From assembly GCA_963718525.1 (NCBI GenBank), contig OY970355.1:96001-160000 (forward strand): a stretch of 64,000 nt of DNA, given 5' to 3'. Below are positions 1 through 64,000 of this stretch, one piece after another; the stretch's first letter is position 1; the number at the start of each line of letters is the position of its first letter. The translations under genes and the position numbers were made by a program. Below the pieces are notes generated by a model. The model saw nothing but the letters and a program-made list of their open reading frames with translations. It was not told where the DNA came from and ran no database searches. The stretch is from Candidatus Dormiibacterota bacterium (lineage in GTDB: Bacteria; Chloroflexota; Dormibacteria; Aeolococcales; Aeolococcaceae).

Positions 1-678
1 GATGGCCAGGACACGACCGTCGGAGACGACGGCGGCTCGGTCGCAGATCTGCTCCACCTCCCCGAGCAGATGCGAGTTCAGAAAGACCGCGCAGCCCCGA
101 TCGCGAAGGTGCCGGATGATCGTTCGGGTGTCGGCCCGGCCAACCGGGTCGAGCGCGGACGTCGGCTCATCGAGGATCACCAGCTCCGGGTGACCGAGCA
201 GCGCCACACCAAGTCCGAGGCGCTGCTGCATGCCCTTCGAAAACGTCTCCACCCGGGCATCGGCGTGGCCGCTCAGGCCGACGGTCGTGAGCGCTCCCGA
301 GATCTGTGCCGGCCAATCAGCGCGAGGAACGCCCGCGAGCCGGCAGTGGAGACCGAGGACCTCGGCAGCACTCAGCCACCCCTGGTAGCGGAAGAGCTCC
401 GGCAGATACCCCACGCGCCTTCGCGTGTCGCGATCCCCTGCGGGACGGCCGAGCAGCCACGCCTCCCCGCCGGTGGGCCGGCTGAGGCCGAGCAGCAACT
501 TCACGGCGGTCGTCTTGCCGCTGCCGTTCGGTCCGAGGAATCCGAATACCTCTCCTCGAGGCACGGCCATGGTGAGCCCGGCGAGCGCGACTGACGCACC
601 GTAATGCTTGGTGAGCTCGAGGGTGCGCACCGCCTCGCCATCCACCGGTGGCGGGGGCGGGGCCGCGCCGCGCGGCAT
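1..678 (-). CDS. ABC transporter ATP-binding protein (runs off left edge)
   Basis: Manual translation of minus strand: RTLELTKHYG...GEVFGFLGPNGSGKTT (Walker A); ATG overlaps the stop codon of the upstream anti-sigma gene. Confidence 0.9.
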   Translation of the reverse strand, partial: MPRGAAPPPPPVDGEAVRTLELTKHYGASVALAGLTMAVPRGEVFGFLGPNGSGKTTAVKLLLGLSRPTGGEAWLLGRPAGDRDTRRRVGYLPELFRYQGWLSAAEVLGLHCRLAGVPRADWPAQISGALTTVGLSGHADARVETFSKGMQQRLGLGVALLGHPELVILDEPTSALDPVGRADTRTIIRHLRDRGCAVFLNSHLLGEVEQICDRAAVVSDGRVLAI

Positions 679-1799
679 CAATGGGTCGTGCGGGCGATGC
701 CGAGCACCTGGTTCGAGGTCATCGTTCCGGCGACCGCATACACGACGCCATTGTGTTGCCAGACGACGGCGCTGCCCAGTCCTGTCGCGTCCCCGATGAG
801 CAGCCCGCGGGCGCCGTTGATGCTCACCGTCGAACCGGTGGCGAGGTCGACAGGGATCGGCACGGGGATGGTCTGCGTGGGATCGCCGATCGCGCGGATC
901 TCGGAAGCCACCCCCGCGGGAATACCGGGCACGCTCAGCAGGTAGGCCTCGAGTTGCCTGGCGGTCACACCGGTGGATGTCACCATCGGCACCCTTGACG
1001 CGACCACGACCACTGCTTCACCGGTCGGCACGGTGCCACCGTGGAGGAGGGTTGCGGGATCCACCCCGTAGGAGACCACCACGGCGGGCGAGATCAGGAC
1101 GGACAGGGTGCTGCCGTCCAGCCCGGCCGGCATTGCCGGCAACTGCCCCCCGGCTCGGGCAGCCGCCGCCCTCGCGAGGTCCGCGTTGAAGGTGAACGCC
1201 ACGACACCACCCGAGATGACGGCGAACTTCGCCACCGGAGAGGTCCCGGCGGGAAGATCCGCGACGACTGGCGCGCTGATACCTGCCGCGGCACCTGCGG
1301 CCGCGGCGTCGGGCTCGGCCTGGTAGGCGATCGTCGGCCCGCCATTGACCGTTCCATAGCTCGTGAGACCCGCGAGCGAGCGGACATCGGCCGCGGTGAC
1401 GGGGACGGCAGCAAGCTGGGTCGGCGTAAACAAGCTGAGGAAGTCCTGGGCCGCCCCGGTCGCAACCAGCAGGACGCTGGCCAGACCGGCGACGGCGACC
1501 CCTGTCAGGACGCGGCTGGTGCGCGCGCTTCGGGTCCGCAGCGGTTTCGCAGATCGCTGCGTGGTCGCGCCGGCTCCGGCAGCCTCACTGCCCGACAGGC
1601 GCGAGCGGGCCGCGGCCACGTCGACGACGGGATCGTTCGACGCCAGCAGTGCCTGGACCGCCGTGGCGTCGGTGCTCATGCGTTGCAGCCGCCCAGCACA
1701 GCGAGCGCACGACGCAACATGCGCACGGCTCGCCGCGTCCGCGGCAACCGGCTCGTCGAGTGAACGGCGCAGCGTGCCGTCAGACGGGTGCATCACCAA
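678..1799 (-). CDS. Putative anti-sigma factor (zinc-binding N-terminus, single TM, extracytoplasmic domain)
   Basis: HVASCARC (HxxxCxxC) motif, TM segment, directly downstream of ECF sigma. Confidence 0.8.
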   Translation of the reverse strand: MVMHPSDGTLRRSLDEPVAADAASRAHVASCARCAGRLQRMSTDATAVQALLASNDPVVDVAAARSRLSGSEAAGAGATTQRSAKPLRTRSARTSRVLTGVAVAGLASVLLVATGAAQDFLSLFTPTQLAAVPVTAADVRSLAGLTSYGTVNGGPTIAYQAEPDAAAAGAAAGISAPVVADLPAGTSPVAKFAVISGGVVAFTFNADLARAAAARAGGQLPAMPAGLDGSTLSVLISPAVVVSYGVDPATLLHGGTVPTGEAVVVVASRVPMVTSTGVTARQLEAYLLSVPGIPAGVASEIRAIGDPTQTIPVPIPVDLATGSTVSINGARGLLIGDATGLGSAVVWQHNGVVYAVAGTMTSNQVLGIARTTH

Positions 1800-2349
1800 C
1801 CTCCTTGCGAAAGCGCGCCTCCGCGCGCCGCAGTCGTGTTCCCACCGCGTTCACCCCGATGCCCAGAGCCGACGCCATCTCGGCGTAGCTCAAGCCGCTG
1901 TAGCGCAGGGCGAGGATCGTCGCGTGGCGCTCCGGGATCCGGGCCAGTGCGGCGCGCACGGCCCGGGTGGTCTCCGCCGCTTCGACGGCGGCCTCTGGAT
2001 CGTATGCCGGCGGTGGGTCCGTGGCATAGCGCTCCTCGCGCACGGCTCGCCGCCGGTTGCCGCGGATCACGTTCAATGCCGCGTGTGCCGCGGCGGTCCG
2101 CACCCAGGCGACCGCCTGGGCGCCGGGGCTGTCACCGAATCTGCGGTGGAGGTCGAGGAAGACCTCCTGGGCGACGTCTTCAGCCGCATCCGGATCACCC
2201 AGCACCCGCCGGGCGATCGCCGCGACCTTCGCGTACTCCTCGTCGAACAGCCTGTCGAAGCTCGTGGGCCGCACCCCCACCTCGGTCGAACGGGAGATTC
2301 CAGTCAACAACTGACGTCCGAAGGCAGGGATGGCGGAGAACTCGACCAC
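1780..2349 (-). CDS. ECF RNA polymerase sigma factor
   Basis: AEDVAQEVF region 2; LRYSGLSYAEMASALGI region 4. Confidence 0.92.
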   Translation of the reverse strand: MVEFSAIPAFGRQLLTGISRSTEVGVRPTSFDRLFDEEYAKVAAIARRVLGDPDAAEDVAQEVFLDLHRRFGDSPGAQAVAWVRTAAAHAALNVIRGNRRRAVREERYATDPPPAYDPEAAVEAAETTRAVRAALARIPERHATILALRYSGLSYAEMASALGIGVNAVGTRLRRAEARFRKEVGDAPV

Positions 2350-2434
2350 ATCATGTGAAGCACCGCGGGCCCCGGGTTTGTGACACCAAGCGCCGTAGTC
2401 GCGCCGGATGCGGCGGTGAGTACCCTTCCGCCTG

Positions 2435-3946
2435 ATGTCCGAAGCCCTGACTCATCGTCTGCGACGCATCACGCCCGGGCAGGTGCTGGTGACCTCTGCG
2501 TTCGTGGTGATCCTCTGCGTCATCGTGCGCAGGGGCGGTGACCCGGACATCTTCTGGCACCTCGTCACCGGCCAGTGGATGGTCGATCACCACCAGATCG
2601 TCTCGCACGATCTGTTCACGTTCACCGTTGCCGGCAAGCAGTGGATCGATCCCGAGTACACGACGGAGATCATCGCCTACCTGGTCTTCAAGGTTGGCGG
2701 TCTCACCCTCGTATCGCTCGCATTCGGCGCGGTGACCTTCATCGGGTTCCTGCTCATATGGCGCCGTGTGCGGCTCGAGATGGCCAACATGGTCGTCGCC
2801 GCAGTCGTCATCGGCATCGCGGGCCTGGCCGGCGCAGCGGTCTGGGGACCGCGTCCGCAGATGATCACCTTCACCTTCACCTGCCTCGAGTTGCTGTGGC
2901 TCGACAGGTATCTCCGCGGCAAGTCGCGGGCGATCTACTGGCTGCCTCTTGTGATGATCGCGTGGGCAAACCTGCACGGCGGGTTTCTCTTCGGTCTCGT
3001 GCCGGTTGGCGTCGCCGCGTTCGCCGAAGCCGTGCACTGGGCGCGTCGGGTGGACGGTGACCTGCACAAACGCCGAACCCGAAACCTCATCCTCGTGTTC
3101 GTCGGGTGCGTCGTCGCCGCTGCGGTGAATCCGAACGGGATCCACCTCTACGGGTACGTCATCCAACCGCAATTCTCCGGCGTGCAGCAGAGCTTCATCG
3201 CCGAGTGGCAATCGCCGAACTTTCACGTTCTCCAGGAACGCGGCTTCGAGCTGATGCTCCTCCTGGTCCCGATCGCATTCATCTTCCGCCGCCCCTCCCT
3301 GTGGGAGGTGTTGCTGACCCTGACCGTCTCCTACCTTGCGCTCTCCGCCGTGCGTCACTCCGCACTGTTCGTCGCAGCGGAAACGCCTTTGCTCATCTGG
3401 TCGTTCTCGGCGGGATGGGAGCGAATGGCACTCGCCGGCCATGTGCGCACGCGGACGGCTCGGTTGGGCAGAGACCTGGCCGTCGGTGCGGTCGCAGTCC
3501 TGGTCGTCGCCGTCCTCGGCACCGCGTATTTCGTGCATGGAACGCTGTCCAATCAGGCGCGCGCCACCGCGGCGAACTTCCCGGTGGGTGCGTCCGATTG
3601 GCTGGCGGCGCACCCGGCCGTCGGGACCCACATGTTCAATCAGTACGGGTGGGGCGGATACCTCATCGACCGCTTCTACCCGCAGACCAACCGGCGCGTG
3701 TTCTCCTTCGGCGAAGCGACGCTGCTCGGCACCACCGTGATGCAGCAGGTGGCCGACGTGGAAACCGGCAACTCGGATTGGCAGCAGATCTTCGCTGAGT
3801 GGAACATCGATTACGTCATCGATGTCCCGGGGGCTCCGGCGGTGCTGGCCCTGGAGGTCGATCCGCAGTGGACCAAGGTCTACGACGACGGGTTCGCCGT
3901 GATCATGGTGAAGAACTCAGAACTGGCTGCGGCCCCACACGGATAG
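2435..3946 (+). CDS. Polytopic membrane protein, GT-C glycosyltransferase-like
   Basis: DPDIFWHL, WANLHGGF and YGWGGYL motifs; many TM helices. Confidence 0.7.
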   Translation: MSEALTHRLRRITPGQVLVTSAFVVILCVIVRRGGDPDIFWHLVTGQWMVDHHQIVSHDLFTFTVAGKQWIDPEYTTEIIAYLVFKVGGLTLVSLAFGAVTFIGFLLIWRRVRLEMANMVVAAVVIGIAGLAGAAVWGPRPQMITFTFTCLELLWLDRYLRGKSRAIYWLPLVMIAWANLHGGFLFGLVPVGVAAFAEAVHWARRVDGDLHKRRTRNLILVFVGCVVAAAVNPNGIHLYGYVIQPQFSGVQQSFIAEWQSPNFHVLQERGFELMLLLVPIAFIFRRPSLWEVLLTLTVSYLALSAVRHSALFVAAETPLLIWSFSAGWERMALAGHVRTRTARLGRDLAVGAVAVLVVAVLGTAYFVHGTLSNQARATAANFPVGASDWLAAHPAVGTHMFNQYGWGGYLIDRFYPQTNRRVFSFGEATLLGTTVMQQVADVETGNSDWQQIFAEWNIDYVIDVPGAPAVLALEVDPQWTKVYDDGFAVIMVKNSELAAAPHG

Positions 3947-3950
3947 GGCC

Positions 3951-5351
3951 GTGACCGATCCCGTTCATCCGGCCGTTCGCGACGCTGCGCCGGCCGTGTT
4001 CTGGCTCGACGACCCACGCGCGCCCACGCCGCAACCGCCACTCGACCGCCACGTCGAGTGCGACCTCGCGATTGTCGGAGCGGGGTTCACGGGCCTGTGG
4101 TCGGCGCTGATCGCGAAACAGCGGAACCCGGCACTCGAGGTCGTCGTCCTCGAGGCACGGCACGCCGCGGCGGCTGCGTCCGGTCGCAACGGCGGATTCT
4201 GCGACGCAAGTCTCACGCACGGTTTTGCCAACGGCCTCAGCAGGTTTCCCGGCGAGATCGACACGCTGGAGCGGCTCGGCCTCGAGAACCTCGACGCCAT
4301 CGCGTCGACCGTGCGCGAGCATCACATCGACTGCGATTTCGAGCGAACCGGCATGATCGACGTGGCGACCGCGTCCTGGCAGTACGACGAGCTCGTGGCC
4401 CTTGCGGAGCAGATGCGCGCTCATGGATATCGCGTCGACGTTCTCGGTCCTGAAGCGATGCGCGCCCAGGTCGCATCGCCGTCGTATCAAGGCGGATTGT
4501 GGATCCACGATCGCACCGCCGTCGTCAATCCCGCACGGCTTGCCTGGGGCCTGCGCCGTCTCTGTCTTGACGCCGGCGTGCGACTCCACGAGGACACCCC
4601 GGTGGTACGGCTCCGCGCCGCGACGGAGCGGATGCAGCTGACCACCGATCACGGCGCCGTGTCCGCCCGGCGCGTGGCGCTCGCCACCAATGCCGATCGT
4701 CCGCTGCTTGCACGCCTGCGCCCGTTCATCCTGCCCGTGTATGACTACGTGCTCGTCACCGAGCCACTGACCCCCGCGCAAGTTGCGTCAATCGGATGGA
4801 CAGATCGCCAGGGTGTCGCGGACAGCGGGAATCAGTTCCACTACTATCGCCTGACGGCAAACTCTCGGATTCTCTGGGGCGGCTACGACGCGATCTATCA
4901 CTTCGGGAATCGTGTTGACGTCGAGCTCGAGCAGCGTGGCGCGACCTTCGACAAGCTCGGACACCACTTCTTCGCCACGTTCCCGCAACTGGACGGCGTG
5001 CGTTTCACGCATCGATGGGGCGGTGCGATCGACACGTGCAGCCGCTTCTGCGCCTTCTGGGGGATGAGCCACCAGGGGCGGGTCGCGTATGCCCTTGGAT
5101 ACACCGGGCTCGGAGTTGGGGCGTCACGCTTCGGCGCCCAGGTGATGCTCGATCTCCTCGAGGGACGGCGCACCCAGCGCACCGCGTTGCGCATGGTTCG
5201 CACCCGTCCCCTGCCCTTCCCGCCCGAGCCATTCCGCTACGGCGTGGTCCAGTTGACGCGCTGGTCGCTGGACCGCGCCGACCGCGACCAGGGACGTCGC
5301 AATCCCTGGCTCAGGGCGCTTGACGCCGCCGGTCTCGGCTTTGACTCTTAA
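3951..5351 (+). CDS. FAD-dependent oxidoreductase (DAO/PuuB-like)
   Basis: IVGAGFTGLW dinucleotide motif, ASGRNGGF, GYTGLGVG. Confidence 0.88.
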   Translation: MTDPVHPAVRDAAPAVFWLDDPRAPTPQPPLDRHVECDLAIVGAGFTGLWSALIAKQRNPALEVVVLEARHAAAAASGRNGGFCDASLTHGFANGLSRFPGEIDTLERLGLENLDAIASTVREHHIDCDFERTGMIDVATASWQYDELVALAEQMRAHGYRVDVLGPEAMRAQVASPSYQGGLWIHDRTAVVNPARLAWGLRRLCLDAGVRLHEDTPVVRLRAATERMQLTTDHGAVSARRVALATNADRPLLARLRPFILPVYDYVLVTEPLTPAQVASIGWTDRQGVADSGNQFHYYRLTANSRILWGGYDAIYHFGNRVDVELEQRGATFDKLGHHFFATFPQLDGVRFTHRWGGAIDTCSRFCAFWGMSHQGRVAYALGYTGLGVGASRFGAQVMLDLLEGRRTQRTALRMVRTRPLPFPPEPFRYGVVQLTRWSLDRADRDQGRRNPWLRALDAAGLGFDS

Positions 5352-5478
5352 TGCGTTCAAAAGGTTAAGAAGTCCCTAAAAACTTCATGGCGTGTACTAT
5401 CCGGGGCATGAAGGAACGCCGTTCAGCCGCACTCGATCCGCTGCCCGACCGCTCCATCCGCGGCCGCCGCTTGAGCGC

Positions 5479-7749
5479 ATGACCAGCCGGGCCTTCGCGT
5501 CGATCGGGAACTTCTCGGTTCGATTCCGCTGGCCGATCGTGATCGGGTGGGTGTTGATCACGATCGTCTCGGTCAAGGCCTTCCCCGGCCTCTCCGACGT
5601 GGCCAAGGATTCGCAGAGCAGCTTTCTCCCCGCCAGCTCACCATCGGTGCAGGCGGAGAACCTCGCGCAGCCGTTCCAGAACTCGAAGCAGGGCATCGCG
5701 ACCCTCGTCGCCGCGCGAGAGAGCGGCGTGCTCACGGCGTCGGACCTGCAGGAGATCAGCACACTCGAAGCGCGGATCCGGGGCCTCTCCGGGGTGACAC
5801 ACGTGCAGGACTTCGGGCTCTCTCCCGACAAGCATGCGGAGCAGGCTCAGGTGGTCACCGACCTGCCGCCCTTCAGCGCGGGAACCGAGGCGATCACCCT
5901 GGTCAAAGCCATCCGCGCGACGTTTCCCAGCGACGCGTCCGGCCTTCAGGTTCACCTCACGGGAACGATCCCCGGATTCGTCGATCAGCAGAGTCAGTCG
6001 AAGAGCTCGCAGGGCTCCGTGCAGGAATTTTCGCTGCTCTTCATCATCGTCCTGCTGCTGATCGCGTTTCGGGCGTTGCTCGCGCCGCTGATCACCCTCC
6101 TGCCCGCCGCGCTCGTGCTTGCCCTTGCCAGCCCGGTCATCGCCGGAGCAACCCACTTGGGGGTGCAGGTGTCGGCGATCACGCAATTCATCCTCATCGT
6201 TCTCGTGCTCGGAGCGGGAACCGACTATGGCCTGTTCCTCGTCTTCCGAATGCGCGAGGAACTGCGCCGAGGCCTGGAGCCCAAGGACGCGGTTCGCCGT
6301 GCGGTGGCGACGGTCGGGGAGTCGATCACGTTCAGCGCGCTCATCGTGATGGCAGCGCTGATGTCGCTGATCATCGCGCAGTTCAGCTTCTATCAGGCGC
6401 TCGGTCCCGCGCTCGCGATCGGCATCGCACTGATGCTCATCGCGGGTCTCACACTCCTTCCTGCCCTGCTCGCGATCTTCGGACGCGCAGTCTTCTGGCC
6501 GTCACGTGCCCGGCTCGACGAGAACCCGCGCGCAAACATCTACGGCCGCATCGCCGCCGTCGTGGTTCGCCGTCCGATGCCGGTCGCGGTCATCGGTACG
6601 GTCATCTTCGGAGCGATCGCCTTCGGACAGCTCGGCACCACCACCGCCGGATTCGCCGACCAGTCAGCTCCGACCGGCACCAACTCGGCTGCCGGTGACA
6701 CGCTCATCGCCGAGCATTACGGCAGCGCGAACCTGAACGCGACCGAGTTCCTCTACAAGTTCGGTACGCCAATCTGGACCCACGCTGACGATCTGCAGAC
6801 GATCCAGACGGCGCTGCAGTCGGGCGGCGGTTTCGCCACGGTCGAGGGACCGCTTGCATTCTCCGGTCAGGCATTGACGCCGGCGGCACTGGTAGCCATC
6901 CACGAGCACGGCAGCACGCTCGCCACCGAGGCGCTTTCGCGTTTCGTCAGTCCGGACGGCCGCACCGTTCAGTACATCGGCGTCGAGCAGGGTGGGGCTG
7001 CCGCACCGATCAAGGCCATCCCCGCGCTCCGCACGCTCGCCGACCGTTCCGGTGCCGAAGTGCACACCGTGGCCCAGGGTGTCTTCGGCATCCAGCCCTT
7101 CGCGTATGACGTGAATCAGCTGTCCTCATCGGATCTCTGGCACATCATCCCCGTGGTCGCCGTGCTGATCGCCATCCTGCTCGCGATCGTCATGCGCAGC
7201 CTGGTCGCGCCGTTCTACCTGGTCACGAGTGTTCTGCTCTCTTATCTCGCGGCGCTCGGACTGACCGCGCTGATCTTCGTCCACTTCGGCGGTCAGAGCG
7301 GCATCAACTTCGTGCTGCCGTTCCTGATGTTCGTCTTCCTCATGGCCCTGGGGTCGGACTACAACGTGCTGGTCATGACACGAATACGTGAGGAGTCGCA
7401 TCACCTTCGGACCGGTGAGGCGGTGCGCAGAGCGATCGGTGCCACCGGCACCACGGTCACCACCGCGGGCCTCATCCTCGGTGGCACGTTCGCCGTGCTC
7501 GCTTTCGCCGGCGGCGGCGCGTCAGGCGGATCCCAGATTCAGCAGATCGGCTACGGCGTGGCCTTCGGTGTGGTGATGGACACGTTCGTGGTACGCACCA
7601 TCCTGGTTCCTGCAATCGTCGTGCTGCTGGGGCGGCGCAACTGGTGGCCGTCAGGTCTGTGGCGCCAGGGCGAACCGGCGCTCACCCCCGCCCTGACCCC
7701 ACCCGCGCCGGAACCGACACCGCCGCTGCAGACGACATCAACCCGTTAG
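5479..7749 (+). CDS. MMPL family RND transporter
   Basis: GAGTDYGLFL and ALGSDYNVL motifs in two repeated membrane halves. Confidence 0.92.
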   Translation: MTSRAFASIGNFSVRFRWPIVIGWVLITIVSVKAFPGLSDVAKDSQSSFLPASSPSVQAENLAQPFQNSKQGIATLVAARESGVLTASDLQEISTLEARIRGLSGVTHVQDFGLSPDKHAEQAQVVTDLPPFSAGTEAITLVKAIRATFPSDASGLQVHLTGTIPGFVDQQSQSKSSQGSVQEFSLLFIIVLLLIAFRALLAPLITLLPAALVLALASPVIAGATHLGVQVSAITQFILIVLVLGAGTDYGLFLVFRMREELRRGLEPKDAVRRAVATVGESITFSALIVMAALMSLIIAQFSFYQALGPALAIGIALMLIAGLTLLPALLAIFGRAVFWPSRARLDENPRANIYGRIAAVVVRRPMPVAVIGTVIFGAIAFGQLGTTTAGFADQSAPTGTNSAAGDTLIAEHYGSANLNATEFLYKFGTPIWTHADDLQTIQTALQSGGGFATVEGPLAFSGQALTPAALVAIHEHGSTLATEALSRFVSPDGRTVQYIGVEQGGAAAPIKAIPALRTLADRSGAEVHTVAQGVFGIQPFAYDVNQLSSSDLWHIIPVVAVLIAILLAIVMRSLVAPFYLVTSVLLSYLAALGLTALIFVHFGGQSGINFVLPFLMFVFLMALGSDYNVLVMTRIREESHHLRTGEAVRRAIGATGTTVTTAGLILGGTFAVLAFAGGGASGGSQIQQIGYGVAFGVVMDTFVVRTILVPAIVVLLGRRNWWPSGLWRQGEPALTPALTPPAPEPTPPLQTTSTR

Positions 7750-7772
7750 CGACCGAGCCAAAGGACGAAACC

Positions 7773-8552
7773 ATGAGTGCCACCACAGATTTGCAGACCG
7801 CGCTGCGCTCGTCGCATCGCCGCCTCCAGGATGCGACGCGTCCACTGTCGGACGAAGAGATCGCGGGTCCGTCGTACTGCAGGGACTGGTCGACAGCGCA
7901 GGTGCTGTCGCATATCGGCAGCGGCGCGCAGATCTTCGGACTCCTGCTCGACGCCGGGCTCGACGGCGCCGAGTCCCCCGGCCGCGAGGAATTCGCAAAG
8001 ATCTGGGACGTCTGGAACGCGATGACCCCAACCGACCAGGCGCGCAACAGCGTCAGCGCCGACGCGGCGTTCCTGGACCGCGTCGCAGCCGTACCCGCGG
8101 ATGAGCTCGACGCCATGCAGATGACCCTGTTCGGAGGCCCGGCGGACGCCACCAGGTTGCTTGGGATGCGCCTGTCCGAGCATGCGATCCACACCTGGGA
8201 CGTCATCGTCATCCGTGACCCGGATGCCGAGGTCGCCGGCGACGCCGTCTCGTGGATGGTCGACTGGCTCGACCCCGTCGCGCGTCGCTCGGGGAACACG
8301 CAGAGTGGACCGCTCGACGTCGATATCACGACCACCGACCCCGCTCGGGCGTTCCGGCTCTCGGTGTCGGACACGGTGAAGCTCCTTCCAGCCGGCTCGG
8401 ACATGCCGCGCGCGTCGGCGACGGTGCGGATGCCCGCGTCAGCCCTGGTCCGGCTCGTCTACGGCAGGCTGGACCCAAAGCACACGCCTGCCGCGGTCGA
8501 GGCCGACGGGATCGAGCTGGACACGCTGAGGAGCATCTTCCCGGGGTTCTGA
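7773..8552 (+). CDS. Maleylpyruvate isomerase family mycothiol-dependent enzyme (MDMPI/DinB-like)
   Basis: PSYCRDWSTAQVLSH and EHAIHTWD motifs. Confidence 0.85.
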   Translation: MSATTDLQTALRSSHRRLQDATRPLSDEEIAGPSYCRDWSTAQVLSHIGSGAQIFGLLLDAGLDGAESPGREEFAKIWDVWNAMTPTDQARNSVSADAAFLDRVAAVPADELDAMQMTLFGGPADATRLLGMRLSEHAIHTWDVIVIRDPDAEVAGDAVSWMVDWLDPVARRSGNTQSGPLDVDITTTDPARAFRLSVSDTVKLLPAGSDMPRASATVRMPASALVRLVYGRLDPKHTPAAVEADGIELDTLRSIFPGF

Positions 8553-8580
8553 CCCGAGCTCCTACGGCTCGTGTCAGGGG

Positions 8581-9366
8581 CTACGGCCGATCATCCTCCG
8601 GGTAGCTGCGACGGCTCCGCGCAAGCATCGCGACGGCGATGATGATCAGCACGGTCATGCCGAGGGCAACGATGCCGGAGCCCCAGTTCAGGCCGCCGCG
8701 AGCGTGCGACACCCCGAGCCAATCCGCGTACGACGCGCCAAGGGGCCTGGTGAGGATGTATGCGAACCAGAACGCGAAGATCGCGTTCAGGCCGAACCAC
8801 CTGTGCGCCACCGCCGGTATCGCGATCAGCACCGTGAACACGAGGCCGGAGACGAAGAAGCCGAGGTGGAAGGTCGTCGCGGTCATGTCGCCCACGGCGG
8901 TACCCAGCGCGAAGGTCGCCATGACGGTGAGCCAGTAGAACGCCTCGCGACGTTGCGTGTTGATGGTGTGAATGGAGAGCGTGTGCTCGCTCGAGTACCA
9001 GATCAAGAAAACCGCGGTGAGCACGACCGCGAAAAAGATGCTCGAAACGAAATAGGGAATCCCGAGCTGAATGTGCAGAACGTCGGCGGCCATGGTGCCG
9101 AAGATTGCGACCATCACGACCGCGAGCCAGTAGATCCAGGGTTGATACCGGGGCGCCGCGAATTGGATCGCCAGGGCGATGACCAGCCCGACAAACCCGA
9201 GCATGACGGCGACAACAGGTGGGAGCTGGTGCACCAGTGTGTCGGAGGTCGCCTCTCCCATGCCGGTGGTCAGCACCTTTGTGATCCAGAAGCCTATGGT
9301 GACCTCGGGCACCTTGCGGAGCAGACGGCGCTGAACCGCGGGAAATCGGCGAAGATCCATCACCAT
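8581..9366 (-). CDS. COG4705/DUF347 family membrane protein
   Basis: KVPEVTIGFWITKVLTTGMGE, TFALGTAVGD, ILTRPLGAS. Confidence 0.88.
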   Translation of the reverse strand: MVMDLRRFPAVQRRLLRKVPEVTIGFWITKVLTTGMGEATSDTLVHQLPPVVAVMLGFVGLVIALAIQFAAPRYQPWIYWLAVVMVAIFGTMAADVLHIQLGIPYFVSSIFFAVVLTAVFLIWYSSEHTLSIHTINTQRREAFYWLTVMATFALGTAVGDMTATTFHLGFFVSGLVFTVLIAIPAVAHRWFGLNAIFAFWFAYILTRPLGASYADWLGVSHARGGLNWGSGIVALGMTVLIIIAVAMLARSRRSYPEDDRP

Positions 9367-10267
9367 GCTGGAGCTTAATCACCTCAGCAAGCGGTTCGGA
9401 TCGCTCGAGGCTCTCCACGATCTCAGCTTCACCGTAAGCGAGGGTGAGATCTTCGGCTTCGTCGGAGCCAACGGCGCGGGCAAAACCACCGCGATGCGGG
9501 TGGTTCTCGGTGTCCTCGAAGCCGATTCCGGGAGCGTGAGCTGGGACGGCTCGCCGATCACCTTCGCGGCCCGGCGGCGCATCGGCTATATCCCAGAGGA
9601 TCGCGGGCTGTATCCGAAGATGCCCGTGATCGCGCAGCTCCAATACTTCGGACAGCTGCACGGGCTCAACCGGAGAGCCGCTCGCGAAGCGTCGACCGCG
9701 TTGCTCGAGCGGCTCGGACTCGCCGATCGAGCCAAGAGCCAGCTTCAGAGCCTCAGCCACGGCAACCAGCAACGGGTGCAGCTCGCCGCGGCCCTGGTGT
9801 TCGCGCCCGACCTGCTCGTCTTCGACGAGCCGTTTGCAGGTCTGGACCCGGTGGCCGTCGATGTGATGACCGACGTGCTGCGGTCGGAAGCTGATGCGGG
9901 GAAGCCTGTCGTCCTCTCGAGCCACCAGCTGGATATCGTCGAGCGGGTCTGTGACCGCGTCGGGATCATCAACCACGGACGGATGGTCGCCACCGGAACC
10001 GTCGCGGAGCTGACCGACCGCGGGCCGTTGCGCTTCTGGGTGGACGTTCCCGGCGCAGTCGCCCGCTGGTATGGCGACGTCCCCGGTGTGACGCTGGTCG
10101 AGCAGGACGGCTCGCGCTGGCTGCTCGAACTCGCCGACGGTGCGAGTGAACAGGCGGTGCTGCGGAAGGCCCTGACACTCGGCCCGGTGCACGAGTTCCG
10201 TCGCGATCGACCGGCGTTGACGCAGTTGTTCCGCGACGTCATGAGTGGGACGGCGATCAATGGATAG
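9365..10267 (+). CDS. ABC-2 transporter ATP-binding protein
   Basis: GANGAGKTT Walker A, LSHGNQQ signature, FDEP Walker B. Confidence 0.92.
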   Translation: MLELNHLSKRFGSLEALHDLSFTVSEGEIFGFVGANGAGKTTAMRVVLGVLEADSGSVSWDGSPITFAARRRIGYIPEDRGLYPKMPVIAQLQYFGQLHGLNRRAAREASTALLERLGLADRAKSQLQSLSHGNQQRVQLAAALVFAPDLLVFDEPFAGLDPVAVDVMTDVLRSEADAGKPVVLSSHQLDIVERVCDRVGIINHGRMVATGTVAELTDRGPLRFWVDVPGAVARWYGDVPGVTLVEQDGSRWLLELADGASEQAVLRKALTLGPVHEFRRDRPALTQLFRDVMSGTAING

Positions 10268-11444
10268 TCAGAAGTTGATCCGGGTGATCGCAGCGCGCGA
10301 GTTCGTGACCCGCATTCGAACGCGGGTCTTCGCGATCTCGACCGTGCTGGTGCTCATCGGGGTTGGCGCCTACATCCTGCTCCAGGCATATGTGTTCAAC
10401 CAGTCGACGACGACGTCGCTCGATGTCGGATTCGTCGGAGCCGCGCAGTCGATCGCGGCACCGGTGCGCGCCGAGGCATTGAGTTCTGGGGTGACCGTAA
10501 CCGTCCATCCCTACACGTCGGAAGCGGCCGGACAGGCGGATGTACAGAGCGGCACCCTCAACGCCCTGGTCAGCGGATCCGGAGCCAGTACCATCGTGTC
10601 TGTTCAGTCGACGGTCGATCCGACACTGCTGACGGCCCTCAACGACCAAACCCGCCAGCAGGTGCTGAGCCATTACCTGACACAGCATGGTCTTCCCCCA
10701 AGCGACGTCATCGACCAGCTCGCGTTCTCGGTGAGCGTCAACGAGCTCTCGCCCGTCAACGCCGCGCGACTGGAACAGATCGTCATCGGCCTGCTGGTTG
10801 CGGGAACGCTCTACGTCACCGTGCTCGCCTACGGTCAGTTCGTCGCGGCCGGAGTGATCGAAGAGAAGTCGAACCGAATCGTCGAGATCCTGCTCGCGAC
10901 GGTGCGACCGTGGCAGCTCATGTTGGGCAAGATCATCGGCATAGGCCTGGTGGCGCTCGTGCAGGTCGGGCTCGTGGCCGGTGTCGCCCTGGTGCTCGCC
11001 AGTGCCACCAAGCTGGTGTCGATCCCGACACTCAGTGTCGATGTGGTCATCAGTGGCGTGGTGTGGTTCGTGCTGGGCTACCTGATGTATGCACTGCTCT
11101 TTGCTGCTGCGGGCTCGATGGTGTCTCGCCAGGAGGAGGTGTCCGGCGTGGCGTTGCCGGTGATTCTCTTCCTCGTCGCTGCGTGGATCCTCGCACTCAC
11201 CGTCGCCGCGCCCGATCCCGGGAGCACGGCGACCACCGTCTTCTCGTTCATCCCGCTGTTCTCGCCGGTGATCATGCCAGTGCGAATCGCGGCGGGGGTT
11301 GTGCCTTTCTGGCAAGTCGCAGTCAGCGTGGTCGTCGTTCTCGCGACGATCTACCTCCTGGCAGCGTTCGCGGGTCGGATCTACCGCAATTCGGTACTGC
11401 GCACCGGGGGCCGCGTCAAGCTCGCTGAAGCCCTGCGGCGGTAG
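10260..11444 (+). CDS. ABC-2 type transporter permease
   Basis: EEKSNRIVEILL motif, 6 TMs, overlaps ATPase gene. Confidence 0.9.
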   Translation: MDSQKLIRVIAAREFVTRIRTRVFAISTVLVLIGVGAYILLQAYVFNQSTTTSLDVGFVGAAQSIAAPVRAEALSSGVTVTVHPYTSEAAGQADVQSGTLNALVSGSGASTIVSVQSTVDPTLLTALNDQTRQQVLSHYLTQHGLPPSDVIDQLAFSVSVNELSPVNAARLEQIVIGLLVAGTLYVTVLAYGQFVAAGVIEEKSNRIVEILLATVRPWQLMLGKIIGIGLVALVQVGLVAGVALVLASATKLVSIPTLSVDVVISGVVWFVLGYLMYALLFAAAGSMVSRQEEVSGVALPVILFLVAAWILALTVAAPDPGSTATTVFSFIPLFSPVIMPVRIAAGVVPFWQVAVSVVVVLATIYLLAAFAGRIYRNSVLRTGGRVKLAEALRR

Positions 11445-11448
11445 GAGC

Positions 11449-13308
11449 TCAGGCGAGCGCCGATTCAGCGGGATCCGCGCCGGCCAGCTCACGAAGCGAC
11501 ATCGGGGCGACAGCGATGCGATCGCGCCCGTCTCGCTTCGCCTGGTACATCGCATGGTCGGCAGCCGCGACCACATCGTCGAGCTCCTGTCCATGATCGG
11601 GGAACACTGCGACGCCGATTGATGCGGTGACACGCGCGATCTCCGACGTCGGGGCGCGCAGTTCCGCGATCGCCGACTGCAGCGCCTGAGCAACCCGCAT
11701 CGCGCCGTCGACCGTCGAATTGGTCAGGACGATCAGAAACTCCTCGCCGCCATACCGGACTGCGTAGTCACTGTCGCGAACCACGCGACGGATGGCGCGC
11801 GCCACCGCGCGGAGCACTGAATCCCCGGCGGCGTGTCCAGCGCTGTCGTTGACCTGCTTGAAGTGGTCGAGGTCCAGGAGCAGGATGCCGACGCCCGCAC
11901 CAGTCCGGAGGCTCTGGGCCATGACCCGCGGTCCCATGTCCCGCCACCAGCGGATGTTGAACAACCCGGTCAGCGCATCAGTCAGGGCTCGCCGTTCCAG
12001 CTCGCCGTACATCTGGGCGTTGCTCCAGGCCGCCGCGGTGACGAAGCCCAGCAGCGCGCACCGCTCGAGATCCTCCTCTGTGAACGCGTCGAGCCCGTCG
12101 CGCCAGATGTCGATGACCCCGAGGCGCTGATCACCCGCTACCAGCGGAATGGCGAGCAGGGATTCCGGTTCACGAGCGGTGCCCGGAATGGTCGAGGCGG
12201 CAGGGTGCGAGTCGGTGTCCGCGCACCGGTACGGCTGTCCGCGCGCAAACGCCCAACCGGTGATGCCTTCGTTCAGGGACACCTCCATCTTGAGGAACCC
12301 CTCGGTTCCAGCGCCGGCAAGAACGCGGGGGCGGAATCGGTGACGTTCCCAGTCCGCTTCGAAGATGGCGAGCCGATCGGCTGCCGTCACGCGACTGAGA
12401 CGTTCCGCGGCGATCTCGAGAATGCGCTCCGGGTCGTGTTCGGCCTGAAGCGTCCGAGCGGCATCCACGAGAAATCGGGCAAAGCTTCGATCGTCGAGCG
12501 TGCCGTCGCCAGCCACCGGCAGCGGGGTCATCTCGATCGGCGCGCGCAGCGTGTCGCCGCGCTCCCGGAAGACCCGGACCTCGCGGCGCTGGAACCAGGC
12601 GACCGGCACCACCTCGTCCATCGGCTGGGCCAGCCCGGCATCGACGACGAGCGGATGTGCGAGATGGGGCCCGACGCCGTACTGGACCCCGAGTTCGGCC
12701 ACCGCGGAGGCTGTTCCCTTGCTGTCGATGCCGCGCGCGACGATGCGGCCTCCGAGCCGGGCGACATACACGACGGCTGCCGCGAGGTGGGCCTTGGCCA
12801 CCTCGTTGTCATTCAGGCCGGCGGGCACAGACGCGTCGAGAAAGACGAAATCCGGTCGGAGATCAGCGATCAGCCGCCGATCGAGCGCTGGTGACAGGAC
12901 CCCGTCGACCGCCAGCAGGAAGCCGAGATCACGGAGTGCCAGGAGGCGTCGCAGCCCCGCGTCGTCGAGATCGGCGTCGATCTCGCTGTGGATGATCCAG
13001 CCGATCTCAGCGGGGTTCACATGATGGTGCTGCGCCATCGCCGCTAGATTGAGATCGTTCGCGGCCAGCACATCGCGGTGCAGCGGAACGAGCAGGACGG
13101 CCGGACCGGTGTGCTGCGCGAACGCCAGGGCGGAGGGGATGAGCGAGCCCGATGGGAGCGCGGCTGGGCGCGGGAGCGCCTCATACCCCAGGTCGACGCG
13201 GTCGATGAGGTCGATCACCGGCTGCAGCGCCACTCCGGTTCCTGCCGGTTTGACGGCACGATCCGACGCAACGCCGCCCATCACTGCAGATTTCAAGCTG
13301 TCCCCCAC
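11449..13308 (-). CDS. Degenerate EAL-GAF-GGDEF diguanylate cyclase
   Basis: GYEALPRP; GAF domain; DLDHFKQVND...RYGGEEF. Confidence 0.88.
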   Translation of the reverse strand: MGDSLKSAVMGGVASDRAVKPAGTGVALQPVIDLIDRVDLGYEALPRPAALPSGSLIPSALAFAQHTGPAVLLVPLHRDVLAANDLNLAAMAQHHHVNPAEIGWIIHSEIDADLDDAGLRRLLALRDLGFLLAVDGVLSPALDRRLIADLRPDFVFLDASVPAGLNDNEVAKAHLAAAVVYVARLGGRIVARGIDSKGTASAVAELGVQYGVGPHLAHPLVVDAGLAQPMDEVVPVAWFQRREVRVFRERGDTLRAPIEMTPLPVAGDGTLDDRSFARFLVDAARTLQAEHDPERILEIAAERLSRVTAADRLAIFEADWERHRFRPRVLAGAGTEGFLKMEVSLNEGITGWAFARGQPYRCADTDSHPAASTIPGTAREPESLLAIPLVAGDQRLGVIDIWRDGLDAFTEEDLERCALLGFVTAAAWSNAQMYGELERRALTDALTGLFNIRWWRDMGPRVMAQSLRTGAGVGILLLDLDHFKQVNDSAGHAAGDSVLRAVARAIRRVVRDSDYAVRYGGEEFLIVLTNSTVDGAMRVAQALQSAIAELRAPTSEIARVTASIGVAVFPDHGQELDDVVAAADHAMYQAKRDGRDRIAVAPMSLRELAGADPAESALA

Positions 13309-13574
13309 ATTGGTTCTCCGGTCAGCACCGTTCCCCCGTAGGCCCCGTCACACCTTCGCACCGAGCGTCCGACAAATCTGTCTCGCTAGCAGGCCCGGCG
13401 TCACGCGGCTTCTCGCGGCTGCCCGGATGGGCAACCCCAACTCACGACTCACCTTCACGCGGCGGAGGAGCGGGACGCCGCCGTCCAGCGTGTCGGCGGC
13501 GTCCACTACCCACTCCGATCTCACCTGGGGGCGCTCGCGGTTCAGCGGCACACCCCGTCTGGTTCGAATTCCGA

Positions 13575-13709
13575 CTAGTGCACGTGCACCAATGCTTGCG
13601 GCGTGTCGTTGAGTGTCGACGCCGACGCCGCAATGGTCGCCGTCCCCAACGTGAGACTTGCGACTGCGATCACGATCCCCAGTCTGACCCAGCGGTTCAG
13701 CCTACCCAT
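13575..13709 (-). CDS. Small secreted peptide (44 aa, signal peptide-like)
   Basis: GAGGAGG RBS just upstream of ATG; MGRLNRWVRLGIVIAVASLTLGTATIAASA-STLNDTPQALVHVH. Confidence 0.55.
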   Translation of the reverse strand: MGRLNRWVRLGIVIAVASLTLGTATIAASASTLNDTPQALVHVH

Positions 13710-13935
13710 GACGATCCTCCTCAGGACGGTGCCCCTTTTTGACGGTAGGGACATTGTCTTAAGACCACTGCGACGCCCTGCCCTCCCAAGCGGTGACGGG
13801 GTGGTTACGCGGGACTTCGCAACGTATGGCCGAGTTCGGACGGCCCGAGGTCCCACATCTCGGTCCGCTATTGATGTCGCCCTGCGACATGCTCGTCACC
13901 GGGTCCGCGGTTGGCGCGTCCGATCCTGCGACGAA

Positions 13936-16419
13936 ATGCAGCAGGAAACGGGCCATGCCTACTCGTCGCGGCGCGCGCTGCGTACGCTCTCGCAGCTCAG
14001 CCGCAGCATCGCGCGGGCCGAGTTGCGAGACGAGCTGCTCGAACTCACCGGCGGCTGCCTCCGCGACCTCGGATTCCGCAGCTACCTGGCCGAGCTCGAG
14101 GGCGATCACATCAGGTTGCTCGCCGATCCGATCGAAACCGAGTCGCTCGCCCGCGTCGAGACGATCCTCGGTCAGCCGCTGAGCAGCCTCCACCTTCGAA
14201 CCAGTGCACTCCCCTGCGTGCACGCCGCGGCTTCGAGACGCTCACCGGCGACCACCACCGACCTGGCTTCGGCGTTCATGAGCCTGGTGCCGCACCTCTC
14301 GGGAAGCGAGCGGACCGCCCTGCAGCACGAGATCGGTTCGGGTCCGTTCACTGCCGTCCCGGTCGAGCGTGGCGACGACCTGCTCGGCGTGCTGATCACC
14401 TGGTGCACCGGACGCGAGGCGCTCGACGCGCTGCCATTCCTCCAGGTGGTGGCGGCCCAGCTGGGACCGGCCTGGAGGCGCCTCGGTGAGGCCCTCCTTC
14501 CCACACCGGTGCGTGACGATGAGCCCGGGACGACGCCGGACCTGATCCGGGGGCTGATCGACTCGGGCGGCATTCGTCCGGCAATGCAGCCGATCGTCCG
14601 GCTGCTCGACGGCGTCACGCTCGGGTATGAGTTGCTCTGCCGCATCAACCCCGGGGCGGGCCCGCAGGTCCCGAGCGCACTCTTCGACGCTGCGGGTGAT
14701 TCGATGGAGAAGGCCCTGGATGAGGCATGCATCCGCGCCGGCCTGGCGGGCAGCATCCACACGCTGCCCGCGACCCTGTTCCTCAACGTGATGCTGCCGA
14801 CGCTGGCGCAGCCCAACGCCGCGGTGCGGCTGGCCAAGTTCGCGGAGGATGCCGGCGTCCGACCCGAGCACGTGGTCCTCGAAGTGAGCGAGCGCGTCCC
14901 CGTCCCCAACGTCGCTCGTCTGCGTCGCGTCGTGGCCGACCTTCGCTCGCGCGGGTTTCGTATCGCCATCGATGACGCCGGCGCCGGCCACGCAAGCATG
15001 CTGGTGATCGCCGAGGTTCGCCCCGACTTCATCAAGATCGACCGCGACCTCATTCGCGGCGTTCACTCAAGCGATTCACGCCGCGCCCTCGTGGTGTCGA
15101 TGCTCTCGTTCGGCACGCACATCAACGCGCGCATCATCGCCGAGGGCATCGAGACCGAGGCCGACCTCAAGACCCTGATGGACCTCGGCGTGCAATTCGG
15201 CCAGGGCAACGTCCTCAGCGAACCGGTGATTCTCGGCGAGCCGGCAGTCGAGGGCGCCACCCTCGTGCAGCCGTCATGGTTCGCAACACGGCGCGTCGAG
15301 TGCTTCCCCGCGACAGTCGAGCCGGCCGCCCCGAGCCATGAGCCGCCCCGCCGCCGGCCCCACCCCGCGCTGCCGGCGCCGGAGAGCCTTCCCCACGCGC
15401 TCAGCCGCGCCGCGCTGGCACTGCAGGCTGAGCATGATCCGCAGCGCATCCTCGCGGCGATTGCCGAGCAGTTGCAGCGCGTTGTGCCGGTCGACGACCT
15501 GTCGATCTACGAGGCGGATCACAATCACCATCGCTTCGTCGCCGCCTTCGCAACCGGCCGTCAGGCCGCCGAGATCATGGCCGACGTCTTCTCACTGTCC
15601 GTCGGCGTCAATGGTTGGGCCTTTGCGCTCGGCACGCCGCAGAATCTCGGCAACGCGGGTGCACACCCGGCAGCGGCCGCAGTGCCGAACACGCCGTTCG
15701 AGCACGAGTCACTGTTGTTGATCCCGCTCATGGCCGGCGACCACAAGCTCGGCATGCTCAACTGCAGGCGGATGGGGCTCAACCGATTCACCGACGAAGA
15801 CCTCGAGACGGCGACGCTGTTCGGACACACCGCGGCGATGGCGTGGCACAACGCCCAGCTCTACCAGGAGCTCGCACGGCGCGCGGCCACCGACGGTCTC
15901 ACGGGTCTGTACAACAGCCGTTGGTTGCGTGAGGCGGGCGAACTCGAGATCGCGGACTGCCGGCGACGCGGGATGCCGCTCAGCGTTGTGCTGGTCGACC
16001 TCGATCACTTCAAGACGGTCAACGACAGCGGCGGTCACGCTGCCGGCGACGCGGTATTGCAGCGCGTCGCCGCCGAGCTGCGGCGCATCACCCGTGCGGG
16101 CGACGCCGCTGTCCGACTTGGCGGCGAGGAGTTCATCCTCGTGCTCAGAGACGCCGATGGGTCGGGCGCAGCGCGCGTCGCGGCCGATCTTCGTCGGGCG
16201 CTGCGCAACGTCCCGATTCCGGCTGCGTGCTCCGGGATCGACCACGTCACCGCGTCGATCGGGATCGCCAGTTTCCCGGACCAGGGGTCGCGGCTCGAGG
16301 ATCTGATCCGTGCCGCCGATATCGCCATGTATCAGGCCAAGCGCGAGGGCCGCGACCAGGTCAGGCTCTCGCTTTTGGCGTCAGTCACCGAGCCGGTAGC
16401 GGAGGACGCGATCGCCTGA
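13936..16419 (+). CDS. GAF-EAL-GAF-GGDEF c-di-GMP enzyme
   Basis: GYELLCR, DDAGAGH, IAEGIET (EAL); DLDHFKTVND...LGGEEF (GGDEF); start codon uncertain. Confidence 0.9.
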   Translation: MQQETGHAYSSRRALRTLSQLSRSIARAELRDELLELTGGCLRDLGFRSYLAELEGDHIRLLADPIETESLARVETILGQPLSSLHLRTSALPCVHAAASRRSPATTTDLASAFMSLVPHLSGSERTALQHEIGSGPFTAVPVERGDDLLGVLITWCTGREALDALPFLQVVAAQLGPAWRRLGEALLPTPVRDDEPGTTPDLIRGLIDSGGIRPAMQPIVRLLDGVTLGYELLCRINPGAGPQVPSALFDAAGDSMEKALDEACIRAGLAGSIHTLPATLFLNVMLPTLAQPNAAVRLAKFAEDAGVRPEHVVLEVSERVPVPNVARLRRVVADLRSRGFRIAIDDAGAGHASMLVIAEVRPDFIKIDRDLIRGVHSSDSRRALVVSMLSFGTHINARIIAEGIETEADLKTLMDLGVQFGQGNVLSEPVILGEPAVEGATLVQPSWFATRRVECFPATVEPAAPSHEPPRRRPHPALPAPESLPHALSRAALALQAEHDPQRILAAIAEQLQRVVPVDDLSIYEADHNHHRFVAAFATGRQAAEIMADVFSLSVGVNGWAFALGTPQNLGNAGAHPAAAAVPNTPFEHESLLLIPLMAGDHKLGMLNCRRMGLNRFTDEDLETATLFGHTAAMAWHNAQLYQELARRAATDGLTGLYNSRWLREAGELEIADCRRRGMPLSVVLVDLDHFKTVNDSGGHAAGDAVLQRVAAELRRITRAGDAAVRLGGEEFILVLRDADGSGAARVAADLRRALRNVPIPAACSGIDHVTASIGIASFPDQGSRLEDLIRAADIAMYQAKREGRDQVRLSLLASVTEPVAEDAIA

Positions 16420-16445
16420 CCAACTGCGCGACTCGCGCACGTCGG

Positions 16446-18043
16446 CTAATGAATGCCCCCCTCCTGCGGGGGCTTTGCCATTCGTCGTGCCGGGTGCGCA
16501 ACCAGGGTGTACAGGGCACCGAGGACGACGATGATGACGACGATGACCAGCGTGATCCAGTCGTAGTTGAACAGCGCGCCTCTCGGGCTGGTGATCCCTG
16601 ATGGGAGCAGGATGTTCACCAGCATGACCACGAGCCATACGCATCCCGCCACCATCACGGGAATTGCCCAGGCGCCCAGCCGGAACGCTCCCTGCGCCTG
16701 CCAGCCGCGCAGCCTGGCGATCAGCGCCGCAATCACCACCAGCAGGAACGACAGGTAGATTCCGGATACGGCGAACGACACCAGGAGAAAGAGCGCGTTC
16801 ACCTTCGCCGGGATGGTGATGAACGCGATTGTGATGTTCGATGAGGGTGTGAAGCGCGCGAGCACCGCGAACAGCGCGGGGATGACCGCCGCAACCAGCA
16901 GTGCATTCACCGGGGTCCTGAAGCGCGGTGACACGTGCGCGAGACTCCGGCTCGCGGGTAGCGCCCGGTCGCGGCTGTACGAGTAGATGAGCCGTGCGGC
17001 TGCAGCCTGAATCGCCAGGCCGCAACTGAAGAAAGCGAAGCACACGACGAACAGCGCGACGTCCTGGATGAACTGGCTGGAGACGTTCGAACCGATCAGA
17101 AACGGCACGCCACCAGCCACGGTCTGACCGAGCCCGTGTGCACCTGCGGGGATCGCGAGCAGCAATGCCCCGACGAGCACGAAGCTGGTCACCCCCGCGG
17201 TGAGCAGCGACGAGATGATCGCCCGCGGCACGCGCTTCGATGCCTGGACGACCTCCTCGGCTACGTCCCCTGCCGAACTCGAAACCGTAGAAGATGTACA
17301 CGTGCGCCAGGATGGCGACGAACGCAGCCCCGAGCCACCAGTGCCCGCCGAAGTCAACGCCGAGAGGATTCGTTGTCGCGGTCTCGGTGCCCTGGGTGGT
17401 GAAGAGGTAGTCGAACCCGTGGTGAAAACCGGTGATCGCCAGCATGATGGCGATCCCGAATGTGCCGATGATCTCGAAGTAGACACCGATCTGTGAGATG
17501 CGTCCGAGGAAGTTGACCCCGCCGACGTTGAACGCGAGCTGAATCACGATCAGCACGACGGTGAAGATGAGGATCTGATTCGGGTCTGTCGAGTTGAAGT
17601 TGGTGTGGAAGATGTTGTTGAGGAGCGGGGCGGCGTAGATGACCAATCCCGTGTCCACAGATGCTACGGTCATGATCAGCGCCCAGCCGTAGATCCATCC
17701 AACCCACCAGCCGTAGCCCGGTCCGATCAGATTCTTGCCCCATTGGAACAGGGCACCCGCGATCGGGTAGTGGCTGCCAAGCTCGGCGAAAACGAGCGCC
17801 ACGAAGAGCTGACCCAGGACCACGATCGGCAGCAACCAGATGTATCGCGGGCCGCCGGCTCCCACGCCGAGCACGAACAGCGAATAGATGCCGACGACCG
17901 GTGAGATGTAGCAGAACGCGACCGCGAAGTTCTCGAACAGGTTGAGGAACTCGGCGCAACTCCTGCCGGTACCCGAACGTGGCAAGTTGGGCGGCATCCA
18001 CGTCAGCCGCATCCGGGGTGGAGACAATGGTTTCGCCACTCAT
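16446..18043 (-). CDS. APC-family amino acid permease with two apparent frameshifts (~17950, ~17280)
   Basis: Three ORF pieces join: GYRQELRR / LFENFAVAFCYISP...YIFYGFE / SAGDVAEEV...; pseudogene or sequencing error. Confidence 0.85.
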
Positions 18044-18163
18044 GTGCGCCTCCTCCGTGCCTGACCGCCCCAGCAGGCGGCACGCGGCCGGAAGTATCGA
18101 TCAGCGGCTATGGCATCCGCAAGGGTCGTCGCACACGGCCGCTCCGATACCGTAACCGCGGCC

Positions 18164-19003
18164 ATGCCCCTCCCCCTCTCGCCGCTGACGGCCATGGCGT
18201 CCGCTGTCACCCTGGGCATCGCCGACTTCACCGGCGGGTTCGCGGGAAGGAGAAGCAGCGCACCGAGCGTCGCCCTTGCCGTGGAATCGGTCGGCCTTGT
18301 CGCAGTGCCACTCGCGTGTGTGCTCCTCCCGCACGGCTGGGACGCGCAGGCCGCACTCCAGGCGTTCGCCGGCGGGGCTATTGGTGGACTGGGCCTGGTG
18401 GCGTTCTATCGCGCCATGTCGTTGAACCTCATCGGCGTGGTCGCCCCGATCACAGGATTCGTTGCCGCAGCCCTGCCGGTCGCGGTGGGACTGATCGGCG
18501 GCGATCACCTCGCACTCTGGCAAATCGGCGGCGTTGCCGTCGGGCTCGTCGCACTCGTGCTCATCAACGGTCCCAGCCGCGACGTCGCAAGCAACGCGCG
18601 GGTGGGCGTGACCCTCGCGCTGTTCGCCGGAGTTGCCTTCGGTCTTTTCTTCATCCTGTTCCACGCCGCAAGCCACGCGGGCGTGACCGCATTCGTGAGT
18701 GGACGGTTCGGCTCGGCCGCCGCCGCCGTCGGCACCGCACTGGTGACCAGGACTGAACTCGTGGTCCGGCGGAGCGTGCTTCGCATCATCGCGATTGGCG
18801 GACTCTTCGACGGAACCGGCGTCGTGCTCTATCTCTACGCGACGCACTCGGGGCTGCTGTCGGTGACCGCGCTGCTCACCTCGTTCTATCCCGCGTTCAC
18901 CGTGCTCTGCGCGCGCCTCTTCACCCACGAGCGCATGACGCCGCTGCAGTCGCTGGGTGCGGCGCTCGCGGTCATCGCGATTGCGATGATCGCCATACCC
19001 TGA
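18164..19003 (+). CDS. EamA/DMT family transporter
   Basis: GIADFTGG start motif, ~10 TMs, SFYPAFTVL. Confidence 0.85.
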   Translation: MPLPLSPLTAMASAVTLGIADFTGGFAGRRSSAPSVALAVESVGLVAVPLACVLLPHGWDAQAALQAFAGGAIGGLGLVAFYRAMSLNLIGVVAPITGFVAAALPVAVGLIGGDHLALWQIGGVAVGLVALVLINGPSRDVASNARVGVTLALFAGVAFGLFFILFHAASHAGVTAFVSGRFGSAAAAVGTALVTRTELVVRRSVLRIIAIGGLFDGTGVVLYLYATHSGLLSVTALLTSFYPAFTVLCARLFTHERMTPLQSLGAALAVIAIAMIAIP

Positions 19004-19014
19004 CGGCGATCAGC

Positions 19015-21105
19015 TCACCCGATGGCGCGACGTATGAATTCGAGCGCGAGCAGCAGGAGATTCTCAGCGATCGTCTCGTCGCTCGCCATGTGCGTCGCGC
19101 CGCTGAGAGGAAGCACCGTGTGCTCGCGTCCCGCCGCAAGCAGTGCGCCGGAGAAGCGCAGTGTGTGAGCAACCACGACGTTGTCGTCACTGAGCCCGTG
19201 GATGAGCATGAGGGGGCGAGTCAGCCGGGCTGCGTCAGCAACCAGCGAGACCGCCGCATAGTTCGCCGGCTCGACATCGGGATGCCCCAGGTAGCGCTCC
19301 GTATAGTGCGTGTCGTAGAGGTGATCGTCGGTGACCGGAGCGCCCGCGACCGCCACATTGAAGACATCGGGCCGTCGCAGCACCGCCAGCGCGGCCAGAA
19401 AGCCGCCGAACGACCAGCCCCGGATCGCGACCCGAGCCAGGTCCAGATCCGGCCACTCCGCCGCCGCGGCAACCAGGCCGTCCACCTGGTCCTCGAGCAC
19501 TGGTGCCGCGTAGTCGCCGCGGATCGACCGAGCCCACTGCGGCCCGCCGCCCGGCGTGCCCCGCCCGTCGATCACGAGCACCGCAAACCCCTGGTCCGCG
19601 AACCACTGCGATTCCAGGTAGCCGCTCGCCGATGCGGTCACCTTCTGAGCTCCGGGACCGCCGTACGGATCGAGCAGCACCGGGAGCTTGCGGCTGCCGG
19701 GCTGGTGCCCGTTCGGCAGAACAAGCGCGGCGCGGAGGCCGCGATCACCGAGGGTCGCGAGGCGCACATTGACTCCGATCACCGGGGTCTCGGCGACGGA
19801 TTCGATCGTTCTGACATTGCGGCCATCGCGATGCACAGTCACTCGAACGCCGGGGTGGTCGAGATCCTGAGATGACAGCACGGTGGTGCCCCCCGACGTG
19901 CGAGCTCGCCACACACCCGGGGGGATGCCCTCCGGTTGAAACTGCGCGACGCCGTCCGCGCGTGACCACGTGTACACGCCCACCTCGGTGGGGATGCGCG
20001 AGGCCCTGAAGATGACCACGTCGCCGTCGACATCGAGAACGTCACGCACCTCGAGCTCCGGACTGGTGACCGGCTCGTCCCCGATGAGCAGTCGCTTCGC
20101 ACCGTCGCGGTCGGCGGTCCAGACCAGCGTCCCGTCGGGCAGCGTGGCGGGCACCCCGGTGACGATGTCGACCCACGCATCGTCGATGTCCTCGCGAACC
20201 ACCGACGTCGTGCCCGTCGACGTCTCCACCTCGAGGATCCGCATGGTGCGCTGGTCGCGGCTCTGCACCACAACCAGAAGACCATGCTCCGACCAGTCCA
20301 CCGTGGTGACGTACTCGAAGGCGACGCGATCCCAGTCCACCTCAACCGATCCCGAGCCGTCGACGGCGACGATGTGCAGCGTGACGTCCGCGTTGTCGGT
20401 CCCCGCCGCCGGATAGGCGACCGCGACCGGCGGGCGATCGGGATTGGCCGGATCCGCGATGAACCAGCGGCGAACTCGTGCGACGTCGACGCGGGCCGCG
20501 AGCACGCGAGACCCGTCGGGAGACCACCAGTACCCGCTCTGGCGCGACATCTCCTCAGCGGCAACAAACTCCGCGAGCCCATACGTGACGTCGTCGTTCT
20601 CCGGGCTCTTCAGCACGCGGGGTTCGTCGCCGTCGGTTCGCGACACATGGAGTGCGCCCGCTTCGACATACGCGATACGTGCGCCCGTCGGGTCGACGCG
20701 CGGGTCGATGGCCCGGCCGCTTGCCGCAAGTTCCGTCGCGGCGCCGGAGGCCACGTCCACCACGTAGATCCGTCCCGCGAGGTCGAATGCAACTCGGGTC
20801 ACGTCGCGGTTGGCGGAAAACCGCACGATCCCACCCGAGGATTCGCGCGCGCGCTCGCGACGCATCCGCTCCTCGGCGGGAACCTCGTCAACGTCGACCT
20901 GTGCCAGCGCGGCCGGGTCCACGATGAGGCGTTCCGTGCCGCTGTCCAGGTCGAACTGCCAGAGACACGTGGATGGATCCGTGCCGCTCCGCGTGCGCAG
21001 GAACAGCACACGCCGGCCATCCGGTGCGATGACGAAGTCTCGGGGCACGCCGAGGGCAAAGCGATGTGTCCGTGCCTGCTGTCGGGGAAAGCTCGTCTCG
21101 TTCAC
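19015..21105 (-). CDS. S9 family peptidase (dipeptidyl peptidase IV-like)
   Basis: GWSFGG nucleophile, DDNV, terminal His; DPP-IV propeller N-terminus. Confidence 0.93.
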   Translation of the reverse strand: MNETSFPRQQARTHRFALGVPRDFVIAPDGRRVLFLRTRSGTDPSTCLWQFDLDSGTERLIVDPAALAQVDVDEVPAEERMRRERARESSGGIVRFSANRDVTRVAFDLAGRIYVVDVASGAATELAASGRAIDPRVDPTGARIAYVEAGALHVSRTDGDEPRVLKSPENDDVTYGLAEFVAAEEMSRQSGYWWSPDGSRVLAARVDVARVRRWFIADPANPDRPPVAVAYPAAGTDNADVTLHIVAVDGSGSVEVDWDRVAFEYVTTVDWSEHGLLVVVQSRDQRTMRILEVETSTGTTSVVREDIDDAWVDIVTGVPATLPDGTLVWTADRDGAKRLLIGDEPVTSPELEVRDVLDVDGDVVIFRASRIPTEVGVYTWSRADGVAQFQPEGIPPGVWRARTSGGTTVLSSQDLDHPGVRVTVHRDGRNVRTIESVAETPVIGVNVRLATLGDRGLRAALVLPNGHQPGSRKLPVLLDPYGGPGAQKVTASASGYLESQWFADQGFAVLVIDGRGTPGGGPQWARSIRGDYAAPVLEDQVDGLVAAAAEWPDLDLARVAIRGWSFGGFLAALAVLRRPDVFNVAVAGAPVTDDHLYDTHYTERYLGHPDVEPANYAAVSLVADAARLTRPLMLIHGLSDDNVVVAHTLRFSGALLAAGREHTVLPLSGATHMASDETIAENLLLLALEFIRRAIG

Positions 21106-21156
21106 CCCGAAATGGTTGCGCAGTGGCTCGCCGGTTTGTCAGCCGCCCGGCGCGCC

Positions 21157-22143
21157 TCAGGGGATGGTCAGGACGAGGGCTCCCTGGACCTTTCCCTCTC
21201 GCAGCCGCGAGAGCGCCGTGTTCGCCTGGTCGAGCGGCAGCGTCTCAACCTGGGCGCGCACCGGAATCCGATGCGCGAGGGCCAGGAATTCACGGCCATC
21301 CTGACGGGTGAGATTGGCAATGGACCTCACCACGCGCTCTCCCCACAACAGGTCGTAGGAGAACGACGGAATGTCGCTCATGTGAATTCCCGCGCACACG
21401 ACGGTTCCACCCTTGCGAACAGCACCAAGGGCGAGCGGGACGAGCGCACCGACCGGCGCGAAGATGATCGCCGCATCGAGCTCCTCGGGCAGCGCCTGGT
21501 CCGTACCGCCCGCCCATTCGACACCGAGATGCCTCGCGAATTCCTGCGTGTCGCTGTCGCCCGGCCTGGTGATGGCGAAGACACGCCGTCCCTGGTAGCG
21601 GGCCACCTGAGCGATGATGTGCGCCGACGCGCCGAACCCATAGAGGCCAAGGCGCACGCCGTCTCCGGCTGCGTTGAGTGACCGGTAGCCGATGAGTTCC
21701 GCGCACAGGAGCGGCGCCGCATCGACCGGGCTGTACGAGCGGTCGACCGGGAAGCAGAACCGCGCGTCGGCAACCGCGTATTCGGCGTAGCCCCCATCGA
21801 TGTCGTAACCGGTGAAGCGCGCGCGGTCGCACAGATTCTCGCGTCCGGTCGTGCAGTACTCGCAGACCCCGTCGGTCCAGCCCAGCCAGGGGATGCCGAC
21901 ACGATCGCCGGCGCTCACGCTCTCCACGCCGGAGCCGCATTGCACGACGTCGCCGATGATCTGATGACCGGGAATGAGCGGTAGCTTGGGATGGGGCAGT
22001 TCCCCGTCGACGACATGCAGATCGGTCCGGCACAGAGCGCACGCGCCGATCTTCACGAGTACCTGTCCCTCGCCCGGCTCCGGTTCGGCAACAGTGGTCG
22101 CTCGCAAGGCGCGCCCGGGTGCATCGAGAACCATCGCCCGCAT
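21157..22143 (-). CDS. Zinc-dependent alcohol dehydrogenase family protein
   Basis: CRTDLH, GHQIIG, CEYC...ENLC, GFGASAH. Confidence 0.93.
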   Translation of the reverse strand: MRAMVLDAPGRALRATTVAEPEPGEGQVLVKIGACALCRTDLHVVDGELPHPKLPLIPGHQIIGDVVQCGSGVESVSAGDRVGIPWLGWTDGVCEYCTTGRENLCDRARFTGYDIDGGYAEYAVADARFCFPVDRSYSPVDAAPLLCAELIGYRSLNAAGDGVRLGLYGFGASAHIIAQVARYQGRRVFAITRPGDSDTQEFARHLGVEWAGGTDQALPEELDAAIIFAPVGALVPLALGAVRKGGTVVCAGIHMSDIPSFSYDLLWGERVVRSIANLTRQDGREFLALAHRIPVRAQVETLPLDQANTALSRLREGKVQGALVLTIP

Positions 22144-22244
22144 GACAACCATGGTAGTTCTCATGCCTCAGGCGGCAGACCGAGGTAACGGTTCAGCAAC
22201 CCGGCGCGTCCGGAAGGCCATGCCCACCGCAAACTCGATCTTCA

Positions 22245-23690
22245 ATGGCGGAAGTTGTCGAGCGGAGCCAGCTCAGCCTGCCCGCGCCCGAAGCCTCCTC
22301 GGAACGTCAGGGTGGGTACCGGCCGGACGCCCACGCCCGGGTGCTCGGAGTGCTCGTCCTGCGTGCCGGGGCGGCGGCCGCGGTGATCGCAGCCGTGATC
22401 ACCTTCGTGATCGCACCCATTCGGGGCACATTCGCAGGTGAGTTCGAGGACTTCGCCGCCTATCTGGCCGCGGCACGTTCTGTCGTGCACCACACCGACC
22501 TGTACTGGCAGTTCATTCACCAGCCGCCGAACGTCGCCCTGTCGGGGTTCGACTACCCGCCGGTTGTCGCATTCCTCGTGCAGCCGCTCGCGTGGATTCC
22601 AGCGAGTTCGGCGGCCACCCTCTGGCTGTGGCTGACCATCGCGTGCACCGCCGCCGCCGCGTGCATCGCAGCTTTCACCCTCCTGCCGCGTGGCTGGCCG
22701 CGCATCGAGATCGCGGCGCTCGTCACCTGTGTCTTCTCGGCGGCAACGTACAACTACTGGCACGGTCAGATGAACCCGGTGATCTTCCTGCTGCTTGCAC
22801 TCGCCGTCCACGCGTGGGTGCACGGCCACCAGACGCGCTTCGGTGTGCTGATCGGCATCGCCGCGTCGATCAAGCTCGCCCCGATTCTCCTGATCGTCCT
22901 GGTGATCCGACGCAGGTGGTGGCGTGCTGGAGCGGCATGTGCCGTCACCGTGGCCGTCGGCCTGGCGCTCGGCGTAATGACGCTTGGAGTCTCGACGCTG
23001 CGTGAGTACGTCACCCACGTGCTCCCCGTGCTGTCAGCCCAGGATGGGTGGCTGTACAACCAGTCGATCAGCGGCATCGTGAGCCGGCTCTTCGGGCACG
23101 CCGTGCTTGTCCCGCAGGCGGGATCGCTGCTGATCAGCATCATCACCTACGCGGTGCTGGCGGCGATGCTGGGGCTGCTCGTGTTCTCCGTATCGCCCGA
23201 GGTTCGCAACCGGCAGGTGAGCGGTGCGGAGTTCGCTGCGGGGACGCTGCTGATGCTCCTCGCCAGCACCATCACCTGGTACGCACATTACGTCAACGCG
23301 ATCATCGTCGTGTTCGCGGTTGTCGCGCTTGTTGTGCTGGGTAGGGAGTGGCGCCCTCGCGCGCTCGTCTGGTCGACCGTGGCGTTCGCTCTGGCCGTCG
23401 GGGTTGTCGCTCCCATCCTGATCGCCAACGTGACGTCGGCGGCGCAGCTGACCATGCTGAGTCACACGCCCTGGTGGTGGCTGCTCATGCAGGTGGCCTC
23501 GCTGCCTGCGCTGACGGCGACAGCACTCTTCGTGGCATTGACAGGGAGGTTGCGACGGAATGCGGCATCGGCCACCGCTCCGAGCGCCCAGACTGCATCC
23601 CCAACCGCGGGCGCGCTCCAAGCCCTGGCGAGATCATGGTTTCCGAGATCTTCACCTTTCCGCAAGGGTGCCCCGAGTAGTGTGCTCGGC
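22245..23690 (+). CDS. GT87/DUF2029 family membrane glycosyltransferase (in frame with the downstream small gene)
   Basis: FDYPP, GQMNP, IKLAP, NQSISG motifs; true 3' end uncertain. Confidence 0.8.
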
Positions 23691-23978
23691 ATGGCGCGAC
23701 CATCCCAGTTGGATTACGCCCGCCTCCGAAGAGACCACGGCCTTGCCCGCGCGCGTCGGCTGACCGTCTACTCCGCGGTGGGGGCCACCGCGTTCACCGG
23801 CGTCTTCGCCCTGGTGGCCGCCACCAGCTTGCCGGGACATTCGGTGACCACGTCGCCCGCGGCACAGCCCGGGTCCACCGATAACGGCGGCACCACGCAA
23901 CCCGGACTCAGCCCGCCGGTCCAGCAACCTCAGTACGCATACGGCGGGGCACCGGTAGCGGTATCCGGCGGATCCTGA
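23691..23978 (+). CDS. Small single-TM protein preceding ferric reductase-like gene
   Basis: MARPSQLDY...ARARRLTVYSAVGA TM, Pro/Gln-rich tail ending AVSGGS. Confidence 0.55.
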   Translation: MARPSQLDYARLRRDHGLARARRLTVYSAVGATAFTGVFALVAATSLPGHSVTTSPAAQPGSTDNGGTTQPGLSPPVQQPQYAYGGAPVAVSGGS

Positions 23979-23991
23979 CCGGACACGTCCG

Positions 23992-25011
23992 TTGCTAGCG
24001 GCCCTCGCCGGACCCACCCCGATGTGGTACGCGACGCGTGCCAGCGGGTACACCGCGCTGCTGCTGCTCAGCGCGAGTGTCGTGCTGGGAGTTCTGACGT
24101 CGTCTCGCGAGACCCGTCGCGACTGGCCTCGGTTCGTCGTCCAGTCGTTGCACCGCAACATCTCGCTGCTGGTCGGTGTGTTTCTGGTCATCCACATCCT
24201 GACGTCGGTGATCGACCCGTTCGCGAAGCTCAATCTCCTCGACGCGTTCATCCCCTTCGTGGCAACCTACCGGCCACTGTGGCTCGGCCTGGGTGTCGTC
24301 GGGTTCGAGTTGCTGATCGCGATCACGGCGACGAGCCTCATGCGCCATCGTCTCGGCTGGCGGTCGTGGCGGTTCGTCCATCTTTTCGCGTATGCCAGCT
24401 GGCCGGTTGCCGTCGTGCATGGACTCGGCACCGGGACTGATACGAAGTCGCTCTGGGCGCTGCTGCTCGTCGCCGTGTGCGTCGTTGCGGTGGTTGGGGC
24501 GGTCACGTGGCGGCTCGCCAACGCAGGTCGGAGATACATCGCCCTCCAAGTCGTGGGCATCGCTGGCAGCGTGGCCGCGACCGGCGTGCTCGTCGCGTGG
24601 ATGGCCGTCGGTCCGCTGCAGCATGGGTGGGCCAAGGCAGCAGGCACGCCGGCGGATCTGCTGGCGGGGCCGGGAGGCACGCCCACAGCCACGTCGCCCC
24701 CTGCCGCCGCGCTCACCGCGGGACTGAACGACCCGCTCGCCGGCACCCTCGTGCGCTCGACAACCAATGCAACCGCAACGCTCACCGATACCCGCGATCG
24801 CACGCTGATGGTCCTGATCGTCGCCAACGCTGATGGCACCGGAACGCTGACCGTCACCAGGTCCGGGGTGGAGGTGTGCCGGGGTGCCGCGACGATCGGC
24901 AACACCGCTGTCACCGCACCCTGTGGCTCGGTGATCGCCACCGTCCAGGTCGTCGACCAGGGCAACGGCGCAATCTCCGGGACGCTCACGACCCAGAAGG
25001 CGACCGCGTGA
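23992..25011 (+). CDS. Ferric reductase-like transmembrane domain protein
   Basis: WYATRASG, LHRNISLL, WRFVHLFAYASW, HGLGTGTD. Confidence 0.85.
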   Translation: MLAALAGPTPMWYATRASGYTALLLLSASVVLGVLTSSRETRRDWPRFVVQSLHRNISLLVGVFLVIHILTSVIDPFAKLNLLDAFIPFVATYRPLWLGLGVVGFELLIAITATSLMRHRLGWRSWRFVHLFAYASWPVAVVHGLGTGTDTKSLWALLLVAVCVVAVVGAVTWRLANAGRRYIALQVVGIAGSVAATGVLVAWMAVGPLQHGWAKAAGTPADLLAGPGGTPTATSPPAAALTAGLNDPLAGTLVRSTTNATATLTDTRDRTLMVLIVANADGTGTLTVTRSGVEVCRGAATIGNTAVTAPCGSVIATVQVVDQGNGAISGTLTTQKATA

Positions 25012-26297
25012 CCGCTCCCACCGACGCCGCTGACACAGCGCAGCGCCTCCTCCCTCCTCGTCCCGTGCCGGAAGACCTCGACGCCCACCTGGCTGCCTTC
25101 GGCCCCCGGCCGCGTGTCGACCCGATCGCCATGATCGACGCGCTCGATGAGAGCGGACTTCGCGGACGCGGCGGCGCCGACTTTCCGACCGGCGTGAAGT
25201 GGGGCGCGGTGAAGGAGCACGTAGCCGCCCGGGGCGGCGACGCGGTCGTGGTGGCGAACGCCGCCGAGTGCGAGCCCGCGAGCTTCAAGGACCGGTTCCT
25301 GCTGACCCACCGGCCTCACCTCGTCCTCGACGGCCTCGAGCACGCTGCCGAAGCCGTCGGCGCTCGAAGGGTGGTCATCTTCACGACGCGCGCACACGGC
25401 GACGTCGAAGCCGGCCTCCGCGCAGCAATCACGGAGCGGAGACGTCGCGATGGGAACGAGACGTTCATCGAGGTCCAGGTCGGGCCGAACCGATACGTCG
25501 CGGGTGAGGAGACCGCGCTGATCTCGCGTATCTCCGGGCATCTCGCCAAACCGAAGGTTGTTCCTCCACGCCCGTTTCAGAGCGGGGTCGATCGCCTGCC
25601 CACGCTCGTTCAGAACGTCGAGACCCTCGCTCATGCGGCGCTCGTCGCCCGATTGGGTGCTTCGTGGTTTCGGTCTGCGGGCACCCGACGGTCGCCCGGG
25701 ACGGCACTTCTGACCGTCAGCGGCGCGGTGCATACGCCGGGCGTGGTCGAGGTGGCCTGCGATTCGACCGTTGGAGAGATCGTCGATCGCGCGGGCGGCG
25801 CCGACAGCGAGCCCGCAGCGGTGTTGCTCGGCGGGTACTTCGGCCGGTGGGTCGCTGCAGACCGGCTCTGGAATCAGACGATCGACGCCGATTCGCTGCG
25901 ATCGGTTGGTGCCACGCTCGGCGCCGGGGTGCTCGTCGTCGCCCCGGCCACGACCTGTGGGATCAGCGAGACCGATCGTGTCCTGACCTTTCTCGCCGGC
26001 CAGAGCGCTGGACAGTGCGGCCCATGTCACGTCGGCCTGCCCGCGGTCGCCGACACCTTCCACAAGGTCGCCACCGGCCGAGCACGCCCGGCTGCGCTCG
26101 ACCTGCTCGTGCGTTGGTCGCACGACATTCGGGGCCGAGGCGCCTGCAGGCATCCCGACGGAGCGATGCTCTTTCTCGCCAGCGCGATGGACGTCTTTGC
26201 CGCCGATCTCCGGCATCACCTCAGGCACGGAGCCTGCCGGTTCTCGGGCCAGCCCGCGTCGCTGCCCGTGCCCCCGACCGAGGCGGGCTGGTGGTGA
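25008..26297 (+). CDS. NuoF-like flavoprotein (NADH-binding 51 kDa subunit family)
   Basis: SGLRGRGGADFP, YVAGEETAL, SAGQCGPC...GACRHPDG. Confidence 0.88.
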   Translation: MTAPTDAADTAQRLLPPRPVPEDLDAHLAAFGPRPRVDPIAMIDALDESGLRGRGGADFPTGVKWGAVKEHVAARGGDAVVVANAAECEPASFKDRFLLTHRPHLVLDGLEHAAEAVGARRVVIFTTRAHGDVEAGLRAAITERRRRDGNETFIEVQVGPNRYVAGEETALISRISGHLAKPKVVPPRPFQSGVDRLPTLVQNVETLAHAALVARLGASWFRSAGTRRSPGTALLTVSGAVHTPGVVEVACDSTVGEIVDRAGGADSEPAAVLLGGYFGRWVAADRLWNQTIDADSLRSVGATLGAGVLVVAPATTCGISETDRVLTFLAGQSAGQCGPCHVGLPAVADTFHKVATGRARPAALDLLVRWSHDIRGRGACRHPDGAMLFLASAMDVFAADLRHHLRHGACRFSGQPASLPVPPTEAGWW

Positions 26298-26533
26298 GAG
26301 TTCGTCTGCGCGTGGATCCGATCAAATGCAAGGCACACGGCATGTGCGGCGAGCTGCTTCCGGAGCGCATCCGCATGGATGACTGGGGCTACCCGGTGAT
26401 CGACCAGCGCGTGCTCCCCGACGACCTCCTCGACCTCGCCCGTCGTGCGGTCGCCGACTGCCCTCGCACGGCTCTACGGCTCGACCCTCTCGACGATCCG
26501 GGTGCGCGAGAGCGGCCAGACGACCCCGACTGA
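26294..26533 (+). CDS. Ferredoxin
   Basis: VDPIKCKAHGMC...AVADCPRTAL. Confidence 0.85.
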   Translation: MRVRLRVDPIKCKAHGMCGELLPERIRMDDWGYPVIDQRVLPDDLLDLARRAVADCPRTALRLDPLDDPGARERPDDPD

Positions 26534-27694
26534 GGTTCCCCCGCCCGGAACGTCGTCGATGTGCCAGTGGCCCTTCGTCGCTTCCACGACGGCGTTGCCG
26601 ATGGCGAGGCCGAGCCCGGCTCCGTCACCCTCGCTGGTGCCACGGCGAAACCGCTCGAAGATCCGCTCCCGCCGCTCTGCGGGAATGCCTGGACCCGTGT
26701 CGCTCACCGTCAGGCGCACGTGGTCACGCTCGGTCACCGCTGCGATCGTCACCGTCCCTCCGGCACGCGTGTATCTGCACGCGTTGTCGAGGAGCACACC
26801 GATCAGGCGATCGATCCAGTCCGCAGGTGCATCCACGAGGGCGAGCCTGGCTCCGTCGCTTCGATTCTCGAGGTGGAGTCGAGCGTGTTCCGCGATGGGA
26901 ACGAACCGTTGCACGCCCACCTCGGCGGCGGTGGTGAGATCCACGGGCTCGGTCATCGGCTCCGGGGGAAAGGCGTCGAAGCGCGCGAGCCAGAGGAGAT
27001 CGTCGACGATCATCCGCATCCGATGGGTCTCATCCGCTACCCGGCGGAGCGTCGCGTCGTCACCGCCATTGCTTTCGAGATTCGCGAGCGCGAGCGTTGT
27101 CTCCGCCTCGATCACGGCCAGCGGCGTGCGAAGTTCGTGCGAAGCGTCGGCGGTGAATTCGAGCTGGCGCAGGCGCGCTCGTTCGCTCGGTCCGGCGCTC
27201 TGCCGCCCGACCACGAGCGCACCGGCGAACACGAGGATGAGCAGGACCGGGGTCACGACGGCCTCGGTGATGAGGAGTGCTGTGAGCGCGTGCGCTTCGT
27301 TGCCGAGACTGACGGCGCCGATGAGCCTGCCGTTTGGAATCGCCGCACCTGCGACCAGAACGTCAGCGCCCGCAATGTGCGTCTCCGTTGGCGACGACGC
27401 GCTGAACGCGCTCTTGGGGAGCGATGGGGCACCCGCCGAGGCCGCAAGAACATCACCCGACGTGCTGAGCCGCCAGACGAGCACGGGGTCGTCGACATCC
27501 GGCTCGTCGAGATGAGGGATCGGTTCCTGAGCAAGATGCGCGAGCTCGGCGGTGAGCCGGGACGTGGCGGTCGATCGCAGCGTCTGCGCCACGATCACAT
27601 CGATCGCCACGCAGAGCGCCAGGGTCAATCCGGCGACGACCGCGGTGGTGATGAGCGCGATCCGCAATGCACGGCCGGACAGCAGCGTTGTCAC
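26474..27694 (-). CDS. Sensor histidine kinase
   Basis: ADASHELRTP, LLDNACRY, DTGPGI, GAGLGL. Confidence 0.93.
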   Translation of the reverse strand: MTTLLSGRALRIALITTAVVAGLTLALCVAIDVIVAQTLRSTATSRLTAELAHLAQEPIPHLDEPDVDDPVLVWRLSTSGDVLAASAGAPSLPKSAFSASSPTETHIAGADVLVAGAAIPNGRLIGAVSLGNEAHALTALLITEAVVTPVLLILVFAGALVVGRQSAGPSERARLRQLEFTADASHELRTPLAVIEAETTLALANLESNGGDDATLRRVADETHRMRMIVDDLLWLARFDAFPPEPMTEPVDLTTAAEVGVQRFVPIAEHARLHLENRSDGARLALVDAPADWIDRLIGVLLDNACRYTRAGGTVTIAAVTERDHVRLTVSDTGPGIPAERRERIFERFRRGTSEGDGAGLGLAIGNAVVEATKGHWHIDDVPGGGTSVGVVWPLSRTRIVERVEP

Positions 27695-28365
27695 GAGGAC
27701 CGCTCCACGAGCCGGTAGCCGACGCTTCGCACTGCTTCCACCCTGACCCCCGCGCCGGCCAGCTTCGCCCGCAACCGCGTCACGTGCACGTCAATGTTGT
27801 TGGATGCAATGGGGTTGAGCGCGTCCGACCACGCATGGTGTGCGATGGCGTCGCGGCTCACCACTGCCGGGCTTCGGCGCACGAGCAGCTCGACGATCGC
27901 GTACTCGGTCGGCGTGAGCGCCACCGGCGTGCCGCTCACCCACGCGGCTCGCGTCGCCGGGTCGATGGTGAGCCCGGCGGCGCGGAGGCGCACGCCAAGC
28001 GTGGCCGGCGGGCGGCGCATCAGGGCTCGGAGCCGGGCGAGCAGTTCCTGGAAGTCGAACGGCTTGACCAGGTAGTCATCACACCCGGCGTCGAGACCGC
28101 GTATACGGTCTGACGGCGTGTCGCGAGCGGTGAGCATGAGCACCGGAGTGGCGAGGTTGCGTGCGCGGATCGCGGTCACCACGTCGATGCCATCCATCAC
28201 CGGCATGCGCCAGTCGACGACAGCCGCCACGTACTGATGCAGCAGGATCAGGTCCAGTGCCTCATCGCCTCGAGCGGCGATGTCGACCGTGTAGCCGGCG
28301 GAGCGCAACCCGCGCTCGAGGACGTCGCGCAGCTTCGCGTCGTCTTCAGCGACGAGGACGCGCAT
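27691..28365 (-). CDS. OmpR-family response regulator
   Basis: MRVLVAEDD, DWRMP, DDYLVKPF, winged-helix C-terminus. Confidence 0.93.
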   Translation of the reverse strand: MRVLVAEDDAKLRDVLERGLRSAGYTVDIAARGDEALDLILLHQYVAAVVDWRMPVMDGIDVVTAIRARNLATPVLMLTARDTPSDRIRGLDAGCDDYLVKPFDFQELLARLRALMRRPPATLGVRLRAAGLTIDPATRAAWVSGTPVALTPTEYAIVELLVRRSPAVVSRDAIAHHAWSDALNPIASNNIDVHVTRLRAKLAGAGVRVEAVRSVGYRLVERSS

Positions 28366-28488
28366 CGAGGAGTGTTGTCGAGGACGGGCGAGACCGGTAC
28401 ACGCGCGTTGAGCGTACTCCGAGACTGCGCCTTCACCGTTTTGCAAGGGAACGCGCGATACGCTGCCGGGGTGAGGGCGAAGCATCCA

Positions 28489-29028
28489 TTGATCAATCGA
28501 ACCCTGGCATTCGCGCGTGTGGATTGGGCGCCGTCGCACCGCCAGCCGACCATCGCGCGGCTGGCAGTCGCGACCATGATCGCCGTCGCCGGCTCGCTGG
28601 CCGCTGACGCGCTGCTGGTCGCGATCGGCACGCACGTCCTCCCGACCACCGCCGGGTATGGACACTTCCGGTTCAACGACTACGCCAAGCTCACGATCAT
28701 CGGCGTGCTGGTCGGCGCCGCGGGGTGGCCGGTGGTGACCCACATCAGTTCCGCGCCGCGATGGCTCTACGGCTGGCTGACCATCCTGATCAGTCTCGCG
28801 CTCTTCCTTCCTGATGCATGGCTGCTGGTCCGCGGTCAGCCACCGAGGGCGGTCGCCGTGTTGATGGCGATGCACGTTGCGATCGCGGTGGTCATCTATT
28901 GCGCGATGGTGTTTGTCGCGCCGATCCGCACACTCCGCAGCCGGACGGATCGAGCTATCCCAATGCCGGCCGAGCCGTCAGCAGACCGAGCGACGACGTC
29001 TCCAGCCGGCCGGCCTGCCTCGCGCTGA
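28489..29028 (+). CDS. Four-TM membrane protein (DUF6069-like)
   Basis: Hydrophobic ORF; FLPDAWLL, LMAMHVAIA. Confidence 0.6.
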   Translation: MINRTLAFARVDWAPSHRQPTIARLAVATMIAVAGSLAADALLVAIGTHVLPTTAGYGHFRFNDYAKLTIIGVLVGAAGWPVVTHISSAPRWLYGWLTILISLALFLPDAWLLVRGQPPRAVAVLMAMHVAIAVVIYCAMVFVAPIRTLRSRTDRAIPMPAEPSADRATTSPAGRPASR

Positions 29029-29782
29029 GCTGCCCGTCGCTGACGAGGCGCTGCAGCACATAGGTCATTCGCGCTTCCGCGGCGGCGAGGTGGCGTAGCG
29101 GATCGAGTGAGCTGGGGGCCTGGACGATTCCCGCGAGCATCGCGGCCTGGGGCCAACTCAGTTGGGATGGTGTGACACCGAAGTAGCCGTGACTTGCAGC
29201 GCTGATGCCATAGAAGCCGTGGCCGAAATAGACCTCCGAGAGATACATCGAGAGGATGGCGCCTTTGGTGTAGTGTGTGTCGAACTCCAGCGCAAGTGAT
29301 ACCCGCCGCACGCGTCCCCAGAAGCCGCCGGTGACCGCCGGATACAGCATGTGCGCAAGCTGCATCTCGATGGTGCTGCCACCGAGGTCCTTGCCCGTGA
29401 CAAATCCCCAGAAGGCACGCAACAACGCCACGTCATCGACGCCGTTGTTCGAATAGAAGGTCTCATCCTCGGCCGCGACGAGCGCTTGTGCGATGCGTTC
29501 TGCGGGAGCGATCGCCGTAGGCGCCGACCCACGAGCCCGGTCACCGGCGGCAACGATCGAAGGCGCCGTCGCCACGTTGGGGTCGGTCACGACATTGACT
29601 TCGAGCGCGATGGCGATTGTGTTGAGGCACACGAGCACGACACGGACCCAACGACGGACGTGTCGGTGTCGCGCCGAAGGTCCCACTGTTGCCGCTCCCT
29701 CGGGTCGAAGGGTTGGGCGTGGAACTGGGGCTTCGGGTGCCGAAACAGACGGGTCTGGGGTTATGACCACCGACATGATCAA
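28955..29782 (-). CDS. Monofunctional peptidoglycan transglycosylase (GT51)
   Basis: AAEDETFY, GGSTIEMQLA, YLSEVYFG, QAAMLAG. Confidence 0.88.
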   Translation of the reverse strand: MIMSVVITPDPSVSAPEAPVPRPTLRPEGAATVGPSARHRHVRRWVRVVLVCLNTIAIALEVNVVTDPNVATAPSIVAAGDRARGSAPTAIAPAERIAQALVAAEDETFYSNNGVDDVALLRAFWGFVTGKDLGGSTIEMQLAHMLYPAVTGGFWGRVRRVSLALEFDTHYTKGAILSMYLSEVYFGHGFYGISAASHGYFGVTPSQLSWPQAAMLAGIVQAPSSLDPLRHLAAAEARMTYVLQRLVSDGQLSARQAGRLETSSLGLLTARPALG

Positions 29783-29907
29783 CCGTGGCTCGGCGCAATC
29801 GGTGCGCCATCCTCTCTCGGAGGAAACGGTAACCGGCCGGTCCCGTTTCGGTCCAGCGCCAGGGACCGCCTGCCCGCCGCTTCAGTGCTCGGCGAGCAAC
29901 CCGCGCG

Positions 29908-30912
29908 CTATGGCGGCGGCGGACCCGCGCCGGACCGGCGCCGCATGTCCGCGTAGTGACGCCGCCAGATCAGCCTGTGGATCGGAATCCAGCGCGGAAT
30001 ATCACGCAGTCCAGGGATGAACGGGAGCAACAGGAGCAGGGCGGTCAGCAGCAGCATCACCCCGACCACCGCGAGGTCGGTGTTCGCCGAGCTGATCCCC
30101 AGAAAGCCGGTGGACGAGTTGAAGGGCGGGATCTGGTACCACATCGTGTAGAGCCAGAGCCACGCCGAACCCGGATAGCGGCCGGTCTCGTTCATCACAC
30201 CCCAGTCGCTGCCGATGAGCTTCTGCTGTGTCGCGAGGTCGGCGATGTAGCCGCCGTCATCGAGAAAGAGCAGTGGCCGGGAGAAATCGGTCTGGTAGAA
30301 GTGGTCGCTGGTCAGGAGCAGCGCATCCAGGCCACCGGACCTGGCCAGGGTGAGCATGCGATCCATCAGCACCGAAACCGGGCCGAAGTCTCCGGACGGC
30401 ACGGTCACGGTCCCGTCCGAGGCCACGGTCGCCGTGCCAAGCGCGGTCGTGTAGCTCGTGAGCCACTTCTGCTGCTGATCACCCGACGCCGCCTTGTACG
30501 TAGTCAGGGCCGAGGCGAGCGCGGCATCCCCCGCGGTCGCCTGGGTGAGCGGCTGGAGCACGAAGTCGTTGGGTGGGTTGATGGGAACGTGCACACCCGC
30601 CCACGACTGCGGAGCCAGCGGGCCCCAGCTCTGCACCGATCCGCTTCCCGAGTTATAGGGTGCTCCGTACCCGGCGACGATCGTCGTACCGGCGAGCTCC
30701 CCAGTTGCTGTCGTGAGGAAATCCACTGGATCCGCCTTCGACCAGGTCTGCAGGGTCACGGACGGCACGTCCGGCGATGAGAGCACCGCCGAGAGAATGA
30801 GCACCACTCCCAGGACGCCGATCATCGCGAAGGTGACCTCCTTGAGGAGGTCATAGGGCATCATCGGGACCCCGCGGTAGTAGGTCTTCTTGTCGACCTT
30901 CGACGCCTTCAC
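29908..30912 (-). CDS. Membrane protein associated with cytochrome b (subunit IV-like N-terminus)
   Basis: PYDLLKE N-terminal TM, WLWLYTMWYQ, LPFIPGLR; coupled to cytochrome b gene. Confidence 0.7.
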   Translation of the reverse strand: MKASKVDKKTYYRGVPMMPYDLLKEVTFAMIGVLGVVLILSAVLSSPDVPSVTLQTWSKADPVDFLTTATGELAGTTIVAGYGAPYNSGSGSVQSWGPLAPQSWAGVHVPINPPNDFVLQPLTQATAGDAALASALTTYKAASGDQQQKWLTSYTTALGTATVASDGTVTVPSGDFGPVSVLMDRMLTLARSGGLDALLLTSDHFYQTDFSRPLLFLDDGGYIADLATQQKLIGSDWGVMNETGRYPGSAWLWLYTMWYQIPPFNSSTGFLGISSANTDLAVVGVMLLLTALLLLLPFIPGLRDIPRWIPIHRLIWRRHYADMRRRSGAGPPPP

Positions 30913-31586
30913 GGCGCCACCTGGAACGGATCGTCGATTGGCCGAACCACGCCCTTCGCCCGCACCTGGATGATGTGGAGCACCACCAGGAGAGTCACGC
31001 CGATCGGGAACAGCATCACGTGCAGCCCGTACATCTGGCCGAAGTTGAGGGCGTTGAACAGTCCACCGAAGCCCGTCGAGTTGATCGCGTCCTTGGCGTT
31101 GATCGCGATCCACTGGGAGTCGAAGTTCTGCTGGACGACGTATCCGGTGAACGCGGTCCCGATGCTGATGGCGAAGATCACGACTCCCACCATCCAGGTC
31201 TTGGCTCTGCCGTCACGCCAGCCGGCGCCCCAGAACTGGCCCCAGAGATGGAGCACCATGAAGATGAAGAACATCTGGACCGACCAGAAGTGAATGCTGT
31301 TGAAGAAGTGCCCGACCGACGACACATGCCACCACGCGGAACCGAAGAATGCGAGCACGACGCCGCTGAGCACCACCCAGAACAAGGCGGCGATGGTGAC
31401 GACGCCGAAGACGTAGACCCACGAGCCGATGTACGCCGGCTGCTTGGTTGGGAGCAGTTCGGTGATCGGCAGCGTCTTCTCGACGCGCCGGCGGACGGAC
31501 GCAGTCCACCCACTCTCATTTTCAGCGGCAGGTGCCTCCGGCGCTGCGATCTGGTCGACGGGCTCAAACGCCTGCTGCTCAGTGAT
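30909..31586 (-). CDS. Cytochrome b/b6 N-terminal domain protein
   Basis: Heme-ligand His pattern SIHFWS...VLHLW, GLHVM...VLHI; start codon uncertain. Confidence 0.85.
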   Translation of the reverse strand: MTEQQAFEPVDQIAAPEAPAAENESGWTASVRRRVEKTLPITELLPTKQPAYIGSWVYVFGVVTIAALFWVVLSGVVLAFFGSAWWHVSSVGHFFNSIHFWSVQMFFIFMVLHLWGQFWGAGWRDGRAKTWMVGVVIFAISIGTAFTGYVVQQNFDSQWIAINAKDAINSTGFGGLFNALNFGQMYGLHVMLFPIGVTLLVVLHIIQVRAKGVVRPIDDPFQVAP

Positions 31587-31728
31587 CGCGGGGCTCCTTC
31601 GGCCGGTGCGTCGGGAACGGCGCGATGAGTGCAAGCACGAAGAGCAGCACCATCACGCAGATGAGGATGAAGTTCGGCAGCGAGATGAGAATGAAGCCCC
31701 AGTGAATGTAGGGCGCCGGCGCATCCAT
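31579..31728 (-). CDS. Small membrane protein (49 aa) heading the cytochrome b operon
   Basis: Manual translation MDAPAPYIHWGFILISLPNFILICVMVLLFVLALIAPFPTHRPKEPRDH; GGAGG RBS. Confidence 0.7.
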   Translation of the reverse strand: MDAPAPYIHWGFILISLPNFILICVMVLLFVLALIAPFPTHRPKEPRDH

Positions 31729-31975
31729 TGGCAGCCTCCGTTTCAGATCGGGATTGTCAAATGCGAGTGTGTGGTTCGACGTGCGCTACTTGGAAGGGTC
31801 GGATGTCGGCGGATCAGGGTGACATGCGCCATCGCGGTGTGTGACCAATGACCTTGCTACAATACGTCCTGGCGCGCCCAATGCACCGGGCCACGTCGCT
31901 CGGAAGCGCCACCCGACCGCGTCGAACGTCGACGCGGCCCCTGAGATATCCCAACGTGTCGGCTACGATACGCGC

Positions 31976-32326
31976 GTGCTGATCCATGATCGGTACGGTT
32001 TCGTACTGACAGTCGTGGCTGCGCTTGGCGCAGTCGCAGCGATGGTCAGCCTCCTCCGCCCGCGAATCCTGCCGCTGGTACGTCTGTACCTCCGCGTCAC
32101 AGTCGCTGTGATCGCGATTCAGGTTGTGATTGGGCTCGTGCTCGTCGCCTCTGGAAACCGACCTCACCAACTCCTCCACTGGCTGTACGGAGCGGCAACT
32201 CTCGCCACGCTGCCGATCGCCATGGCGATCGGCAAGCGCCTTGGCGGCCGCGACGAGCTGATCTGGCTCGCCGGCGGTGCGGTGCTGACAGTGCTCTTCG
32301 CAGTCCGGGCGCTGGCGACCGGCTGA
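31976..32326 (+). CDS. Small four-TM membrane protein
   Basis: Hydrophobic ORF, LHWLYG motif, ends RALATG. Confidence 0.65.
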   Translation: MLIHDRYGFVLTVVAALGAVAAMVSLLRPRILPLVRLYLRVTVAVIAIQVVIGLVLVASGNRPHQLLHWLYGAATLATLPIAMAIGKRLGGRDELIWLAGGAVLTVLFAVRALATG

Positions 32327-32695
32327 CGTCACATCGAGGACCAACGGCACTGGCACGTCGTCCGACCGAACCCTGAACATTGACCATGGATGCTCACATC
32401 AGATGAGGTGACGATGACCGAAGGAATCGATGGGGCTGTGGCGCTGCCGCTCGACAGCCGCCGACCCTGTCCGTACTCCGAGGAGACCGTCACCGGCTGC
32501 CGCCACTACGCCCCGGTTTCCGTGCATGGTGGGTTCCCCGGTGCAGCTTGCTGTCACTGGGCGGTGAATCTGTCCACGCATGACTACATTCGTACTTTGA
32601 TGTGCCGTCGTCCTGTTTAGTACCAGCCGCACCCAGCACACGGCGGAGTTAGTCGCCACGTGTGCGATCGCGCTTTGAGCCGGCGCCAGATTGCG

Positions 32696-33817
32696 TTAAC
32701 CCGAGAGTCCGACGATTACCGAGGGTCGCTCCGCCTTCCAACCGGCACCCGTGAAGACCCAGAGAACGTTGAGCGTATTGGGGCGACCCGCGTTGCCGAT
32801 CATCACGACTCGGCCGATACGCGGGTCGGCGAGCAACCAGGCGCCGTGGTAGTCCGTGTCGACAGCGGGCGAGATGCCATCCACCTCCTTCCACACCGCG
32901 CCGCTCAGCGCCCACGTCGACCCCGCGCGTACGTCACCGCCGCCGATGTACATGAGCACGTCACCTGTTCGCGGATCGGCTGCCATCGACGCGGTGATCG
33001 GGTCGAAAGGCTCCACCTCATTCGCGGCCAGCGGCGACCACGTGGAACCGTCCCATGTCCACGTTTCTGCGCGGCTGTTCGCATTGCCCGTGAAGACCGC
33101 AATCACACGGTGATGCGCCGGGTCGGATACCACGATGGGGATCGATCCTTCGACTGGGAGCGCGGTGATGGGGGCGTCAAGGCGCCATGACGCTCCCGTC
33201 CATGTCCAGGTGTCGTCGCTCGTCAATTGTCCGCTGGCTGGTGCCGTGACCAGCACCAGCTCGTTGAGCGCCGGGAGCGCCGCCATTCCGACCAGGGTCT
33301 GTGAGGGATTCGGCACATCGCCGTGCTTCGTCCATGTCGAGCCGTCCCATGTCCACGTCTCGAGTTGCTGATAATTCGGTGGAACGCCACCGACCAGAAC
33401 GATGCTGCCCGTCGCAGGATCAGCAGTCATCCATCCGGCGTCGATGTCGGGGCTGGTGACCGGGTGGCGCAATAGCCAACCACTCGCGTCGAGGGTCCAC
33501 GTCTCGCGTGACGATGCCTGCGGACCACTCCCGAACCCGGTGCCACCATACATGAGGATATCGTTGTGCGCGGCGTCGAACGCCATCGCATCCAGTTCGC
33601 GCGGCGCCGGCAGTGGCGGGTCCAGTGTCACCGCCGGCGTCGGCCCCAGTGGCTCAGCTGTCGGCGTTGTGATGTGCGGCGTCGCGGGGAAGGACGGCTC
33701 GACCGGCGTGGAGGTGTGCAGCACGGCCCGGATGCCGTAGAACGCAGCCGGCCCGACGACGATGAGACCGAGCAGTCCCCACATGCGGCGTCGCGATGGG
33801 CCCATGAATCCCATCAT
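32696..33817 (-). CDS. Membrane-anchored Kelch-like beta-propeller protein
   Basis: Repeated ETWTWDGSTW units, N-terminal TM. Confidence 0.75.
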   Translation of the reverse strand: MMGFMGPSRRRMWGLLGLIVVGPAAFYGIRAVLHTSTPVEPSFPATPHITTPTAEPLGPTPAVTLDPPLPAPRELDAMAFDAAHNDILMYGGTGFGSGPQASSRETWTLDASGWLLRHPVTSPDIDAGWMTADPATGSIVLVGGVPPNYQQLETWTWDGSTWTKHGDVPNPSQTLVGMAALPALNELVLVTAPASGQLTSDDTWTWTGASWRLDAPITALPVEGSIPIVVSDPAHHRVIAVFTGNANSRAETWTWDGSTWSPLAANEVEPFDPITASMAADPRTGDVLMYIGGGDVRAGSTWALSGAVWKEVDGISPAVDTDYHGAWLLADPRIGRVVMIGNAGRPNTLNVLWVFTGAGWKAERPSVIVGLSG

Positions 33818-33874
33818 CCGAGGATTGCGACCTGTGAAGGGCTTGGCAGCGCATCGGCAGCCAACGCTGCGTCC

Positions 33875-34492
33875 TCAGGCCTTGACCGCTCGACCCTCGA
33901 ATGTGTAGCCGAAGGCCTTGGGCTCGCCCTCGAAGTAGTAGGTGTCGAGGTGTTCAATGGCGAATCCGGCGTCGCTGATCATCTGCGGGATGTCGCGCGT
34001 GAGGTGGCACCCACCGGCCAGCCGCCTGTTGATCGGTTCGAGGCGCACCTGCCAGCGCGCCACCTTTGGATCCGGGGCATGGCCATGCTCGATGAAGTGG
34101 AACGAGCCGCCCGCCTTCAAAACGCGGTGCATCTCGCCAAGGGCGGCCGCGACGTCGGGGATCGTGCAGAGCGTCCACGTCGAGAGCACACCGTCGAACT
34201 GATCGGAGGGCAGGTCCAGGTGCTCCCCGTCGCCACCGGCGAGCTCGATCCGAGCTGAGGACTTGGCGATCCGTGGCTCGGCGAGCCGCATGCACGCAGC
34301 CGACGGCTCAACGGCGAACACCCTGACGACCTCGGGTGGGTAGTGGAGAGCGTTGAGCCCGGTACCGAAGCCGACTTCAACGACATCGCCGCTCAGGCCG
34401 GCACAGGCGCGGGCTCTGGGCTCCAGGGTCGACTTTCGAGCCATCGCCCGGTCCTGGAATCGCGGCAGTATTCGGTCCTGGTAGAAGCCCAA
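33875..34492 (-). CDS. Class I SAM-dependent methyltransferase
   Basis: VVEVGFGTG, TWTLCTIPD, FIEHG, GGCHLTRD. Confidence 0.9.
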   Translation of the reverse strand: MGFYQDRILPRFQDRAMARKSTLEPRARACAGLSGDVVEVGFGTGLNALHYPPEVVRVFAVEPSAACMRLAEPRIAKSSARIELAGGDGEHLDLPSDQFDGVLSTWTLCTIPDVAAALGEMHRVLKAGGSFHFIEHGHAPDPKVARWQVRLEPINRRLAGGCHLTRDIPQMISDAGFAIEHLDTYYFEGEPKAFGYTFEGRAVKA

Positions 34493-34544
34493 CGACTACC
34501 TCCTGTCGCGGCCGTGCCCGAGTTTGCGCGCAAACGTCGTCAGG

Positions 34545-34980
34545 TCACGCTCGAGTCGCTGCAGCGGCCTCGCGCTCGTCAAGGAACTCCCACCAGGCAT
34601 CCGCGGCTGATCGAGCGGCTCCGATCACGCGGATCGCCGACGTTTCCATCGCCGTCAGCGCTTCCATCCCCCAGCGGGCGTGGTCGGTGTCCATCGTGGC
34701 GTGGAGATCCCAGAAGCGCGTTCCCTCTGCATCGATGCCGTAGTTGCGTCGCAGGCCGTCCGCCTTCGACGCCGCGATCAACGGGGCCTGCATCTCGTAC
34801 GCGACGACTGCCGCCAGTCCCTCGCTCGCACTCGATTCGACGATCTTCCTGTACGTGCTCAGCAGATGGCTCGTGGCCGTACTCGGCGGCGAGACACCGG
34901 CGACGGTAAAAGGGGTGCCGGAGGAGTTGCCGGTCGGCAAGAGCGACCGTGAGCTGGGCCTGGAGTTCATCCGGCGTCAT
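34545..34980 (-). pseudogene. CADD/PqqC-like heme-oxygenase-fold iron enzyme with internal deletion and frameshift
   Basis: N-terminus LLRHPFYRR in one frame; C-terminus AYEMQAP..SKADGLRRNYG..FWDLHATMDTDH in another; middle missing. Confidence 0.65.
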
Positions 34981-35159
34981 GAGAGTCTCCCGTTTGGACG
35001 GATTCACGCCGAGCAAGAATACGCCGCCCACGAGCGGTCGCCGAACCTGCACCGTGCAACTCACCCGAGTCCTCACCGCCCTCCCGGCGTCGCGCGCGAG
35101 GGATCGGAACGTAACGAAACCGTGCTGACCCTCCGGCACGTCGCTTGTACCATCGATCA

Positions 35160-36779
35160 ATGATCGCGACCCCCCGCGAGTGGCGGGTCCGGACGCCGGC
35201 AGCGGTTCACGCTCAGGCGTCCCCCAAGCGGTGGTGGCTCGACCTCGGCATTGTCGTTCCGGTCCTGGCTGGCCTTGCATATGTCGCGGTGCTCGTGATC
35301 CGTCTCACGAGCACCCTCTCATCCTTCTATTGGTACAGCGATTTTCCAGAGGCGCTCCGGCTGGGCGACGCGGTCTTCCACCATGGCTACGGTCAGGGGC
35401 TCGCGGTACCGGCACAGACTGGTATCGGACCGCTGTGGGTGGTCGGCATGCTCGATCAGGTGACCGGCAACGACATTGTTGGGATGACCGTCGGAGCGCT
35501 GATGGTTGTGCTCGCGGTAGGCGTCATGGCGTGGACGGCATATCGAGTGATCGGTCGCCTCGGTGCGGTGGTGGTCGGCGTGGTCTGCGTTGCCGCGCCG
35601 CCGGTTGTGGCGTGGGAGATGCTGACCCCGGTCGCCCACGAGAGCACCGTGCTTCTGGCAGGGGTTGCCGCGTGGCAGCTCGTGTCACTTTCACAACCGG
35701 CTCGCGGCCGCGCGATTGCATCGTCCGCGCTTGTGGGTGCAGTCGCGGGCGTGAGCGTGATCTCCGACGCCCTGGCCATACCTGCAGCCGTGGCACCTTG
35801 GATCATCTGTGCGATCGTGCTCGTACGCCGCGACCACTCTCGACTTCTGCCGATTGCCATCACCGCCATAACTGGGGTCGCTTCGGCGGCATCGGTTGTG
35901 CTCCTGTCCAGTGCATCGGGGATCGCGGCGCGAGGAGGAGTCGGGCTCGCGCCGTCGATGGACGGCGTCACTGCCGGGCTGCATTCCGTTGCGACAACTC
36001 TGGGGCAAATGATCAGCGGCGCCTGGTACACCGCGACGGTCCCGGCTCTCGCGCTCGTCGGATTTCTTTTCTTCACGGCCGTGATTTTCATGGCAACTCG
36101 AGCTGCGCGACGGCATGTCAGCGACTCGGTCCGAGGGCGGGACGTGTATGCGTGGTTCTGGCTGTTGGTCTGTGCTGCGCTGATCGCCGCTTACTGCCTT
36201 TCAGGTCTCGGCCCTCAACGCAGTCCGGTCGCCTACCAAGGGCACTACGTCGACGAGCTGTGGTTCGCGATCGCAGCGCTGATGCCGCTCGGGTTCCTAT
36301 GGATTGGACGCGTTCCGCGTATTCTCGTCGTTGCATGCGCCGCGTCACTCGCGGTGGTGAGCACCGTCGGCGTCGCCACTGCCCCGTCATTTCTGCTCAA
36401 CGGCCCCGACTATGTGGACACAGCTCGACTCACATCGACGCTCGAGTCGGTTGGGACCACGCGCGGCTACGGCGGATACTGGGAGTCGTATGCGGTGGGG
36501 TGGCACACTGACAACCGAATCACGGCTCTGCCGCTGCAACAGTGCGCGTCCGGACTCTGCCGCTATGCCTTCGCCGCGCCGGCGTGGTATCAGCGCCAAC
36601 CCGGACCTGTATTCGTGATCGTACAGGTCAGCGGCTGCAGCCATGACCCGCTCTGCATCGACGCCGCCAACCTCGAGGGACTTCCGCCGCCCGAATCGGT
36701 CCATGCTGTCGGTCCACTGCGGGTCTACGTCTACCCTCACGACGTGTTCGCCGGCCTACCTTCGGCTCCAAGCCTCTAG
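35160..36779 (+). CDS. Polytopic membrane protein (GT-C-like), function unknown
   Basis: Many TMs, GYGGYW motif in C-terminal soluble domain. Confidence 0.65.
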   Translation: MIATPREWRVRTPAAVHAQASPKRWWLDLGIVVPVLAGLAYVAVLVIRLTSTLSSFYWYSDFPEALRLGDAVFHHGYGQGLAVPAQTGIGPLWVVGMLDQVTGNDIVGMTVGALMVVLAVGVMAWTAYRVIGRLGAVVVGVVCVAAPPVVAWEMLTPVAHESTVLLAGVAAWQLVSLSQPARGRAIASSALVGAVAGVSVISDALAIPAAVAPWIICAIVLVRRDHSRLLPIAITAITGVASAASVVLLSSASGIAARGGVGLAPSMDGVTAGLHSVATTLGQMISGAWYTATVPALALVGFLFFTAVIFMATRAARRHVSDSVRGRDVYAWFWLLVCAALIAAYCLSGLGPQRSPVAYQGHYVDELWFAIAALMPLGFLWIGRVPRILVVACAASLAVVSTVGVATAPSFLLNGPDYVDTARLTSTLESVGTTRGYGGYWESYAVGWHTDNRITALPLQQCASGLCRYAFAAPAWYQRQPGPVFVIVQVSGCSHDPLCIDAANLEGLPPPESVHAVGPLRVYVYPHDVFAGLPSAPSL

Positions 36780-36857
36780 ACAACACTCCTGACCTCCACG
36801 TTGCGAACGGGCCGCGCCTTCAGTCATATATGGATCCATGCGGATCGCCCAACGACG

Positions 36858-37877
36858 TTGACCAGCCGCCACGACGCCATCGCAGCTCTGGAGCGCATTG
36901 CGTACCTTCTCGAACGCGAGCTCGAACCGTCGTTCCGCGTGCGTGCCTTTCGCAATGCGGCCGCCGTCGTTCGTGCGCTTCCCGATGAGGAGCTCGAAGA
37001 GCGGAGTAGGCGCGGAACACTGCACAGTCTCGCGGGGATCGGGCCGGTCACCGCTCGCGTCATCGAGGAGGCGCTTGCAGGGGCCACACCGGCCTACCTG
37101 CTGCGCCTCGAAACGGAGTCTCCGGCCATTGCGGAGGAGGCGTTGGCGCTGCGCCGGACACTGCGCGGTGACTGCCACGTCCACTCGGACTGGTCGGACG
37201 GCGGCAGCCCCATCGAAGAGATGGCTCGGACGGCGATCGCCCTTGGTCACGAGTACATCGTCCTCACCGATCACTCACCGCGCCTCACGGTGGCGCGCGG
37301 GTTGAGCGCCGAGCAACTCCTGGAGCAACTCGACATGGTGCGCGGCATCAACGAACGGCTCGCGCCGTTTCGGATCCTGACCGGCATCGAGGTCGACATC
37401 CTCGAAGACGGCTCGCTCGACCAGGAATCGGACCTCCTCGCGCAGCTGGACGTTGTGGTGGCGAGCGTGCACTCGAAGCTCCGGATGCCGCAGGCGGAGA
37501 TGACACCGCGGATGCTCGCCGCCATCCGCAACCCGCACATGGACATCCTCGGTCACTGTACCGGGCGGATCGTCGTCGGCCGGGGACGACCCGAGTCGGA
37601 GTTCGACGCGGATGCCGTCTTCGCGGAGTGCCGCGAGCATCAGGTCGCGGTTGAGATCAACTCACGTCCGGAGCGGCTCGATCCCCCAATGCGCTTGCTG
37701 AGGCTCGCGGTCGAGACCGGGTGCCGGCTCTCAGTCGACACCGACGCGCACGCGCCGGGGCAGCTCGAGTGGCAGCTGCGCGGCTGCGAACGCGCTGCCG
37801 CGTGCGGTGTTTCAGCCGACATGGTCATCAACACCATGACGGCGAGCGAGCTCGTCGCGTGGACGATGACGAAGTAG
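36858..37877 (+). CDS. PHP domain protein with PolX-like N-terminal HhH domain
   Basis: GIGPVT HhH; DCHVHSDWSDG, TDHS, DTDAH. Confidence 0.9.
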   Translation: MTSRHDAIAALERIAYLLERELEPSFRVRAFRNAAAVVRALPDEELEERSRRGTLHSLAGIGPVTARVIEEALAGATPAYLLRLETESPAIAEEALALRRTLRGDCHVHSDWSDGGSPIEEMARTAIALGHEYIVLTDHSPRLTVARGLSAEQLLEQLDMVRGINERLAPFRILTGIEVDILEDGSLDQESDLLAQLDVVVASVHSKLRMPQAEMTPRMLAAIRNPHMDILGHCTGRIVVGRGRPESEFDADAVFAECREHQVAVEINSRPERLDPPMRLLRLAVETGCRLSVDTDAHAPGQLEWQLRGCERAAACGVSADMVINTMTASELVAWTMTK

Positions 37878-37911
37878 ATCAACCCCACATGGGGCGCCTG
37901 AAGGCAGGGCG

Positions 37912-38154
37912 CTAAGCCGGAGTTCCTTGCGCGAGCCAGCGTCGGAAGACATCGACACGATCCGCCGGCCAAGGACCGTCGCAAGGCATCTCGCCTTCCT
38001 CGAGCCGGGCGAGGATCGCGGGTGCGTGCTCAATGACGTCGTCTAATGACCACAAGTCGAAGTGGGACCGCATCGAGGCGCGATCCCTCTCACGAAAGAG
38101 AGGCCTGACATTAGCGGCGAAACTCACCGGATCACCGTTGCCATCTGAGGACAT
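37912..38154 (-). CDS. Small conserved hypothetical protein
   Basis: SFAANVRPLFRERD...MPCDGPWP; GGGAGG RBS. Confidence 0.75.
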   Translation of the reverse strand: MSSDGNGDPVSFAANVRPLFRERDRASMRSHFDLWSLDDVIEHAPAILARLEEGEMPCDGPWPADRVDVFRRWLAQGTPA

Positions 38155-38247
38155 CGTTGGCCTCCCGTTCCCCGTGATGTTGACGTGAAGCACTGGACCC
38201 CACGGATGCGGCCATTATGCTGGGGTCGCACCAGCGATAGCCCCTAG

Positions 38248-38277
38248 CTCACGGGACACCTGCCCGAGGCGCACGTG
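38248..38277 (+). repeat. Degenerate array site (7-nt spacer)
   Basis: CTCACGGGACAC-CTGCCCG-AGGCGCACGTG. Confidence 0.4.
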
Positions 38278-38317
38278 CTTGCTTGGATCGCGGCCTCAGA
38301 CCTCGGTGTCGTGGGGC

Positions 38318-38341
38318 CTCTGGGGACATCACCCTCGCCTG
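38318..38341 (+). repeat. Array site with 5-nt spacer deletion
   Basis: CTCTGGGGACAT-C-ACCCTCGCCTG. Confidence 0.65.
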
Positions 38342-38603
38342 GGCCGGCGTCTTCTCCCAGCGCGCTTCAGAGCCCGATCCAACCTGCGCCGCCGAAGACG
38401 TAGCTCAGGAGAAGGACTACCGCGATAAAACCGAGCGGCACGGCCACAACCACCAGCCAGAACACGCGATGGCGAGCTCGACGCACGTCATGATCGGTGG
38501 GGAAGGCCACGAGGCAATGGTAGACGCCGACGTCCGCGTTGCAAGCGCGTCAGGGGTGATTGACGGACCCTGGCCTGACCTGCCCACCCCTTCCTCGGCA
38601 ATC

Positions 38604-39122
38604 TCAGGGCGCGGTCGTCACGCTCACGTTCTGGATCGAAACGCCCCACCGATCGAAGATCGGCGTGATGAGTTCACTAACGGAGCTGGCGATACGCTCC
38701 GAATCGGTCGAGCCAGCGCCCGGCGTAGCTGCCCTCACAGCAACCCGAAGCTGCTGAATGATCGCAGTAGGTAAATCTGCAACTGCCATGGCAGCAACGC
38801 GTGGATCCTCCGCCTTGCGGCTTGCCCGCACCCAGTACGTCGGTTCCGCTTCCGGTGCACTCGACACTGGCCAGTCACCCGTGTCGATCTCCGCAGGCAC
38901 GACTGCCAGGCGACCATTTGGGAGGAAGTGCCACCCGGGAGATAGAACCGCTTTTGCCGACGGCGTGATCGAACGGTGATCGGGAACGACGCCGAACCAC
39001 CCGGTCGGAACATGGCGGACCGACCATCGAAAACTCGCTTGTCTTCTTATGTCGCGAGGCGACCGCAGGCGCAGCGGAGGATGCTGAGCACGAGGTTGCT
39101 GCGGTTCAGGGGTATCGCCCAT
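38604..39122 (-). CDS. Hypothetical protein (cassette)
   Basis: ORF lying between sites 38318 and 39156. Confidence 0.5.
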   Translation of the reverse strand: MGDTPEPQQPRAQHPPLRLRSPRDIRRQASFRWSVRHVPTGWFGVVPDHRSITPSAKAVLSPGWHFLPNGRLAVVPAEIDTGDWPVSSAPEAEPTYWVRASRKAEDPRVAAMAVADLPTAIIQQLRVAVRAATPGAGSTDSERIASSVSELITPIFDRWGVSIQNVSVTTAP

Positions 39123-39155
39123 GCCGCGATGATGCATCAAGGAACAGAGATCTGC

Positions 39156-39184
39156 TCCAAGATACATTGCCGGATGCTGGCCTG
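39156..39184 (+). repeat. 29-bp array site
   Basis: TCCAAGATACAT-TGCCGG-ATGCTGGCCTG. Confidence 0.9.
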
Positions 39185-39434
39185 TTCTGGTACGCCATCG
39201 CTTGACCGCTTATGTCTTCAGGTCAACCTCCGGCGTTCACCCCGGCGCCAAGTTGGGCAGCGTCTTCGAAATCCAGTCACACGGCGCAGCCGGTCCATCA
39301 TCAGCCTGCTCGCCAATGGATTAACAGCAACGATATGCTTGACGCACCGGCCTAGGAACTCGGTGGGTGGAGCTTCTAGCAATCCGCGCCGCGCTAAAGC
39401 CGGAATTGCTCCGGAATGGGGAGTTGACCGAGAC

Positions 39435-39635
39435 CTAGTGCGTCAAGAAGCTTTCGGCCCGCTTCTTACGCCGGTGCTCGTCTAAGAAGGATAGGGGCGC
39501 TGCAATCGCGAGGCATATCCCCCCGCCAAGGAAGAGAGACCGTATCGGTTCCAAATTCCCAAAGATAACCAGCACGAGAACCGCTACGCCGAACGCACCT
39601 GCCAGTACGGACAACCCCCGGGCTATGGCTCGCAT
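39435..39635 (-). CDS. Small two-TM protein (cassette)
   Basis: 66 aa, two hydrophobic helices, basic tail. Confidence 0.55.
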   Translation of the reverse strand: MRAIARGLSVLAGAFGVAVLVLVIFGNLEPIRSLFLGGGICLAIAAPLSFLDEHRRKKRAESFLTH

Positions 39636-39958
39636 TCACACATCGTAGTCATTGGATCGTCCCCACGTCCACAGTTGTCCCTCGAACGGTGCGTCAGACC
39701 GGGGGCAAGGCTGGCGGCGCGGGAGGCGGTAGTGGTGGCGGCGGCGGGTTCGGCTTGCGCGTCGTGGCAATGGCGATCACTACCCCTACGATCGCCACGA
39801 CCACGATCACAAGCAGCAAGAAGAGGACGTAGTTCGGGGTTACTAAGGTGATCTCCGGATCCTAACCTACCGTTCCGACAACATAGGCAGGGTCATCGTA
39901 CGTAGCTACGTTACTGGCCTTCCGCTTCTCTCCATCGATGTGGACCCGACGGCATGCC

Positions 39959-39987
39959 CTCTGGGTACATTTGCCGATGCTCGCCTG
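39959..39987 (+). repeat. 29-bp array site
   Basis: CTCTGGGTACAT-TTGCCG-ATGCTCGCCTG. Confidence 0.9.
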
Positions 39988-40080
39988 CGGAACCTTTGCC
40001 TCCTTAAGCGTCTCCGAGTGGGCCAGGGCATTTACGGCGCCGAGTTGGTTGGTACTACCGTCGACCTGCCGCCCGCGCCC

Positions 40081-40521
40081 TTAAGTGTTGGACACCGGGC
40101 GAGGCGGGAGCGGAACCGTCGCTCCGTAGCTGCCGTCGACGATGGTGACATTCACTTGCTCGCTGGCATCGAGCGCTGTAGGGACCTGAATGATGGTCGT
40201 GGTCGCGGCTAGGTCGGCTGGACAGGCGGCGCCGTCGGGCGGGAGGTCGGTGGTCACCGTCACCGTGAGCGCGTCGTTCCCGGACACTTTGAGTCCACTT
40301 GGAAGGCCCGGGCACCCCGAGCTACCCCAAGTCAGCACCGCCATCTGGCCGGCTGTCACCCATAGGGCATTGTCGCGAACTCGCTCAGGAGACAACGTCA
40401 CGCCGGGTGGCAGACCGAGGTAGTGGCGCACCAGCCACGGAGGACTGGTTTCAGCACCGCAGGCGCCGGCGACAATTATCAGAACCGTCCCGGCTAGGAC
40501 GGACAAGAAACGCGGATTCAC
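40081..40521 (-). CDS. Putative lipoprotein (cassette)
   Basis: Lipobox VAGAC; TWGSSGCP and ACPADL motifs. Confidence 0.7.
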   Translation of the reverse strand: MNPRFLSVLAGTVLIIVAGACGAETSPPWLVRHYLGLPPGVTLSPERVRDNALWVTAGQMAVLTWGSSGCPGLPSGLKVSGNDALTVTVTTDLPPDGAACPADLAATTTIIQVPTALDASEQVNVTIVDGSYGATVPLPPRPVSNT

Positions 40522-40660
40522 GTGTGTAACGTATGCGAGACCAACCCATCGGCGAGGTTCAGGCGAGTGGATGACCCGTTGGCGAGCTAACTATGACTGC
40601 TATCGACCCCACGAAAGTGAGGTTGCGTAGCCCGGAACCTTCCAGGTTCGGCCTGCGCAG

Positions 40661-40689
40661 CTCAAGGTACATTTGCGGACACTGGCCTG
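40661..40689 (+). repeat. 29-bp array site
   Basis: CTCAAGGTACAT-TTGCGG-ACACTGGCCTG. Confidence 0.92.
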
Positions 40690-40701
40690 AGGAGGACCCG
40701 C

Positions 40702-41055
40702 CTATCCGGCCTTACGCCGAAGGCCTGCTGGAATCGCTGTCCAGACCGCTTCCCGATCGCGCTTGCGGCAGACGAAGGTGAGTTGCCGCGGCCGAGCAAA
40801 GAGCCAAGTCCATGGACCCCACCGGTGATGCCCTTTCACCCGCGCGCCGAAGCGAAACCGAATTCCACCACGGAAGGAATCGACTGAGCGGACCTGCGCC
40901 CAATCGAAGGGGAAGGTCGGAAGGAAGATGCTCAGGATGACAGCGGATGGTCCGATGGTCCAGCCCGTTTCGCTGAGACTCAGCCTTACCAGTGGCCATG
41001 TTGCGGTGCGACCCCACGTGGCGCGAATGCCGCCCACGAACGATTGGCTGCTCAT
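40702..41055 (-). CDS. Hypothetical protein (cassette)
   Basis: MSSQSFVGGIR...ATWPLVRL; fits between sites 40661 and 41097. Confidence 0.6.
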   Translation of the reverse strand: MSSQSFVGGIRATWGRTATWPLVRLSLSETGWTIGPSAVILSIFLPTFPFDWAQVRSVDSFRGGIRFRFGARVKGHHRWGPWTWLFARPRQLTFVCRKRDREAVWTAIPAGLRRKAG

Positions 41056-41096
41056 CGTCGTCCATTCTCCAGCGCCTTCGGGCCGCAGAGATCGCA

Positions 41097-41125
41097 ATCC
41101 GGCGACATTGGCGGATGCTGGCGTG
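41097..41125 (+). repeat. 29-bp array site
   Basis: ATCCGGCGACAT-TGGCGG-ATGCTGGCGTG. Confidence 0.9.
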
Positions 41126-41233
41126 ACCGAACGCCGCGTGTTCGGGAGTGGCGCTCCGCCAGCTCTCGCCACCCCTTCTTCCGCCGCGTCGATGGTTCGC
41201 TGTCCCCACGAGCCTATCGACCCATCGCTTCGC

Positions 41234-41410
41234 CTAGGTGCCTTGGTCACCGTTCCCAGGCGACAACATCCTGACGAGGAAAACGGCGCTCACTGCAAAT
41301 GATCCTATGGCCCATAGCACCCAGTTCTCTGGCTGCGCATAAATGAACGTGAACCCAGCTACAGCCGCGATGGTGCACGCCAGCCAAGGGTACTGACCAA
41401 CCCACCACAT
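41234..41410 (-). CDS. Small two-TM protein
   Basis: MWWVGQYPWLACTIAAVAGFTFIYAQPENWVLWAIG... Confidence 0.5.
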   Translation of the reverse strand: MWWVGQYPWLACTIAAVAGFTFIYAQPENWVLWAIGSFAVSAVFLVRMLSPGNGDQGT

Positions 41411-41634
41411 GACCAATTTCTCCGTTACTGGAGCCCGGTGGTTCCGCTCTTGCGCCTCCGAGCCTGGTAGGACGAAAGGAACCCCCACGCGCTCAGGACG
41501 AATGCTCCCACCATCCATGCGATCCAATTCGGGGGTTGCGTGTGTATGCGAACGCGCACCCGCCCAAGAAGGCGATGATCGCCATGAGGCCGGGGGTTTT
41601 ATACGCGAGGAACCACATAGAGAACTCCCCGCGC

Positions 41635-42327
41635 CTACGGGCAGGACTTCGGCTTCGTGATTGCTCCCGCCGCGCCCCATTCTGTGAAAGAGACGGTACT
41701 CGCAGAGACAGTACTGGTGGCATAGCGCATATAGCGAATCGGCAATCTCTGGCCGATCGGTACATCCAGCTCGCGACCTACACCCTTGAACACATTCACG
41801 TCTACGCCATTCACCTTGGATGTCCCTTGGAGTGTCATGCTTGGGGCGGCAGCGGAGATCACATTCGCGAGGCCACCCGGGCTGAACGAAGCATTGAGCT
41901 CACTCGCCGACAAACCCACCTGCTTCTGCATCGTCGATGGAAATGCGATACAGACGTTCGGCCGAATATGAAAGGGAGTGGCGAATCCGGCGTCGGGGAT
42001 TGCGTCGAACGTCGGAGCGGTGAGCCCTCCGTCGCTGGTAACGCCCAGGCGGGCGTAGATCTGGACTGAGCCGTCGCCGGTGATCGTGATCTTTCCTGCG
42101 ACCGCTCCCGATGTGTCGGTGCTAATGTCGCCAATTGCCCCGGTCCCGACGTTTGCGATCACATGCACGGACATCGCTGCGCTCATGGCGAGGATCACCT
42201 GGGCATATGTTGGTGGCGTTGTGCTTACGACCTGGGCCGGGTGGGACGCGGTTGACCCACACGCTGATGCTGCCACCGTGACGGCAGCGACGGCGAACCC
42301 ACGCCGTAGCACGGCCCTTCTTGCCAT
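41635..42327 (-). CDS. Putative lipoprotein (cassette)
   Basis: Lipobox AASAC; ends SFTEWGAAGAITKP. Confidence 0.7.
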   Translation of the reverse strand: MARRAVLRRGFAVAAVTVAASACGSTASHPAQVVSTTPPTYAQVILAMSAAMSVHVIANVGTGAIGDISTDTSGAVAGKITITGDGSVQIYARLGVTSDGGLTAPTFDAIPDAGFATPFHIRPNVCIAFPSTMQKQVGLSASELNASFSPGGLANVISAAAPSMTLQGTSKVNGVDVNVFKGVGRELDVPIGQRLPIRYMRYATSTVSASTVSFTEWGAAGAITKPKSCP

Positions 42328-42600
42328 CGGGCGAGAGCCTACTAGCCCAGATCGCAGGCCAGGGCACCCGTAGCGCTCCTCCGAACAGAGTTGTTACCGA
42401 GACGTCTGTCTGCTTTCGCCGATAGCGGCGGCCGCACGGCGGCGAGCATCTCGGCGGTCGCTAGGTCGGTGACGACGCAGCATTGCGCAGTCGTGCTGCC
42501 GGCCCGAGGAGGGCCAATGTCTTGCCGCTCAACCGCGACGAGCGGCCTGGCCGAGCAATGTGTCGTGGCCGCCTGGCAAGGCCGTAGAGGGCGACGGCCC

Positions 42601-42629
42601 TCGTCGAGACATTCACGGATGCTCGCGCG
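42601..42629 (+). repeat. 29-bp array site
   Basis: TCGTCGAGACAT-TCACGG-ATGCTCGCGCG. Confidence 0.8.
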
Positions 42630-42694
42630 GGCGACCCTGCATGTCACTGGTGGGTGCCGGGCAAATTAAGGCTGAGATCGCTGAGCCGAAATGC

Positions 42695-43135
42695 TCAGGA
42701 GTTCAATGCCACACCCATTTCGTAAGCGTCGATCGAGGTCGTCTCTTGGAAATCGACCGGCAGTCGGACTAGGAGTGCGGCCGCCCTCAGGGCAGCGTCC
42801 GCGATGTCACTGACTGAGACCGGAGCCGAAGGAACGGTTAGACGAGCGTACGGTGGATTCTTGGTCAGGCCCCAGTCGAAGCCGAAGATCCCCCGCCGCG
42901 CCGGCTCGATCCACGAAGAGTAGTCACAGTCCCCTTCTGGACTTCGGGCGCAAGGGCCAAGGACGGGGAGCATGTCGAGACGCTCAACGGCGGCGTCGAC
43001 TTCGGTCAAATGATCGGCAACAGCTTTCGGTATAGGGCCATAACCTCCGGAGCTGAATAGCCCGACGTGGCCGCGAAAATCTACGCCAAGCCAGTCAAGT
43101 TCGAGGCCTTGTCTAGGATGCGTGAATTGAGGCAT
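42695..43135 (-). CDS. Hypothetical protein (cassette)
   Basis: DWLGVDFRGHVGLFSSGGYGPIP; fills interval between two sites. Confidence 0.7.
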   Translation of the reverse strand: MPQFTHPRQGLELDWLGVDFRGHVGLFSSGGYGPIPKAVADHLTEVDAAVERLDMLPVLGPCARSPEGDCDYSSWIEPARRGIFGFDWGLTKNPPYARLTVPSAPVSVSDIADAALRAAALLVRLPVDFQETTSIDAYEMGVALNS

Positions 43136-43191
43136 CAGCGAAGCTGATCCTGTCACAGAAGTGACGGCTTAAGGCACGATTCCTCTGCCAT

Positions 43192-43220
43192 CTCAAGGTA
43201 CATTTGCGGATGCTGGCCTG
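43192..43220 (+). repeat. 29-bp array site (matches consensus)
   Basis: CTCAAGGTACAT-TTGCGG-ATGCTGGCCTG. Confidence 0.95.
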
Positions 43221-43252
43221 CGTCGCCGTCGCGTCCCTAGCCGAGAAGGTCA

Positions 43253-43969
43253 TCAGTCTACGGTCCAGTTCGTGCGAGACAAGTCTTGGAGTGATCCGGA
43301 CACACTATCGGCATGGGAATCCAGGGGCATTGGCTCCTCGATCGCCACGCGGATAGCCGACATTCCCAATTGTTTCGCGGGAGCGATGTCGAAGCACTCG
43401 GAGTTCCCGATCATCAGACACGCTTTGGAAGGGACCCCTGCTCGTTGCAGGGTCAGGTCGAAGAATCCTTTGCTCGGCTTGCGCCACCGAATATCGACTG
43501 ATGAGGCGACGACGTCAATTAGGCCGTCAAGCTCAAACGACCGAAAATCCGCCCAGTAATCGGCTTCGGTTCGCCAGATGGCGTTCGAGGCGATCACAAT
43601 CCTCGCGCGTCGCGCCTTGAGGACTGTTAGCAAAGCTCGTGCCCCCGGCAACAGGTGGGTAAAGGCCCTAGCCGGCAGGCAACTAGCCGAGCGGATTCTG
43701 TCAGCCTCGATGCCGGTAACGTTGGCGCAGCCCGTCGCCTCGTCAATTGCTTCCCACACATCGAAATACGAGGCGCCTACTGCTCGATCAATCACACGAT
43801 TAAGCTGCCTGCAAAGTTCGGCAGCTCGGTCCTCCGGGACACCCGCGCGGACCAAGCTTAGTCTCCATTCCGCGCTGTCTCGATCGACTGGGTTCAGCAC
43901 CGGCTGCGACCAGAGGGTTCCGCCCACGTCGACCCGTACGGCTCGCGGACCCGAGCTCGTGTCTTGCAA
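43253..43969 (-). CDS. HAD family hydrolase (cassette)
   Basis: DVGGTL motif I, WRKP, MIGNSECFDI. Confidence 0.85.
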   Translation of the reverse strand: MQDTSSGPRAVRVDVGGTLWSQPVLNPVDRDSAEWRLSLVRAGVPEDRAAELCRQLNRVIDRAVGASYFDVWEAIDEATGCANVTGIEADRIRSASCLPARAFTHLLPGARALLTVLKARRARIVIASNAIWRTEADYWADFRSFELDGLIDVVASSVDIRWRKPSKGFFDLTLQRAGVPSKACLMIGNSECFDIAPAKQLGMSAIRVAIEEPMPLDSHADSVSGSLQDLSRTNWTVD

Positions 43970-44050
43970 GGATTTCAGCGATTCTAGTCACCTGCTCGGC
44001 GAGCGCGAATTCCTCGCTGGACCGCCTCGCCTCGCACGCCGCGGTCGCAA

Positions 44051-44079
44051 CGCCGGGTACATTCCCGGACCCTGGCCTG
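44051..44079 (+). repeat. 29-bp array site
   Basis: CGCCGGGTACAT-TCCCGG-ACCCTGGCCTG. Confidence 0.9.
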
Positions 44080-44255
44080 AGCGACGGTGGTCGGCTTGGT
44101 GGGAGGAACGGCCGGGCCCCGCTCAAGGCTCTCGGCAACACACGCGGCTCAGCGGAAACCGCTCTTCAAACCGGAACGTGATGAGCTCGATCCCAAGCCC
44201 TTCCTGAGAGTGACCGTTACCTTCTGGCCCCCTGCCGGGGTCATATGTGCAGAAC

Positions 44256-44798
44256 ATGGCAACGGACGAGCAGGAACTGCCCATGGGGAGGTCGGTCGGC
44301 GTGAGTTCCGAGGAGACCGCGAGCCACGACGAGGCGGCTTTCGAGAAGGCGCTCCTCGCCGCCCTACGACCGGCATTTCGAAGTCTCCGTGCCATCGGCC
44401 TGTCCGAAGAGGACGCTGCCGACGTACTGCAGGATGCCTCGATCCGTGCGTGGCGGCACCGCTCCCAGCGACAGGGTGACTTCGCGGCGTGGTTCATTGC
44501 CATCGCCTATCACGAGGCGCGGCGCCCGCACCGCCGCTGGCCCGCAATCCCGGTCCTATGGCAAGGAGCGAGGAGCTCATCGGAGCAGGAGTGGCGAAAC
44601 GATGACCTCGACCGCGCTCTGGCGCGGCTGCCGACGCGGCAGCGGACCGCGATCTCCCTGCGCTACGGCAGCGACCTGACGATTCTCGATGTCGCCCGCA
44701 CATTGCGCATCAGTGAGCCTGCAGCGAAGCAGTTGCTTGCTAGAGCACGCGAGTCACTCCGTCGAACGCTGTCATCGATTCCGAGAGGTGAGCCATGA
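44256..44798 (+). CDS. ECF sigma factor (cassette)
   Basis: DAADVLQDASIRAW; LARLPTRQR...DVARTLRISE. Confidence 0.88.
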   Translation: MATDEQELPMGRSVGVSSEETASHDEAAFEKALLAALRPAFRSLRAIGLSEEDAADVLQDASIRAWRHRSQRQGDFAAWFIAIAYHEARRPHRRWPAIPVLWQGARSSSEQEWRNDDLDRALARLPTRQRTAISLRYGSDLTILDVARTLRISEPAAKQLLARARESLRRTLSSIPRGEP

Positions 44799-46081
44799 GC
44801 GATGACTTCGATGTGATGTTGGGGACACTGAATTCCCGCCCCCTCACTCCGGCTGAAGAGGGCGCGCTCGCTCGGGTGGAGCTGTTCGTGTCTCGGCACG
44901 ACTTCGCGACGCCCCGACATCCGAGACTTGCGCTCGAGCTCCTCGTTGCCGGCGTCGTCGCCGCGGTGGCGATCACGTTGATCGTGGCGCTCACCCATCA
45001 TTCGGTTCCAACGCCAGCGCCCGCGGGCCACACTCCGGTGCCCATAGCCTCCGCAACCGCGAGCCCTCCCGCTCCAACGAGCCCGCGTCTGGGGCCGGCT
45101 ATTCCGTTGCGCATCACGCAGCAACTGAGCCTTGGCAGCTTCCAGGCCAACGCGATAACCGTTGGTCTGGGCAGCGTGTGGGTTGCAGCTCATAGTCCGG
45201 TATATGGGGACACGGGCAGACTTTTTCGCGTCGATGCGTCGTCGTCTCGCCAGACTGGATACTGGACGGTCGGGGGAGACCCGGAGGCGGTTTCGGCCGC
45301 CGGCAGCTACGTCTGGGTGGCCAACGGCTTCGGCGATGGTTCGCGCGTGTTGCCCGATCAGAACACGGTCATGCAGTTCAACGCTGTCACCGGAGCTCTG
45401 GTGCACGTGTATCGAATCACGAGCCCCATCGCCCTGGTGGCGAATGGAAGCGGCGTACTCGTCGTGTCCTCGCGTACGCAAAATGGTCCGACCGACATAT
45501 ATCTCCTGACCGCCGGACGGTCATCGCTCGTCGCGACCGTGGCGGGGATCTTGCAGGGTCCTTCGCTGTCGGCTGAGGCCGCACTCGCCGTCTGTGGTGG
45601 CCAGGTATACCTGGGCGTGAGCGAGCTGTCTGCGAGCGGACTTCAGACCATCAACATCTACGCGGTCCGCCTGGGCGGCGGACCTGTGCGGAGCCTCGCG
45701 ACGATTCAGCGTGCGTACTGGCCGGTGATGACATGCGATACCAACGCCCTCTACGTCTTCGATGGGGCCGGAGATCTTCCGGTGCTGGTGAGCCCTGTGG
45801 ACGGCAGGACGCGCACGATGCCCGAAGGGTCGGGCGCTTCGGCAGCCGCATTCGAATCCGGGTTCATCTGGCAATTGCACAACGCTTATGGTCCCTCGGG
45901 ATCGCAGGGATCGCAGGGATACCTGTCCGCGCTGGACCCGAACACTGGCCTGGAGTCATCGTCCCGCCTCGCGATTCCGGGCACTGCGTCGTCCGAGGTG
46001 TTCCTACTCGCCCCGGTTGCGTCCGGCTTGTGGGTCGTCGGCGGCAACGAGGCCCTGCTTCTGCACGTGACTTTCGGCTAG
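44795..46081 (+). CDS. Single-TM protein with extracytoplasmic beta-propeller, probable anti-sigma partner
   Basis: ATGA overlap with sigma gene; TM, Pro-rich linker, GSVWVA/YVWVAN repeats. Confidence 0.7.
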   Translation: MSDDFDVMLGTLNSRPLTPAEEGALARVELFVSRHDFATPRHPRLALELLVAGVVAAVAITLIVALTHHSVPTPAPAGHTPVPIASATASPPAPTSPRLGPAIPLRITQQLSLGSFQANAITVGLGSVWVAAHSPVYGDTGRLFRVDASSSRQTGYWTVGGDPEAVSAAGSYVWVANGFGDGSRVLPDQNTVMQFNAVTGALVHVYRITSPIALVANGSGVLVVSSRTQNGPTDIYLLTAGRSSLVATVAGILQGPSLSAEAALAVCGGQVYLGVSELSASGLQTINIYAVRLGGGPVRSLATIQRAYWPVMTCDTNALYVFDGAGDLPVLVSPVDGRTRTMPEGSGASAAAFESGFIWQLHNAYGPSGSQGSQGYLSALDPNTGLESSSRLAIPGTASSEVFLLAPVASGLWVVGGNEALLLHVTFG

Positions 46082-46279
46082 GCCTCCTGAATCCCAACGC
46101 GGCGGACCACGCGTCCACGCCATGATGGCTCACTGTCTCATCGAGTATCCGGCCGACTTTGATCATGCTCTGCGCCACAATTGACGACCTTGCTCCTAGC
46201 GATGACGCCGGGCATCGTCCGTCAGCACCGTCGTGGTATGCCCGTGAACCCTTTAGGTTGGCCCACGGCAACTCACGTC

Positions 46280-46308
46280 CTCGAGGTACATTCGCGGACC
46301 CTCGCCTG
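46280..46308 (+). repeat. 29-bp array site
   Basis: CTCGAGGTACAT-TCGCGG-ACCCTCGCCTG. Confidence 0.92.
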
Positions 46309-46347
46309 TGCCAGCGTTGCCTGCTTCACGCCTTCCGATAGGCGAAT

Positions 46348-46629
46348 CTAGGCAGTCTGCCGCTCAGCGAGCTCTTCAAAAAGGAATCGCGACACGTGTC
46401 GGGCGCCGCGAATGCTACTCGGTACGAATGCACGATCGACCGCGAAAATTACGCCACAGAGCCCGACCGACAACACGCACCCGACCACGCAACTCTCCCA
46501 CGCCGCGAAGCGGGGAGGCGTGAAGGTGCACAAATCACAGGGATATCTCATCGAAGCCATCCAGAGGCCAGCCACGATGCCGGCGGCGATCACCGCCACC
46601 CATTGCATTGCCGTCTGAGCGCTTCTCAC
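46348..46629 (-). CDS. Small two-TM protein with Cys loop (family member 1)
   Basis: GIVAGLW...CDLC...FAAWES; similar to 58529 and 61045. Confidence 0.6.
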   Translation of the reverse strand: MRSAQTAMQWVAVIAAGIVAGLWMASMRYPCDLCTFTPPRFAAWESCVVGCVLSVGLCGVIFAVDRAFVPSSIRGARHVSRFLFEELAERQTA

Positions 46630-46699
46630 GGACTGGAATATACCCGACCGTGTCCAGCGCGTCCCAGCCGCTTGGACGGTGTCAGACGCTCAAAGCCGA

Positions 46700-47010
46700 C
46701 TTGGGGGCGGCGACGACATCAACACCCGGCGTTGGATGTCGGAAGCGGACCTCGCCAATCGTCCCGAACTTGCACGAATCGCAGTGATGAAGCTCGCTCG
46801 TCAGTGGGGCCCGGCAGATTGGGCGCGGGGCCTCGCCGCCTTCGTTACCGCTGGCAAGAGCATTCCTGAGGCCTTCGCCGGCATCGCCGAAGTGGCGATG
46901 CGCCTGTCGCAACGACTGGGCGCCAGCCCGGCGGTCACCGCTGCGATGGGTCACGCTTACGCTCGTTGGGACGGCAAGGTGTTCGCCGATCTGCCGTGCG
47001 GCGATGGAAA
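46700..47010 (+). pseudogene. Internal fragment of an HD-GYP/LuxR-type regulator
   Basis: EVAMRLSQRLG...AYARWDGK resembles the HD-GYP ERWDGxG region; both ends missing. Confidence 0.55.
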
Positions 47011-47075
47011 CTTCGCGCTGAGGTCTGAGGTTCGTCACTCTCGTCTCAATTGCACCGGAAGGAACGCGTGGCAAG

Positions 47076-47645
47076 ATGGAACGCATGCGTGACCGACTTG
47101 CCCGATGGAGCCAGGCAACCATCTACCCTGACATGTGGGCTGACCCGAATGACGATCCCCGCAGCAGCGAAGGAGTCGGTGGCGACGGCGAGCTAGCGAC
47201 GCTGCAGGACTACCTGACGAGGTACCGGATGACCCTGCGGATGAAGTGCGAGGGCCTCTCTCCGGAACAACTGGCCCGTCGGTCGGTTCCGCCGTCGACG
47301 ATGTCGCTGCTGGGGCTGCTCCGCCACCTCACCGAAGTGGAACGGGATTGGCGCAACTGGATCAGCGACGGCGATTCGCTACCGAAGCTGTACGGCGAGC
47401 GGGACGCGGACTTCGAGGGTGCTGTTGCCGAACAGGCGGAGGTCGATGCTGCATACTCCGCTCTCGCGCGCGAGCAGGCCGGGACCGACGCCGTGCTGGC
47501 CCGACACCTGGATCTCAGCGAGCGTCTGGGGAAGGACGGAATCGCCGTTCGCGAGCTGATGGTGCACAGGATCGAGGAGTACGCCCGTCACTGCGGGCAC
47601 GCCGACCTCTTGCGCGAGTGTATCGACGGAAGGGTCGGCCAGTGA
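47076..47645 (+). CDS. DinB/DUF664 family protein
   Basis: STMSLLGLLRHLTEVERDW, EEYARHCGHADLLRECIDG. Confidence 0.9.
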   Translation: MERMRDRLARWSQATIYPDMWADPNDDPRSSEGVGGDGELATLQDYLTRYRMTLRMKCEGLSPEQLARRSVPPSTMSLLGLLRHLTEVERDWRNWISDGDSLPKLYGERDADFEGAVAEQAEVDAAYSALAREQAGTDAVLARHLDLSERLGKDGIAVRELMVHRIEEYARHCGHADLLRECIDGRVGQ

Positions 47646-47765
47646 CGAGGCGCGCGCGTTGCACCTGCCGTCGGAGACGCACCAGGGACCTCGTAGCGGT
47701 CCAGCGTTGTCGGCGCAGCATATCGTCGCCATCCTTTGGGCGCTGCACAAGGCCAAGATGAGCGG

Positions 47766-48410
47766 GTGACTCAGATTCCAGTAGGCCCTCAAGGCCAAGG
47801 CCGAGCGGCCGTGCTGTTCGCAGTGATTTCATCCGCGCTGGCTGTATTCGCTGCGATCCTGCTTGCCACTGAGTTGAGCCAGCCCGCCTACATCATGCCC
47901 GCCTGGGTTGTCGTTGTCGCTGCGATCTGTGTCGTACTGACGATGATCGGGGGTGGTGCCGCAGCGCGCCGCCGCCGAGTAACCCCCTGGCTGGCACCAG
48001 TTATCACATCCGTTCTGCTCCTGGCGAGTCTTGAGGTGTTCATCGTCGCTGTCCCGCTTGCCCTGATATTGCTGGTGCTCGTCGCCGTTCCTTCGCTGCG
48101 CCGGGTCTTAGGTCGCATTCCCTTCGATCAAACGGTGGGCGCCCCGGGCCTCCTGCTCACTGTGGGGCTCGTTCCGCTCTTTCTCCTGATCTTCCTCGGC
48201 CGTCCTGTCGTGGAGTGCACTCCCGGTGGGGTTAGCAGCAGCATCCCGGTCTGGGCTTGGTTCGGCAATGGTGTGGTCGGCGGCCCCGTCGCCAGCTCTG
48301 CCTCCGCCTCATCCGATTCGATCGTCTCAAGGGGCACAGCAACAGTGGGCGGGACCACGTACTCATGGATCTGCCGCGGCAGCACCGTTCAATTCAGTCC
48401 GCACGTGTAA
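47766..48410 (+). CDS. Hypothetical membrane protein (cassette)
   Basis: About 5 TMs plus Cys-flanked C-terminal domain; site 48440 follows the stop. Confidence 0.6.
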   Translation: MTQIPVGPQGQGRAAVLFAVISSALAVFAAILLATELSQPAYIMPAWVVVVAAICVVLTMIGGGAAARRRRVTPWLAPVITSVLLLASLEVFIVAVPLALILLVLVAVPSLRRVLGRIPFDQTVGAPGLLLTVGLVPLFLLIFLGRPVVECTPGGVSSSIPVWAWFGNGVVGGPVASSASASSDSIVSRGTATVGGTTYSWICRGSTVQFSPHV

Positions 48411-48439
48411 TCACGGGCGGACACATGAGACCTCGCGTC

Positions 48440-48468
48440 CTCCAGCGACATGAGCGAATGCTCGCTTG
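48440..48468 (+). repeat. 29-bp array site
   Basis: CTCCAGCGACAT-GAGCGA-ATGCTCGCTTG. Confidence 0.8.
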
Positions 48469-48654
48469 CCCAAGCGCCACGACATGTGGCAACCGGCCGG
48501 CCGAATCTGCTCGCTCCCGGGAGTCCCCTTGACGTGGCGAGGCGGGACCGCTGACGCCGGCCCTGAGCATCCCTCAGCCCGTCTCAACCGCCTTGGTCGC
48601 CCGTGATCCCGCCGACGAGGCGCCGTCAGAACACGCGGTTGATAGATTCGCCAC

Positions 48655-49375
48655 ATGCCTGGCTTCAGCAGCGTCACCGGCTGGCTCCTCGACTCGGATC
48701 CGTCGATCCGTTGGCAGGTGATGCGCGATCTGCTCGACACCCAGGAGTCCGAGTGGCGCGCGGAGCGGTCCAAAGTGGAAACCGAAGGCTGGGGAGCCAA
48801 GCTCCTCTCCCACGAGGACGCAGATGGGCAATGGGCAGGGGGTGCCTTTCTCCCCAGTGATTTCGACGCCCGCGAGTGGGAGGAGGTGGGGCAGCCGTGG
48901 ACGGCCACGACTTTCTCGCTATCGCAGCTTCGCGAGTTCGGCCTCGATCCCTCCTCGGCCCGAGCTCAACGAGCCGTCGCCCTGATCGGGGCCAACTCAC
49001 GCTGGGATGAGGGCGGCCAGCCCTACTGGGAAGGCGAAGTCGAGGAGTGGCGAGGAATATCTGTTGGAGCGCAAGCTATTTCGCCGTCTCAGTACTGGCG
49101 AAGTAGCCGACGAAAGGTTTCTCCAGTTGTTGCATCCAAACCGATGGCGCTACGACATCCTGCGAGCGCTCAACTACTTCTGGTCGGCCGCCGCTCTCAC
49201 CAGTGCCGCGCCAGACCCAAGGCTCGGCGAAGCAATCGACCACGTTCGTCGCAAACGCCTGGAGGAAGGCGCCTGGCCCCTCGACTGGAGTCTGAACGGC
49301 CGCGTCTGGTTCGAAGTGGACGGACAACCTAGCGAGCCTTCTCGCTGGCTGACTCTGAGGCGATGCGAGTTCTGA
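48655..49375 (+). pseudogene. Prenyltransferase/squalene-cyclase-repeat family gene with internal deletion and frameshift
   Basis: WLLDSDPSIRWQVMRDL...YWEGEVEE joined out of frame to GEEYLLERKLFRR...WRYDILRAL. Confidence 0.7.
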
Positions 49376-49499
49376 GATGGTGGGAGACGAAGCCGGGATC
49401 CCCCGTACGCCCGCAGCGACCGGGGCGTGCGCCTTCCTGACTGTCACAACCTGGTGCGCCGAAGGTGGCCGGCCAGTTCCGGCGAATATGGTCGAGGGC

Positions 49500-49961
49500 A
49501 TGCGAAAGGGACTGCCACTTCTCCTGACGGTCTCGTGCATTCTCGTAGGCGTTCAGGCGGCATCATTCCTCGCCTTCGCGGCATTTGGACTGACCCTGGC
49601 CACTAGTCAGCGCATGCTGATCGATGAGATCAGCGGAAGCGCACAGGGAGGATTGCCGTCTCTTACGATCGCTATCGGTTCGGGTGTGATTGGCCTCTTG
49701 CTGGCCGGACTGATCGTGATGCTGGCCCGTCGATCGCGCCTCGGCCGTTGGTTGACCGCGGCGCTCGAGTTGCTCATGCTCCTGTGCGGGCTTGTGTTAT
49801 TTCCCGAGAACATGGCGATCGGTTTCTTTGATCCGATCAGCCTTTGGTTCACTGCGGCCACCGCGGCAGCCGCCTTGATCCTCTTCAGTCTTATCGTCAA
49901 TCGCGGCGTGCGCAGGTACTTCACGTTTAGGAGCGCAACTGCGGCCTCACTTAGCCCCTAG
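49500..49961 (+). CDS. Hypothetical four-TM protein (cassette)
   Basis: Hydrophobic ORF ending VRRYF. Confidence 0.6.
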   Translation: MRKGLPLLLTVSCILVGVQAASFLAFAAFGLTLATSQRMLIDEISGSAQGGLPSLTIAIGSGVIGLLLAGLIVMLARRSRLGRWLTAALELLMLLCGLVLFPENMAIGFFDPISLWFTAATAAAALILFSLIVNRGVRRYFTFRSATAASLSP

Positions 49962-49995
49962 TCGCCTCCTGCAGACACTCATCGACCTGGAGCCG

Positions 49996-50020
49996 CTCAA
50001 GGCACATTCGGCTAGGCCTG
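49996..50020 (+). repeat. Truncated array site
   Basis: CTCAAGGCACAT-TCG-GCTAGGCCTG; right half overlaps the stop of the next gene. Confidence 0.7.
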
Positions 50021-50395
50021 CTCGGGAAGAGGGATCGAATGCCACAGCACCAGCTTCCAGGCGCCGCCGTCGCGACGGAGAATCAGCGTGGTCGGAGCCG
50101 AGATGTGCTGCGGGGTGCCGTGCATCGTGTAGTCCTGATCGATCCAACAGGTGAGCAGCCCTATGTCCCCCCAAATGCGCTCCTCCGCATCTCGAAGTTG
50201 CGTTTCCACATGACTCACTGCGGGCATCAGCTCGCGAAGGAAACTGGCTACGTCGCCTCTGCCGCGCAGCCAGCGTCGCGAGCCCTCGTCGACACTCTGG
50301 ACGTCCTCCGTCAACATCTGCATCATCCGATCAGCATCCAAGGCATCAAGCGCCGCGAAGAAGTCGGTTGCGACACTATTCAGTTCGTCTGGCAT
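50012..50395 (-). CDS. NTF2/SnoaL-like (DUF4440) protein
   Basis: FFAALDALD...TTLILRRDGGAWKLVLWHS. Confidence 0.8.
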   Translation of the reverse strand: MPDELNSVATDFFAALDALDADRMMQMLTEDVQSVDEGSRRWLRGRGDVASFLRELMPAVSHVETQLRDAEERIWGDIGLLTCWIDQDYTMHGTPQHISAPTTLILRRDGGAWKLVLWHSIPLPEQA

Positions 50396-50602
50396 CAAAC
50401 GGTTCCTCCATGGTGGTCGGCGGTTGCGAAGTGTCCATGTATCGGCATCGCCTGTCAATAGTGCTCGATGGTGGCGACTGCCATGACAGGCGACGACCTC
50501 CGGCATGACCGCGGGGCGAGCCACTCGGGCGGTCGCCGCCCGGGAGGTCGGCCCTGGTCGCGCGGCTATCGGGGCCTTCGGCCCAACGTCATGCTTGGTA
50601 CT

Positions 50603-50857
50603 GTGCGGCATGCAACGCAGGAAGACCTTGATCAGGTCGAGCCACTACTGGTGGAGCTCCGCAAGCTTCCCCAGTTGCGAGAGCGCAAGCGTGGTTCCTT
50701 CTCGAGGGGCTCCCGGCCGTTTCTTCACTTCCACGAAGACGGCGGCGAGCTTTACGTCGACGTGAGACTCGACGGCGCGTTCCGTCGCGCGAAAGTCACC
50801 AGCGGCAAGGACCAGGCCGATCTCCTCGCACGTGTGCGCGGGGAGCCACTGGAGTGA
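50603..50857 (+). CDS. Small conserved hypothetical protein
   Basis: LRERKRGSF...FLHFHED..LYVDVRL. Confidence 0.65.
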   Translation: MRHATQEDLDQVEPLLVELRKLPQLRERKRGSFSRGSRPFLHFHEDGGELYVDVRLDGAFRRAKVTSGKDQADLLARVRGEPLE

Positions 50858-50869
50858 TATCACTGACCG

Positions 50870-51859
50870 ATGGTGGCCGAAACGATGACCGGTGTCCGTG
50901 AAGAGCAACCATCCGGCAAGCCCCCGGCACTGATTGTCGACCACCTCACCAAACGCTTCGGCGACCGCATCGCGTTCGACGACGTTTCGTTCTCTGTGGC
51001 ACAGGGCGAGGTGTTCGGGTTCCTGGGACCCAACGGGGCCGGGAAGACGACCACGGTTCGCACCCTGGGGACGCTGATCGCACCAACGTCGGGCTCGGCG
51101 AGTGTCGCCGGCATTCCGTTGACCTCGGACAACGGGCCGGAGATCCGCCAGCGCATTGCGATCATGCCGGAAAACCCGGGCCTGTACCGGCGTCTCACGG
51201 TGATGGAGAACCTCCAACTCTTTGCCGGTCTCTACGAGCAGCACAACGCGGCTGCTCGGATCGGCGAGGCACTCGAAGCGGTCAACCTGACAGCGCGTGC
51301 ACACGATCTGTGCGGAAGTCTTTCCAAGGGACTGCTGCAACGGGTTGGACTGGCTCGGGCGTTGCTCAACGACCCTGCGGTCATGTTTCTCGACGAGCCA
51401 ACGTCCGGGTTGGATCCCGTCGCGACGCGTGAGGTGAACGACCTCATCAACGGACTCCGCCAGCGCGGGGTCACGGTGTTCCTCACCACCCACCGCCTCG
51501 AGGAGGCGGAGCGGCTGTGTGACCGCGTCGCGATCCTCAACACCACGCTCCGCCTGGTGGGGCGGCCCGACGAGCTCCGTGAGCGGCTTTTCAGCCGCTC
51601 GCTGGTTGTCGAGACGTTACATCCGCTCGGCGCGCCAGATGACGTCTTCAACAGCACCGACGGCGTCGAGAGCTGGCGAACCGATGGACCGAGCAGTTAT
51701 GTGCTGAGTGTCACCGATCCAAGGAAGATCGCCCCGCAGGTGGCCCGAGCACTCGTTGCCGCGGGTGCCGACGTGGTCTCGATCAGCGAGTCGCGTCACT
51801 CCCTCGAGGATGTCTACCTGCAGTTGATCGACGACGACCCGGAGGCATCACCTCGATGA
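50870..51859 (+). CDS. ABC transporter ATP-binding protein
   Basis: GPNGAGKTT, LSKG, FLDEPTSG. Confidence 0.93.
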   Translation: MVAETMTGVREEQPSGKPPALIVDHLTKRFGDRIAFDDVSFSVAQGEVFGFLGPNGAGKTTTVRTLGTLIAPTSGSASVAGIPLTSDNGPEIRQRIAIMPENPGLYRRLTVMENLQLFAGLYEQHNAAARIGEALEAVNLTARAHDLCGSLSKGLLQRVGLARALLNDPAVMFLDEPTSGLDPVATREVNDLINGLRQRGVTVFLTTHRLEEAERLCDRVAILNTTLRLVGRPDELRERLFSRSLVVETLHPLGAPDDVFNSTDGVESWRTDGPSSYVLSVTDPRKIAPQVARALVAAGADVVSISESRHSLEDVYLQLIDDDPEASPR

Positions 51860-52677
51860 AGTTCAGCTTCAGACGTCTGGGGGCGGTGCTGCGCAAAGAG
51901 CTCCGAGAATACCGGCGCAGCCCCTTCATCCTCGTGACCATGGCGGTGCTCCCGCTCGTGTTTCTTATCGAACCCTTGTTGACCATCTTTCGCATCGGCC
52001 CGTTGGTCGCGGCTAGTACGGTGGATAAGGCCGTCAGCGCCACGTTTCTCGTACTGCTGATTGCGCCTGCTTTGCTGCCCGCTGTCATTGCCTCGTACTC
52101 CGTGGTCGGCGAGCGCGAGCAAGGCACCCTCGAACCCCTGTTGACCACCCCGCTGCGTCGCGAGGAGCTGCTGCTGGGCAAGGCGATCGGCGTGGTTGTT
52201 CCCGCGGTCGGTATCGCCTATGTGCTCTTCGCGATCATCCAAATCTGCGCCCAACTCTTCGCGAGCAATCCGGAAGTGGTGTCAGCTCTGGGACAAGGCC
52301 CACATATCGCGGCGGAGATTCTCTTCGCACCGCTGCTGGCGGGTTGGTCGATCTGGGTGGGCATCGGCATCTCGACGCGAGCGAGCGACGTTCGTGTCGC
52401 GCAGCAGTTGGGGACGTTGTCGAGCCTGCCGCCGCTCGCGGTCGTGGCCTTGGTGTCCTTCAACGTCTTCACTCCGAGCGTCACGCTCGCGGTGGTGTTC
52501 GCGCTTGTCCTCTTCGCGGCCGACGTCATTCTGTTTCGCTTCGTCGCGGCCCTGTTCGATCGCGAGCGGCTCATCACCGGCGCGTCGGCGCATCGAGGGC
52601 CGAGCGGCGGCGGTCAGGGCCCACCCTCCGGTGCGGTTCGACGGATACCACGCATGACAGGTAGCGGCGATGGGTGA
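51856..52677 (+). CDS. ABC transporter permease
   Basis: VGEREQGTLEPLLTTP motif, 6 TMs. Confidence 0.9.
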   Translation: MKFSFRRLGAVLRKELREYRRSPFILVTMAVLPLVFLIEPLLTIFRIGPLVAASTVDKAVSATFLVLLIAPALLPAVIASYSVVGEREQGTLEPLLTTPLRREELLLGKAIGVVVPAVGIAYVLFAIIQICAQLFASNPEVVSALGQGPHIAAEILFAPLLAGWSIWVGIGISTRASDVRVAQQLGTLSSLPPLAVVALVSFNVFTPSVTLAVVFALVLFAADVILFRFVAALFDRERLITGASAHRGPSGGGQGPPSGAVRRIPRMTGSGDG

Positions 52678-53198
52678 CGGCACCGGTGATCCTGCCCAAG
52701 ATCCGCGATCCGCGGTTCATCACAGTGCGTCGCGGCGGGATCCTCCAAGATGACGATCATCGCCTTCTCGCGATATGGGCGGCTGACTGCGCGGAGCATG
52801 TGCTGAAGCACTTCGAGCAGGCACGACCGAAGGACGATCGTCCGCGGCGGGCGATCGTCCTCGGGCGTGCCTGGGCGCGGGGTGAGATCACGTGGCAAGA
52901 GGCCCGCACCGCGGCTGGTCACGCAAACGCCGCGGCCAGGAAGCTGAGTGGTACAGCACGGTATGCCGCGTACGCTGCCGGCCAGGCCGCTGCGGTGGGC
53001 CATGTCGCAGCCCACGAACTCGGAGCCGCGGCGTACGCGATCAGGGCGGCGCGAGCGGCCGCGACTGACGACGACCGCGTCGAGGCAGGCCGTTTGGAGT
53101 GCCAGTGGCAGCGCGCTCGACTCCCCGACGAGATCCGAGAACTTGTGCTTGACGACCAGCGGCTGCGCAACGAGTTGTGCTGGTTTGCCTTCGACTGA
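52674..53198 (+). CDS. Imm-5-like putative immunity protein
   Basis: WAADCAEHVL..FE..P.DDRPR, AGQAAAVGHVAAH. Confidence 0.8.
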   Translation: MTAPVILPKIRDPRFITVRRGGILQDDDHRLLAIWAADCAEHVLKHFEQARPKDDRPRRAIVLGRAWARGEITWQEARTAAGHANAAARKLSGTARYAAYAAGQAAAVGHVAAHELGAAAYAIRAARAAATDDDRVEAGRLECQWQRARLPDEIRELVLDDQRLRNELCWFAFD

Positions 53199-53478
53199 CA
53201 CGGCGTTGGCGGGGCGCGTGTCGCGGGTTTGTGGAGAGAATGCTCGCCTGGGCAGGCGCTTTCTTGTTAGAGGCTCTCGATTCGGGTCGGACCGCATCAC
53301 CGATGCGGACGCCCGCCAGGATCGCGACCGTCTGCAGGTCCGACGGCTAGCGCTCCCAGCACCTCCTGACCTGGGTACAGTAGCGACCACTCGGAGCCTC
53401 GGGCATTGCCAAACCATCCCGCGACAGGGCAGATGACATCAGGCGGAGCCACACCATGGAGCACCATTTCGTATCACC

Positions 53479-54174
53479 GTGTTGATGGCGCTACTGGACG
53501 ACGCAGCATATCGCGCCCGTCGCGGACGATACTCAGACGCTGTAATTCAAGCGCAGGGCGCACGGATAGCTAAGGCCAACTCCCCCAAACTCAAAAAACT
53601 GTTGCCGGCGGATATCCTTTTCTTCCACACAAGGCCGTCTGTCGTAAGTTGGATGGTCATGTATGTCACGGGCAGCATCTGGAGCCATACGGCTATGTAT
53701 GTCGGCGATGAACTCGTGACCGATGCGACCTCTATCGGCGTAAGGAGGCATCCTCTGGCAGATTATTTCAACGGAGAGTCGTCTTTCTCTGCGCGTCGGC
53801 CTCCCTTCTCTGAAGGAGGCGCAGAACGTGCAGTGGATGCCATGAACTCAAAGATCGGCAAGCCCTACGGGTGGACCATGGTGCTACTGATCGGATGGCA
53901 ATCCATTGTAGGTGCGCGGCGAGAATTCGATGGGCGGCATGCGGTCGACGTGCTCTTCTCGCTTGCTGTCTTATCCGTCCCGGCGGCCTTATGGCGACCC
54001 TGGGCTTCCATCACCGGGCTCATCGCAACGTTGTATCTAGTTACGCTTGCCCGAAACCGCGCTGCCTGGCTCGCCGTTCGGAAGGAAACGTCATCCGATT
54101 CCAACTCCCGGCCCGTTCCCGTTGTATTGCCTCGGTATACCCGGCGGTGGAAGCAGCGTGCTCAGCGTGGATAG
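53479..54174 (+). CDS. Permuted papain-like (YiiX/YebB-like) domain with C-terminal TMs (cassette)
   Basis: PADILF, WSHTAMYVG, KIGKPY; catalytic Cys region not evident. Confidence 0.6.
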   Translation: MLMALLDDAAYRARRGRYSDAVIQAQGARIAKANSPKLKKLLPADILFFHTRPSVVSWMVMYVTGSIWSHTAMYVGDELVTDATSIGVRRHPLADYFNGESSFSARRPPFSEGGAERAVDAMNSKIGKPYGWTMVLLIGWQSIVGARREFDGRHAVDVLFSLAVLSVPAALWRPWASITGLIATLYLVTLARNRAAWLAVRKETSSDSNSRPVPVVLPRYTRRWKQRAQRG

Positions 54175-54184
54175 CCTCGGTGAG

Positions 54185-54214
54185 GTCAAAGTACATTTCC
54201 GGATACTTGGCCTG
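54185..54214 (+). repeat. Array site (1-nt insertion)
   Basis: GTCAAAGTACAT-TTCCGG-ATACTTGGCCTG. Confidence 0.85.
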
Positions 54215-54326
54215 GTGCGAGGGGCTCGTCTTCCAGCGGTTCACGAGCGTCGTAAACGTGTCCCACCGAAACCGGTGGTAGGGATGGCCGTGTAGCGTCG
54301 GATAGCAGTCGGATACTCCGCCCGTC

Positions 54327-54719
54327 CTAGCCCCGAGGTGCGAAGAACTCGAGTGCGATGTTGTCGGGGTCTCGAAATGACAATGCCGAGTAGGAAGGTG
54401 CGTCCACGATGCCACCGTTGGGGATGCCGAGCTCGTTCAGGCGGATTTCCCACACTTCTAACTCATCGCGGTTGGTACAGCCGAAAGCCAGATGATCGAG
54501 ACCCGGCCGGCGCTCGTTGAACGGCTGAGTGCTGTTCAAATCAGGGAACTGAGTTAGACCGACGAGTGTGCCGCTCGTAAGCCAAGCGACACGCTGGAAA
54601 GGACCTGTGTCCTCGTCAAGGATCGGGTCCGAGCCGAACAGGGCCTTGTACCAAGGCACACTCCGTTCGAGGCTCGTAACCGTTAGCGCCACGTGAGTAA
54701 TCGCAGGGAACTCTGGCAT
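54327..54719 (-). CDS. VOC/glyoxalase family protein (cassette)
   Basis: ITHVALTV, GLDHLAF, FRDPDNIALE. Confidence 0.92.
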   Translation of the reverse strand: MPEFPAITHVALTVTSLERSVPWYKALFGSDPILDEDTGPFQRVAWLTSGTLVGLTQFPDLNSTQPFNERRPGLDHLAFGCTNRDELEVWEIRLNELGIPNGGIVDAPSYSALSFRDPDNIALEFFAPRG

Positions 54720-54951
54720 GTCTTTTCTGCACCTCGTGAAGGCAGCGAATGCCTCGTCTTTTGGCTGGCAACTCTCTGGGAGTAGAAGCTATCTGGCAGC
54801 ACAAGGCCCCGTCGGTATGGAGCCGACGCATCGCCAACCTCCCCCTTTTGACCTGCCGTCACGGACAGGTCCCCGCTCCGGACGGTAGCAGTTCAGCTCA
54901 GTGCTTTGCGCAGCCGTCCCTGCCACCTATGTGCCGGTCGGGGGCACCTTT

Positions 54952-54980
54952 CTCGGGTGACATTAACGAACCCTGCCATG
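54952..54980 (+). repeat. 29-bp array site (diverged)
   Basis: CTCGGGTGACAT-TAACGA-ACCCTGCCATG. Confidence 0.7.
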
Positions 54981-55046
54981 AGAGAGAGTTGGCTCACTCG
55001 AGGTTCGGGGCATTCGCTGTTCGGGCAGAATGACTGACCTGCAGAT

Positions 55047-55565
55047 ATGGAGCCTGGTACCGGCGACGTCGTGGTGAGGCGGATACGTCCTGAGGATTGG
55101 GCGGTCACGCGATCCCTCCGTTTGCGCGCCCTCGCCGACGCCCCGTATGCCTTCGCCAGAACCTACCAGGAGGAGTCAGTGCGGCCGGATGCTTTCTGGA
55201 TCGATCGGGCGGTCGTCGCATGCACGGGCAAGAGCATCGCCACTTTCCTAGCGTTCGATGGTCACGAGCCAGCCGGAATCACGACGGGAATAGTGGACGA
55301 TGGCGGCCAGCCGCAACTCGTCTCTATGTGGGTCGATCCCGTTTTGCGCGGTCGCCGCCTCGGCGAATCGTTAGTCAACGCGGTAGTTCAGTGGGCGCTC
55401 GACGGTGGGTTCGAGCAACTCTCACTTTGGGTGAGCGAGGACAACGGTCCCGCAATCCGTCTGTACCAACGGGCGGGCTTCCAATCCACCGACCGGACAG
55501 ATGCGCTCCGACCGGGCTCAGAGGTCCGGATCAGGATGTGGGTGCGCCATCTCAACGCCGTCTGA
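55047..55565 (+). CDS. GNAT N-acetyltransferase (cassette)
   Basis: SMWVDPVLRGRRLG, NGPAIRLYQRAGF. Confidence 0.92.
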   Translation: MEPGTGDVVVRRIRPEDWAVTRSLRLRALADAPYAFARTYQEESVRPDAFWIDRAVVACTGKSIATFLAFDGHEPAGITTGIVDDGGQPQLVSMWVDPVLRGRRLGESLVNAVVQWALDGGFEQLSLWVSEDNGPAIRLYQRAGFQSTDRTDALRPGSEVRIRMWVRHLNAV

Positions 55566-55602
55566 TCTTTAGCCCGCCTCCGCCGACCTTCGCCAGCGGT
55601 TG

Positions 55603-55631
55603 CTCTGGCGACATTGGCGGACCCTGGCCTG
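55603..55631 (+). repeat. 29-bp array site
   Basis: CTCTGGCGACAT-TGGCGG-ACCCTGGCCTG. Confidence 0.92.
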
Positions 55632-55730
55632 CGCGAGGTTCATGTTTCTGGTTGCCGTGCTCGTGGGAAACGCGGCCACAGGTCGTCAGTTCCCGAGGCA
55701 TGCTCGGACCGTTGTGGGCCGTCCTGATCG

Positions 55731-56177
55731 ATGGCTGCGAGACTACGCTCCGTGTCCTCCACATGTCGGCCCTACCGGCTCAGCGACGCCGAAGCCCTCC
55801 TGTCGCTCTGGGCTCTTTGCGGGCTCACGCGCCCGTGGAATGATCCGTATCGGGACATCGAGCGCAAGATCGGGGTCGACCCCAACGGCCTTCTAGTGCT
55901 TGAGGATGGCAGTCGATTGGTCGGCGCCGTCATGGTCGGTTATGACGGCCATCGCGGATGGATCAACTACCTGGCGGTACATCCGGATCATCGCCGGTGT
56001 GGGTTGGGCAGTGTCCTTATGGCGGCCGCCGAGCAGCGGCTGGCAGAGCTCGGCTGCCCGAAAGTGAATCTGCAGGTTCGTGCCTCTAACCAGGAAGCGG
56101 TGGCCTTCTATCGCCGCATTGGCTACAGCGTGGATGACGTAGTGAGTATGGGACGACGTCTCGAGAACGACAGCTGA
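55731..56177 (+). CDS. GNAT acetyltransferase, YpeA-like (cassette)
   Basis: LTRPWNDP, GYDGHRGWINYLAV, GCPKVNLQVR. Confidence 0.9.
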   Translation: MAARLRSVSSTCRPYRLSDAEALLSLWALCGLTRPWNDPYRDIERKIGVDPNGLLVLEDGSRLVGAVMVGYDGHRGWINYLAVHPDHRRCGLGSVLMAAAEQRLAELGCPKVNLQVRASNQEAVAFYRRIGYSVDDVVSMGRRLENDS

Positions 56178-56190
56178 GACGGCGCACCGG

Positions 56191-56219
56191 CTCAAGGGAC
56201 ATTCGCAGACCCTGGCGTG
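56191..56219 (+). repeat. 29-bp array site
   Basis: CTCAAGGGACAT-TCGCAG-ACCCTGGCGTG. Confidence 0.92.
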
Positions 56220-56289
56220 AGGGAAAATGGTCGGCTTTCGGCTGCCGGACCCTCCTAGTGCGCGACCGTTAGGTCTGCCTCACCCTACG

Positions 56290-56526
56290 TCAGGCTAAGG
56301 GCTGATAGCCGGTCCATCGGGGTTTTCGACGGAGCCACCCGCGGGTTCGGTTGCTTGGGCGGGTACCCGGCGGAGGTGCCCCGTCAGCCGTTAGAACCTG
56401 AATACACAGGACGACGCACTCATCGCAAATGCAAGCGCCTTGCCCAGTAATCAACTTACCCACATGCTCCTCCGACCTGCCGCAGAAAGAGCACCGGGGC
56501 TGCCCGCGCCGTTCTCCAGGTCCCAT
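56290..56526 (-). CDS. Stand-alone ClpX C4-type zinc finger protein (cassette)
   Basis: CSFCGR...[12 protein letters not shown]. Confidence 0.8.
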
Positions 56527-56619
56527 AACACAACGCTACACCACCGGTCGACCCGTCTCAACCCTACTGATTCGTGTGAGCCAGTCGTGCGCCGCGAAAG
56601 TGCCGCCGGAGCTGCCTGA

Positions 56620-56648
56620 CTCAAGGTGGCTTTGCGGATATTGGCGTG
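56620..56648 (+). repeat. 29-bp array site (diverged core)
   Basis: CTCAAGGTGGCT-TTGCGG-ATATTGGCGTG. Confidence 0.8.
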
Positions 56649-56811
56649 AGGAGCCGCTGCCCCGTTCGGACAACTCACCGCAGCACATGTATGACCCATT
56701 AGCGCACCCCGCTCCGCTGAAGATGGCCTAACCCGCGTCGTCGACCTCCAAGCCGAACTAGCATCGACTTATGAGGTTGACCCTAACGATCAGGTCATCA
56801 ACCATCGCCAG

Positions 56812-57186
56812 GTGCGCCGTGGTGGTGAGCGGGAGCGACGGTCTTGCCCACCGGCCGGAGCCGTCTGGGTTGCGATCCTTGCAGCCGGTGGAGTTGCGGT
56901 GGCGTGTGCGTCCCCTCCGACTGGTTCGGTCACTGGCCTCGCCTGGGCATGCGCTGGAACCGCGCTCACGGCCGGTCAGATGGTCAATGTTGAGGCGTAT
57001 TCCGGCTCGGGGTTCATAGAGAGCGTGACGACGAACGCCAGCCACGTATACACGATGCACCTTCCGCCTGGGAACTACACCATTCGGGTTCCTGCGAACG
57101 CCCCGGAAGGCGTTGTCGATGCGGATCAGGTGACCGTGACAGCCAACCATGCAGTTGCCGCCTATTTCCCCAATTCTTGTAAGTAG
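56812..57186 (+). CDS. Lipoprotein with carboxypeptidase-regulatory-like beta domain (cassette)
   Basis: Lipobox AVAC; GSVTG..AC, LPPGNYTI, terminal Cys. Confidence 0.7.
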   Translation: MRRGGERERRSCPPAGAVWVAILAAGGVAVACASPPTGSVTGLAWACAGTALTAGQMVNVEAYSGSGFIESVTTNASHVYTMHLPPGNYTIRVPANAPEGVVDADQVTVTANHAVAAYFPNSCK

Positions 57187-57226
57187 CGCTGGGCATCGGG
57201 AATATCCATGAATAGTGGGGCGCGTC

Positions 57227-57255
57227 CTCGAGGTACATTCGCGGATGCTCGCATG
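57227..57255 (+). repeat. 29-bp array site
   Basis: CTCGAGGTACAT-TCGCGG-ATGCTCGCATG. Confidence 0.92.
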
Positions 57256-57298
57256 CGCAAGAGCCTTCCGCGTTCGGTGGAAAACAACGCTCCTACGA

Positions 57299-57892
57299 TC
57301 AGGGGCAAGTCCATTGCCCATCAATGCTGAGCGTAGGTGCAGGCACCCCCGGCACGGCAGATGTGCCGGTGGTGGCTTGCAGAGTGGCGCTCAGCGTGCC
57401 CGAGTGACCGTCGCTGCCGGTGATGGTCAGAACACCTGCAACTGACTGCCAGATCGTCTCTGTGCTGTACTCCTCGACCTCAACCTTTGGCACGCCATCC
57501 CTAACGCCCATTCCATGCGGCCACGGCGGCAGGTCGTACTTGCCAGCACCTGCAAAGAAGCCGTCGATTTCGATGTTGAGTCCGAACGTCTGCGTGCTCC
57601 CAGAAAAGCGAAGCAGAACAGCAAGCCCTTGGCTGCTGAGAGTGCAGATTGTCGGCGCATCTGGAGCCGCTGTGGCACATTCGTCGAATCCTCCAACAAC
57701 GTTCAGCTCGTGAGAGCCGCAGTTCGGCGGCGTCGGGGACGCCGTGACAGCAGGGGGATGGCTGGGCGTTGGCGACGCCCCGTGGCTACCGATTCGGCTG
57801 GTTACGAGCCATGACCCGAAGCCGACGACGATGACGACGCCAGCTAGCCAGCCGATGAACCCGGGCTGGTCTCGGTGGTCTGATGTGGCCAT
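57299..57892 (-). CDS. Membrane-anchored hypothetical protein (cassette)
   Basis: N-terminal TM, Pro-rich linker, Cys-containing beta domain; GAGGA RBS. Confidence 0.65.
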   Translation of the reverse strand: MATSDHRDQPGFIGWLAGVVIVVGFGSWLVTSRIGSHGASPTPSHPPAVTASPTPPNCGSHELNVVGGFDECATAAPDAPTICTLSSQGLAVLLRFSGSTQTFGLNIEIDGFFAGAGKYDLPPWPHGMGVRDGVPKVEVEEYSTETIWQSVAGVLTITGSDGHSGTLSATLQATTGTSAVPGVPAPTLSIDGQWTCP

Positions 57893-58014
57893 TTGTTGCT
57901 TCCTCGACGCGACTATACGGGTGCTTTTTCGAGGAAGACGCCGAAGTGCGATGTTGGTCGGTCTTCAGACCGTTCACGTGACACCCGGCGGCTCGTGGCC
58001 AGCACGGAGCGGCT

Positions 58015-58043
58015 TTCCGGGTACATTTGCGGATACTCGCCTG
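58015..58043 (+). repeat. 29-bp array site
   Basis: TTCCGGGTACAT-TTGCGG-ATACTCGCCTG. Confidence 0.92.
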
Positions 58044-58071
58044 CGACACAGTTCTCAGGTTTGAGGCTGGT

Positions 58072-58369
58072 TCAAGCGAGCAAGAGCGCGTCGAGCTGTT
58101 CGGCAACGTCCGCCTTCAGTTGATCGACATCGCTACTTATCTTGCCGCCTAAGCACAACATAAAGACAAGCGCATCAACGACGTCACCCTCTCTGTACAC
58201 GAGGAGACTCACCTCAGAATCTACCCCCTTGAGCCCGCACCACACGCTCCACCCCCCTGGGTTCTGCTCGCAGTCCTGCTTGCAGTAGCCTCGGCGTGTA
58301 CTCCGTTAGGACCTCCTGAACGGCCGTCGGTGCCGCTTCCTCAAGATCTGTCAGGACGCTGTTGTCCAT
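58072..58369 (-). pseudogene. Frameshifted ~100-aa acidic hypothetical protein (cassette)
   Basis: MDNSVLTDLEE... shifts near G-runs into SEVSLLVYREGDVVDALVF...LDALLLA; GGGAGGGA RBS. Confidence 0.5.
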
Positions 58370-58408
58370 CACCGGATCATTGTCCCTCCCTCCCGCTATC
58401 CGCGAGCA

Positions 58409-58437
58409 CTCTGGGAACCTTGGCGGATGCTGGCATG
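58409..58437 (+). repeat. 29-bp array site
   Basis: CTCTGGGAACCT-TGGCGG-ATGCTGGCATG. Confidence 0.88.
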
Positions 58438-58528
58438 CGCCAAGCGGCCCTCCTCTGGCCCAGATCCGCTTCCCCTGACTGCGAATAGGTAGTGTCGCTG
58501 AACTGGGTTGGCCACTAGGATCTGCTGT

Positions 58529-58777
58529 ATGAGCCGTTCCTTCTCCAATGCGCTCTTGGTCGCGTCGGTGCCAGTGGGAATTGGAGTTGGCATTTGGACG
58601 GCCCTGCTCAGGGTCGACGTCTCGGCCCAGGTCTGCGGCCATTTCCTATGTGCTGCCTTTGGAACTCCCTTCGCGCGGTGGCAGTCGGCACTGCTAGGGG
58701 CTGTTGCAGCCGCGGTGGTGGTACTAGCCTCCATCGCCGCATCCCGTCTCGGCAAAACCTCCCTGAGTCAGCACTAG
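58529..58777 (+). CDS. Small two-TM protein with Cys loop (family member 2)
   Basis: VASVPVGIGVGIWTA...CGHFLC...FARWQS. Confidence 0.7.
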   Translation: MSRSFSNALLVASVPVGIGVGIWTALLRVDVSAQVCGHFLCAAFGTPFARWQSALLGAVAAAVVVLASIAASRLGKTSLSQH

Positions 58778-58779
58778 CC

Positions 58780-58808
58780 TGAACGAGACACTGGCGGATG
58801 CTCGCGCG
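58780..58808 (+). repeat. 29-bp array site
   Basis: TGAACGAGACAC-TGGCGG-ATGCTCGCGCG; begins 3 nt after a stop codon. Confidence 0.8.
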
Positions 58809-58930
58809 GCCCAGGCTCTAAGTTGTCGATGCGGGATACGCTCTGCCGATGAGTTCCACCGAATCGGACGACAGATAGGTGGATGCTGTCCTCGCTGCAG
58901 TCATAGAGACTCGGACACAAGGAGCCACCG

Positions 58931-59326
58931 ATGACGCTGCGTAAGCTCAATCCCTCTGCACTGCCGACCCCTACCGGCTATTCACAGGTTGTCGTGGCAG
59001 CCGGCTCCCGAACGGTCTTCATCGCCGGACAGGTGGCGCTCGATCGAGACGGCGGACTTGTCGCACCCGGGGACGTCGTCGGCCAGGCTCGCCAAGCGTT
59101 CGCGAATATGCGAATTGCGATCGAGGCAGCCGGAGCGGCAATCGACGATGTGACCAAGATAACCTGGTACGTGGTCGGCTACCGGCCGGAGTGGCTTCCC
59201 GAGCTGGCGGCCGCCCGCAATGAGGTGCTCGGCGGGCATATGCCAGCGAGCACATTGGTGGGTGTAGGCGCTCTCGCCCAGGACCACTTTCTCGTTGAGG
59301 TCGAAGCGGTAGCTGTGATCGACTAG
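58931..59326 (+). CDS. RidA family protein (cassette)
   Basis: GYSQVV, FIAGQVA, PASTLVGV, VEVEAVA. Confidence 0.92.
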   Translation: MTLRKLNPSALPTPTGYSQVVVAAGSRTVFIAGQVALDRDGGLVAPGDVVGQARQAFANMRIAIEAAGAAIDDVTKITWYVVGYRPEWLPELAAARNEVLGGHMPASTLVGVGALAQDHFLVEVEAVAVID

Positions 59327-59429
59327 ACGAAGAGACGCTGTACTGAAGCGACGTTCGGCCGATGAGGCGCATATGGGGCCCCCGTTGTTCGGTTTGCCCC
59401 GTGCACCGATGTATCTCCCACTGGTACCG

Positions 59430-59458
59430 CTCCAGCGACATTGGCGGATGCTCGCGTG
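59430..59458 (+). repeat. 29-bp array site
   Basis: CTCCAGCGACAT-TGGCGG-ATGCTCGCGTG. Confidence 0.92.
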
Positions 59459-59637
59459 TCCGCCCAACTTCTGCCTGCGGAGGTGAAATGTTGCCCTGCC
59501 AGGCGCGGGTAATAGCCTGACGGCGACAGCAGCGTGCACGCGCCCGATGGGCGAAAATGCGCCCGGGTCCGAGCTACTGAACCTCCGGCGAGGCCGTCCA
59601 GTTTCACTGACGACACCGGGCTGCCCCAGTCCTAGTC

Positions 59638-60129
59638 TCAACTCGCGGTTTCGTTGGTGGCGACTGCCCGAGCGAGCTGCCCGAGATGCTCTTGCTCATG
59701 CGACGCCATGTCGCCGGCGAGTCGCAACATCGACACCTCGCCAAAGTCCGTCTGGACGGAAGACGTCCACTCGTGGTTGGAGAGTCCGAGCAGGAGACCG
59801 ACCAGTTCGCGGCGCCGCAGAGTGAAGGCTCGGACCTGATCAGCCGCCGACAGGCCAGCCCTGGCCAGCAAGTCGCCGTATGTGCGCTCGTCCAGTCCGA
59901 GATGGACACCGTCGGGGCGTATCAGCCAGTTCCAAATCCGAGACGCAACGATCAGATCACTAGCGCGGACGTGCCTGAGGACTTCCAGCGGCGACCAGTC
60001 ATCGGGAGCTGGGCGACGACCGAACTCGGCCTCACCTAAGTGGGAAAGGGCAGCTTCGAATTGCTGGGGGCTTTCCGCCAGGATGGCGATACAGCCCTCG
60101 ACCGCATGCGACTCTGGCTCAGACCTCAC
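59638..60129 (-). CDS. DinB family protein (cassette)
   Basis: PAPDDWSPLEVLRH, HEQEHLGQL. Confidence 0.85.
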   Translation of the reverse strand: MRSEPESHAVEGCIAILAESPQQFEAALSHLGEAEFGRRPAPDDWSPLEVLRHVRASDLIVASRIWNWLIRPDGVHLGLDERTYGDLLARAGLSAADQVRAFTLRRRELVGLLLGLSNHEWTSSVQTDFGEVSMLRLAGDMASHEQEHLGQLARAVATNETAS

Positions 60130-60202
60130 TCGCTGATTCTGTCTGATCTTCTGCTATCAAAGATGGAACGCCGGATACGCCGCGGCCCGAAAACGTACCC
60201 GC

Positions 60203-60231
60203 CTCTGGGGACATTGGTGGATGCTGGCATG
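60203..60231 (+). repeat. 29-bp array site
   Basis: CTCTGGGGACAT-TGGTGG-ATGCTGGCATG. Confidence 0.9.
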
Positions 60232-60381
60232 GGCGAGCGACCCGGAGATTGAACTCCGCCATCGCTGCGATCTTTCGCTGCCGCCACCGGAGACGGGATC
60301 GCGGTCGCGACGCGATAGCGGGGATGCAACACTTCAAGTGGGGCCGCATGGTTACGAGCGCGGCCGAACTAAGCTGGCGGG

Positions 60382-60861
60382 ATGGCCGAAGAGCGACCAG
60401 GTCGGCTGACCGCGCTTCGACGCGGTCTTCACCGCCTAACGCGGGAGCATCCAGCGGCGTGGGCCGGGCTCGGGATCACGTGCCTTGCTGGCCTGGTGAT
60501 CGTGGCAGCCTTCCCCGGCGCCTCTTCGGGTTCAAAACGCGTCAACCCTAAGGTTTCACTCCCGCCGGGTATGGGCGCCGTAGTCGGTGGCATCGAAGCG
60601 TGCTATGACAGCGGTCCTCCACCGGGCGGCTACCCGTGGGTGGCGGGTTCGGTTGCTCTGTATGCCGCGGGGGACCGCGATTTCCTCAAGCCAATCGCAA
60701 TTGGTACCGCAGCACCCAACGCAGATTTCGTCGTGCTGGCTTCGCCTGGTGACTACGAACTCGCGGCCTACGCGGGCCTTTCCAACCCGGCGGTCTCAGT
60801 GACTGTGCGGAGCGGGAACATTACCTTCCAAGATCTTCGCTCGAATGGTGGATGCATCTGA
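60382..60861 (+). CDS. Membrane-anchored protein with carboxypeptidase-regulatory-like domain (cassette)
   Basis: TM; GAVVGGIEAC, SPGDYEL, VTVRSG, terminal Cys. Confidence 0.65.
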   Translation: MAEERPGRLTALRRGLHRLTREHPAAWAGLGITCLAGLVIVAAFPGASSGSKRVNPKVSLPPGMGAVVGGIEACYDSGPPPGGYPWVAGSVALYAAGDRDFLKPIAIGTAAPNADFVVLASPGDYELAAYAGLSNPAVSVTVRSGNITFQDLRSNGGCI

Positions 60862-60869
60862 GTTCGTGG

Positions 60870-60898
60870 CTCAAGGGACATCGGCGGATGCTGGCGTG
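60870..60898 (+). repeat. 29-bp array site
   Basis: CTCAAGGGACAT-CGGCGG-ATGCTGGCGTG. Confidence 0.92.
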
Positions 60899-61044
60899 CG
60901 CTGCGATCATCGTGTTTGGCCTCGATGCTGGTTCCTAAGCGCGGCCTCGTACACGCTTCCGACTGGAATCACCGTTGCTGCTACGGATCGCGTTCAGCCC
61001 CGCGTGGTTCGCGCTGGGGACCAGGCCCGAGCTAGCATCGACCC

Positions 61045-61308
61045 ATGGGCACACTCGCGAACATTCTTCGGGTAGCGTCCGTGCCGGTGGGTGTCTTGAT
61101 TGGTCTGTGGACCGCGCACCTTACAAGCCTTCCGAGCAGCTACCGATGCCCAGTTGACGCTTTCTGCCTCCCCTTGAATTTCTATTTGAGGCCCACCTTC
61201 GCGATGTGGCAATGCGTCTTGTTCGGTGCAGGCGCTGCTGCCGTCTTGCTCCTAATGTCCTTTGCGGTGGCGCGCTTGCCGAGCGCAAGGCCGCTCACCG
61301 CGGCCTGA
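61045..61308 (+). CDS. Small two-TM protein with Cys loop (family member 3)
   Basis: VASVPVGVLIGLWTA...CPVDAFC...FAMWQC. Confidence 0.7.
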   Translation: MGTLANILRVASVPVGVLIGLWTAHLTSLPSSYRCPVDAFCLPLNFYLRPTFAMWQCVLFGAGAAAVLLLMSFAVARLPSARPLTAA

Positions 61309-61413
61309 AGGCGTTATCCGTCGCCTCGTCTCGTCCAAACAGCCCAACTCCGTCTCGTCCAGCCACCTTGAGTGCGTTCATCTCTGCGGCATAGAACGGC
61401 TGGCCGACGTTGG

Positions 61414-61442
61414 CTCAAGATACATTCGCGGACCCTGGCTTG
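61414..61442 (+). repeat. 29-bp array site
   Basis: CTCAAGATACAT-TCGCGG-ACCCTGGCTTG. Confidence 0.92.
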
Positions 61443-61553
61443 CGGTAGAGGGCTGTGCCTCGGGCGCATGGGCACGCCCCCCGCGTCGACCCACGCGGAG
61501 CCCAGCCAGTCAGCGTGGACCCTGGCGGCACGGCGATCGGCACAATCGGGATC

Positions 61554-62219
61554 ATGTCAACACCGGTAGCGTTCTCATGGAGTGCAGGGAAAGACTCAGC
61601 CTTCGGTCTTCGGACGCTGCTCCGTGATCCCAGGTACGAGGTCCGGGCGCTGATGACGACCATCACGGAGGGCTACGACCGGGTGAGCATATCGGGCGTG
61701 CGCGAGGAGCTTCTTGACCGGCAGGCCTCAGCGCTCCAGTTGCCATTGATCAAGGTGCGGATTCCCCCCGCTTGCACGACGGAGGAATACGAAGAGCGCT
61801 TGGCGACGGCGCTGGCCGGCGAAGAGCTCAGTGGCGTTGAGCACGTTGCTTTCGGGGACCTCTTTCTGGAGGACGTTCGGGCGCATCGGGAGGAGCGCCT
61901 GAGCCTGGCTGGCAAGCACGGTCTTTTCCCGCTCTGGGGCCGGGATACAAACGCGCTGGCTCGAGACATGATAGCCAACGGATTTCGCGCCTTCGTCGTA
62001 TGCGTCGATCCTGAGGCCCTCGATGCGTCCTTCGCGGGGAGACCGTTCGACGGCACGTTCCTACGCGACCTGCCCAAGGGCGTCGACCCTTGCGGCGAGA
62101 ACGGCGAGTTTCACACCTTCGTATGGGCGGCGCCGATGTATCAGAACCCGATTCCGTGCCGTACCGGTGAGGTGGTCATCCGCGACGGATTTGTGTTCTG
62201 CGACGTTATTCCACATTGA
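61554..62219 (+). CDS. PP-loop ATPase (diphthamide synthase-like adenine nucleotide alpha hydrolase)
   Basis: SWSAGKDS, FGDLFLED, DPCGENGEFHT. Confidence 0.9.
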   Translation: MSTPVAFSWSAGKDSAFGLRTLLRDPRYEVRALMTTITEGYDRVSISGVREELLDRQASALQLPLIKVRIPPACTTEEYEERLATALAGEELSGVEHVAFGDLFLEDVRAHREERLSLAGKHGLFPLWGRDTNALARDMIANGFRAFVVCVDPEALDASFAGRPFDGTFLRDLPKGVDPCGENGEFHTFVWAAPMYQNPIPCRTGEVVIRDGFVFCDVIPH

Positions 62220-62466
62220 TGGGATCCGATAACAGGAGCTGCTTACCCACCACCGATGAGTGCGCCCGCAAGCGTCGTTTCGAGCCACGCAACGTATCGC
62301 GCCGTCCCCAGCCCAGCAGGACAGTCAGCAACTGATGCACCTCTGGATTGCTCACGGCCCAGACCCGTCTCAGCCGACACCGCCGATGAGGCGCCCTCCC
62401 GGAGCTGGCGTTGCTGCGGAGAGCCTCAAACGCTGTCGGGGCAGGCTGCCTCCGTCGGCGACGTTC

Positions 62467-62976
62467 TCATGACGAGCGTGGGACCCGTGGAGCTGACCGC
62501 ATCAGCCCCGCACCCAGCAGAACGGCCGGAATGAGCCCGACTGCGGCCGGAATGACCATCTCGGCTGCCGATGGATCGACAGCCGGGTAAGTCGCGAAGA
62601 GGAGTCGGACAAGGCCCGCGCCGTAACCGGCGAGGCACACGCCTACGGCGATCAACGCCGGCAGCCTTCTGCCCCTCTTCGCAAACACGCCCAGCACGAG
62701 TAGGACGGCGGGACCCGCAACGAGGGCCGTGAGCAGCACATCAATTCCATCGGGGATCCGCTGATGGCGCGCAACCGCTAGGCCGACACCGTAGAGATCA
62801 GCTGCGATAGCAACGATGAGGAGCACGACCGCAGCCGCAACGAGACTGGCGCCGCCGGCGGCCATGAGACGACGATCGGTTCCGACACCCTGCTGCGGGG
62901 AATACCACCCGTACGCCGCGGTGGCACCTACATACATAGCGAGAAGGAGGGTGAGGATGATCACGTCCCCCTCCAC
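62467..62976 (-). CDS. Hypothetical membrane protein
   Basis: About 5 hydrophobic helices. Confidence 0.55.
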   Translation of the reverse strand: MEGDVIILTLLLAMYVGATAAYGWYSPQQGVGTDRRLMAAGGASLVAAAVVLLIVAIAADLYGVGLAVARHQRIPDGIDVLLTALVAGPAVLLVLGVFAKRGRRLPALIAVGVCLAGYGAGLVRLLFATYPAVDPSAAEMVIPAAVGLIPAVLLGAGLMRSAPRVPRSS

Positions 62977-63242
62977 CTACGTATGGCATACGCCGCCGAT
63001 GCTTGCATCCGACTGCTCCGCGCATTGCGTGTCGCGCCGAGATGCAACGCACCGTCCACCGTGAAGGCTACGCCGCTTCGGAGAACGTGCAGCAGGGTCA
63101 CCACTGTCATCTTGCTGACAGTTGAGTGGTGGTTCAGCTCCCCCGTCTCCCGTCGAAGAATGGTCGGCGCGACCTTACAGTCGACAGCTGGCATCGTACA
63201 GACGTTCACTATCACGACGAACCGCCTTGTGGCTAGCATCTG

Positions 63243-63638
63243 GTGAGGCACATCCTTAGTCCGTTGACGAAGGGGATCATCCTCGTCCCGTTTGCAGGCT
63301 TCTTCCTGTGCGGCTGCGGAACTGGCTTCACACCGGTCACCTGCACCAATCAATATGGCGTGACGCGAACCTGGTCGTCGTTACCGTCCGGCATCTCCGG
63401 TGGGCTCTTTGGCGCATCGCAGGCGTCCATTCAGGGGTCAATCGACAAGAGCGCTGGACCGCCGCCGGTGAACATCAGATATCCCGTGCTAAGCGCCATC
63501 GCGGAGGGGGTCGATCCGGTCGATGCAGCCCGTATGTTCGGACTAATTACCATCGCGGACCCCGGCGTTCCGACCCCTGCTCAAATCGCCAAAGCCGAGG
63601 ATCCTGCCACCTACGGCTGGACCTGCCACGCCGCGTAG
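63243..63638 (+). CDS. Putative lipoprotein
   Basis: Lipobox LCGC, terminal GWTC. Confidence 0.6.
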   Translation: MRHILSPLTKGIILVPFAGFFLCGCGTGFTPVTCTNQYGVTRTWSSLPSGISGGLFGASQASIQGSIDKSAGPPPVNIRYPVLSAIAEGVDPVDAARMFGLITIADPGVPTPAQIAKAEDPATYGWTCHAA

Positions 63639-63640
63639 CG

Positions 63641-63757
63641 GAGACCGACCTACTCCTGTTCGACCCCGACCCTTCCGTCCAGGAAACCTCTGCTCGAGAG
63701 TGGTGCGCGTGGGAAGACACCCATGTCTCGCTCGCTCCGGGTCACCAGCCTAGGCGG
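63641..63757 (+). pseudogene. Fragment of prolyl aminopeptidase
   Basis: LLFDPDPSVQETSAREWCAWEDTHVSL resembles the proline iminopeptidase cap region; no start or catalytic motifs. Confidence 0.55.
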
Positions 63758-64000
63758 TGGGAGGGGACCCGGATGGGCCCCCGTCCCGACCGCCAGTCAC
63801 GCCGACGGCGCTTAGACCTTGCCGATCAGCGTGTTCCAGTCGCCACTGACGCTGTATTGGGAAGCGACCCAGATGTGGTTCTGGTCGTGTCCGAAGCCGT
63901 CGTAGGACGCAGCCTCAAAGTCGCCCCACCTCGAGTCAAAGGTCGCTGACGGACCCTTGATCAGGAACTTGGGGGTGCCGAGCGCTCCGAGCGGGGAGCC

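What the first reader, a model, noticed from the sequence alone, without database searches (positions are those of the whole stretch)
38248..61442. Integron-like gene-cassette array punctuated by a novel 29-bp direct-repeat site
Seen: 23 copies of CTCAAGGTACAT-TNSCGG-ATGCTGGCCTG (starts 39156, 39959, 40661, 41097, 42601, 43192, 44051, 46280, 48440, 49996, 54185, 54952, 55603, 56191, 56620, 57227, 58015, 58409, 58780, 59430, 60203, 60870, 61414). All lie on the same strand and between genes, mostly 0.4-1 kb apart. They usually bracket one gene or one small operon, and I found no convincing copy in the first 38 kb. Known: the cargo (GNAT, VOC, DinB, RidA, HAD, NTF2, lipoproteins, orphans) is typical of integron cassettes. 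However, attC sites are longer hairpins with RYYYAAC/GTTRRRY ends and cassette genes are usually co-oriented, whereas genes here face both ways. Inference: a site-specific recombinase adds or excises circular single-gene cassettes at this site, forming a cassette platform distinct from integrons.
Basis: partly seen in the sequence, partly recalled or inferred. Interest (0 to 1): 0.95.

Follow-up and report, generated by a model that had tools for sequence, protein, structure and literature searches.

The report
Serine-recombinase gene-cassette array in Dormibacterota
A soil bacterium of the candidate phylum Dormibacterota carries a long row of small swappable gene cassettes, each ending in the same 29-base site, and that site looks like the docking site of a large serine recombinase rather than an integron site.

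Summary
One copy at 38549 was missed, and the array runs on to window 72312: 31 same-strand copies in 34 kb.

The sites bound mobile cassettes. Homologous cassettes sit next to different neighbours in other species. The whole 29-mer travels with the upstream cassette, and the neighbour changes right after its terminal TG.

It is not an integron. No genome of the genus has an IntI, the site has no AAC/GTT triplets and no hairpin covariation, and genes face both ways.

In relatives, one clade of large serine recombinase (LSR), paired with a rolling-circle Rep gene, sits beside such arrays. Its start codon abuts an inverted variant of the site. Read on the array strand, that variant is a short arm, TG, then a long arm (attL-like). 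Array sites are a long arm, TG, then a short arm (attR-like). The outer motif lies about 5 bp closer to the centre in short arms.

The window's genome lacks this LSR, so its arrays are orphans. How arrays grow is inferred, not shown. SCC tandem cassettes are the closest known system. I rate it a new variant of a known kind.

The parts
36801..37877 (+). Conserved left-flank gene (HHH_8 + PHP domains); homology to all genus genomes stops at its stop codon
   Evidence: Pfam; DNA search
38318..38342 (+). Upstream-most site of the array. It has short-arm (B-type) spacing: outer block, 1 base, inner arm, then TG
   Evidence: Read by eye. It did not pass the thresholds of the scan. Four arrays in relatives begin with such a site in that scan (two read)
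38549..38577 (+).
39156..39184 (+). 29-bp site
39959..39987 (+). 29-bp site
40661..40689 (+). 29-bp site; ends a cassette shared at 89% with G021:C94
41097..41125 (+). 29-bp site
42601..42629 (+). 29-bp site
43192..43220 (+). 29-bp site, exact consensus
43253..43969 (-). HAD hydrolase cassette gene
   Evidence: Pfam
44051..44079 (+). 29-bp site
44247..46081 (+). ECF sigma factor gene and the following 428-aa gene. This is a core-like block; in G050 it lies directly beside the ABC block with no site between
   Evidence: Pfam
46280..46308 (+). 29-bp site
47076..47645 (+). Mycothiol-S-transferase/DinB family gene
   Evidence: Pfam
48440..48468 (+). 29-bp site
50012..50611 (-). SnoaL-like gene
   Evidence: Pfam
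50870..53198 (+). ABC transporter ATPase, ABC-2 permease and Imm5-like gene. These are core-like genes embedded in the array
   Evidence: Pfam
53222..53250 (+). Degenerate short-arm-like site that opens the second array segment
   Evidence: By eye only
53479..54174 (+). ORF with a sub-threshold Pfam hit to the C92 permuted papain-like amidase family (25.2 bits, cut-off 27)
   Evidence: Pfam
54185..54213 (+). 29-bp site with a one-base insertion
54327..54719 (-). VOC/glyoxalase cassette gene
   Evidence: Pfam
54952..54980 (+). 29-bp site. A rare variant of it is shared by four genomes with four different downstream neighbours
55047..55565 (+). GNAT cassette gene
   Evidence: Pfam
55603..55631 (+). 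29-bp site
55731..56177 (+). GNAT cassette gene
   Evidence: Pfam
56191..56219 (+). 29-bp site
56620..56648 (+). 29-bp site
57227..57255 (+). 29-bp site
58015..58043 (+). 29-bp site
58409..58437 (+). 29-bp site
58780..58808 (+). 29-bp site
58931..59326 (+). RidA (L-PSP) cassette gene
   Evidence: Pfam
59430..59458 (+). 29-bp site
59638..60129 (-). DinB_2 cassette gene
   Evidence: Pfam
60203..60231 (+). 29-bp site
60870..60898 (+). 29-bp site
61414..61442 (+). 29-bp site; last copy in the window. The array goes on to 72312
61455..62219 (+). Diphthamide-synthase-family gene in a 6.1-kb inter-site stretch
   Evidence: Pfam

Best explanation
The 29-bp repeats are attachment sites of a large serine recombinase (LSR). 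Each array site is a long, well conserved left half-site, then a central TG where exchange takes place, then a short degenerate right half-site that belongs to the next cassette. That layout is attR-like. In relatives, a 2.55-kb driver module holding an LSR gene and a rolling-circle Rep gene sits at the upstream end of such arrays. It is preceded by the mirror site: a short arm, TG, then an inverted long arm, which is attL-like. Recombination between that attL-like site and any downstream array site would excise the module together with a variable number of cassettes as a circle. Re-integration at a short-TG-short site beside another array would then reshuffle cassettes and carry arrays to new loci. 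The window's genome has the arrays but not the driver, so its arrays are orphans. They are either relics or are moved in trans. Shown: the sites, the cassette boundaries, the reshuffling among species, the linkage of this LSR clade to arrays, and the two half-site spacings. Inferred: that this LSR acts on these sites, and the scheme by which arrays grow.
For: 1. Clustering. 36 of the 39 genome hits of 20 bits or more lie in two arrays, all on one strand.

2. Taxonomic range. The motif is in 21 of 24 same-genus genomes as same-strand clusters, with 0 to 70 copies each. Across 301 genomes of the phylum, counts well above the 0-2 of the reversed-pattern control occur only in family f1.

3. Mobile cassettes. 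Cassette-sized blocks match other species at 85-99% identity on scattered contigs, whereas core-like genes are mostly 72-88% identical.

4. Boundary position. In 24 right-boundary and 22 left-boundary families of homologous cassettes with unrelated neighbours, motif positions 1-20 follow the upstream cassette: mismatches run at 0.11-0.45 of background. Positions from 30 on follow the downstream cassette. The switch falls in the last 8 bp.

5. Accessory locus. The interval from the PHP gene through Imm5 to TetR is about 5 kb and free of the motif in G010, and 35.7 kb in G000.

6. Enrichment of LSR genes. LSR homologues occur in 6 of 80 motif-centred loci (567 kb). About 0.5 would be expected from G000's three serine-recombinase genes in 3.34 Mb.

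7. Clade-specific linkage. 11 of 11 loci where the start region of the close LSR clade (at least 56% identity to the L093 LSR, including one frameshifted copy) could be read show a variant site abutting the start codon on the opposite strand. In the 7 of these read in full, the central dinucleotide is CA there, which is TG on the array strand. 8 of the 9 loci with more than 1.3 kb of sequence beyond the LSR have array sites downstream on the LSR strand; L216 shows none. The 10 more distant LSR loci fetched, plus G000's own two LSRs, show no variant site.

8. Bracketed module. In L093 and L052 the module lies between an attL-like and an attR-like site 2.6-2.7 kb apart.

9. Domains. The LSR has Resolvase, Recombinase and Zn_ribbon_recom domains. 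ORF2 is a rolling-circle Rep.

10. Half-site spacing. The outer motif lies 6 nt from the inner arm in 26 of 27 G000 sites and about 1 nt from it in the LSR-proximal sites. Short-spacing sites are also the upstream-most site of 4 arrays in relatives, and by eye of G000's array.

11. Right arm. The conserved positions of the right arm agree, by eye, with an inverted short arm as seen.
Against: G000 is a single 3.34-Mb contig and has neither this LSR clade (its own LSRs are 43-47% identical) nor the variant site.

Full-length matches of at least 56% identity to this LSR are in 5 of the 42 genus genomes. Broken or partial matches add up to 3 more. Many array-bearing genomes show no LSR at all. G004 has 41 copies of the site at 86% completeness and no PF00239 hit.

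Canonical serine integrases do not recombine two attR-type sites. A row of attR-like sites therefore needs the variable-endpoint scheme, which is inference.

Motif positions 24 and 27 show intermediate linkage to both neighbours (ratios 0.67 and 0.68 at the right boundary, 0.82 and 0.53 at the left). A 2-bp crossover does not predict this, and it would fit a 6-8-bp overlap of a tyrosine recombinase.

No circle or empty site was seen in reads, because only assembled contigs were available.

The B-type call for G000's own boundary site is by eye; it failed the scan thresholds.

The rule that the zinc-ribbon motif sits about 5 bp further out in attP than in attB is recalled, not taken from a call.
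Confidence: 0.62

Rival explanations
1. A tyrosine recombinase acting in trans moves the cassettes, with a 6-8-bp overlap region at the 3' end of the motif. Candidates are the lineage's Xer-like enzyme or one of its patchy Xer-like paralogues. The LSR module would merely be another element that likes to insert at these sites.
For: Positions 24 and 27 are partly linked to both neighbours, as expected for markers inside an overlap region. One Xer-like recombinase is present at 89-92% identity in 5 of 6 well assembled array-bearing genomes and at 63% in the sixth. Phage-type tyrosine integrases lie 1-7 kb from several small clusters. rAID-1 arrays in Bacteroidales pair an XerD-family recombinase with repeated intergenic sequences (passages read).
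Against: No tyrosine recombinase is conserved beside arrays: 12 arrays share no flank gene. The 1501k and 175k Xer-like families are found in 28 and 26 of 71 family genomes and do not track the motif. They are present in genus g12, whose one genome in the motif scan (G288) had no copy, and absent from array-bearing G021 and G023. Tyrosine recombinases are not enriched in motif-centred loci: 3 of 80, with about 2 expected. The variant site abuts the LSR start, not a tyrosine recombinase gene.
Confidence: 0.15
2. It is a divergent integron cassette array without its integrase (a CALIN), and the 29-mer is part of unusual attC sites.
For: The array has 0.4-1-kb cassettes with typical integron cargo and lower G+C than the genome (63.1% against 66.3%). 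CALIN elements are common, and half of them lie in genomes without IntI (passages read).
Against: No match to TIGR02249 above its cut-off in 0 of 42 genus genomes. There is no conserved AAC or GTT triplet at the boundary. There is no conserved sequence upstream that could be R''/L''. There is no Watson-Crick covariation between any two columns of 126 sites and no shared hairpin. Genes face both ways. The IntegronFinder covariance model itself could not be run.
Confidence: 0.03
3. The motif is a regulatory or structural DNA site such as an operator or terminator. The cassette pattern would arise from homologous recombination between its copies.
For: All copies are intergenic. In genes on the - strand the site lies 60-100 nt upstream of the start codon. 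Contigs from the same study suggest alternative adjacencies between array members (compared by eye).
Against: Exchange points are confined to the last 8 of 29 conserved bases instead of being spread over the motif. The motif is nearly absent outside arrays. Its orientation is uniform while gene orientation is mixed. No Rfam family matches.
Confidence: 0.06
4. Each cassette is a non-autonomous transposable element with one conserved end, moved by a HUH or other transposase that inserts next to an existing copy.
For: A HUH rolling-circle Rep gene is part of the array-linked module. One-ended rolling-circle elements are known to capture neighbouring genes (recalled).
Against: No subterminal hairpins and no covariation. 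The palindromic core with an invariant central dinucleotide and two half-site spacings fits serine-integrase sites.
Confidence: 0.05

Closest known systems
SCC elements and their tandem cassettes in staphylococci (Ccr large serine recombinases)
   Same: In both systems a large serine recombinase is proposed to act. Several att sites lie in direct orientation and delimit neighbouring cassettes. Cassettes without their own recombinase can be excised in many combinations by the enzyme of a neighbour (passages of PMC11470126 read).
   Different: Here the cassettes are mostly single genes (median 676 bp in 279 cassettes). Arrays reach 30-70 sites and lie at different chromosomal loci rather than one conserved gene end. 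The driver is a 2.55-kb LSR plus rolling-circle Rep module, and the host is Dormibacterota. Relatedness of the LSR to Ccr was not tested.
Integrons and CALIN arrays
   Same: Both are rows of small, mostly single-gene cassettes of accessory function, each ending in a recombination site, all sites in one orientation, shuffled between genomes. Arrays without a nearby recombinase are common.
   Different: There is no IntI, no attC hairpin and no AAC/GTT triplets. The site is a double-strand imperfect palindrome around TG. Gene orientation is mixed and the arrays are not tied to one locus.
Serine-integrase prophage or element attachment sites (attP, attB, attL, attR)
   Same: Both have a conserved non-palindromic central dinucleotide, inverted half-sites, and long and short half-site types with a shifted outer motif. 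The recombinase gene lies next to its site, with an attL-like and an attR-like site bracketing the module.
   Different: There are many attR-like sites in a row behind one attL-like site, and orphan rows without any recombinase. The ~5-bp attP/attB rule is recalled knowledge.
rAID-1 clusters of Bacteroidales
   Same: Both are integron-like arrays of small orphan genes with repeated intergenic sequences and skewed G+C, outside the integron family. One cargo gene here is Imm5-like.
   Different: rAID-1 has a conserved XerD-family tyrosine recombinase at the head of each cluster. Here no tyrosine recombinase is linked, and the cargo is not mainly immunity genes.
pdif modules of Acinetobacter plasmids (XerC/XerD)
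   Same: Both are small gene modules bounded by short recombination sites without their own recombinase. (The pdif features are recalled; the paper PMC9771954 was seen only in a search listing.)
   Different: pdif sites alternate in orientation and have 11-6-11 dif geometry. Here all sites share one orientation, and no canonical dif-like core exists in the genome.

Membership tests
Integron | Integron integrase (IntI) with its specific extra domain | tested here: not met
   TIGR02249 (cut-off 265 bits): best match in G000 40 bits. 0 of 42 genus genomes over the cut-off; the best is a 110-bit fragment in G047 on a contig without the motif.
Integron | attC with conserved AAC and GTT triplets in the R boxes, crossover in GTT | tested here: not met
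   The boundary lies after ...TG, and the next bases have the consensus sGCsAG. No conserved AAC or GTT column in 126 sites. The definition is taken from passages read.
Integron | attC folds as a hairpin (R and L boxes paired, variable loop of 20-100 nt) | tested here: not met
   No shared fold in 39 sites. Mirror positions pair no more often than in shuffles. The top mutual-information pairs are neighbouring columns only.
Integron | Match to IntegronFinder's attC covariance model | not testable with these tools
   The model is not in Rfam and the program was not on hand. Rfam gave no hit on the sites.
Large serine recombinase attachment-site system | Recombinase with Resolvase, Recombinase and zinc-ribbon domains encoded next to its site | tested here: inconclusive
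   Met in relatives: 11 of 11 readable loci of the close clade. Not met in the window's genome, which lacks both the clade and the variant site.
Large serine recombinase attachment-site system | Conserved non-palindromic central dinucleotide flanked by imperfect inverted half-sites | tested here: met
   TG at positions 28-29 carries 2.0 and 1.5 bits. The right-arm consensus mirrors the inner left arm about the 28/29 axis. CA in 7 of 7 variant sites.
Large serine recombinase attachment-site system | Two half-site types with the outer motif shifted by about 5 bp (attP type and attB type) | tested here: met
   Gap of 6 in 26 of 27 G000 sites and gap of about 1 in LSR-proximal and array-opening sites. 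The rule itself is recalled.
Large serine recombinase attachment-site system | The enzyme recombines the sites | not testable with these tools
   Needs an assay.
SCC (staphylococcal cassette chromosome) | Integration at the 3' end of one conserved gene (rlmH/orfX) | tested here: not met
   Arrays lie at different loci. 12 arrays share no flank gene, and the G000 locus is empty in G010.
rAID-1 | XerD-family tyrosine recombinase at the head of the cluster | tested here: not met
   No tyrosine recombinase conserved beside arrays.
REP/BIME-type dispersed repeats | Spread through the genome, palindromic units | tested here: not met
   36 of 39 strong hits lie in two clusters.

The most novel reading that the evidence does not exclude
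This is a second, independently evolved gene-capture platform of the integron kind, built on a large serine recombinase and a rolling-circle mini-replicon instead of a tyrosine integrase and folded attC sites. It stockpiles and exchanges single-gene cassettes across a whole family of the uncultured phylum Dormibacterota. The head of the array is mobile and the rows it leaves behind persist as orphans.
Probability: 0.45. Interest if true: 0.9.

Novelty: new variant of a known kind. Interest (0 to 1): 0.8.

Why it matters
Integrons are the textbook way in which bacteria collect single genes as cassettes. The only widely known serine-recombinase cassette system (SCC) moves large islands at one locus in staphylococci and relatives.

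A serine-recombinase system that handles integron-sized cassettes in rows of 30-70 would show that this way of organising accessory genes evolved more than once and with different chemistry. It would also give a handle on gene flow in an abundant, uncultured soil and peat phylum.

Tools that look only for IntI and attC would miss it. The 29-bp site and the LSR clade give simple markers to find more of it. The LSR with its compact, well defined sites could be tested as a genome-engineering recombinase.

My literature searches found no description of it: Dormibacter with integron or gene cassette; integron-like arrays; attC, CALIN and Chloroflexi; large serine recombinase, rolling circle, tandem cassette. 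These cover only the open library. Supplementary files were not seen.

Tried and rejected
A hairpin or attC model was rejected.

The tyrosine integrase at G000 2205410-2206408, 1.1 kb from a lone site, was followed up. It sits beside what reads by eye as the 3' end of a tRNA or tmRNA gene (no tRNA scan was run). Its orthologues are in 8 of 42 genomes and are not near arrays, so it is an ordinary integrase.

I searched for a dif-like site. A regex for the canonical dif core found none. A constructed perfect palindrome of the inner arms found only array sites and an unrelated palindrome.

I looked for a conserved gene beside 12 arrays and found none.

The Xer-like paralogues 1501k and 175k were tested as candidates. 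Their distribution does not follow the motif.

An ORF upstream of the G004:C3 array with a weak recombinase hit shows only an AP2 domain below cut-off.

The G047:C82 IntI-like fragment lies on a contig without the motif.

A viral-contig scan for the motif gave 0 stretches. Rfam gave no family on the sites.

Sequencing runs were available only as Logan contigs from one study, and one run may be the source sample. All 30 bins of the stretch were covered in all four runs. One joint, 44079 to 58020, has only 24 letters on its short side. Several loose ends begin at or next to sites. By eye, two of them equal the sequence upstream of other sites printed: the run-up to the site at 43192 joined to 58020, and the run-up to the site at 41097 joined to 59431. 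This hints at other adjacencies in the population. It cannot show circles, and I give it no weight.

My simple codon-usage gene finder works poorly inside the array. Gene calls there rest on Pfam hits only, and many cassette ORFs had no hit.

Claims that rest on unpublished genomes: that genus g13 has a multi-copy array rests on G328. G027, G202, G230 and G391 contribute only single or no hits to tallies.

Full report
**The observation**

The strict consensus with up to three mismatches finds only 6 copies in the window, against none in 100 shuffles. A weight matrix built from the copies and iterated over the whole genome gives 23 hits of at least 22 bits in the window, all on the + strand.

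49996 is not. 54185 carries a one-base insertion. A copy at 38549 was missed. The window is genome 96001-160000 of a single 3.34-Mb contig.

The array runs on to window 72312, making 31 copies in 34 kb. A second cluster of 5 copies lies at 2.75 Mb, and three singles lie elsewhere. The array has lower G+C than the genome, 63.1% against 66.3%.

Pfam confirms the cargo and shows genes on both strands. On the - strand: HAD, VOC, DinB_2, SnoaL and FG-GAP. On the + strand: two GNAT, RidA, an MST/DinB gene, two ECF sigma factors, an ABC transporter, Imm5-like, a diphthamide-synthase-like gene and a methyltransferase. An ORF at 53479-54174 has only a sub-threshold hit to the C92 amidase family.

**Who carries it**

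Record titles of public contigs holding the motif name Candidatus Dormibacterota MAGs from soil and peat. A few single matches fall in other taxa.

The motif is in 21 of 24 genomes of the same genus as same-strand clusters, with 0 to 70 copies per genome. In the sister family it appears as single hits in 2 of 16 genomes.

In a draw of 301 genomes of the phylum, counts well above the 0-2 of the reversed-pattern control occur only in the window's family: this genus, G176, and the unpublished G328.

**The sites bound mobile cassettes**

A DNA search with 20 kb of the array returns cassette-sized blocks at 85-99% identity on scattered contigs of other species. Core-like genes embedded in the array are mostly 72-88% identical. 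Block ends coincide with the motif.

I collected 279 distinct cassettes from all arrays at hand. Their median length is 676 bp. Among them are 24 families in which homologous cassettes have unrelated downstream neighbours, and 22 families with unrelated upstream neighbours.

At the downstream end, the variable motif positions 1-20 differ at only 0.11-0.45 of the background rate. Positions from 30 on differ at the background rate. At the upstream end the pattern is reversed.

So the whole 29-mer belongs to the cassette on its left, and the next cassette starts right after the terminal TG. Exchange is confined to the last 8 bases. That argues for site-specific recombination and against homologous recombination across the repeat.

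Positions 24 and 27 are intermediate on both sides. I cannot explain this under a 2-bp crossover.

**The locus is accessory**

The PHP-domain gene left of the array is conserved in all 42 genus genomes, and homology stops at its stop codon. In G010 the interval from this gene through the Imm5-like gene to the TetR gene is about 5 kb and free of the motif. In G000 it is 35.7 kb.

In G050 the ECF-sigma block and the ABC block are neighbours with no site between them. Twelve arrays from six genomes share no flanking gene.

**Not an integron**

No genome of the genus has a match to the integron-integrase model above its cut-off. The defining attC features, as described in the IntegronFinder paper (passages read), are R and L boxes, AAC/GTT triplets, a hairpin and a variable loop of 20-100 nt.

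None of them is found:
- There is no conserved sequence upstream of the 29-mer.
- There is no shared fold.
- Mirror positions show no excess of pairing.
- Covariation appears only between neighbouring columns.

I could not run the attC covariance model itself.

**The site as double-strand DNA**

After the TG the next cassette begins with a weak consensus. This consensus mirrors the inner 10-11 bases of the motif about an axis between positions 28 and 29.

**The recombinase lead**

G000 has 11 tyrosine-recombinase hits and 3 serine-recombinase genes. None lies in or beside the arrays.

The tyrosine candidates did not hold up:
- The integrase near the lone site at 2.2 Mb sits next to what reads by eye as a tRNA-like 3' end and is patchy in the genus.
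- One Xer-like enzyme is present in all six well assembled genomes examined and is presumably housekeeping.
- Two Xer-like paralogues do not track the motif.

I then scanned the 80 motif-centred public loci and my array regions with G000's recombinases as queries. Large serine recombinase (LSR) homologues turned up in 6 of the 80 loci and beside one G010 array. Tyrosine recombinases were not enriched.

A clade of close LSRs has a variant of the site abutting its start codon on the opposite strand in every locus where the start could be read. The clade is defined as at least 56% identity to the L093 LSR, and includes one frameshifted copy. That is 11 of 11 loci: L093, L052, L080, G010:C13, L200, L201, L211, L213, L217, L218 and L220. 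L223 repeats L213 at a contig end. L216 shows a broken gene with a more divergent left arm.

The LSR is followed by a rolling-circle Rep gene in most of these loci, forming a 2.55-kb conserved module. 8 of the 9 loci with more than 1.3 kb of sequence beyond the LSR have ordinary array sites downstream on the LSR strand. L216 shows none.

More distant LSRs, including G000's own two at 43-47% identity, have no such site. Full-length matches of at least 56% identity are in only 5 of the 42 genus genomes. Broken or partial matches add up to 3 more.

**Half-site logic**

In its own orientation the LSR-proximal site shares the outer 17 bases with the array motif. Its central dinucleotide is CA in the 7 sites read in full (7 of 7), and a well conserved inverted inner arm follows.

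On the array strand it therefore reads: inner arm, TG, inverted long arm. Its left arm still carries the outer motif, but 4-5 bases closer to the centre (by eye).

A scan that scores the outer and inner blocks with a free gap finds a gap of 6 in 26 of 27 G000 sites. It finds a gap of about 1 at LSR-proximal sites. It also finds a gap of about 1 at the upstream-most site of four arrays that lack an LSR: G004:C3, G004:C1, G008:C1 and the second part of G016:C12.

G000's own first site, at 38318-38342, has the same short spacing by eye but failed the scan's inner-arm threshold.

As far as I recall, long and short half-sites with a shifted outer motif are what distinguish attP-type from attB-type half-sites of serine integrases. 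On that reading the array sites are attR-like, the LSR-proximal sites are attL-like, and array-opening sites without an LSR are attB-like.

**Mechanism proposed**

Recombination between the attL-like site and any downstream attR-like site would excise the LSR-Rep module with a variable number of cassettes. The circle would carry a long-TG-long site, and a short-TG-short site would be left in front of the remaining cassettes.

Integration of such a circle at a short-TG-short site, possibly in front of another residual array, would place its cassettes upstream of the resident ones. This reproduces the observed boundary rule, the uniform orientation, the different loci and the orphan arrays. It is an inference.

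It does not explain how a new gene first acquires a long arm. Canonical serine integrases would need a directionality factor for the excision step.

**Comparison and novelty**

The closest known system in mechanism is SCC with its tandem cassettes. There, Ccr large serine recombinases excise neighbouring cassettes, including ones without ccr, in all combinations (passages read).

The closest in form are integrons and CALINs and the rAID-1 arrays of Bacteroidales, which have an XerD-family recombinase.

Compared with SCC, this system differs in cassette size, array length, lack of a fixed locus, the LSR-Rep driver and the host phylum. My searches of the open library found no description of it. 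I rate it a new variant of a known kind, with a fair chance of being a distinct gene-capture platform.

Noticed in passing
G000 genome 2204306-2206408 (outside the window; locus L014): A lone, high-scoring copy of the site (38 bits, - strand) lies 1.1 kb from a 332-aa tyrosine integrase. The integrase sits beside what reads by eye as the 3' end of a tRNA or tmRNA gene (no tRNA scan was run). This looks like an ordinary integrated element next to a single stray cassette site.
   Followed up: partly
window 63812-64000, continuing to 65719 (- strand; locus L141:2812-4719): A 635-aa ORF with the strongest coding signal in the array region has no Pfam match. It lies in a 6.1-kb stretch between two sites.
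   Followed up: partly
window 35145-36779 (+): A 544-aa ORF just left of the conserved PHP gene has no Pfam match.
   Followed up: no
window 57697-57744 (+): Sub-threshold Rfam hit to the Glutamine-II riboswitch (26.2 bits, gathering score 33), inside a cassette with an unassigned 197-aa ORF on the other strand.
   Followed up: no
window 52674-53198 (+): The Imm5-like gene is found at 80-90% identity in many genus genomes, with flanks that differ between genomes. In several genomes it lies right beside the PHP gene, which is 14.8 kb away in G000.
   Followed up: partly
G000 genome 2395519-2396568 (locus L195:3519-4568): This is the only strongly XerC/XerD-like recombinase. It is 89-92% identical in four of five other well assembled genomes (63% in G008) and has a conserved nucleotidyltransferase-like gene upstream. 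No canonical dif core (ATAA-N6-TTAT) exists anywhere in the genome, so chromosome dimer resolution here may use an unusual site.
   Followed up: partly
G365 and other family genomes: A fast-evolving Xer-like recombinase family (G000 copies at 1500788 and 175403) is patchy and multi-copy, with up to 6 matches in one genome. This suggests another mobile element family.
   Followed up: no
L093 about 3370-3400 on the reverse-complement strand; also L080 and G010:C13: The conserved LSR-Rep module ends in a short palindrome with two GTCGAC units. This is a candidate double-strand origin for the rolling-circle Rep.
   Followed up: no
G047:C82 (locus L028:1-756, - strand): A tyrosine recombinase fragment scoring 110 bits against the integron-integrase model lies at a contig end. 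It has no cassette site on the contig. It is possibly another mobile element or a binning stray.
   Followed up: partly
window 37905-38212: The stretch between the PHP gene and the first site matches other genus genomes at about 80%, at places unlinked to their PHP gene. It too behaves as a movable unit.
   Followed up: no

Follow-up and report, generated by a model that had tools for sequence, protein, structure and literature searches.

The window, a stretch of 64,000 nucleotides from an uncultured soil bacterium of the phylum Dormibacterota, contains 23 copies of a repeated site, all in the same orientation (Table 1). The short units between them hold one Pfam-supported gene each, ∼10 on the plus strand and five on the minus strand. 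The array region starts directly past the stop codon of a conserved PolX-like gene: in 38 of 41 further genomes of this genus homology stops at approximately window position 37880, and the segments that follow match unlinked loci elsewhere. The array (hereafter array 1) is 34 kb long with ∼31 copies, and runs on to genome position 168.3 kb, 8.3 kb beyond the window (further sites in L001). A search of Pfam with the 428-aa ORF that follows the ECF sigma factor returned no family match.

Table 1. Sites, cassette genes and flanking gene of array 1, in window coordinates.
Feature	Coordinates	Strand	Evidence and remarks
Flanking conserved gene, PolX-like (HHH_8 + PHP)	36801..37877	+	Pfam
Weak variant site, GTCAGGGGTGATTG... 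subfamily, first of array	38549..38598	+	nhmmer 13.4 bits
Recombination site (putative), positions 10-59; exchange region 39177-39184	39156..39205	+	nhmmer 26.6 bits
Site	39959..40008	+	28.9 bits
Site	40661..40710	+	33.1 bits; left-only homology to L021 3787
Site	41097..41146	+	28.7 bits
Site, diverged	42601..42650	+	21.0 bits
Site	43192..43241	+	34.3 bits
Cassette gene, HAD-family hydrolase	43256..43969	-	Pfam PF13419/PF00702
Site	44051..44100	+	25.1 bits
Cassette: ECF sigma factor (44247-44795) + 428-aa ORF	44247..46078	+	Pfam Sigma70_r2/r4
Site	46280..46329	+	30.4 bits
Cassette gene, mycothiol-S-transferase/DinB family	47076..47642	+	Pfam PF04978, 5.9e-37
Site, diverged	48440..48489	+	23.6 bits
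Long unit, no recognised internal site	50015..54171	.	Pfam
Long unit: SnoaL-like	50015-50611	-	Pfam
Long unit: ABC ATPase + ABC-2 permease	50870-52674	+	Pfam
Long unit: Imm5-like immunity protein	52674-53195	+	Pfam
Long unit: weak papain-like C92 match	53479-54171	+	25.2 bits, under cut-off 27
Site, right half diverged	54185..54234	+	18.6 bits; left-only homology to L032
Cassette gene, glyoxalase/VOC family	54330..54719	-	Pfam PF00903
Site	54952..55001	+	19.5 bits; both flanks identical to L021 244
Cassette gene, GNAT acetyltransferase	55047..55562	+	Pfam PF00583
Site, hybrid	55603..55652	+	29.1 bits
Cassette gene, GNAT acetyltransferase	55731..56174	+	Pfam PF00583, 3.4e-22
Site	56191..56240	+	28.0 bits
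Cassette gene, small protein, ClpX-type C4 zinc finger	56293..56526	-	Pfam PF06689
Site, diverged	56620..56669	+	19.4 bits
Site, top-scoring copy; exchange region 57248-57255	57227..57276	+	35.7 bits
Site	58015..58064	+	31.1 bits
Site	58409..58458	+	28.0 bits
Site, diverged	58780..58829	+	16.9 bits
Cassette gene, RidA/L-PSP family	58931..59323	+	Pfam PF01042
Site	59430..59479	+	28.1 bits
Cassette gene, DinB_2 family	59641..60129	-	Pfam PF12867
Site	60203..60252	+	29.8 bits
Site	60870..60919	+	28.5 bits
Site, window's last	61414..61463	+	31.7 bits
Cassette gene, diphthamide-synthase-like (PF01902) ATP-binding protein	61455..62216	+	Pfam

The repeats are a real family, far above chance. The nhmmer model returned 31 plus-strand matches in array 1 (27 with E≤0.01), a second array with five matches and one strong lone copy; outside the arrays the 3.3 Mb source genome (G000) holds only seven weak matches. 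A core pattern matched this genome 35 times forward and three times in reverse, against five and six for a reversed-pattern control, and the pattern given in the preliminary description of this DNA matched eight times (mean 1.18, maximum 4, in 100 shuffles). The strings quoted there were all found (at 46280, 57227, 40661, 43192, 56191 and 60870), and its site starts agree with those of the model (39156, 40661, 43192, 46280, 56191, 56620, 57227 and 60870 through to 61414). The conserved unit is nevertheless longer than the 29-mer it proposed: ∼50 nt, asymmetric and non-folding, model positions 10–59, with a consensus of three consecutive blocks, cTCnrGskACATTnrCGGAyv, CTsGCcTG and ngcnA-(6)-ycTcnCynGr. 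CT is invariant at positions 31–32, and variability along the site has a period of three. The symmetry read into the site earlier did not hold. ATG at positions 28–30, half of the supposed CAT-N6-ATG dyad, is one variant among several (T at 29 in 103 of 135 sites, G at 30 in 86 of 135); the outer CTCA...TGAG symmetry needs an A at position 39, found in 27 of 135; and the two inverted 11–13 bp arms of a dif/loxP/FRT-type layout are absent. Co-orientation extends beyond this array: 17 of the 18 loci with at least two sites have a single orientation, covering 148 sites. Spacing between sites has a median of 702 bp and is at most 1500 bp in 105 of 128 instances.

Hybrid sites and the region of exchange

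A comparison of 421 site copies yielded 32 pairs with homologous left flanks only and 28 with homologous right flanks only. In all one-sided pairs the homology ends within the site: sites are hybrids of the two cassettes beside them, as had been proposed. In the left-only pairs identity is 0.81–0.97 at positions 13–30 (chance 0.29–0.55) and 0.19–0.66 at positions 39–44, approximately chance save for position 43 (0.66 vs 0.42); in the right-only pairs the pattern is reversed, with 0.86–1.00 at positions 39–44. Positions 10–30 thus move with the left cassette and 39–59 with the right, while the two variable letters between them (33 and 36) move with either side: when one pair was taken per connected component, both letters agreed in 15 of the 24 left-only components and in 7 of the 14 right-only ones, as against 0.21 for unrelated pairs, although at the level of pairs they appear more left-linked than right-linked. 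The exchange region is therefore 4–8 bp within CTsGCcTG. One left-only pair is exceptional, breaking between positions 15 and 16, outside 31–38. To judge from these alignments, strand exchange would be staggered, which fits a tyrosine recombinase.

Linkage between variants, tested on 242 sites at p<0.01, agrees with the expectation that left and right parts are unlinked: 13 of 28 position pairs are linked inside the left block, as compared with 2 of 48 left–right, 1 of 16 left–middle and 0 of 12 middle–right pairs. The crossover had been placed in a TNGCGG spacer (positions 22–27), and falls instead between 30 and 39; the ATG/ACC triplet, taken for a right arm, does not belong there, positions 23, 24, 29 and 30 travelling with the left cassette. 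Identical left parts joined to different right arms do occur in the window, but their value as evidence of reassortment is lost: the flanks upstream of the pairs 46277/57224 and 40658/43189 are unrelated, so that these are look-alike site variants rather than shared cassette ends.

The clearest hybrid is site 55603, whose left flank is 100% identical to that at L021 895 through position 30 and whose right flank is unrelated. The right flank of site 39959 is homologous to that of a site in another genome with a different left neighbour, and site 59430 shares 90% identity in its left flank with another site of array 1, 8.1 kb downstream and outside the window. The homologous pairs are not fully independent and many of the genomes are MAGs; some of the junctions may be chimeras created at the repeat during assembly. 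Against this, exact matches between copies are short, and G000 consists of one contig. A search for circular or excised forms found none: public runs were available as contigs only, and joints at sites had sides of 21–29 nt, too short to count.

Distribution, islands and recombinases

The sites are restricted to the genus: they, or related arrays, were found in 21 of 24 further genomes of this genus, and in none of 16 genomes of the sister family. In a scan of one genome per species the 27 listed loci with at least two matches were all from Dormibacterota MAGs. Individual cassettes recur in different company. A 636-bp cassette is present at ∼94–97% identity in two arrays of one genome (L007 4267–4903 and L012 9673–10308) with different neighbours on both sides, and one glyoxalase cassette has five different left neighbours. 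Our literature search found no published description of such arrays.

Sites and arrays are frequently located within tRNA-anchored islands and run antiparallel to the tRNA; other arrays are found at a distance from tRNAs. The second array of G000 is bracketed by tRNA-Gly(GCC) on one side and, on the other, by 45 nt that repeat the 3′ end of this tRNA exactly, and is accompanied by a decayed integrase. At three tRNA plus integrase loci of other genomes (L016, L326 and L322) a site is found 2–4 kb behind the integrase and antiparallel to it; at one of these loci the tRNA 3′ end is repeated exactly, over 45 nt, beyond the site. Elements of the IS110 family are inserted in sites at CATT (positions 19–22), in one orientation. 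The scan loci include 2 kb on either side of each site; within this distance tblastn with the eight tyrosine and three serine recombinases of G000 detected no recombinase. The flanks of 12 arrays contain housekeeping genes. Array 1 has no candidate recombinase as its neighbour: the nearest is 7 kb off, and only 7 of the 24 genomes from the genus have an orthologue of it.

Possible mechanisms and known systems

On balance, we think it probable that the repeats are double-stranded sites of site-specific recombination, and that they bound mobile cassettes, mostly of one gene each, in a chromosomal array for gene capture. A cassette would begin with the right-hand portion of a site and end with a left-hand portion, with a single gene on either strand in between; recombination of one full site with another, perhaps by way of circular intermediates, would insert, excise or reshuffle cassettes. 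Staggered cuts, at 30–33 on one strand and at 36–39 on the other, would leave a short overlap inheritable from either partner, the presumed signature of a tyrosine recombinase, which would act in trans. Integrative islands that target tRNA genes and carry a site may seed arrays, which would then grow there. Besides the reservations on the junctions given above, it counts against this explanation that no recombinase is tied to the sites, and that the sites are without inverted binding arms. Classic tyrosine-recombinase core sites have such arms.

The enzyme could be the integrase of the site-carrying islands themselves (the family of G000 2205410–2206405), the island then being an integron-like platform of integrase, acceptor site and cassettes. 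A member of the family is encoded by 14 of the 24 genomes from the genus and by none of the 16 from the sister family, which are also the clade limits of the sites, albeit as a single phylogenetic contrast; the order of tRNA, integrase and antiparallel site at the three loci noted above agrees with it, the decayed integrase at array 2 is homologous, and in G000 the family's member and the lone site are 1 kb apart. Nonetheless we judge this rather unlikely: these integrases already own a different site, the 45-nt tRNA 3′ segment, which is unlike the 50-bp site; most arrays are not near any integrase, 10 of 24 genomes have no match even though sites occur in 21, and the array in island L006 has an integrase of another family. 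Recombination by a host XerC/XerD-like pair, as proposed for the pdif modules of Acinetobacter, would explain the absence of an array-linked enzyme; of the tyrosine recombinases, two Xer-like proteins alone (318 and 352 aa) are likely to be shared by all members of the genus, and the 4–8 bp exchange region suits a 6-bp Xer centre. This too is unlikely, given sites that have neither an 11-6-11 dyad nor an ATAA-N6-TTATG core, that are co-oriented rather than alternating, and that are absent from the sister family where Xer-like genes are present; nor was a canonical dif found in G000, although the phylum's own dif may differ from the canonical form. Cleavage at one fixed dinucleotide with a 2-nt stagger, by a large serine recombinase or else by an RNA-guided enzyme of IS110 type, would account for the invariant CT, and site length (∼50 bp), the serine recombinase genes beside three arrays (L020, L206 and L014) and the IS110-family elements in arrays are in keeping with it. 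A single crossover point, however, predicts that positions 33 and 36 fall on one side, contrary to the component counts given above; the three serine recombinases share only 32–37% identity and differ in the side of the array on which they lie, and IS110 elements insert at 19–22, not 31–38. We regard such a cut as distinctly improbable.

Readings that dispense with cassette recombination, or assign it to a known integron, fare worse. A REP-like or regulatory element (promoter, terminator or operator), with mosaics produced by homologous recombination or replication slippage, could explain the strongly conserved left block, the three-base period and the minus-strand ATG (positions 21–19) at which some minus-strand ORFs start. 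Yet the frame from this ATG, open for at least 60 codons at 74 of 306 sites, is no more open than control frames (58 and 75), which counts against this reading; breakpoints cluster in 8 bp despite longer invariant stretches further left, there is no hairpin, and copies are confined to arrays and co-oriented regardless of gene strand rather than dispersed. We hold it to be very improbable. Least credible of all is an ordinary integron cassette array without a nearby integrase (CALIN) with unusual attC sites, despite the co-oriented small cassettes, the IS110-family insertions and a typical integron cargo (GNAT, glyoxalase, DinB, RidA and immunity proteins). It is contradicted by several tests: folding of 12 window sites was no better than that of shuffles (z −1.13 to +1.70); no stem covariation was found between position pairs (best mutual information 0.22, positions 23 vs 30, non-complementary); the consensus has no attC features, RYYYAAC and GTTRRRY boxes being absent; and the best TIGR02249 score in the search for an integron integrase was 40.2 bits against a cut-off of 265. 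Exchange over 4–8 bp and genes on both strands are further departures.

An integron-like gene-capture array with double-stranded sites is the account that we favour with somewhat more than even confidence: neighbouring genes are swapped between genomes at one short site, and so the region would work like an integron. Like sedentary chromosomal integrons and CALIN, it has long co-oriented arrays of small, mostly single-gene cassettes, junction sites that are hybrids of two cassettes, no adjacent integrase, a cargo of detoxification, acetyltransferase and immunity-type genes, and site-specific IS110/IS1111-type elements that parasitise the sites. Unlike attC, however, the Dormibacterota sites are ∼50 bp long, conserved in sequence rather than structure, non-folding and without R and L boxes; exchange spans 4–8 bp instead of the single G/TT point; and genes lie on both strands, in arrays in or beside tRNA-anchored islands of a genome with no IntI.

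Acinetobacter plasmids carry dif modules bounded by pdif (XerC/XerD) sites (PMC6449649, PMC7399989). There too, short double-stranded sites with a central region of few bp bound small accessory-gene modules, and the enzyme is supplied in trans rather than encoded beside them. The Dormibacterota sites differ from pdif in being asymmetric, co-oriented, chromosomal and without a dif-like core, whereas pdif sites are plasmid-borne 28-bp dyads (11-6-11) in alternating orientation. Tandem accretion at tRNA genes, by cis-mobilisable elements and tycheposon-type islands, similarly builds integrase-poor chains of small cargo units downstream of a tRNA, and array 2 lies inside such an island. What is repeated at the junctions of those chains is the 3′ end of the tRNA, the att of the integrase itself. 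The 50-bp site, by contrast, includes no sequence from a tRNA, and not all arrays are near one.

The IS110 insertions parallel the IS1111-attC elements of integrons, which reportedly target attC (Tetu and Holmes 2008). IS1111-attC is among the target-specific IS110/IS1111 elements (PMC11187229); the likeness lies in the insertion of IS110-family elements at one fixed place (CATT) in cassette sites and in one orientation, and the difference in the target, here the 50-bp site and not attC. This likeness concerns a parasite of the sites, not the mechanism of the cassettes. Taken as a whole, the array would represent integron-like gene storage, dozens of single accessory genes, built on a different kind of site.

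An asymmetric repeat between cassettes

The genome that contains the window (G000) is a single contig of 3.34 Mb. Every sequence quoted in the preliminary description was found where it had been placed, and the repeat pattern it gave (GGTACATNNNNNNATG) returned 8 matches with up to one mismatch; 100 shuffles gave 1.18 on average and 4 at most. Genome-wide, the core pattern gave 35 forward and 3 reverse matches, compared with 5 and 6 for a reversed-pattern control. An HMM made from 22 window copies located a main array (array 1), which starts after a PolX-like gene and comprises 31 plus-strand hits (27 at E≤0.01), a second array of five hits (array 2) and one lone strong copy; seven further hits are weak (E=0.02 for one, E>4 for the other six).

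An information profile of 135 distinct sites defines a conserved stretch of ∼50 nt at model positions 10-59, where position 1 lies 9 nt 5′ of each listed site start. The consensus reads cTCnrGskACATTnrCGGAyvCTsGCcTGngcnA, followed by six free letters and ycTcnCynGr. This anatomy does not bear out the symmetries previously proposed. The ATG (positions 28-30) of a supposed CAT-N6-ATG dyad core is merely one variant beside ACC, ACA, ATA and ATC, and an outer CTCA...TGAG symmetry needs an A at position 39, which only 27 of the 135 sites carry. No dyad is seen in the profile, no stem-like covarying or complementary columns were found among the 135 sites, and 12 window sites, tested as single-stranded DNA, gave folds no better than those of shuffled controls (z between -1.13 and +1.70). 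The site is thus an asymmetric, unstructured sequence word rather than a dyad; hairpin or attC-like folding of the repeat is ruled out by the column analysis together with the fold z-scores. No Rfam family reached its gathering score in window positions 37000-64000.

Within model positions 10-45, variability follows a three-base period in two registers (10, 13, 16 and 30, 33, 36, 39, 42), and the minus strand from position 21 reads ATG followed by codons for S or Y, L or P, and E or D. Open reading frames of at least 150 codons extend from this ATG at 24 of the 306 sites; the control frames give 15 and 7. A coding role for the repeat was rejected: no long reading frame consistently runs across the copies and the minus-strand ATG frame is not enriched. 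A minority subfamily, in which GTCAGGGGTGATTG replaces cTCnrGskACATTnr, includes the first array site in G000; its copy in locus L020 adjoins a large serine recombinase gene.

Sites are largely uniform in orientation. Among loci with at least two sites, 17 of 18 have every site on one strand (148 sites in total), and in array 1 this holds for 28 of 28 sites, all on the plus strand. The median spacing is 702 bp, with 105 of 128 spacings at or below 1500 bp. Short units in the window each hold one Pfam-supported gene; these single-gene cargoes comprise a HAD hydrolase, an ECF sigma factor, MST/DinB, a glyoxalase, two GNAT proteins, a ClpX-zinc-finger protein, RidA, DinB_2 and a diphthamide-synthase-like protein. 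One long unit carries Pfam matches to SnoaL, an ABC transporter and Imm5, plus a weak C92 hit. Because cassette genes in the window lie on both strands (∼10 plus, 5 minus) while all 23 sites lie on the plus strand, the repeat is unlikely to be a transcription or translation signal. Within the long unit, the Imm5-like immunity gene (E 1.4e-37) adjoins the weak papain-like C92 amidase hit, and the pair may be the remnant of a toxin-immunity system. Elsewhere, a CBASS-like defence operon (SMODS cyclase, SAVED-TIR effector, ThiF/E1-like and JAB genes) lies directly past the end of a 36-site array.

Locations of arrays, sites and associated features (L, fetched stretch; G, genome; C, contig)
Feature	Location	Strand	Nearest tRNA gene	Distance or remark
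Array 1	genome 134550-168316; window 38.5 kb to 8.3 kb beyond window end	+	tRNA-Gly(CCC)	6.8 kb
Array 2	genome 2747504-2750087		tRNA-Gly(GCC)	3.3 kb
Lone strong copy	genome 2204339	-		
Island with array 2	genome 2746465-2753505 (L002 8465-15505)		tRNA-Gly(GCC)	7 kb long
Site(s)	G010:C4		tRNA-Asp	1 kb
Site(s)	G014:C43		tRNA-Phe	110 nt
Site(s)	G019:C3		tRNA-Thr	5 kb, integrase between
GTCAGGGGTGATTG subfamily copies	window 38549-38598; L020 2146; L007 17432; L015 4217			
Long unit	window 48.5-54.2 kb			
Imm5-like/C92 pair	window 52674-54171			
CBASS-like operon	L008 14086-18386 (G016:C12)			
IS110-family elements in sites	L013 (G010:C13) ∼7690-6353, ∼10000-8770; L010 5539-4490			
870-bp module	L006 8604-9471; L016 7206-8077; L326			
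Aldo-keto reductase gene	L001 13873-14817 (genome 173873-174817)			
Xer-like gene rec1	L001:15403-16557			
Two Xer-like genes of G000	genome ∼1500788-1501711 and 2395549-2396550			
G000 member of the island integrase family	genome 2205410-2206405			
Second tyrosine recombinase	genome 2594499-2595368			

Hybrid copies and the exchange region

That each site is a hybrid of neighbouring cassettes had been proposed from pairs of copies within the window. The flanks of those pairs are unrelated, so by themselves they demonstrate no reassortment. We compared all pairs among 421 distinct site windows from 304 loci, with 50 nt on each side of the site, and here the proposal holds. In 32 pairs (24 connected components) the left flanks are at least 86% identical and the right flanks unrelated; 28 pairs (14 components) show the reverse pattern, and 10 pairs are homologous on both sides. 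Left-only pairs are identical at variable positions 13-30 at rates of 0.81-0.97, against 0.29-0.55 in unrelated pairs, and drop at positions 39-44 to 0.19-0.66, which is roughly chance save at position 43. Right-only pairs behave in the opposite manner: identity is 0.86-1.00 at positions 39-44 and near chance at positions 13-30, save position 29. Individual cases tell the same story. The window site at 55603 is identical to a site of another genome through position 30 and unrelated beyond; a whole 636-bp cassette recurs in two arrays of the same genome, where its neighbours differ on either side; and one glyoxalase cassette is found behind five different left neighbours. One pair is an exception, breaking between positions 15 and 16.

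The linkage between variants agrees with this division. Across 242 sites, left and right variants are unlinked, as the preliminary description had anticipated (p<0.01 in 2 of 48 position pairs); the corresponding counts are 13 of 28 within the left block (13-30), 1 of 16 for left against middle and 0 of 12 for middle against right. Positions 29-30, previously assigned to the right arm, are linked instead to position 23 of the left block. The boundary falls after position 30, and not in the TNGCGG spacer (positions 22-27) where the crossover had been placed.

Between the two blocks, the variable letters are those at positions 33 and 36. When each component is represented by a single pair, both letters agree in 15 of 24 left-only components and in 7 of 14 right-only ones, compared with a fraction of 0.21 in unrelated pairs. 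Because these positions go with either side, a single fixed crossover is ruled out, while two cuts could produce the pattern. Judged from natural recombinants, the cuts would fall at positions 30-33 and 36-39, leaving an overlap of 4-8 bp derived from either parent, as a tyrosine recombinase would be expected to do where its partners differ in the overlap. The candidate exchange region is thus CTsGCcTG, positions 31-38. Both the repeat family itself and the hybrid make-up of its copies are well supported; many of the genomes compared are MAGs, which bears on the junctions.

In public sequencing data, four runs of one study contain 85-98% of sampled words, as contigs. All seven joints in these contigs fall at sites, but with sides of only 21-29 nt and an unknown interval between them they were not counted as excisions, and no excised cassette form was observed in the contigs.

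IS110-family insertion sequences also occur inside cassette sites. Their right end adjoins the site's ...GCAT/CATT (positions 19-22) and all share one orientation; insertion at CATT accounts for the 'TCATT' site variants of several genomes.

Distribution, islands and the search for a recombinase

Of the 24 other genomes of the genus, 21 contain the core pattern, mostly in clusters; none of the 16 sister-family genomes does, two of which (G027 and G036) are flagged unpublished. When one genome per species was scanned, the 27 listed loci that have two or more matches all came from Dormibacterota MAGs; lone matches in other taxa are about as frequent as chance predicts for the pattern.

Sites tend to lie downstream of, and antiparallel to, tRNA genes (see table), although at ten other loci the stretch fetched showed no tRNA, some stretches ending at contig ends. 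Array 2 has tRNA-Gly(GCC) on one side and an exact 45-nt repeat of that gene's 3′-end on the other, and so sits inside an integrated island, which holds a decayed integrase fragment and all five sites. Three tRNA-plus-integrase loci of other genomes (two tRNA-Val, one tRNA-Gly(CCC)) have a single site 2-4 kb behind the integrase, and in one of them (L016) an exact tRNA 3′-end copy past the site places it inside the island. Members of the integrase family of these islands were found in 14 of the 24 genus genomes and in none of the 16 from the sister family. Our reading is that islands seed arrays.

Three islands that use two different integrase families share a conserved module of 870 bp between integrase and first site (91% identity within one genome). 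The module is absent from G000 and has no family hit; one frame contains a zinc-ribbon-like CxxC...FCxxxC motif and the translations are otherwise of low complexity. Beyond array 1, an aldo-keto reductase gene of ∼1.5 kb is inserted in G000 between tRNA-Gly(CCC) and a conserved 182-aa reading frame. The other genomes compared do not have this segment in that interval, and it has no flanking cassette site.

A recombinase linked to the arrays was sought in several ways. Pfam identified no Phage_integrase or other recombinase gene in the window from 34 to 64 kb, the flanks of 12 further arrays contain ordinary genes, and tblastn with the G000 recombinases found nothing in the 2-kb flanks of the scan loci save the end of one serine recombinase. 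The recombinase nearest array 1 scores 22 bits against the integron integrase model TIGR02249. An Xer-like gene 7 kb to the right of array 1 (rec1) has orthologues in 7 of 24 genomes. In three genomes only 1-6 kb separate it from the same PolX gene and the interval contains no site, so rec1 is not linked with the array. A second, unusual tyrosine recombinase was found in 4 of the 24. Resolvase and IS110 genes of G000 are far from the arrays, a search for Y1 transposases in G000 gave no hit, and the large serine recombinases beside three arrays are not orthologous, with mutual identities of 32-37%. With no array-linked recombinase, the enzyme is expected to act in trans. Comparison with empty sites 3′ of PolX revealed no recognisable proto-site.

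Reading of the arrays and comparison with known systems

Integrons are the textbook gene-capture system and are concentrated in Proteobacteria. In the literature on integrons and CALIN, pdif modules and IS1111-attC we found no description of the 50-bp site, and nothing on integrons in Dormibacterota. We consider it rather probable that the arrays are integron-like cassette arrays with a new kind of site, served by a tyrosine-type recombinase still to be found. More tentatively, they may constitute a hitherto undescribed gene-capture platform: double-stranded asymmetric ∼50-bp sites, a staggered exchange of 4-8 bp, a trans-acting tyrosine recombinase, perhaps of the genus-restricted tRNA-island integrase family, and IS110 parasites of its own. 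PMC9024848 describes integrons as nearly absent from Actinobacteria and Firmicutes. An array of ∼31 cassettes with a simple double-stranded site would mean that Dormibacterota, an abundant and uncultured phylum of soil bacteria, rearrange their accessory genes in equally modular fashion by other means. Given a short site with a conserved sequence and a putative exchange region of 8 bp, the proposal is testable with two-site substrates and a few candidate recombinases; the site could also be used to probe the cassette pool of Dormibacterota in soil metagenomes.

Cores of the loxP/FRT/dif type exchange strands at two points 6-8 bp apart between inverted recombinase-binding arms. Such arms had been proposed to flank a spacer here, but the left (ACATTnrCGGAyv) and right (ngcnA...) parts share no inverted symmetry. 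In accretion chains at tRNA ends the repeat at the junctions duplicates the tRNA 3′-end, whereas the 50-bp site contains no tRNA sequence: the 45-nt tRNA repeats bound the array 2 and L016 islands and are distinct from the inter-cassette sites.

Sedentary integrons and CALIN arrays behave likewise in having co-oriented cassettes and hybrid junction sites. However, attC is an imperfect palindrome that folds as a single strand, with R″/L″-L′/R′ boxes (RYYYAAC ... GTTRRRY), and integron recombination involves a single crossover point, with one strand exchanged and resolved by replication. In the present arrays the boxes are missing from the consensus, the site does not fold, and positions 33 and 36 segregate with both sides; IntI with its extra domain is also absent, the best TIGR02249 match in the G000 genome reaching 40.2 bits against a cut-off of 265. 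Lacking IntI, a folded attC and a single crossover point, the array falls outside the definition of an integron.

The pdif site, like the host dif, consists of two 11-bp inverted arms around a 6-bp centre (28 bp in all), and its orientation alternates around modules. Sites here are not dyads and do not alternate, 17 of 18 loci being uniform; the ATAA-N6-TTATG core is absent from both the site and G000, though this is the canonical core and may not be the dif of this host. What the arrays have in common with pdif modules is a short double-stranded site and an enzyme acting in trans.
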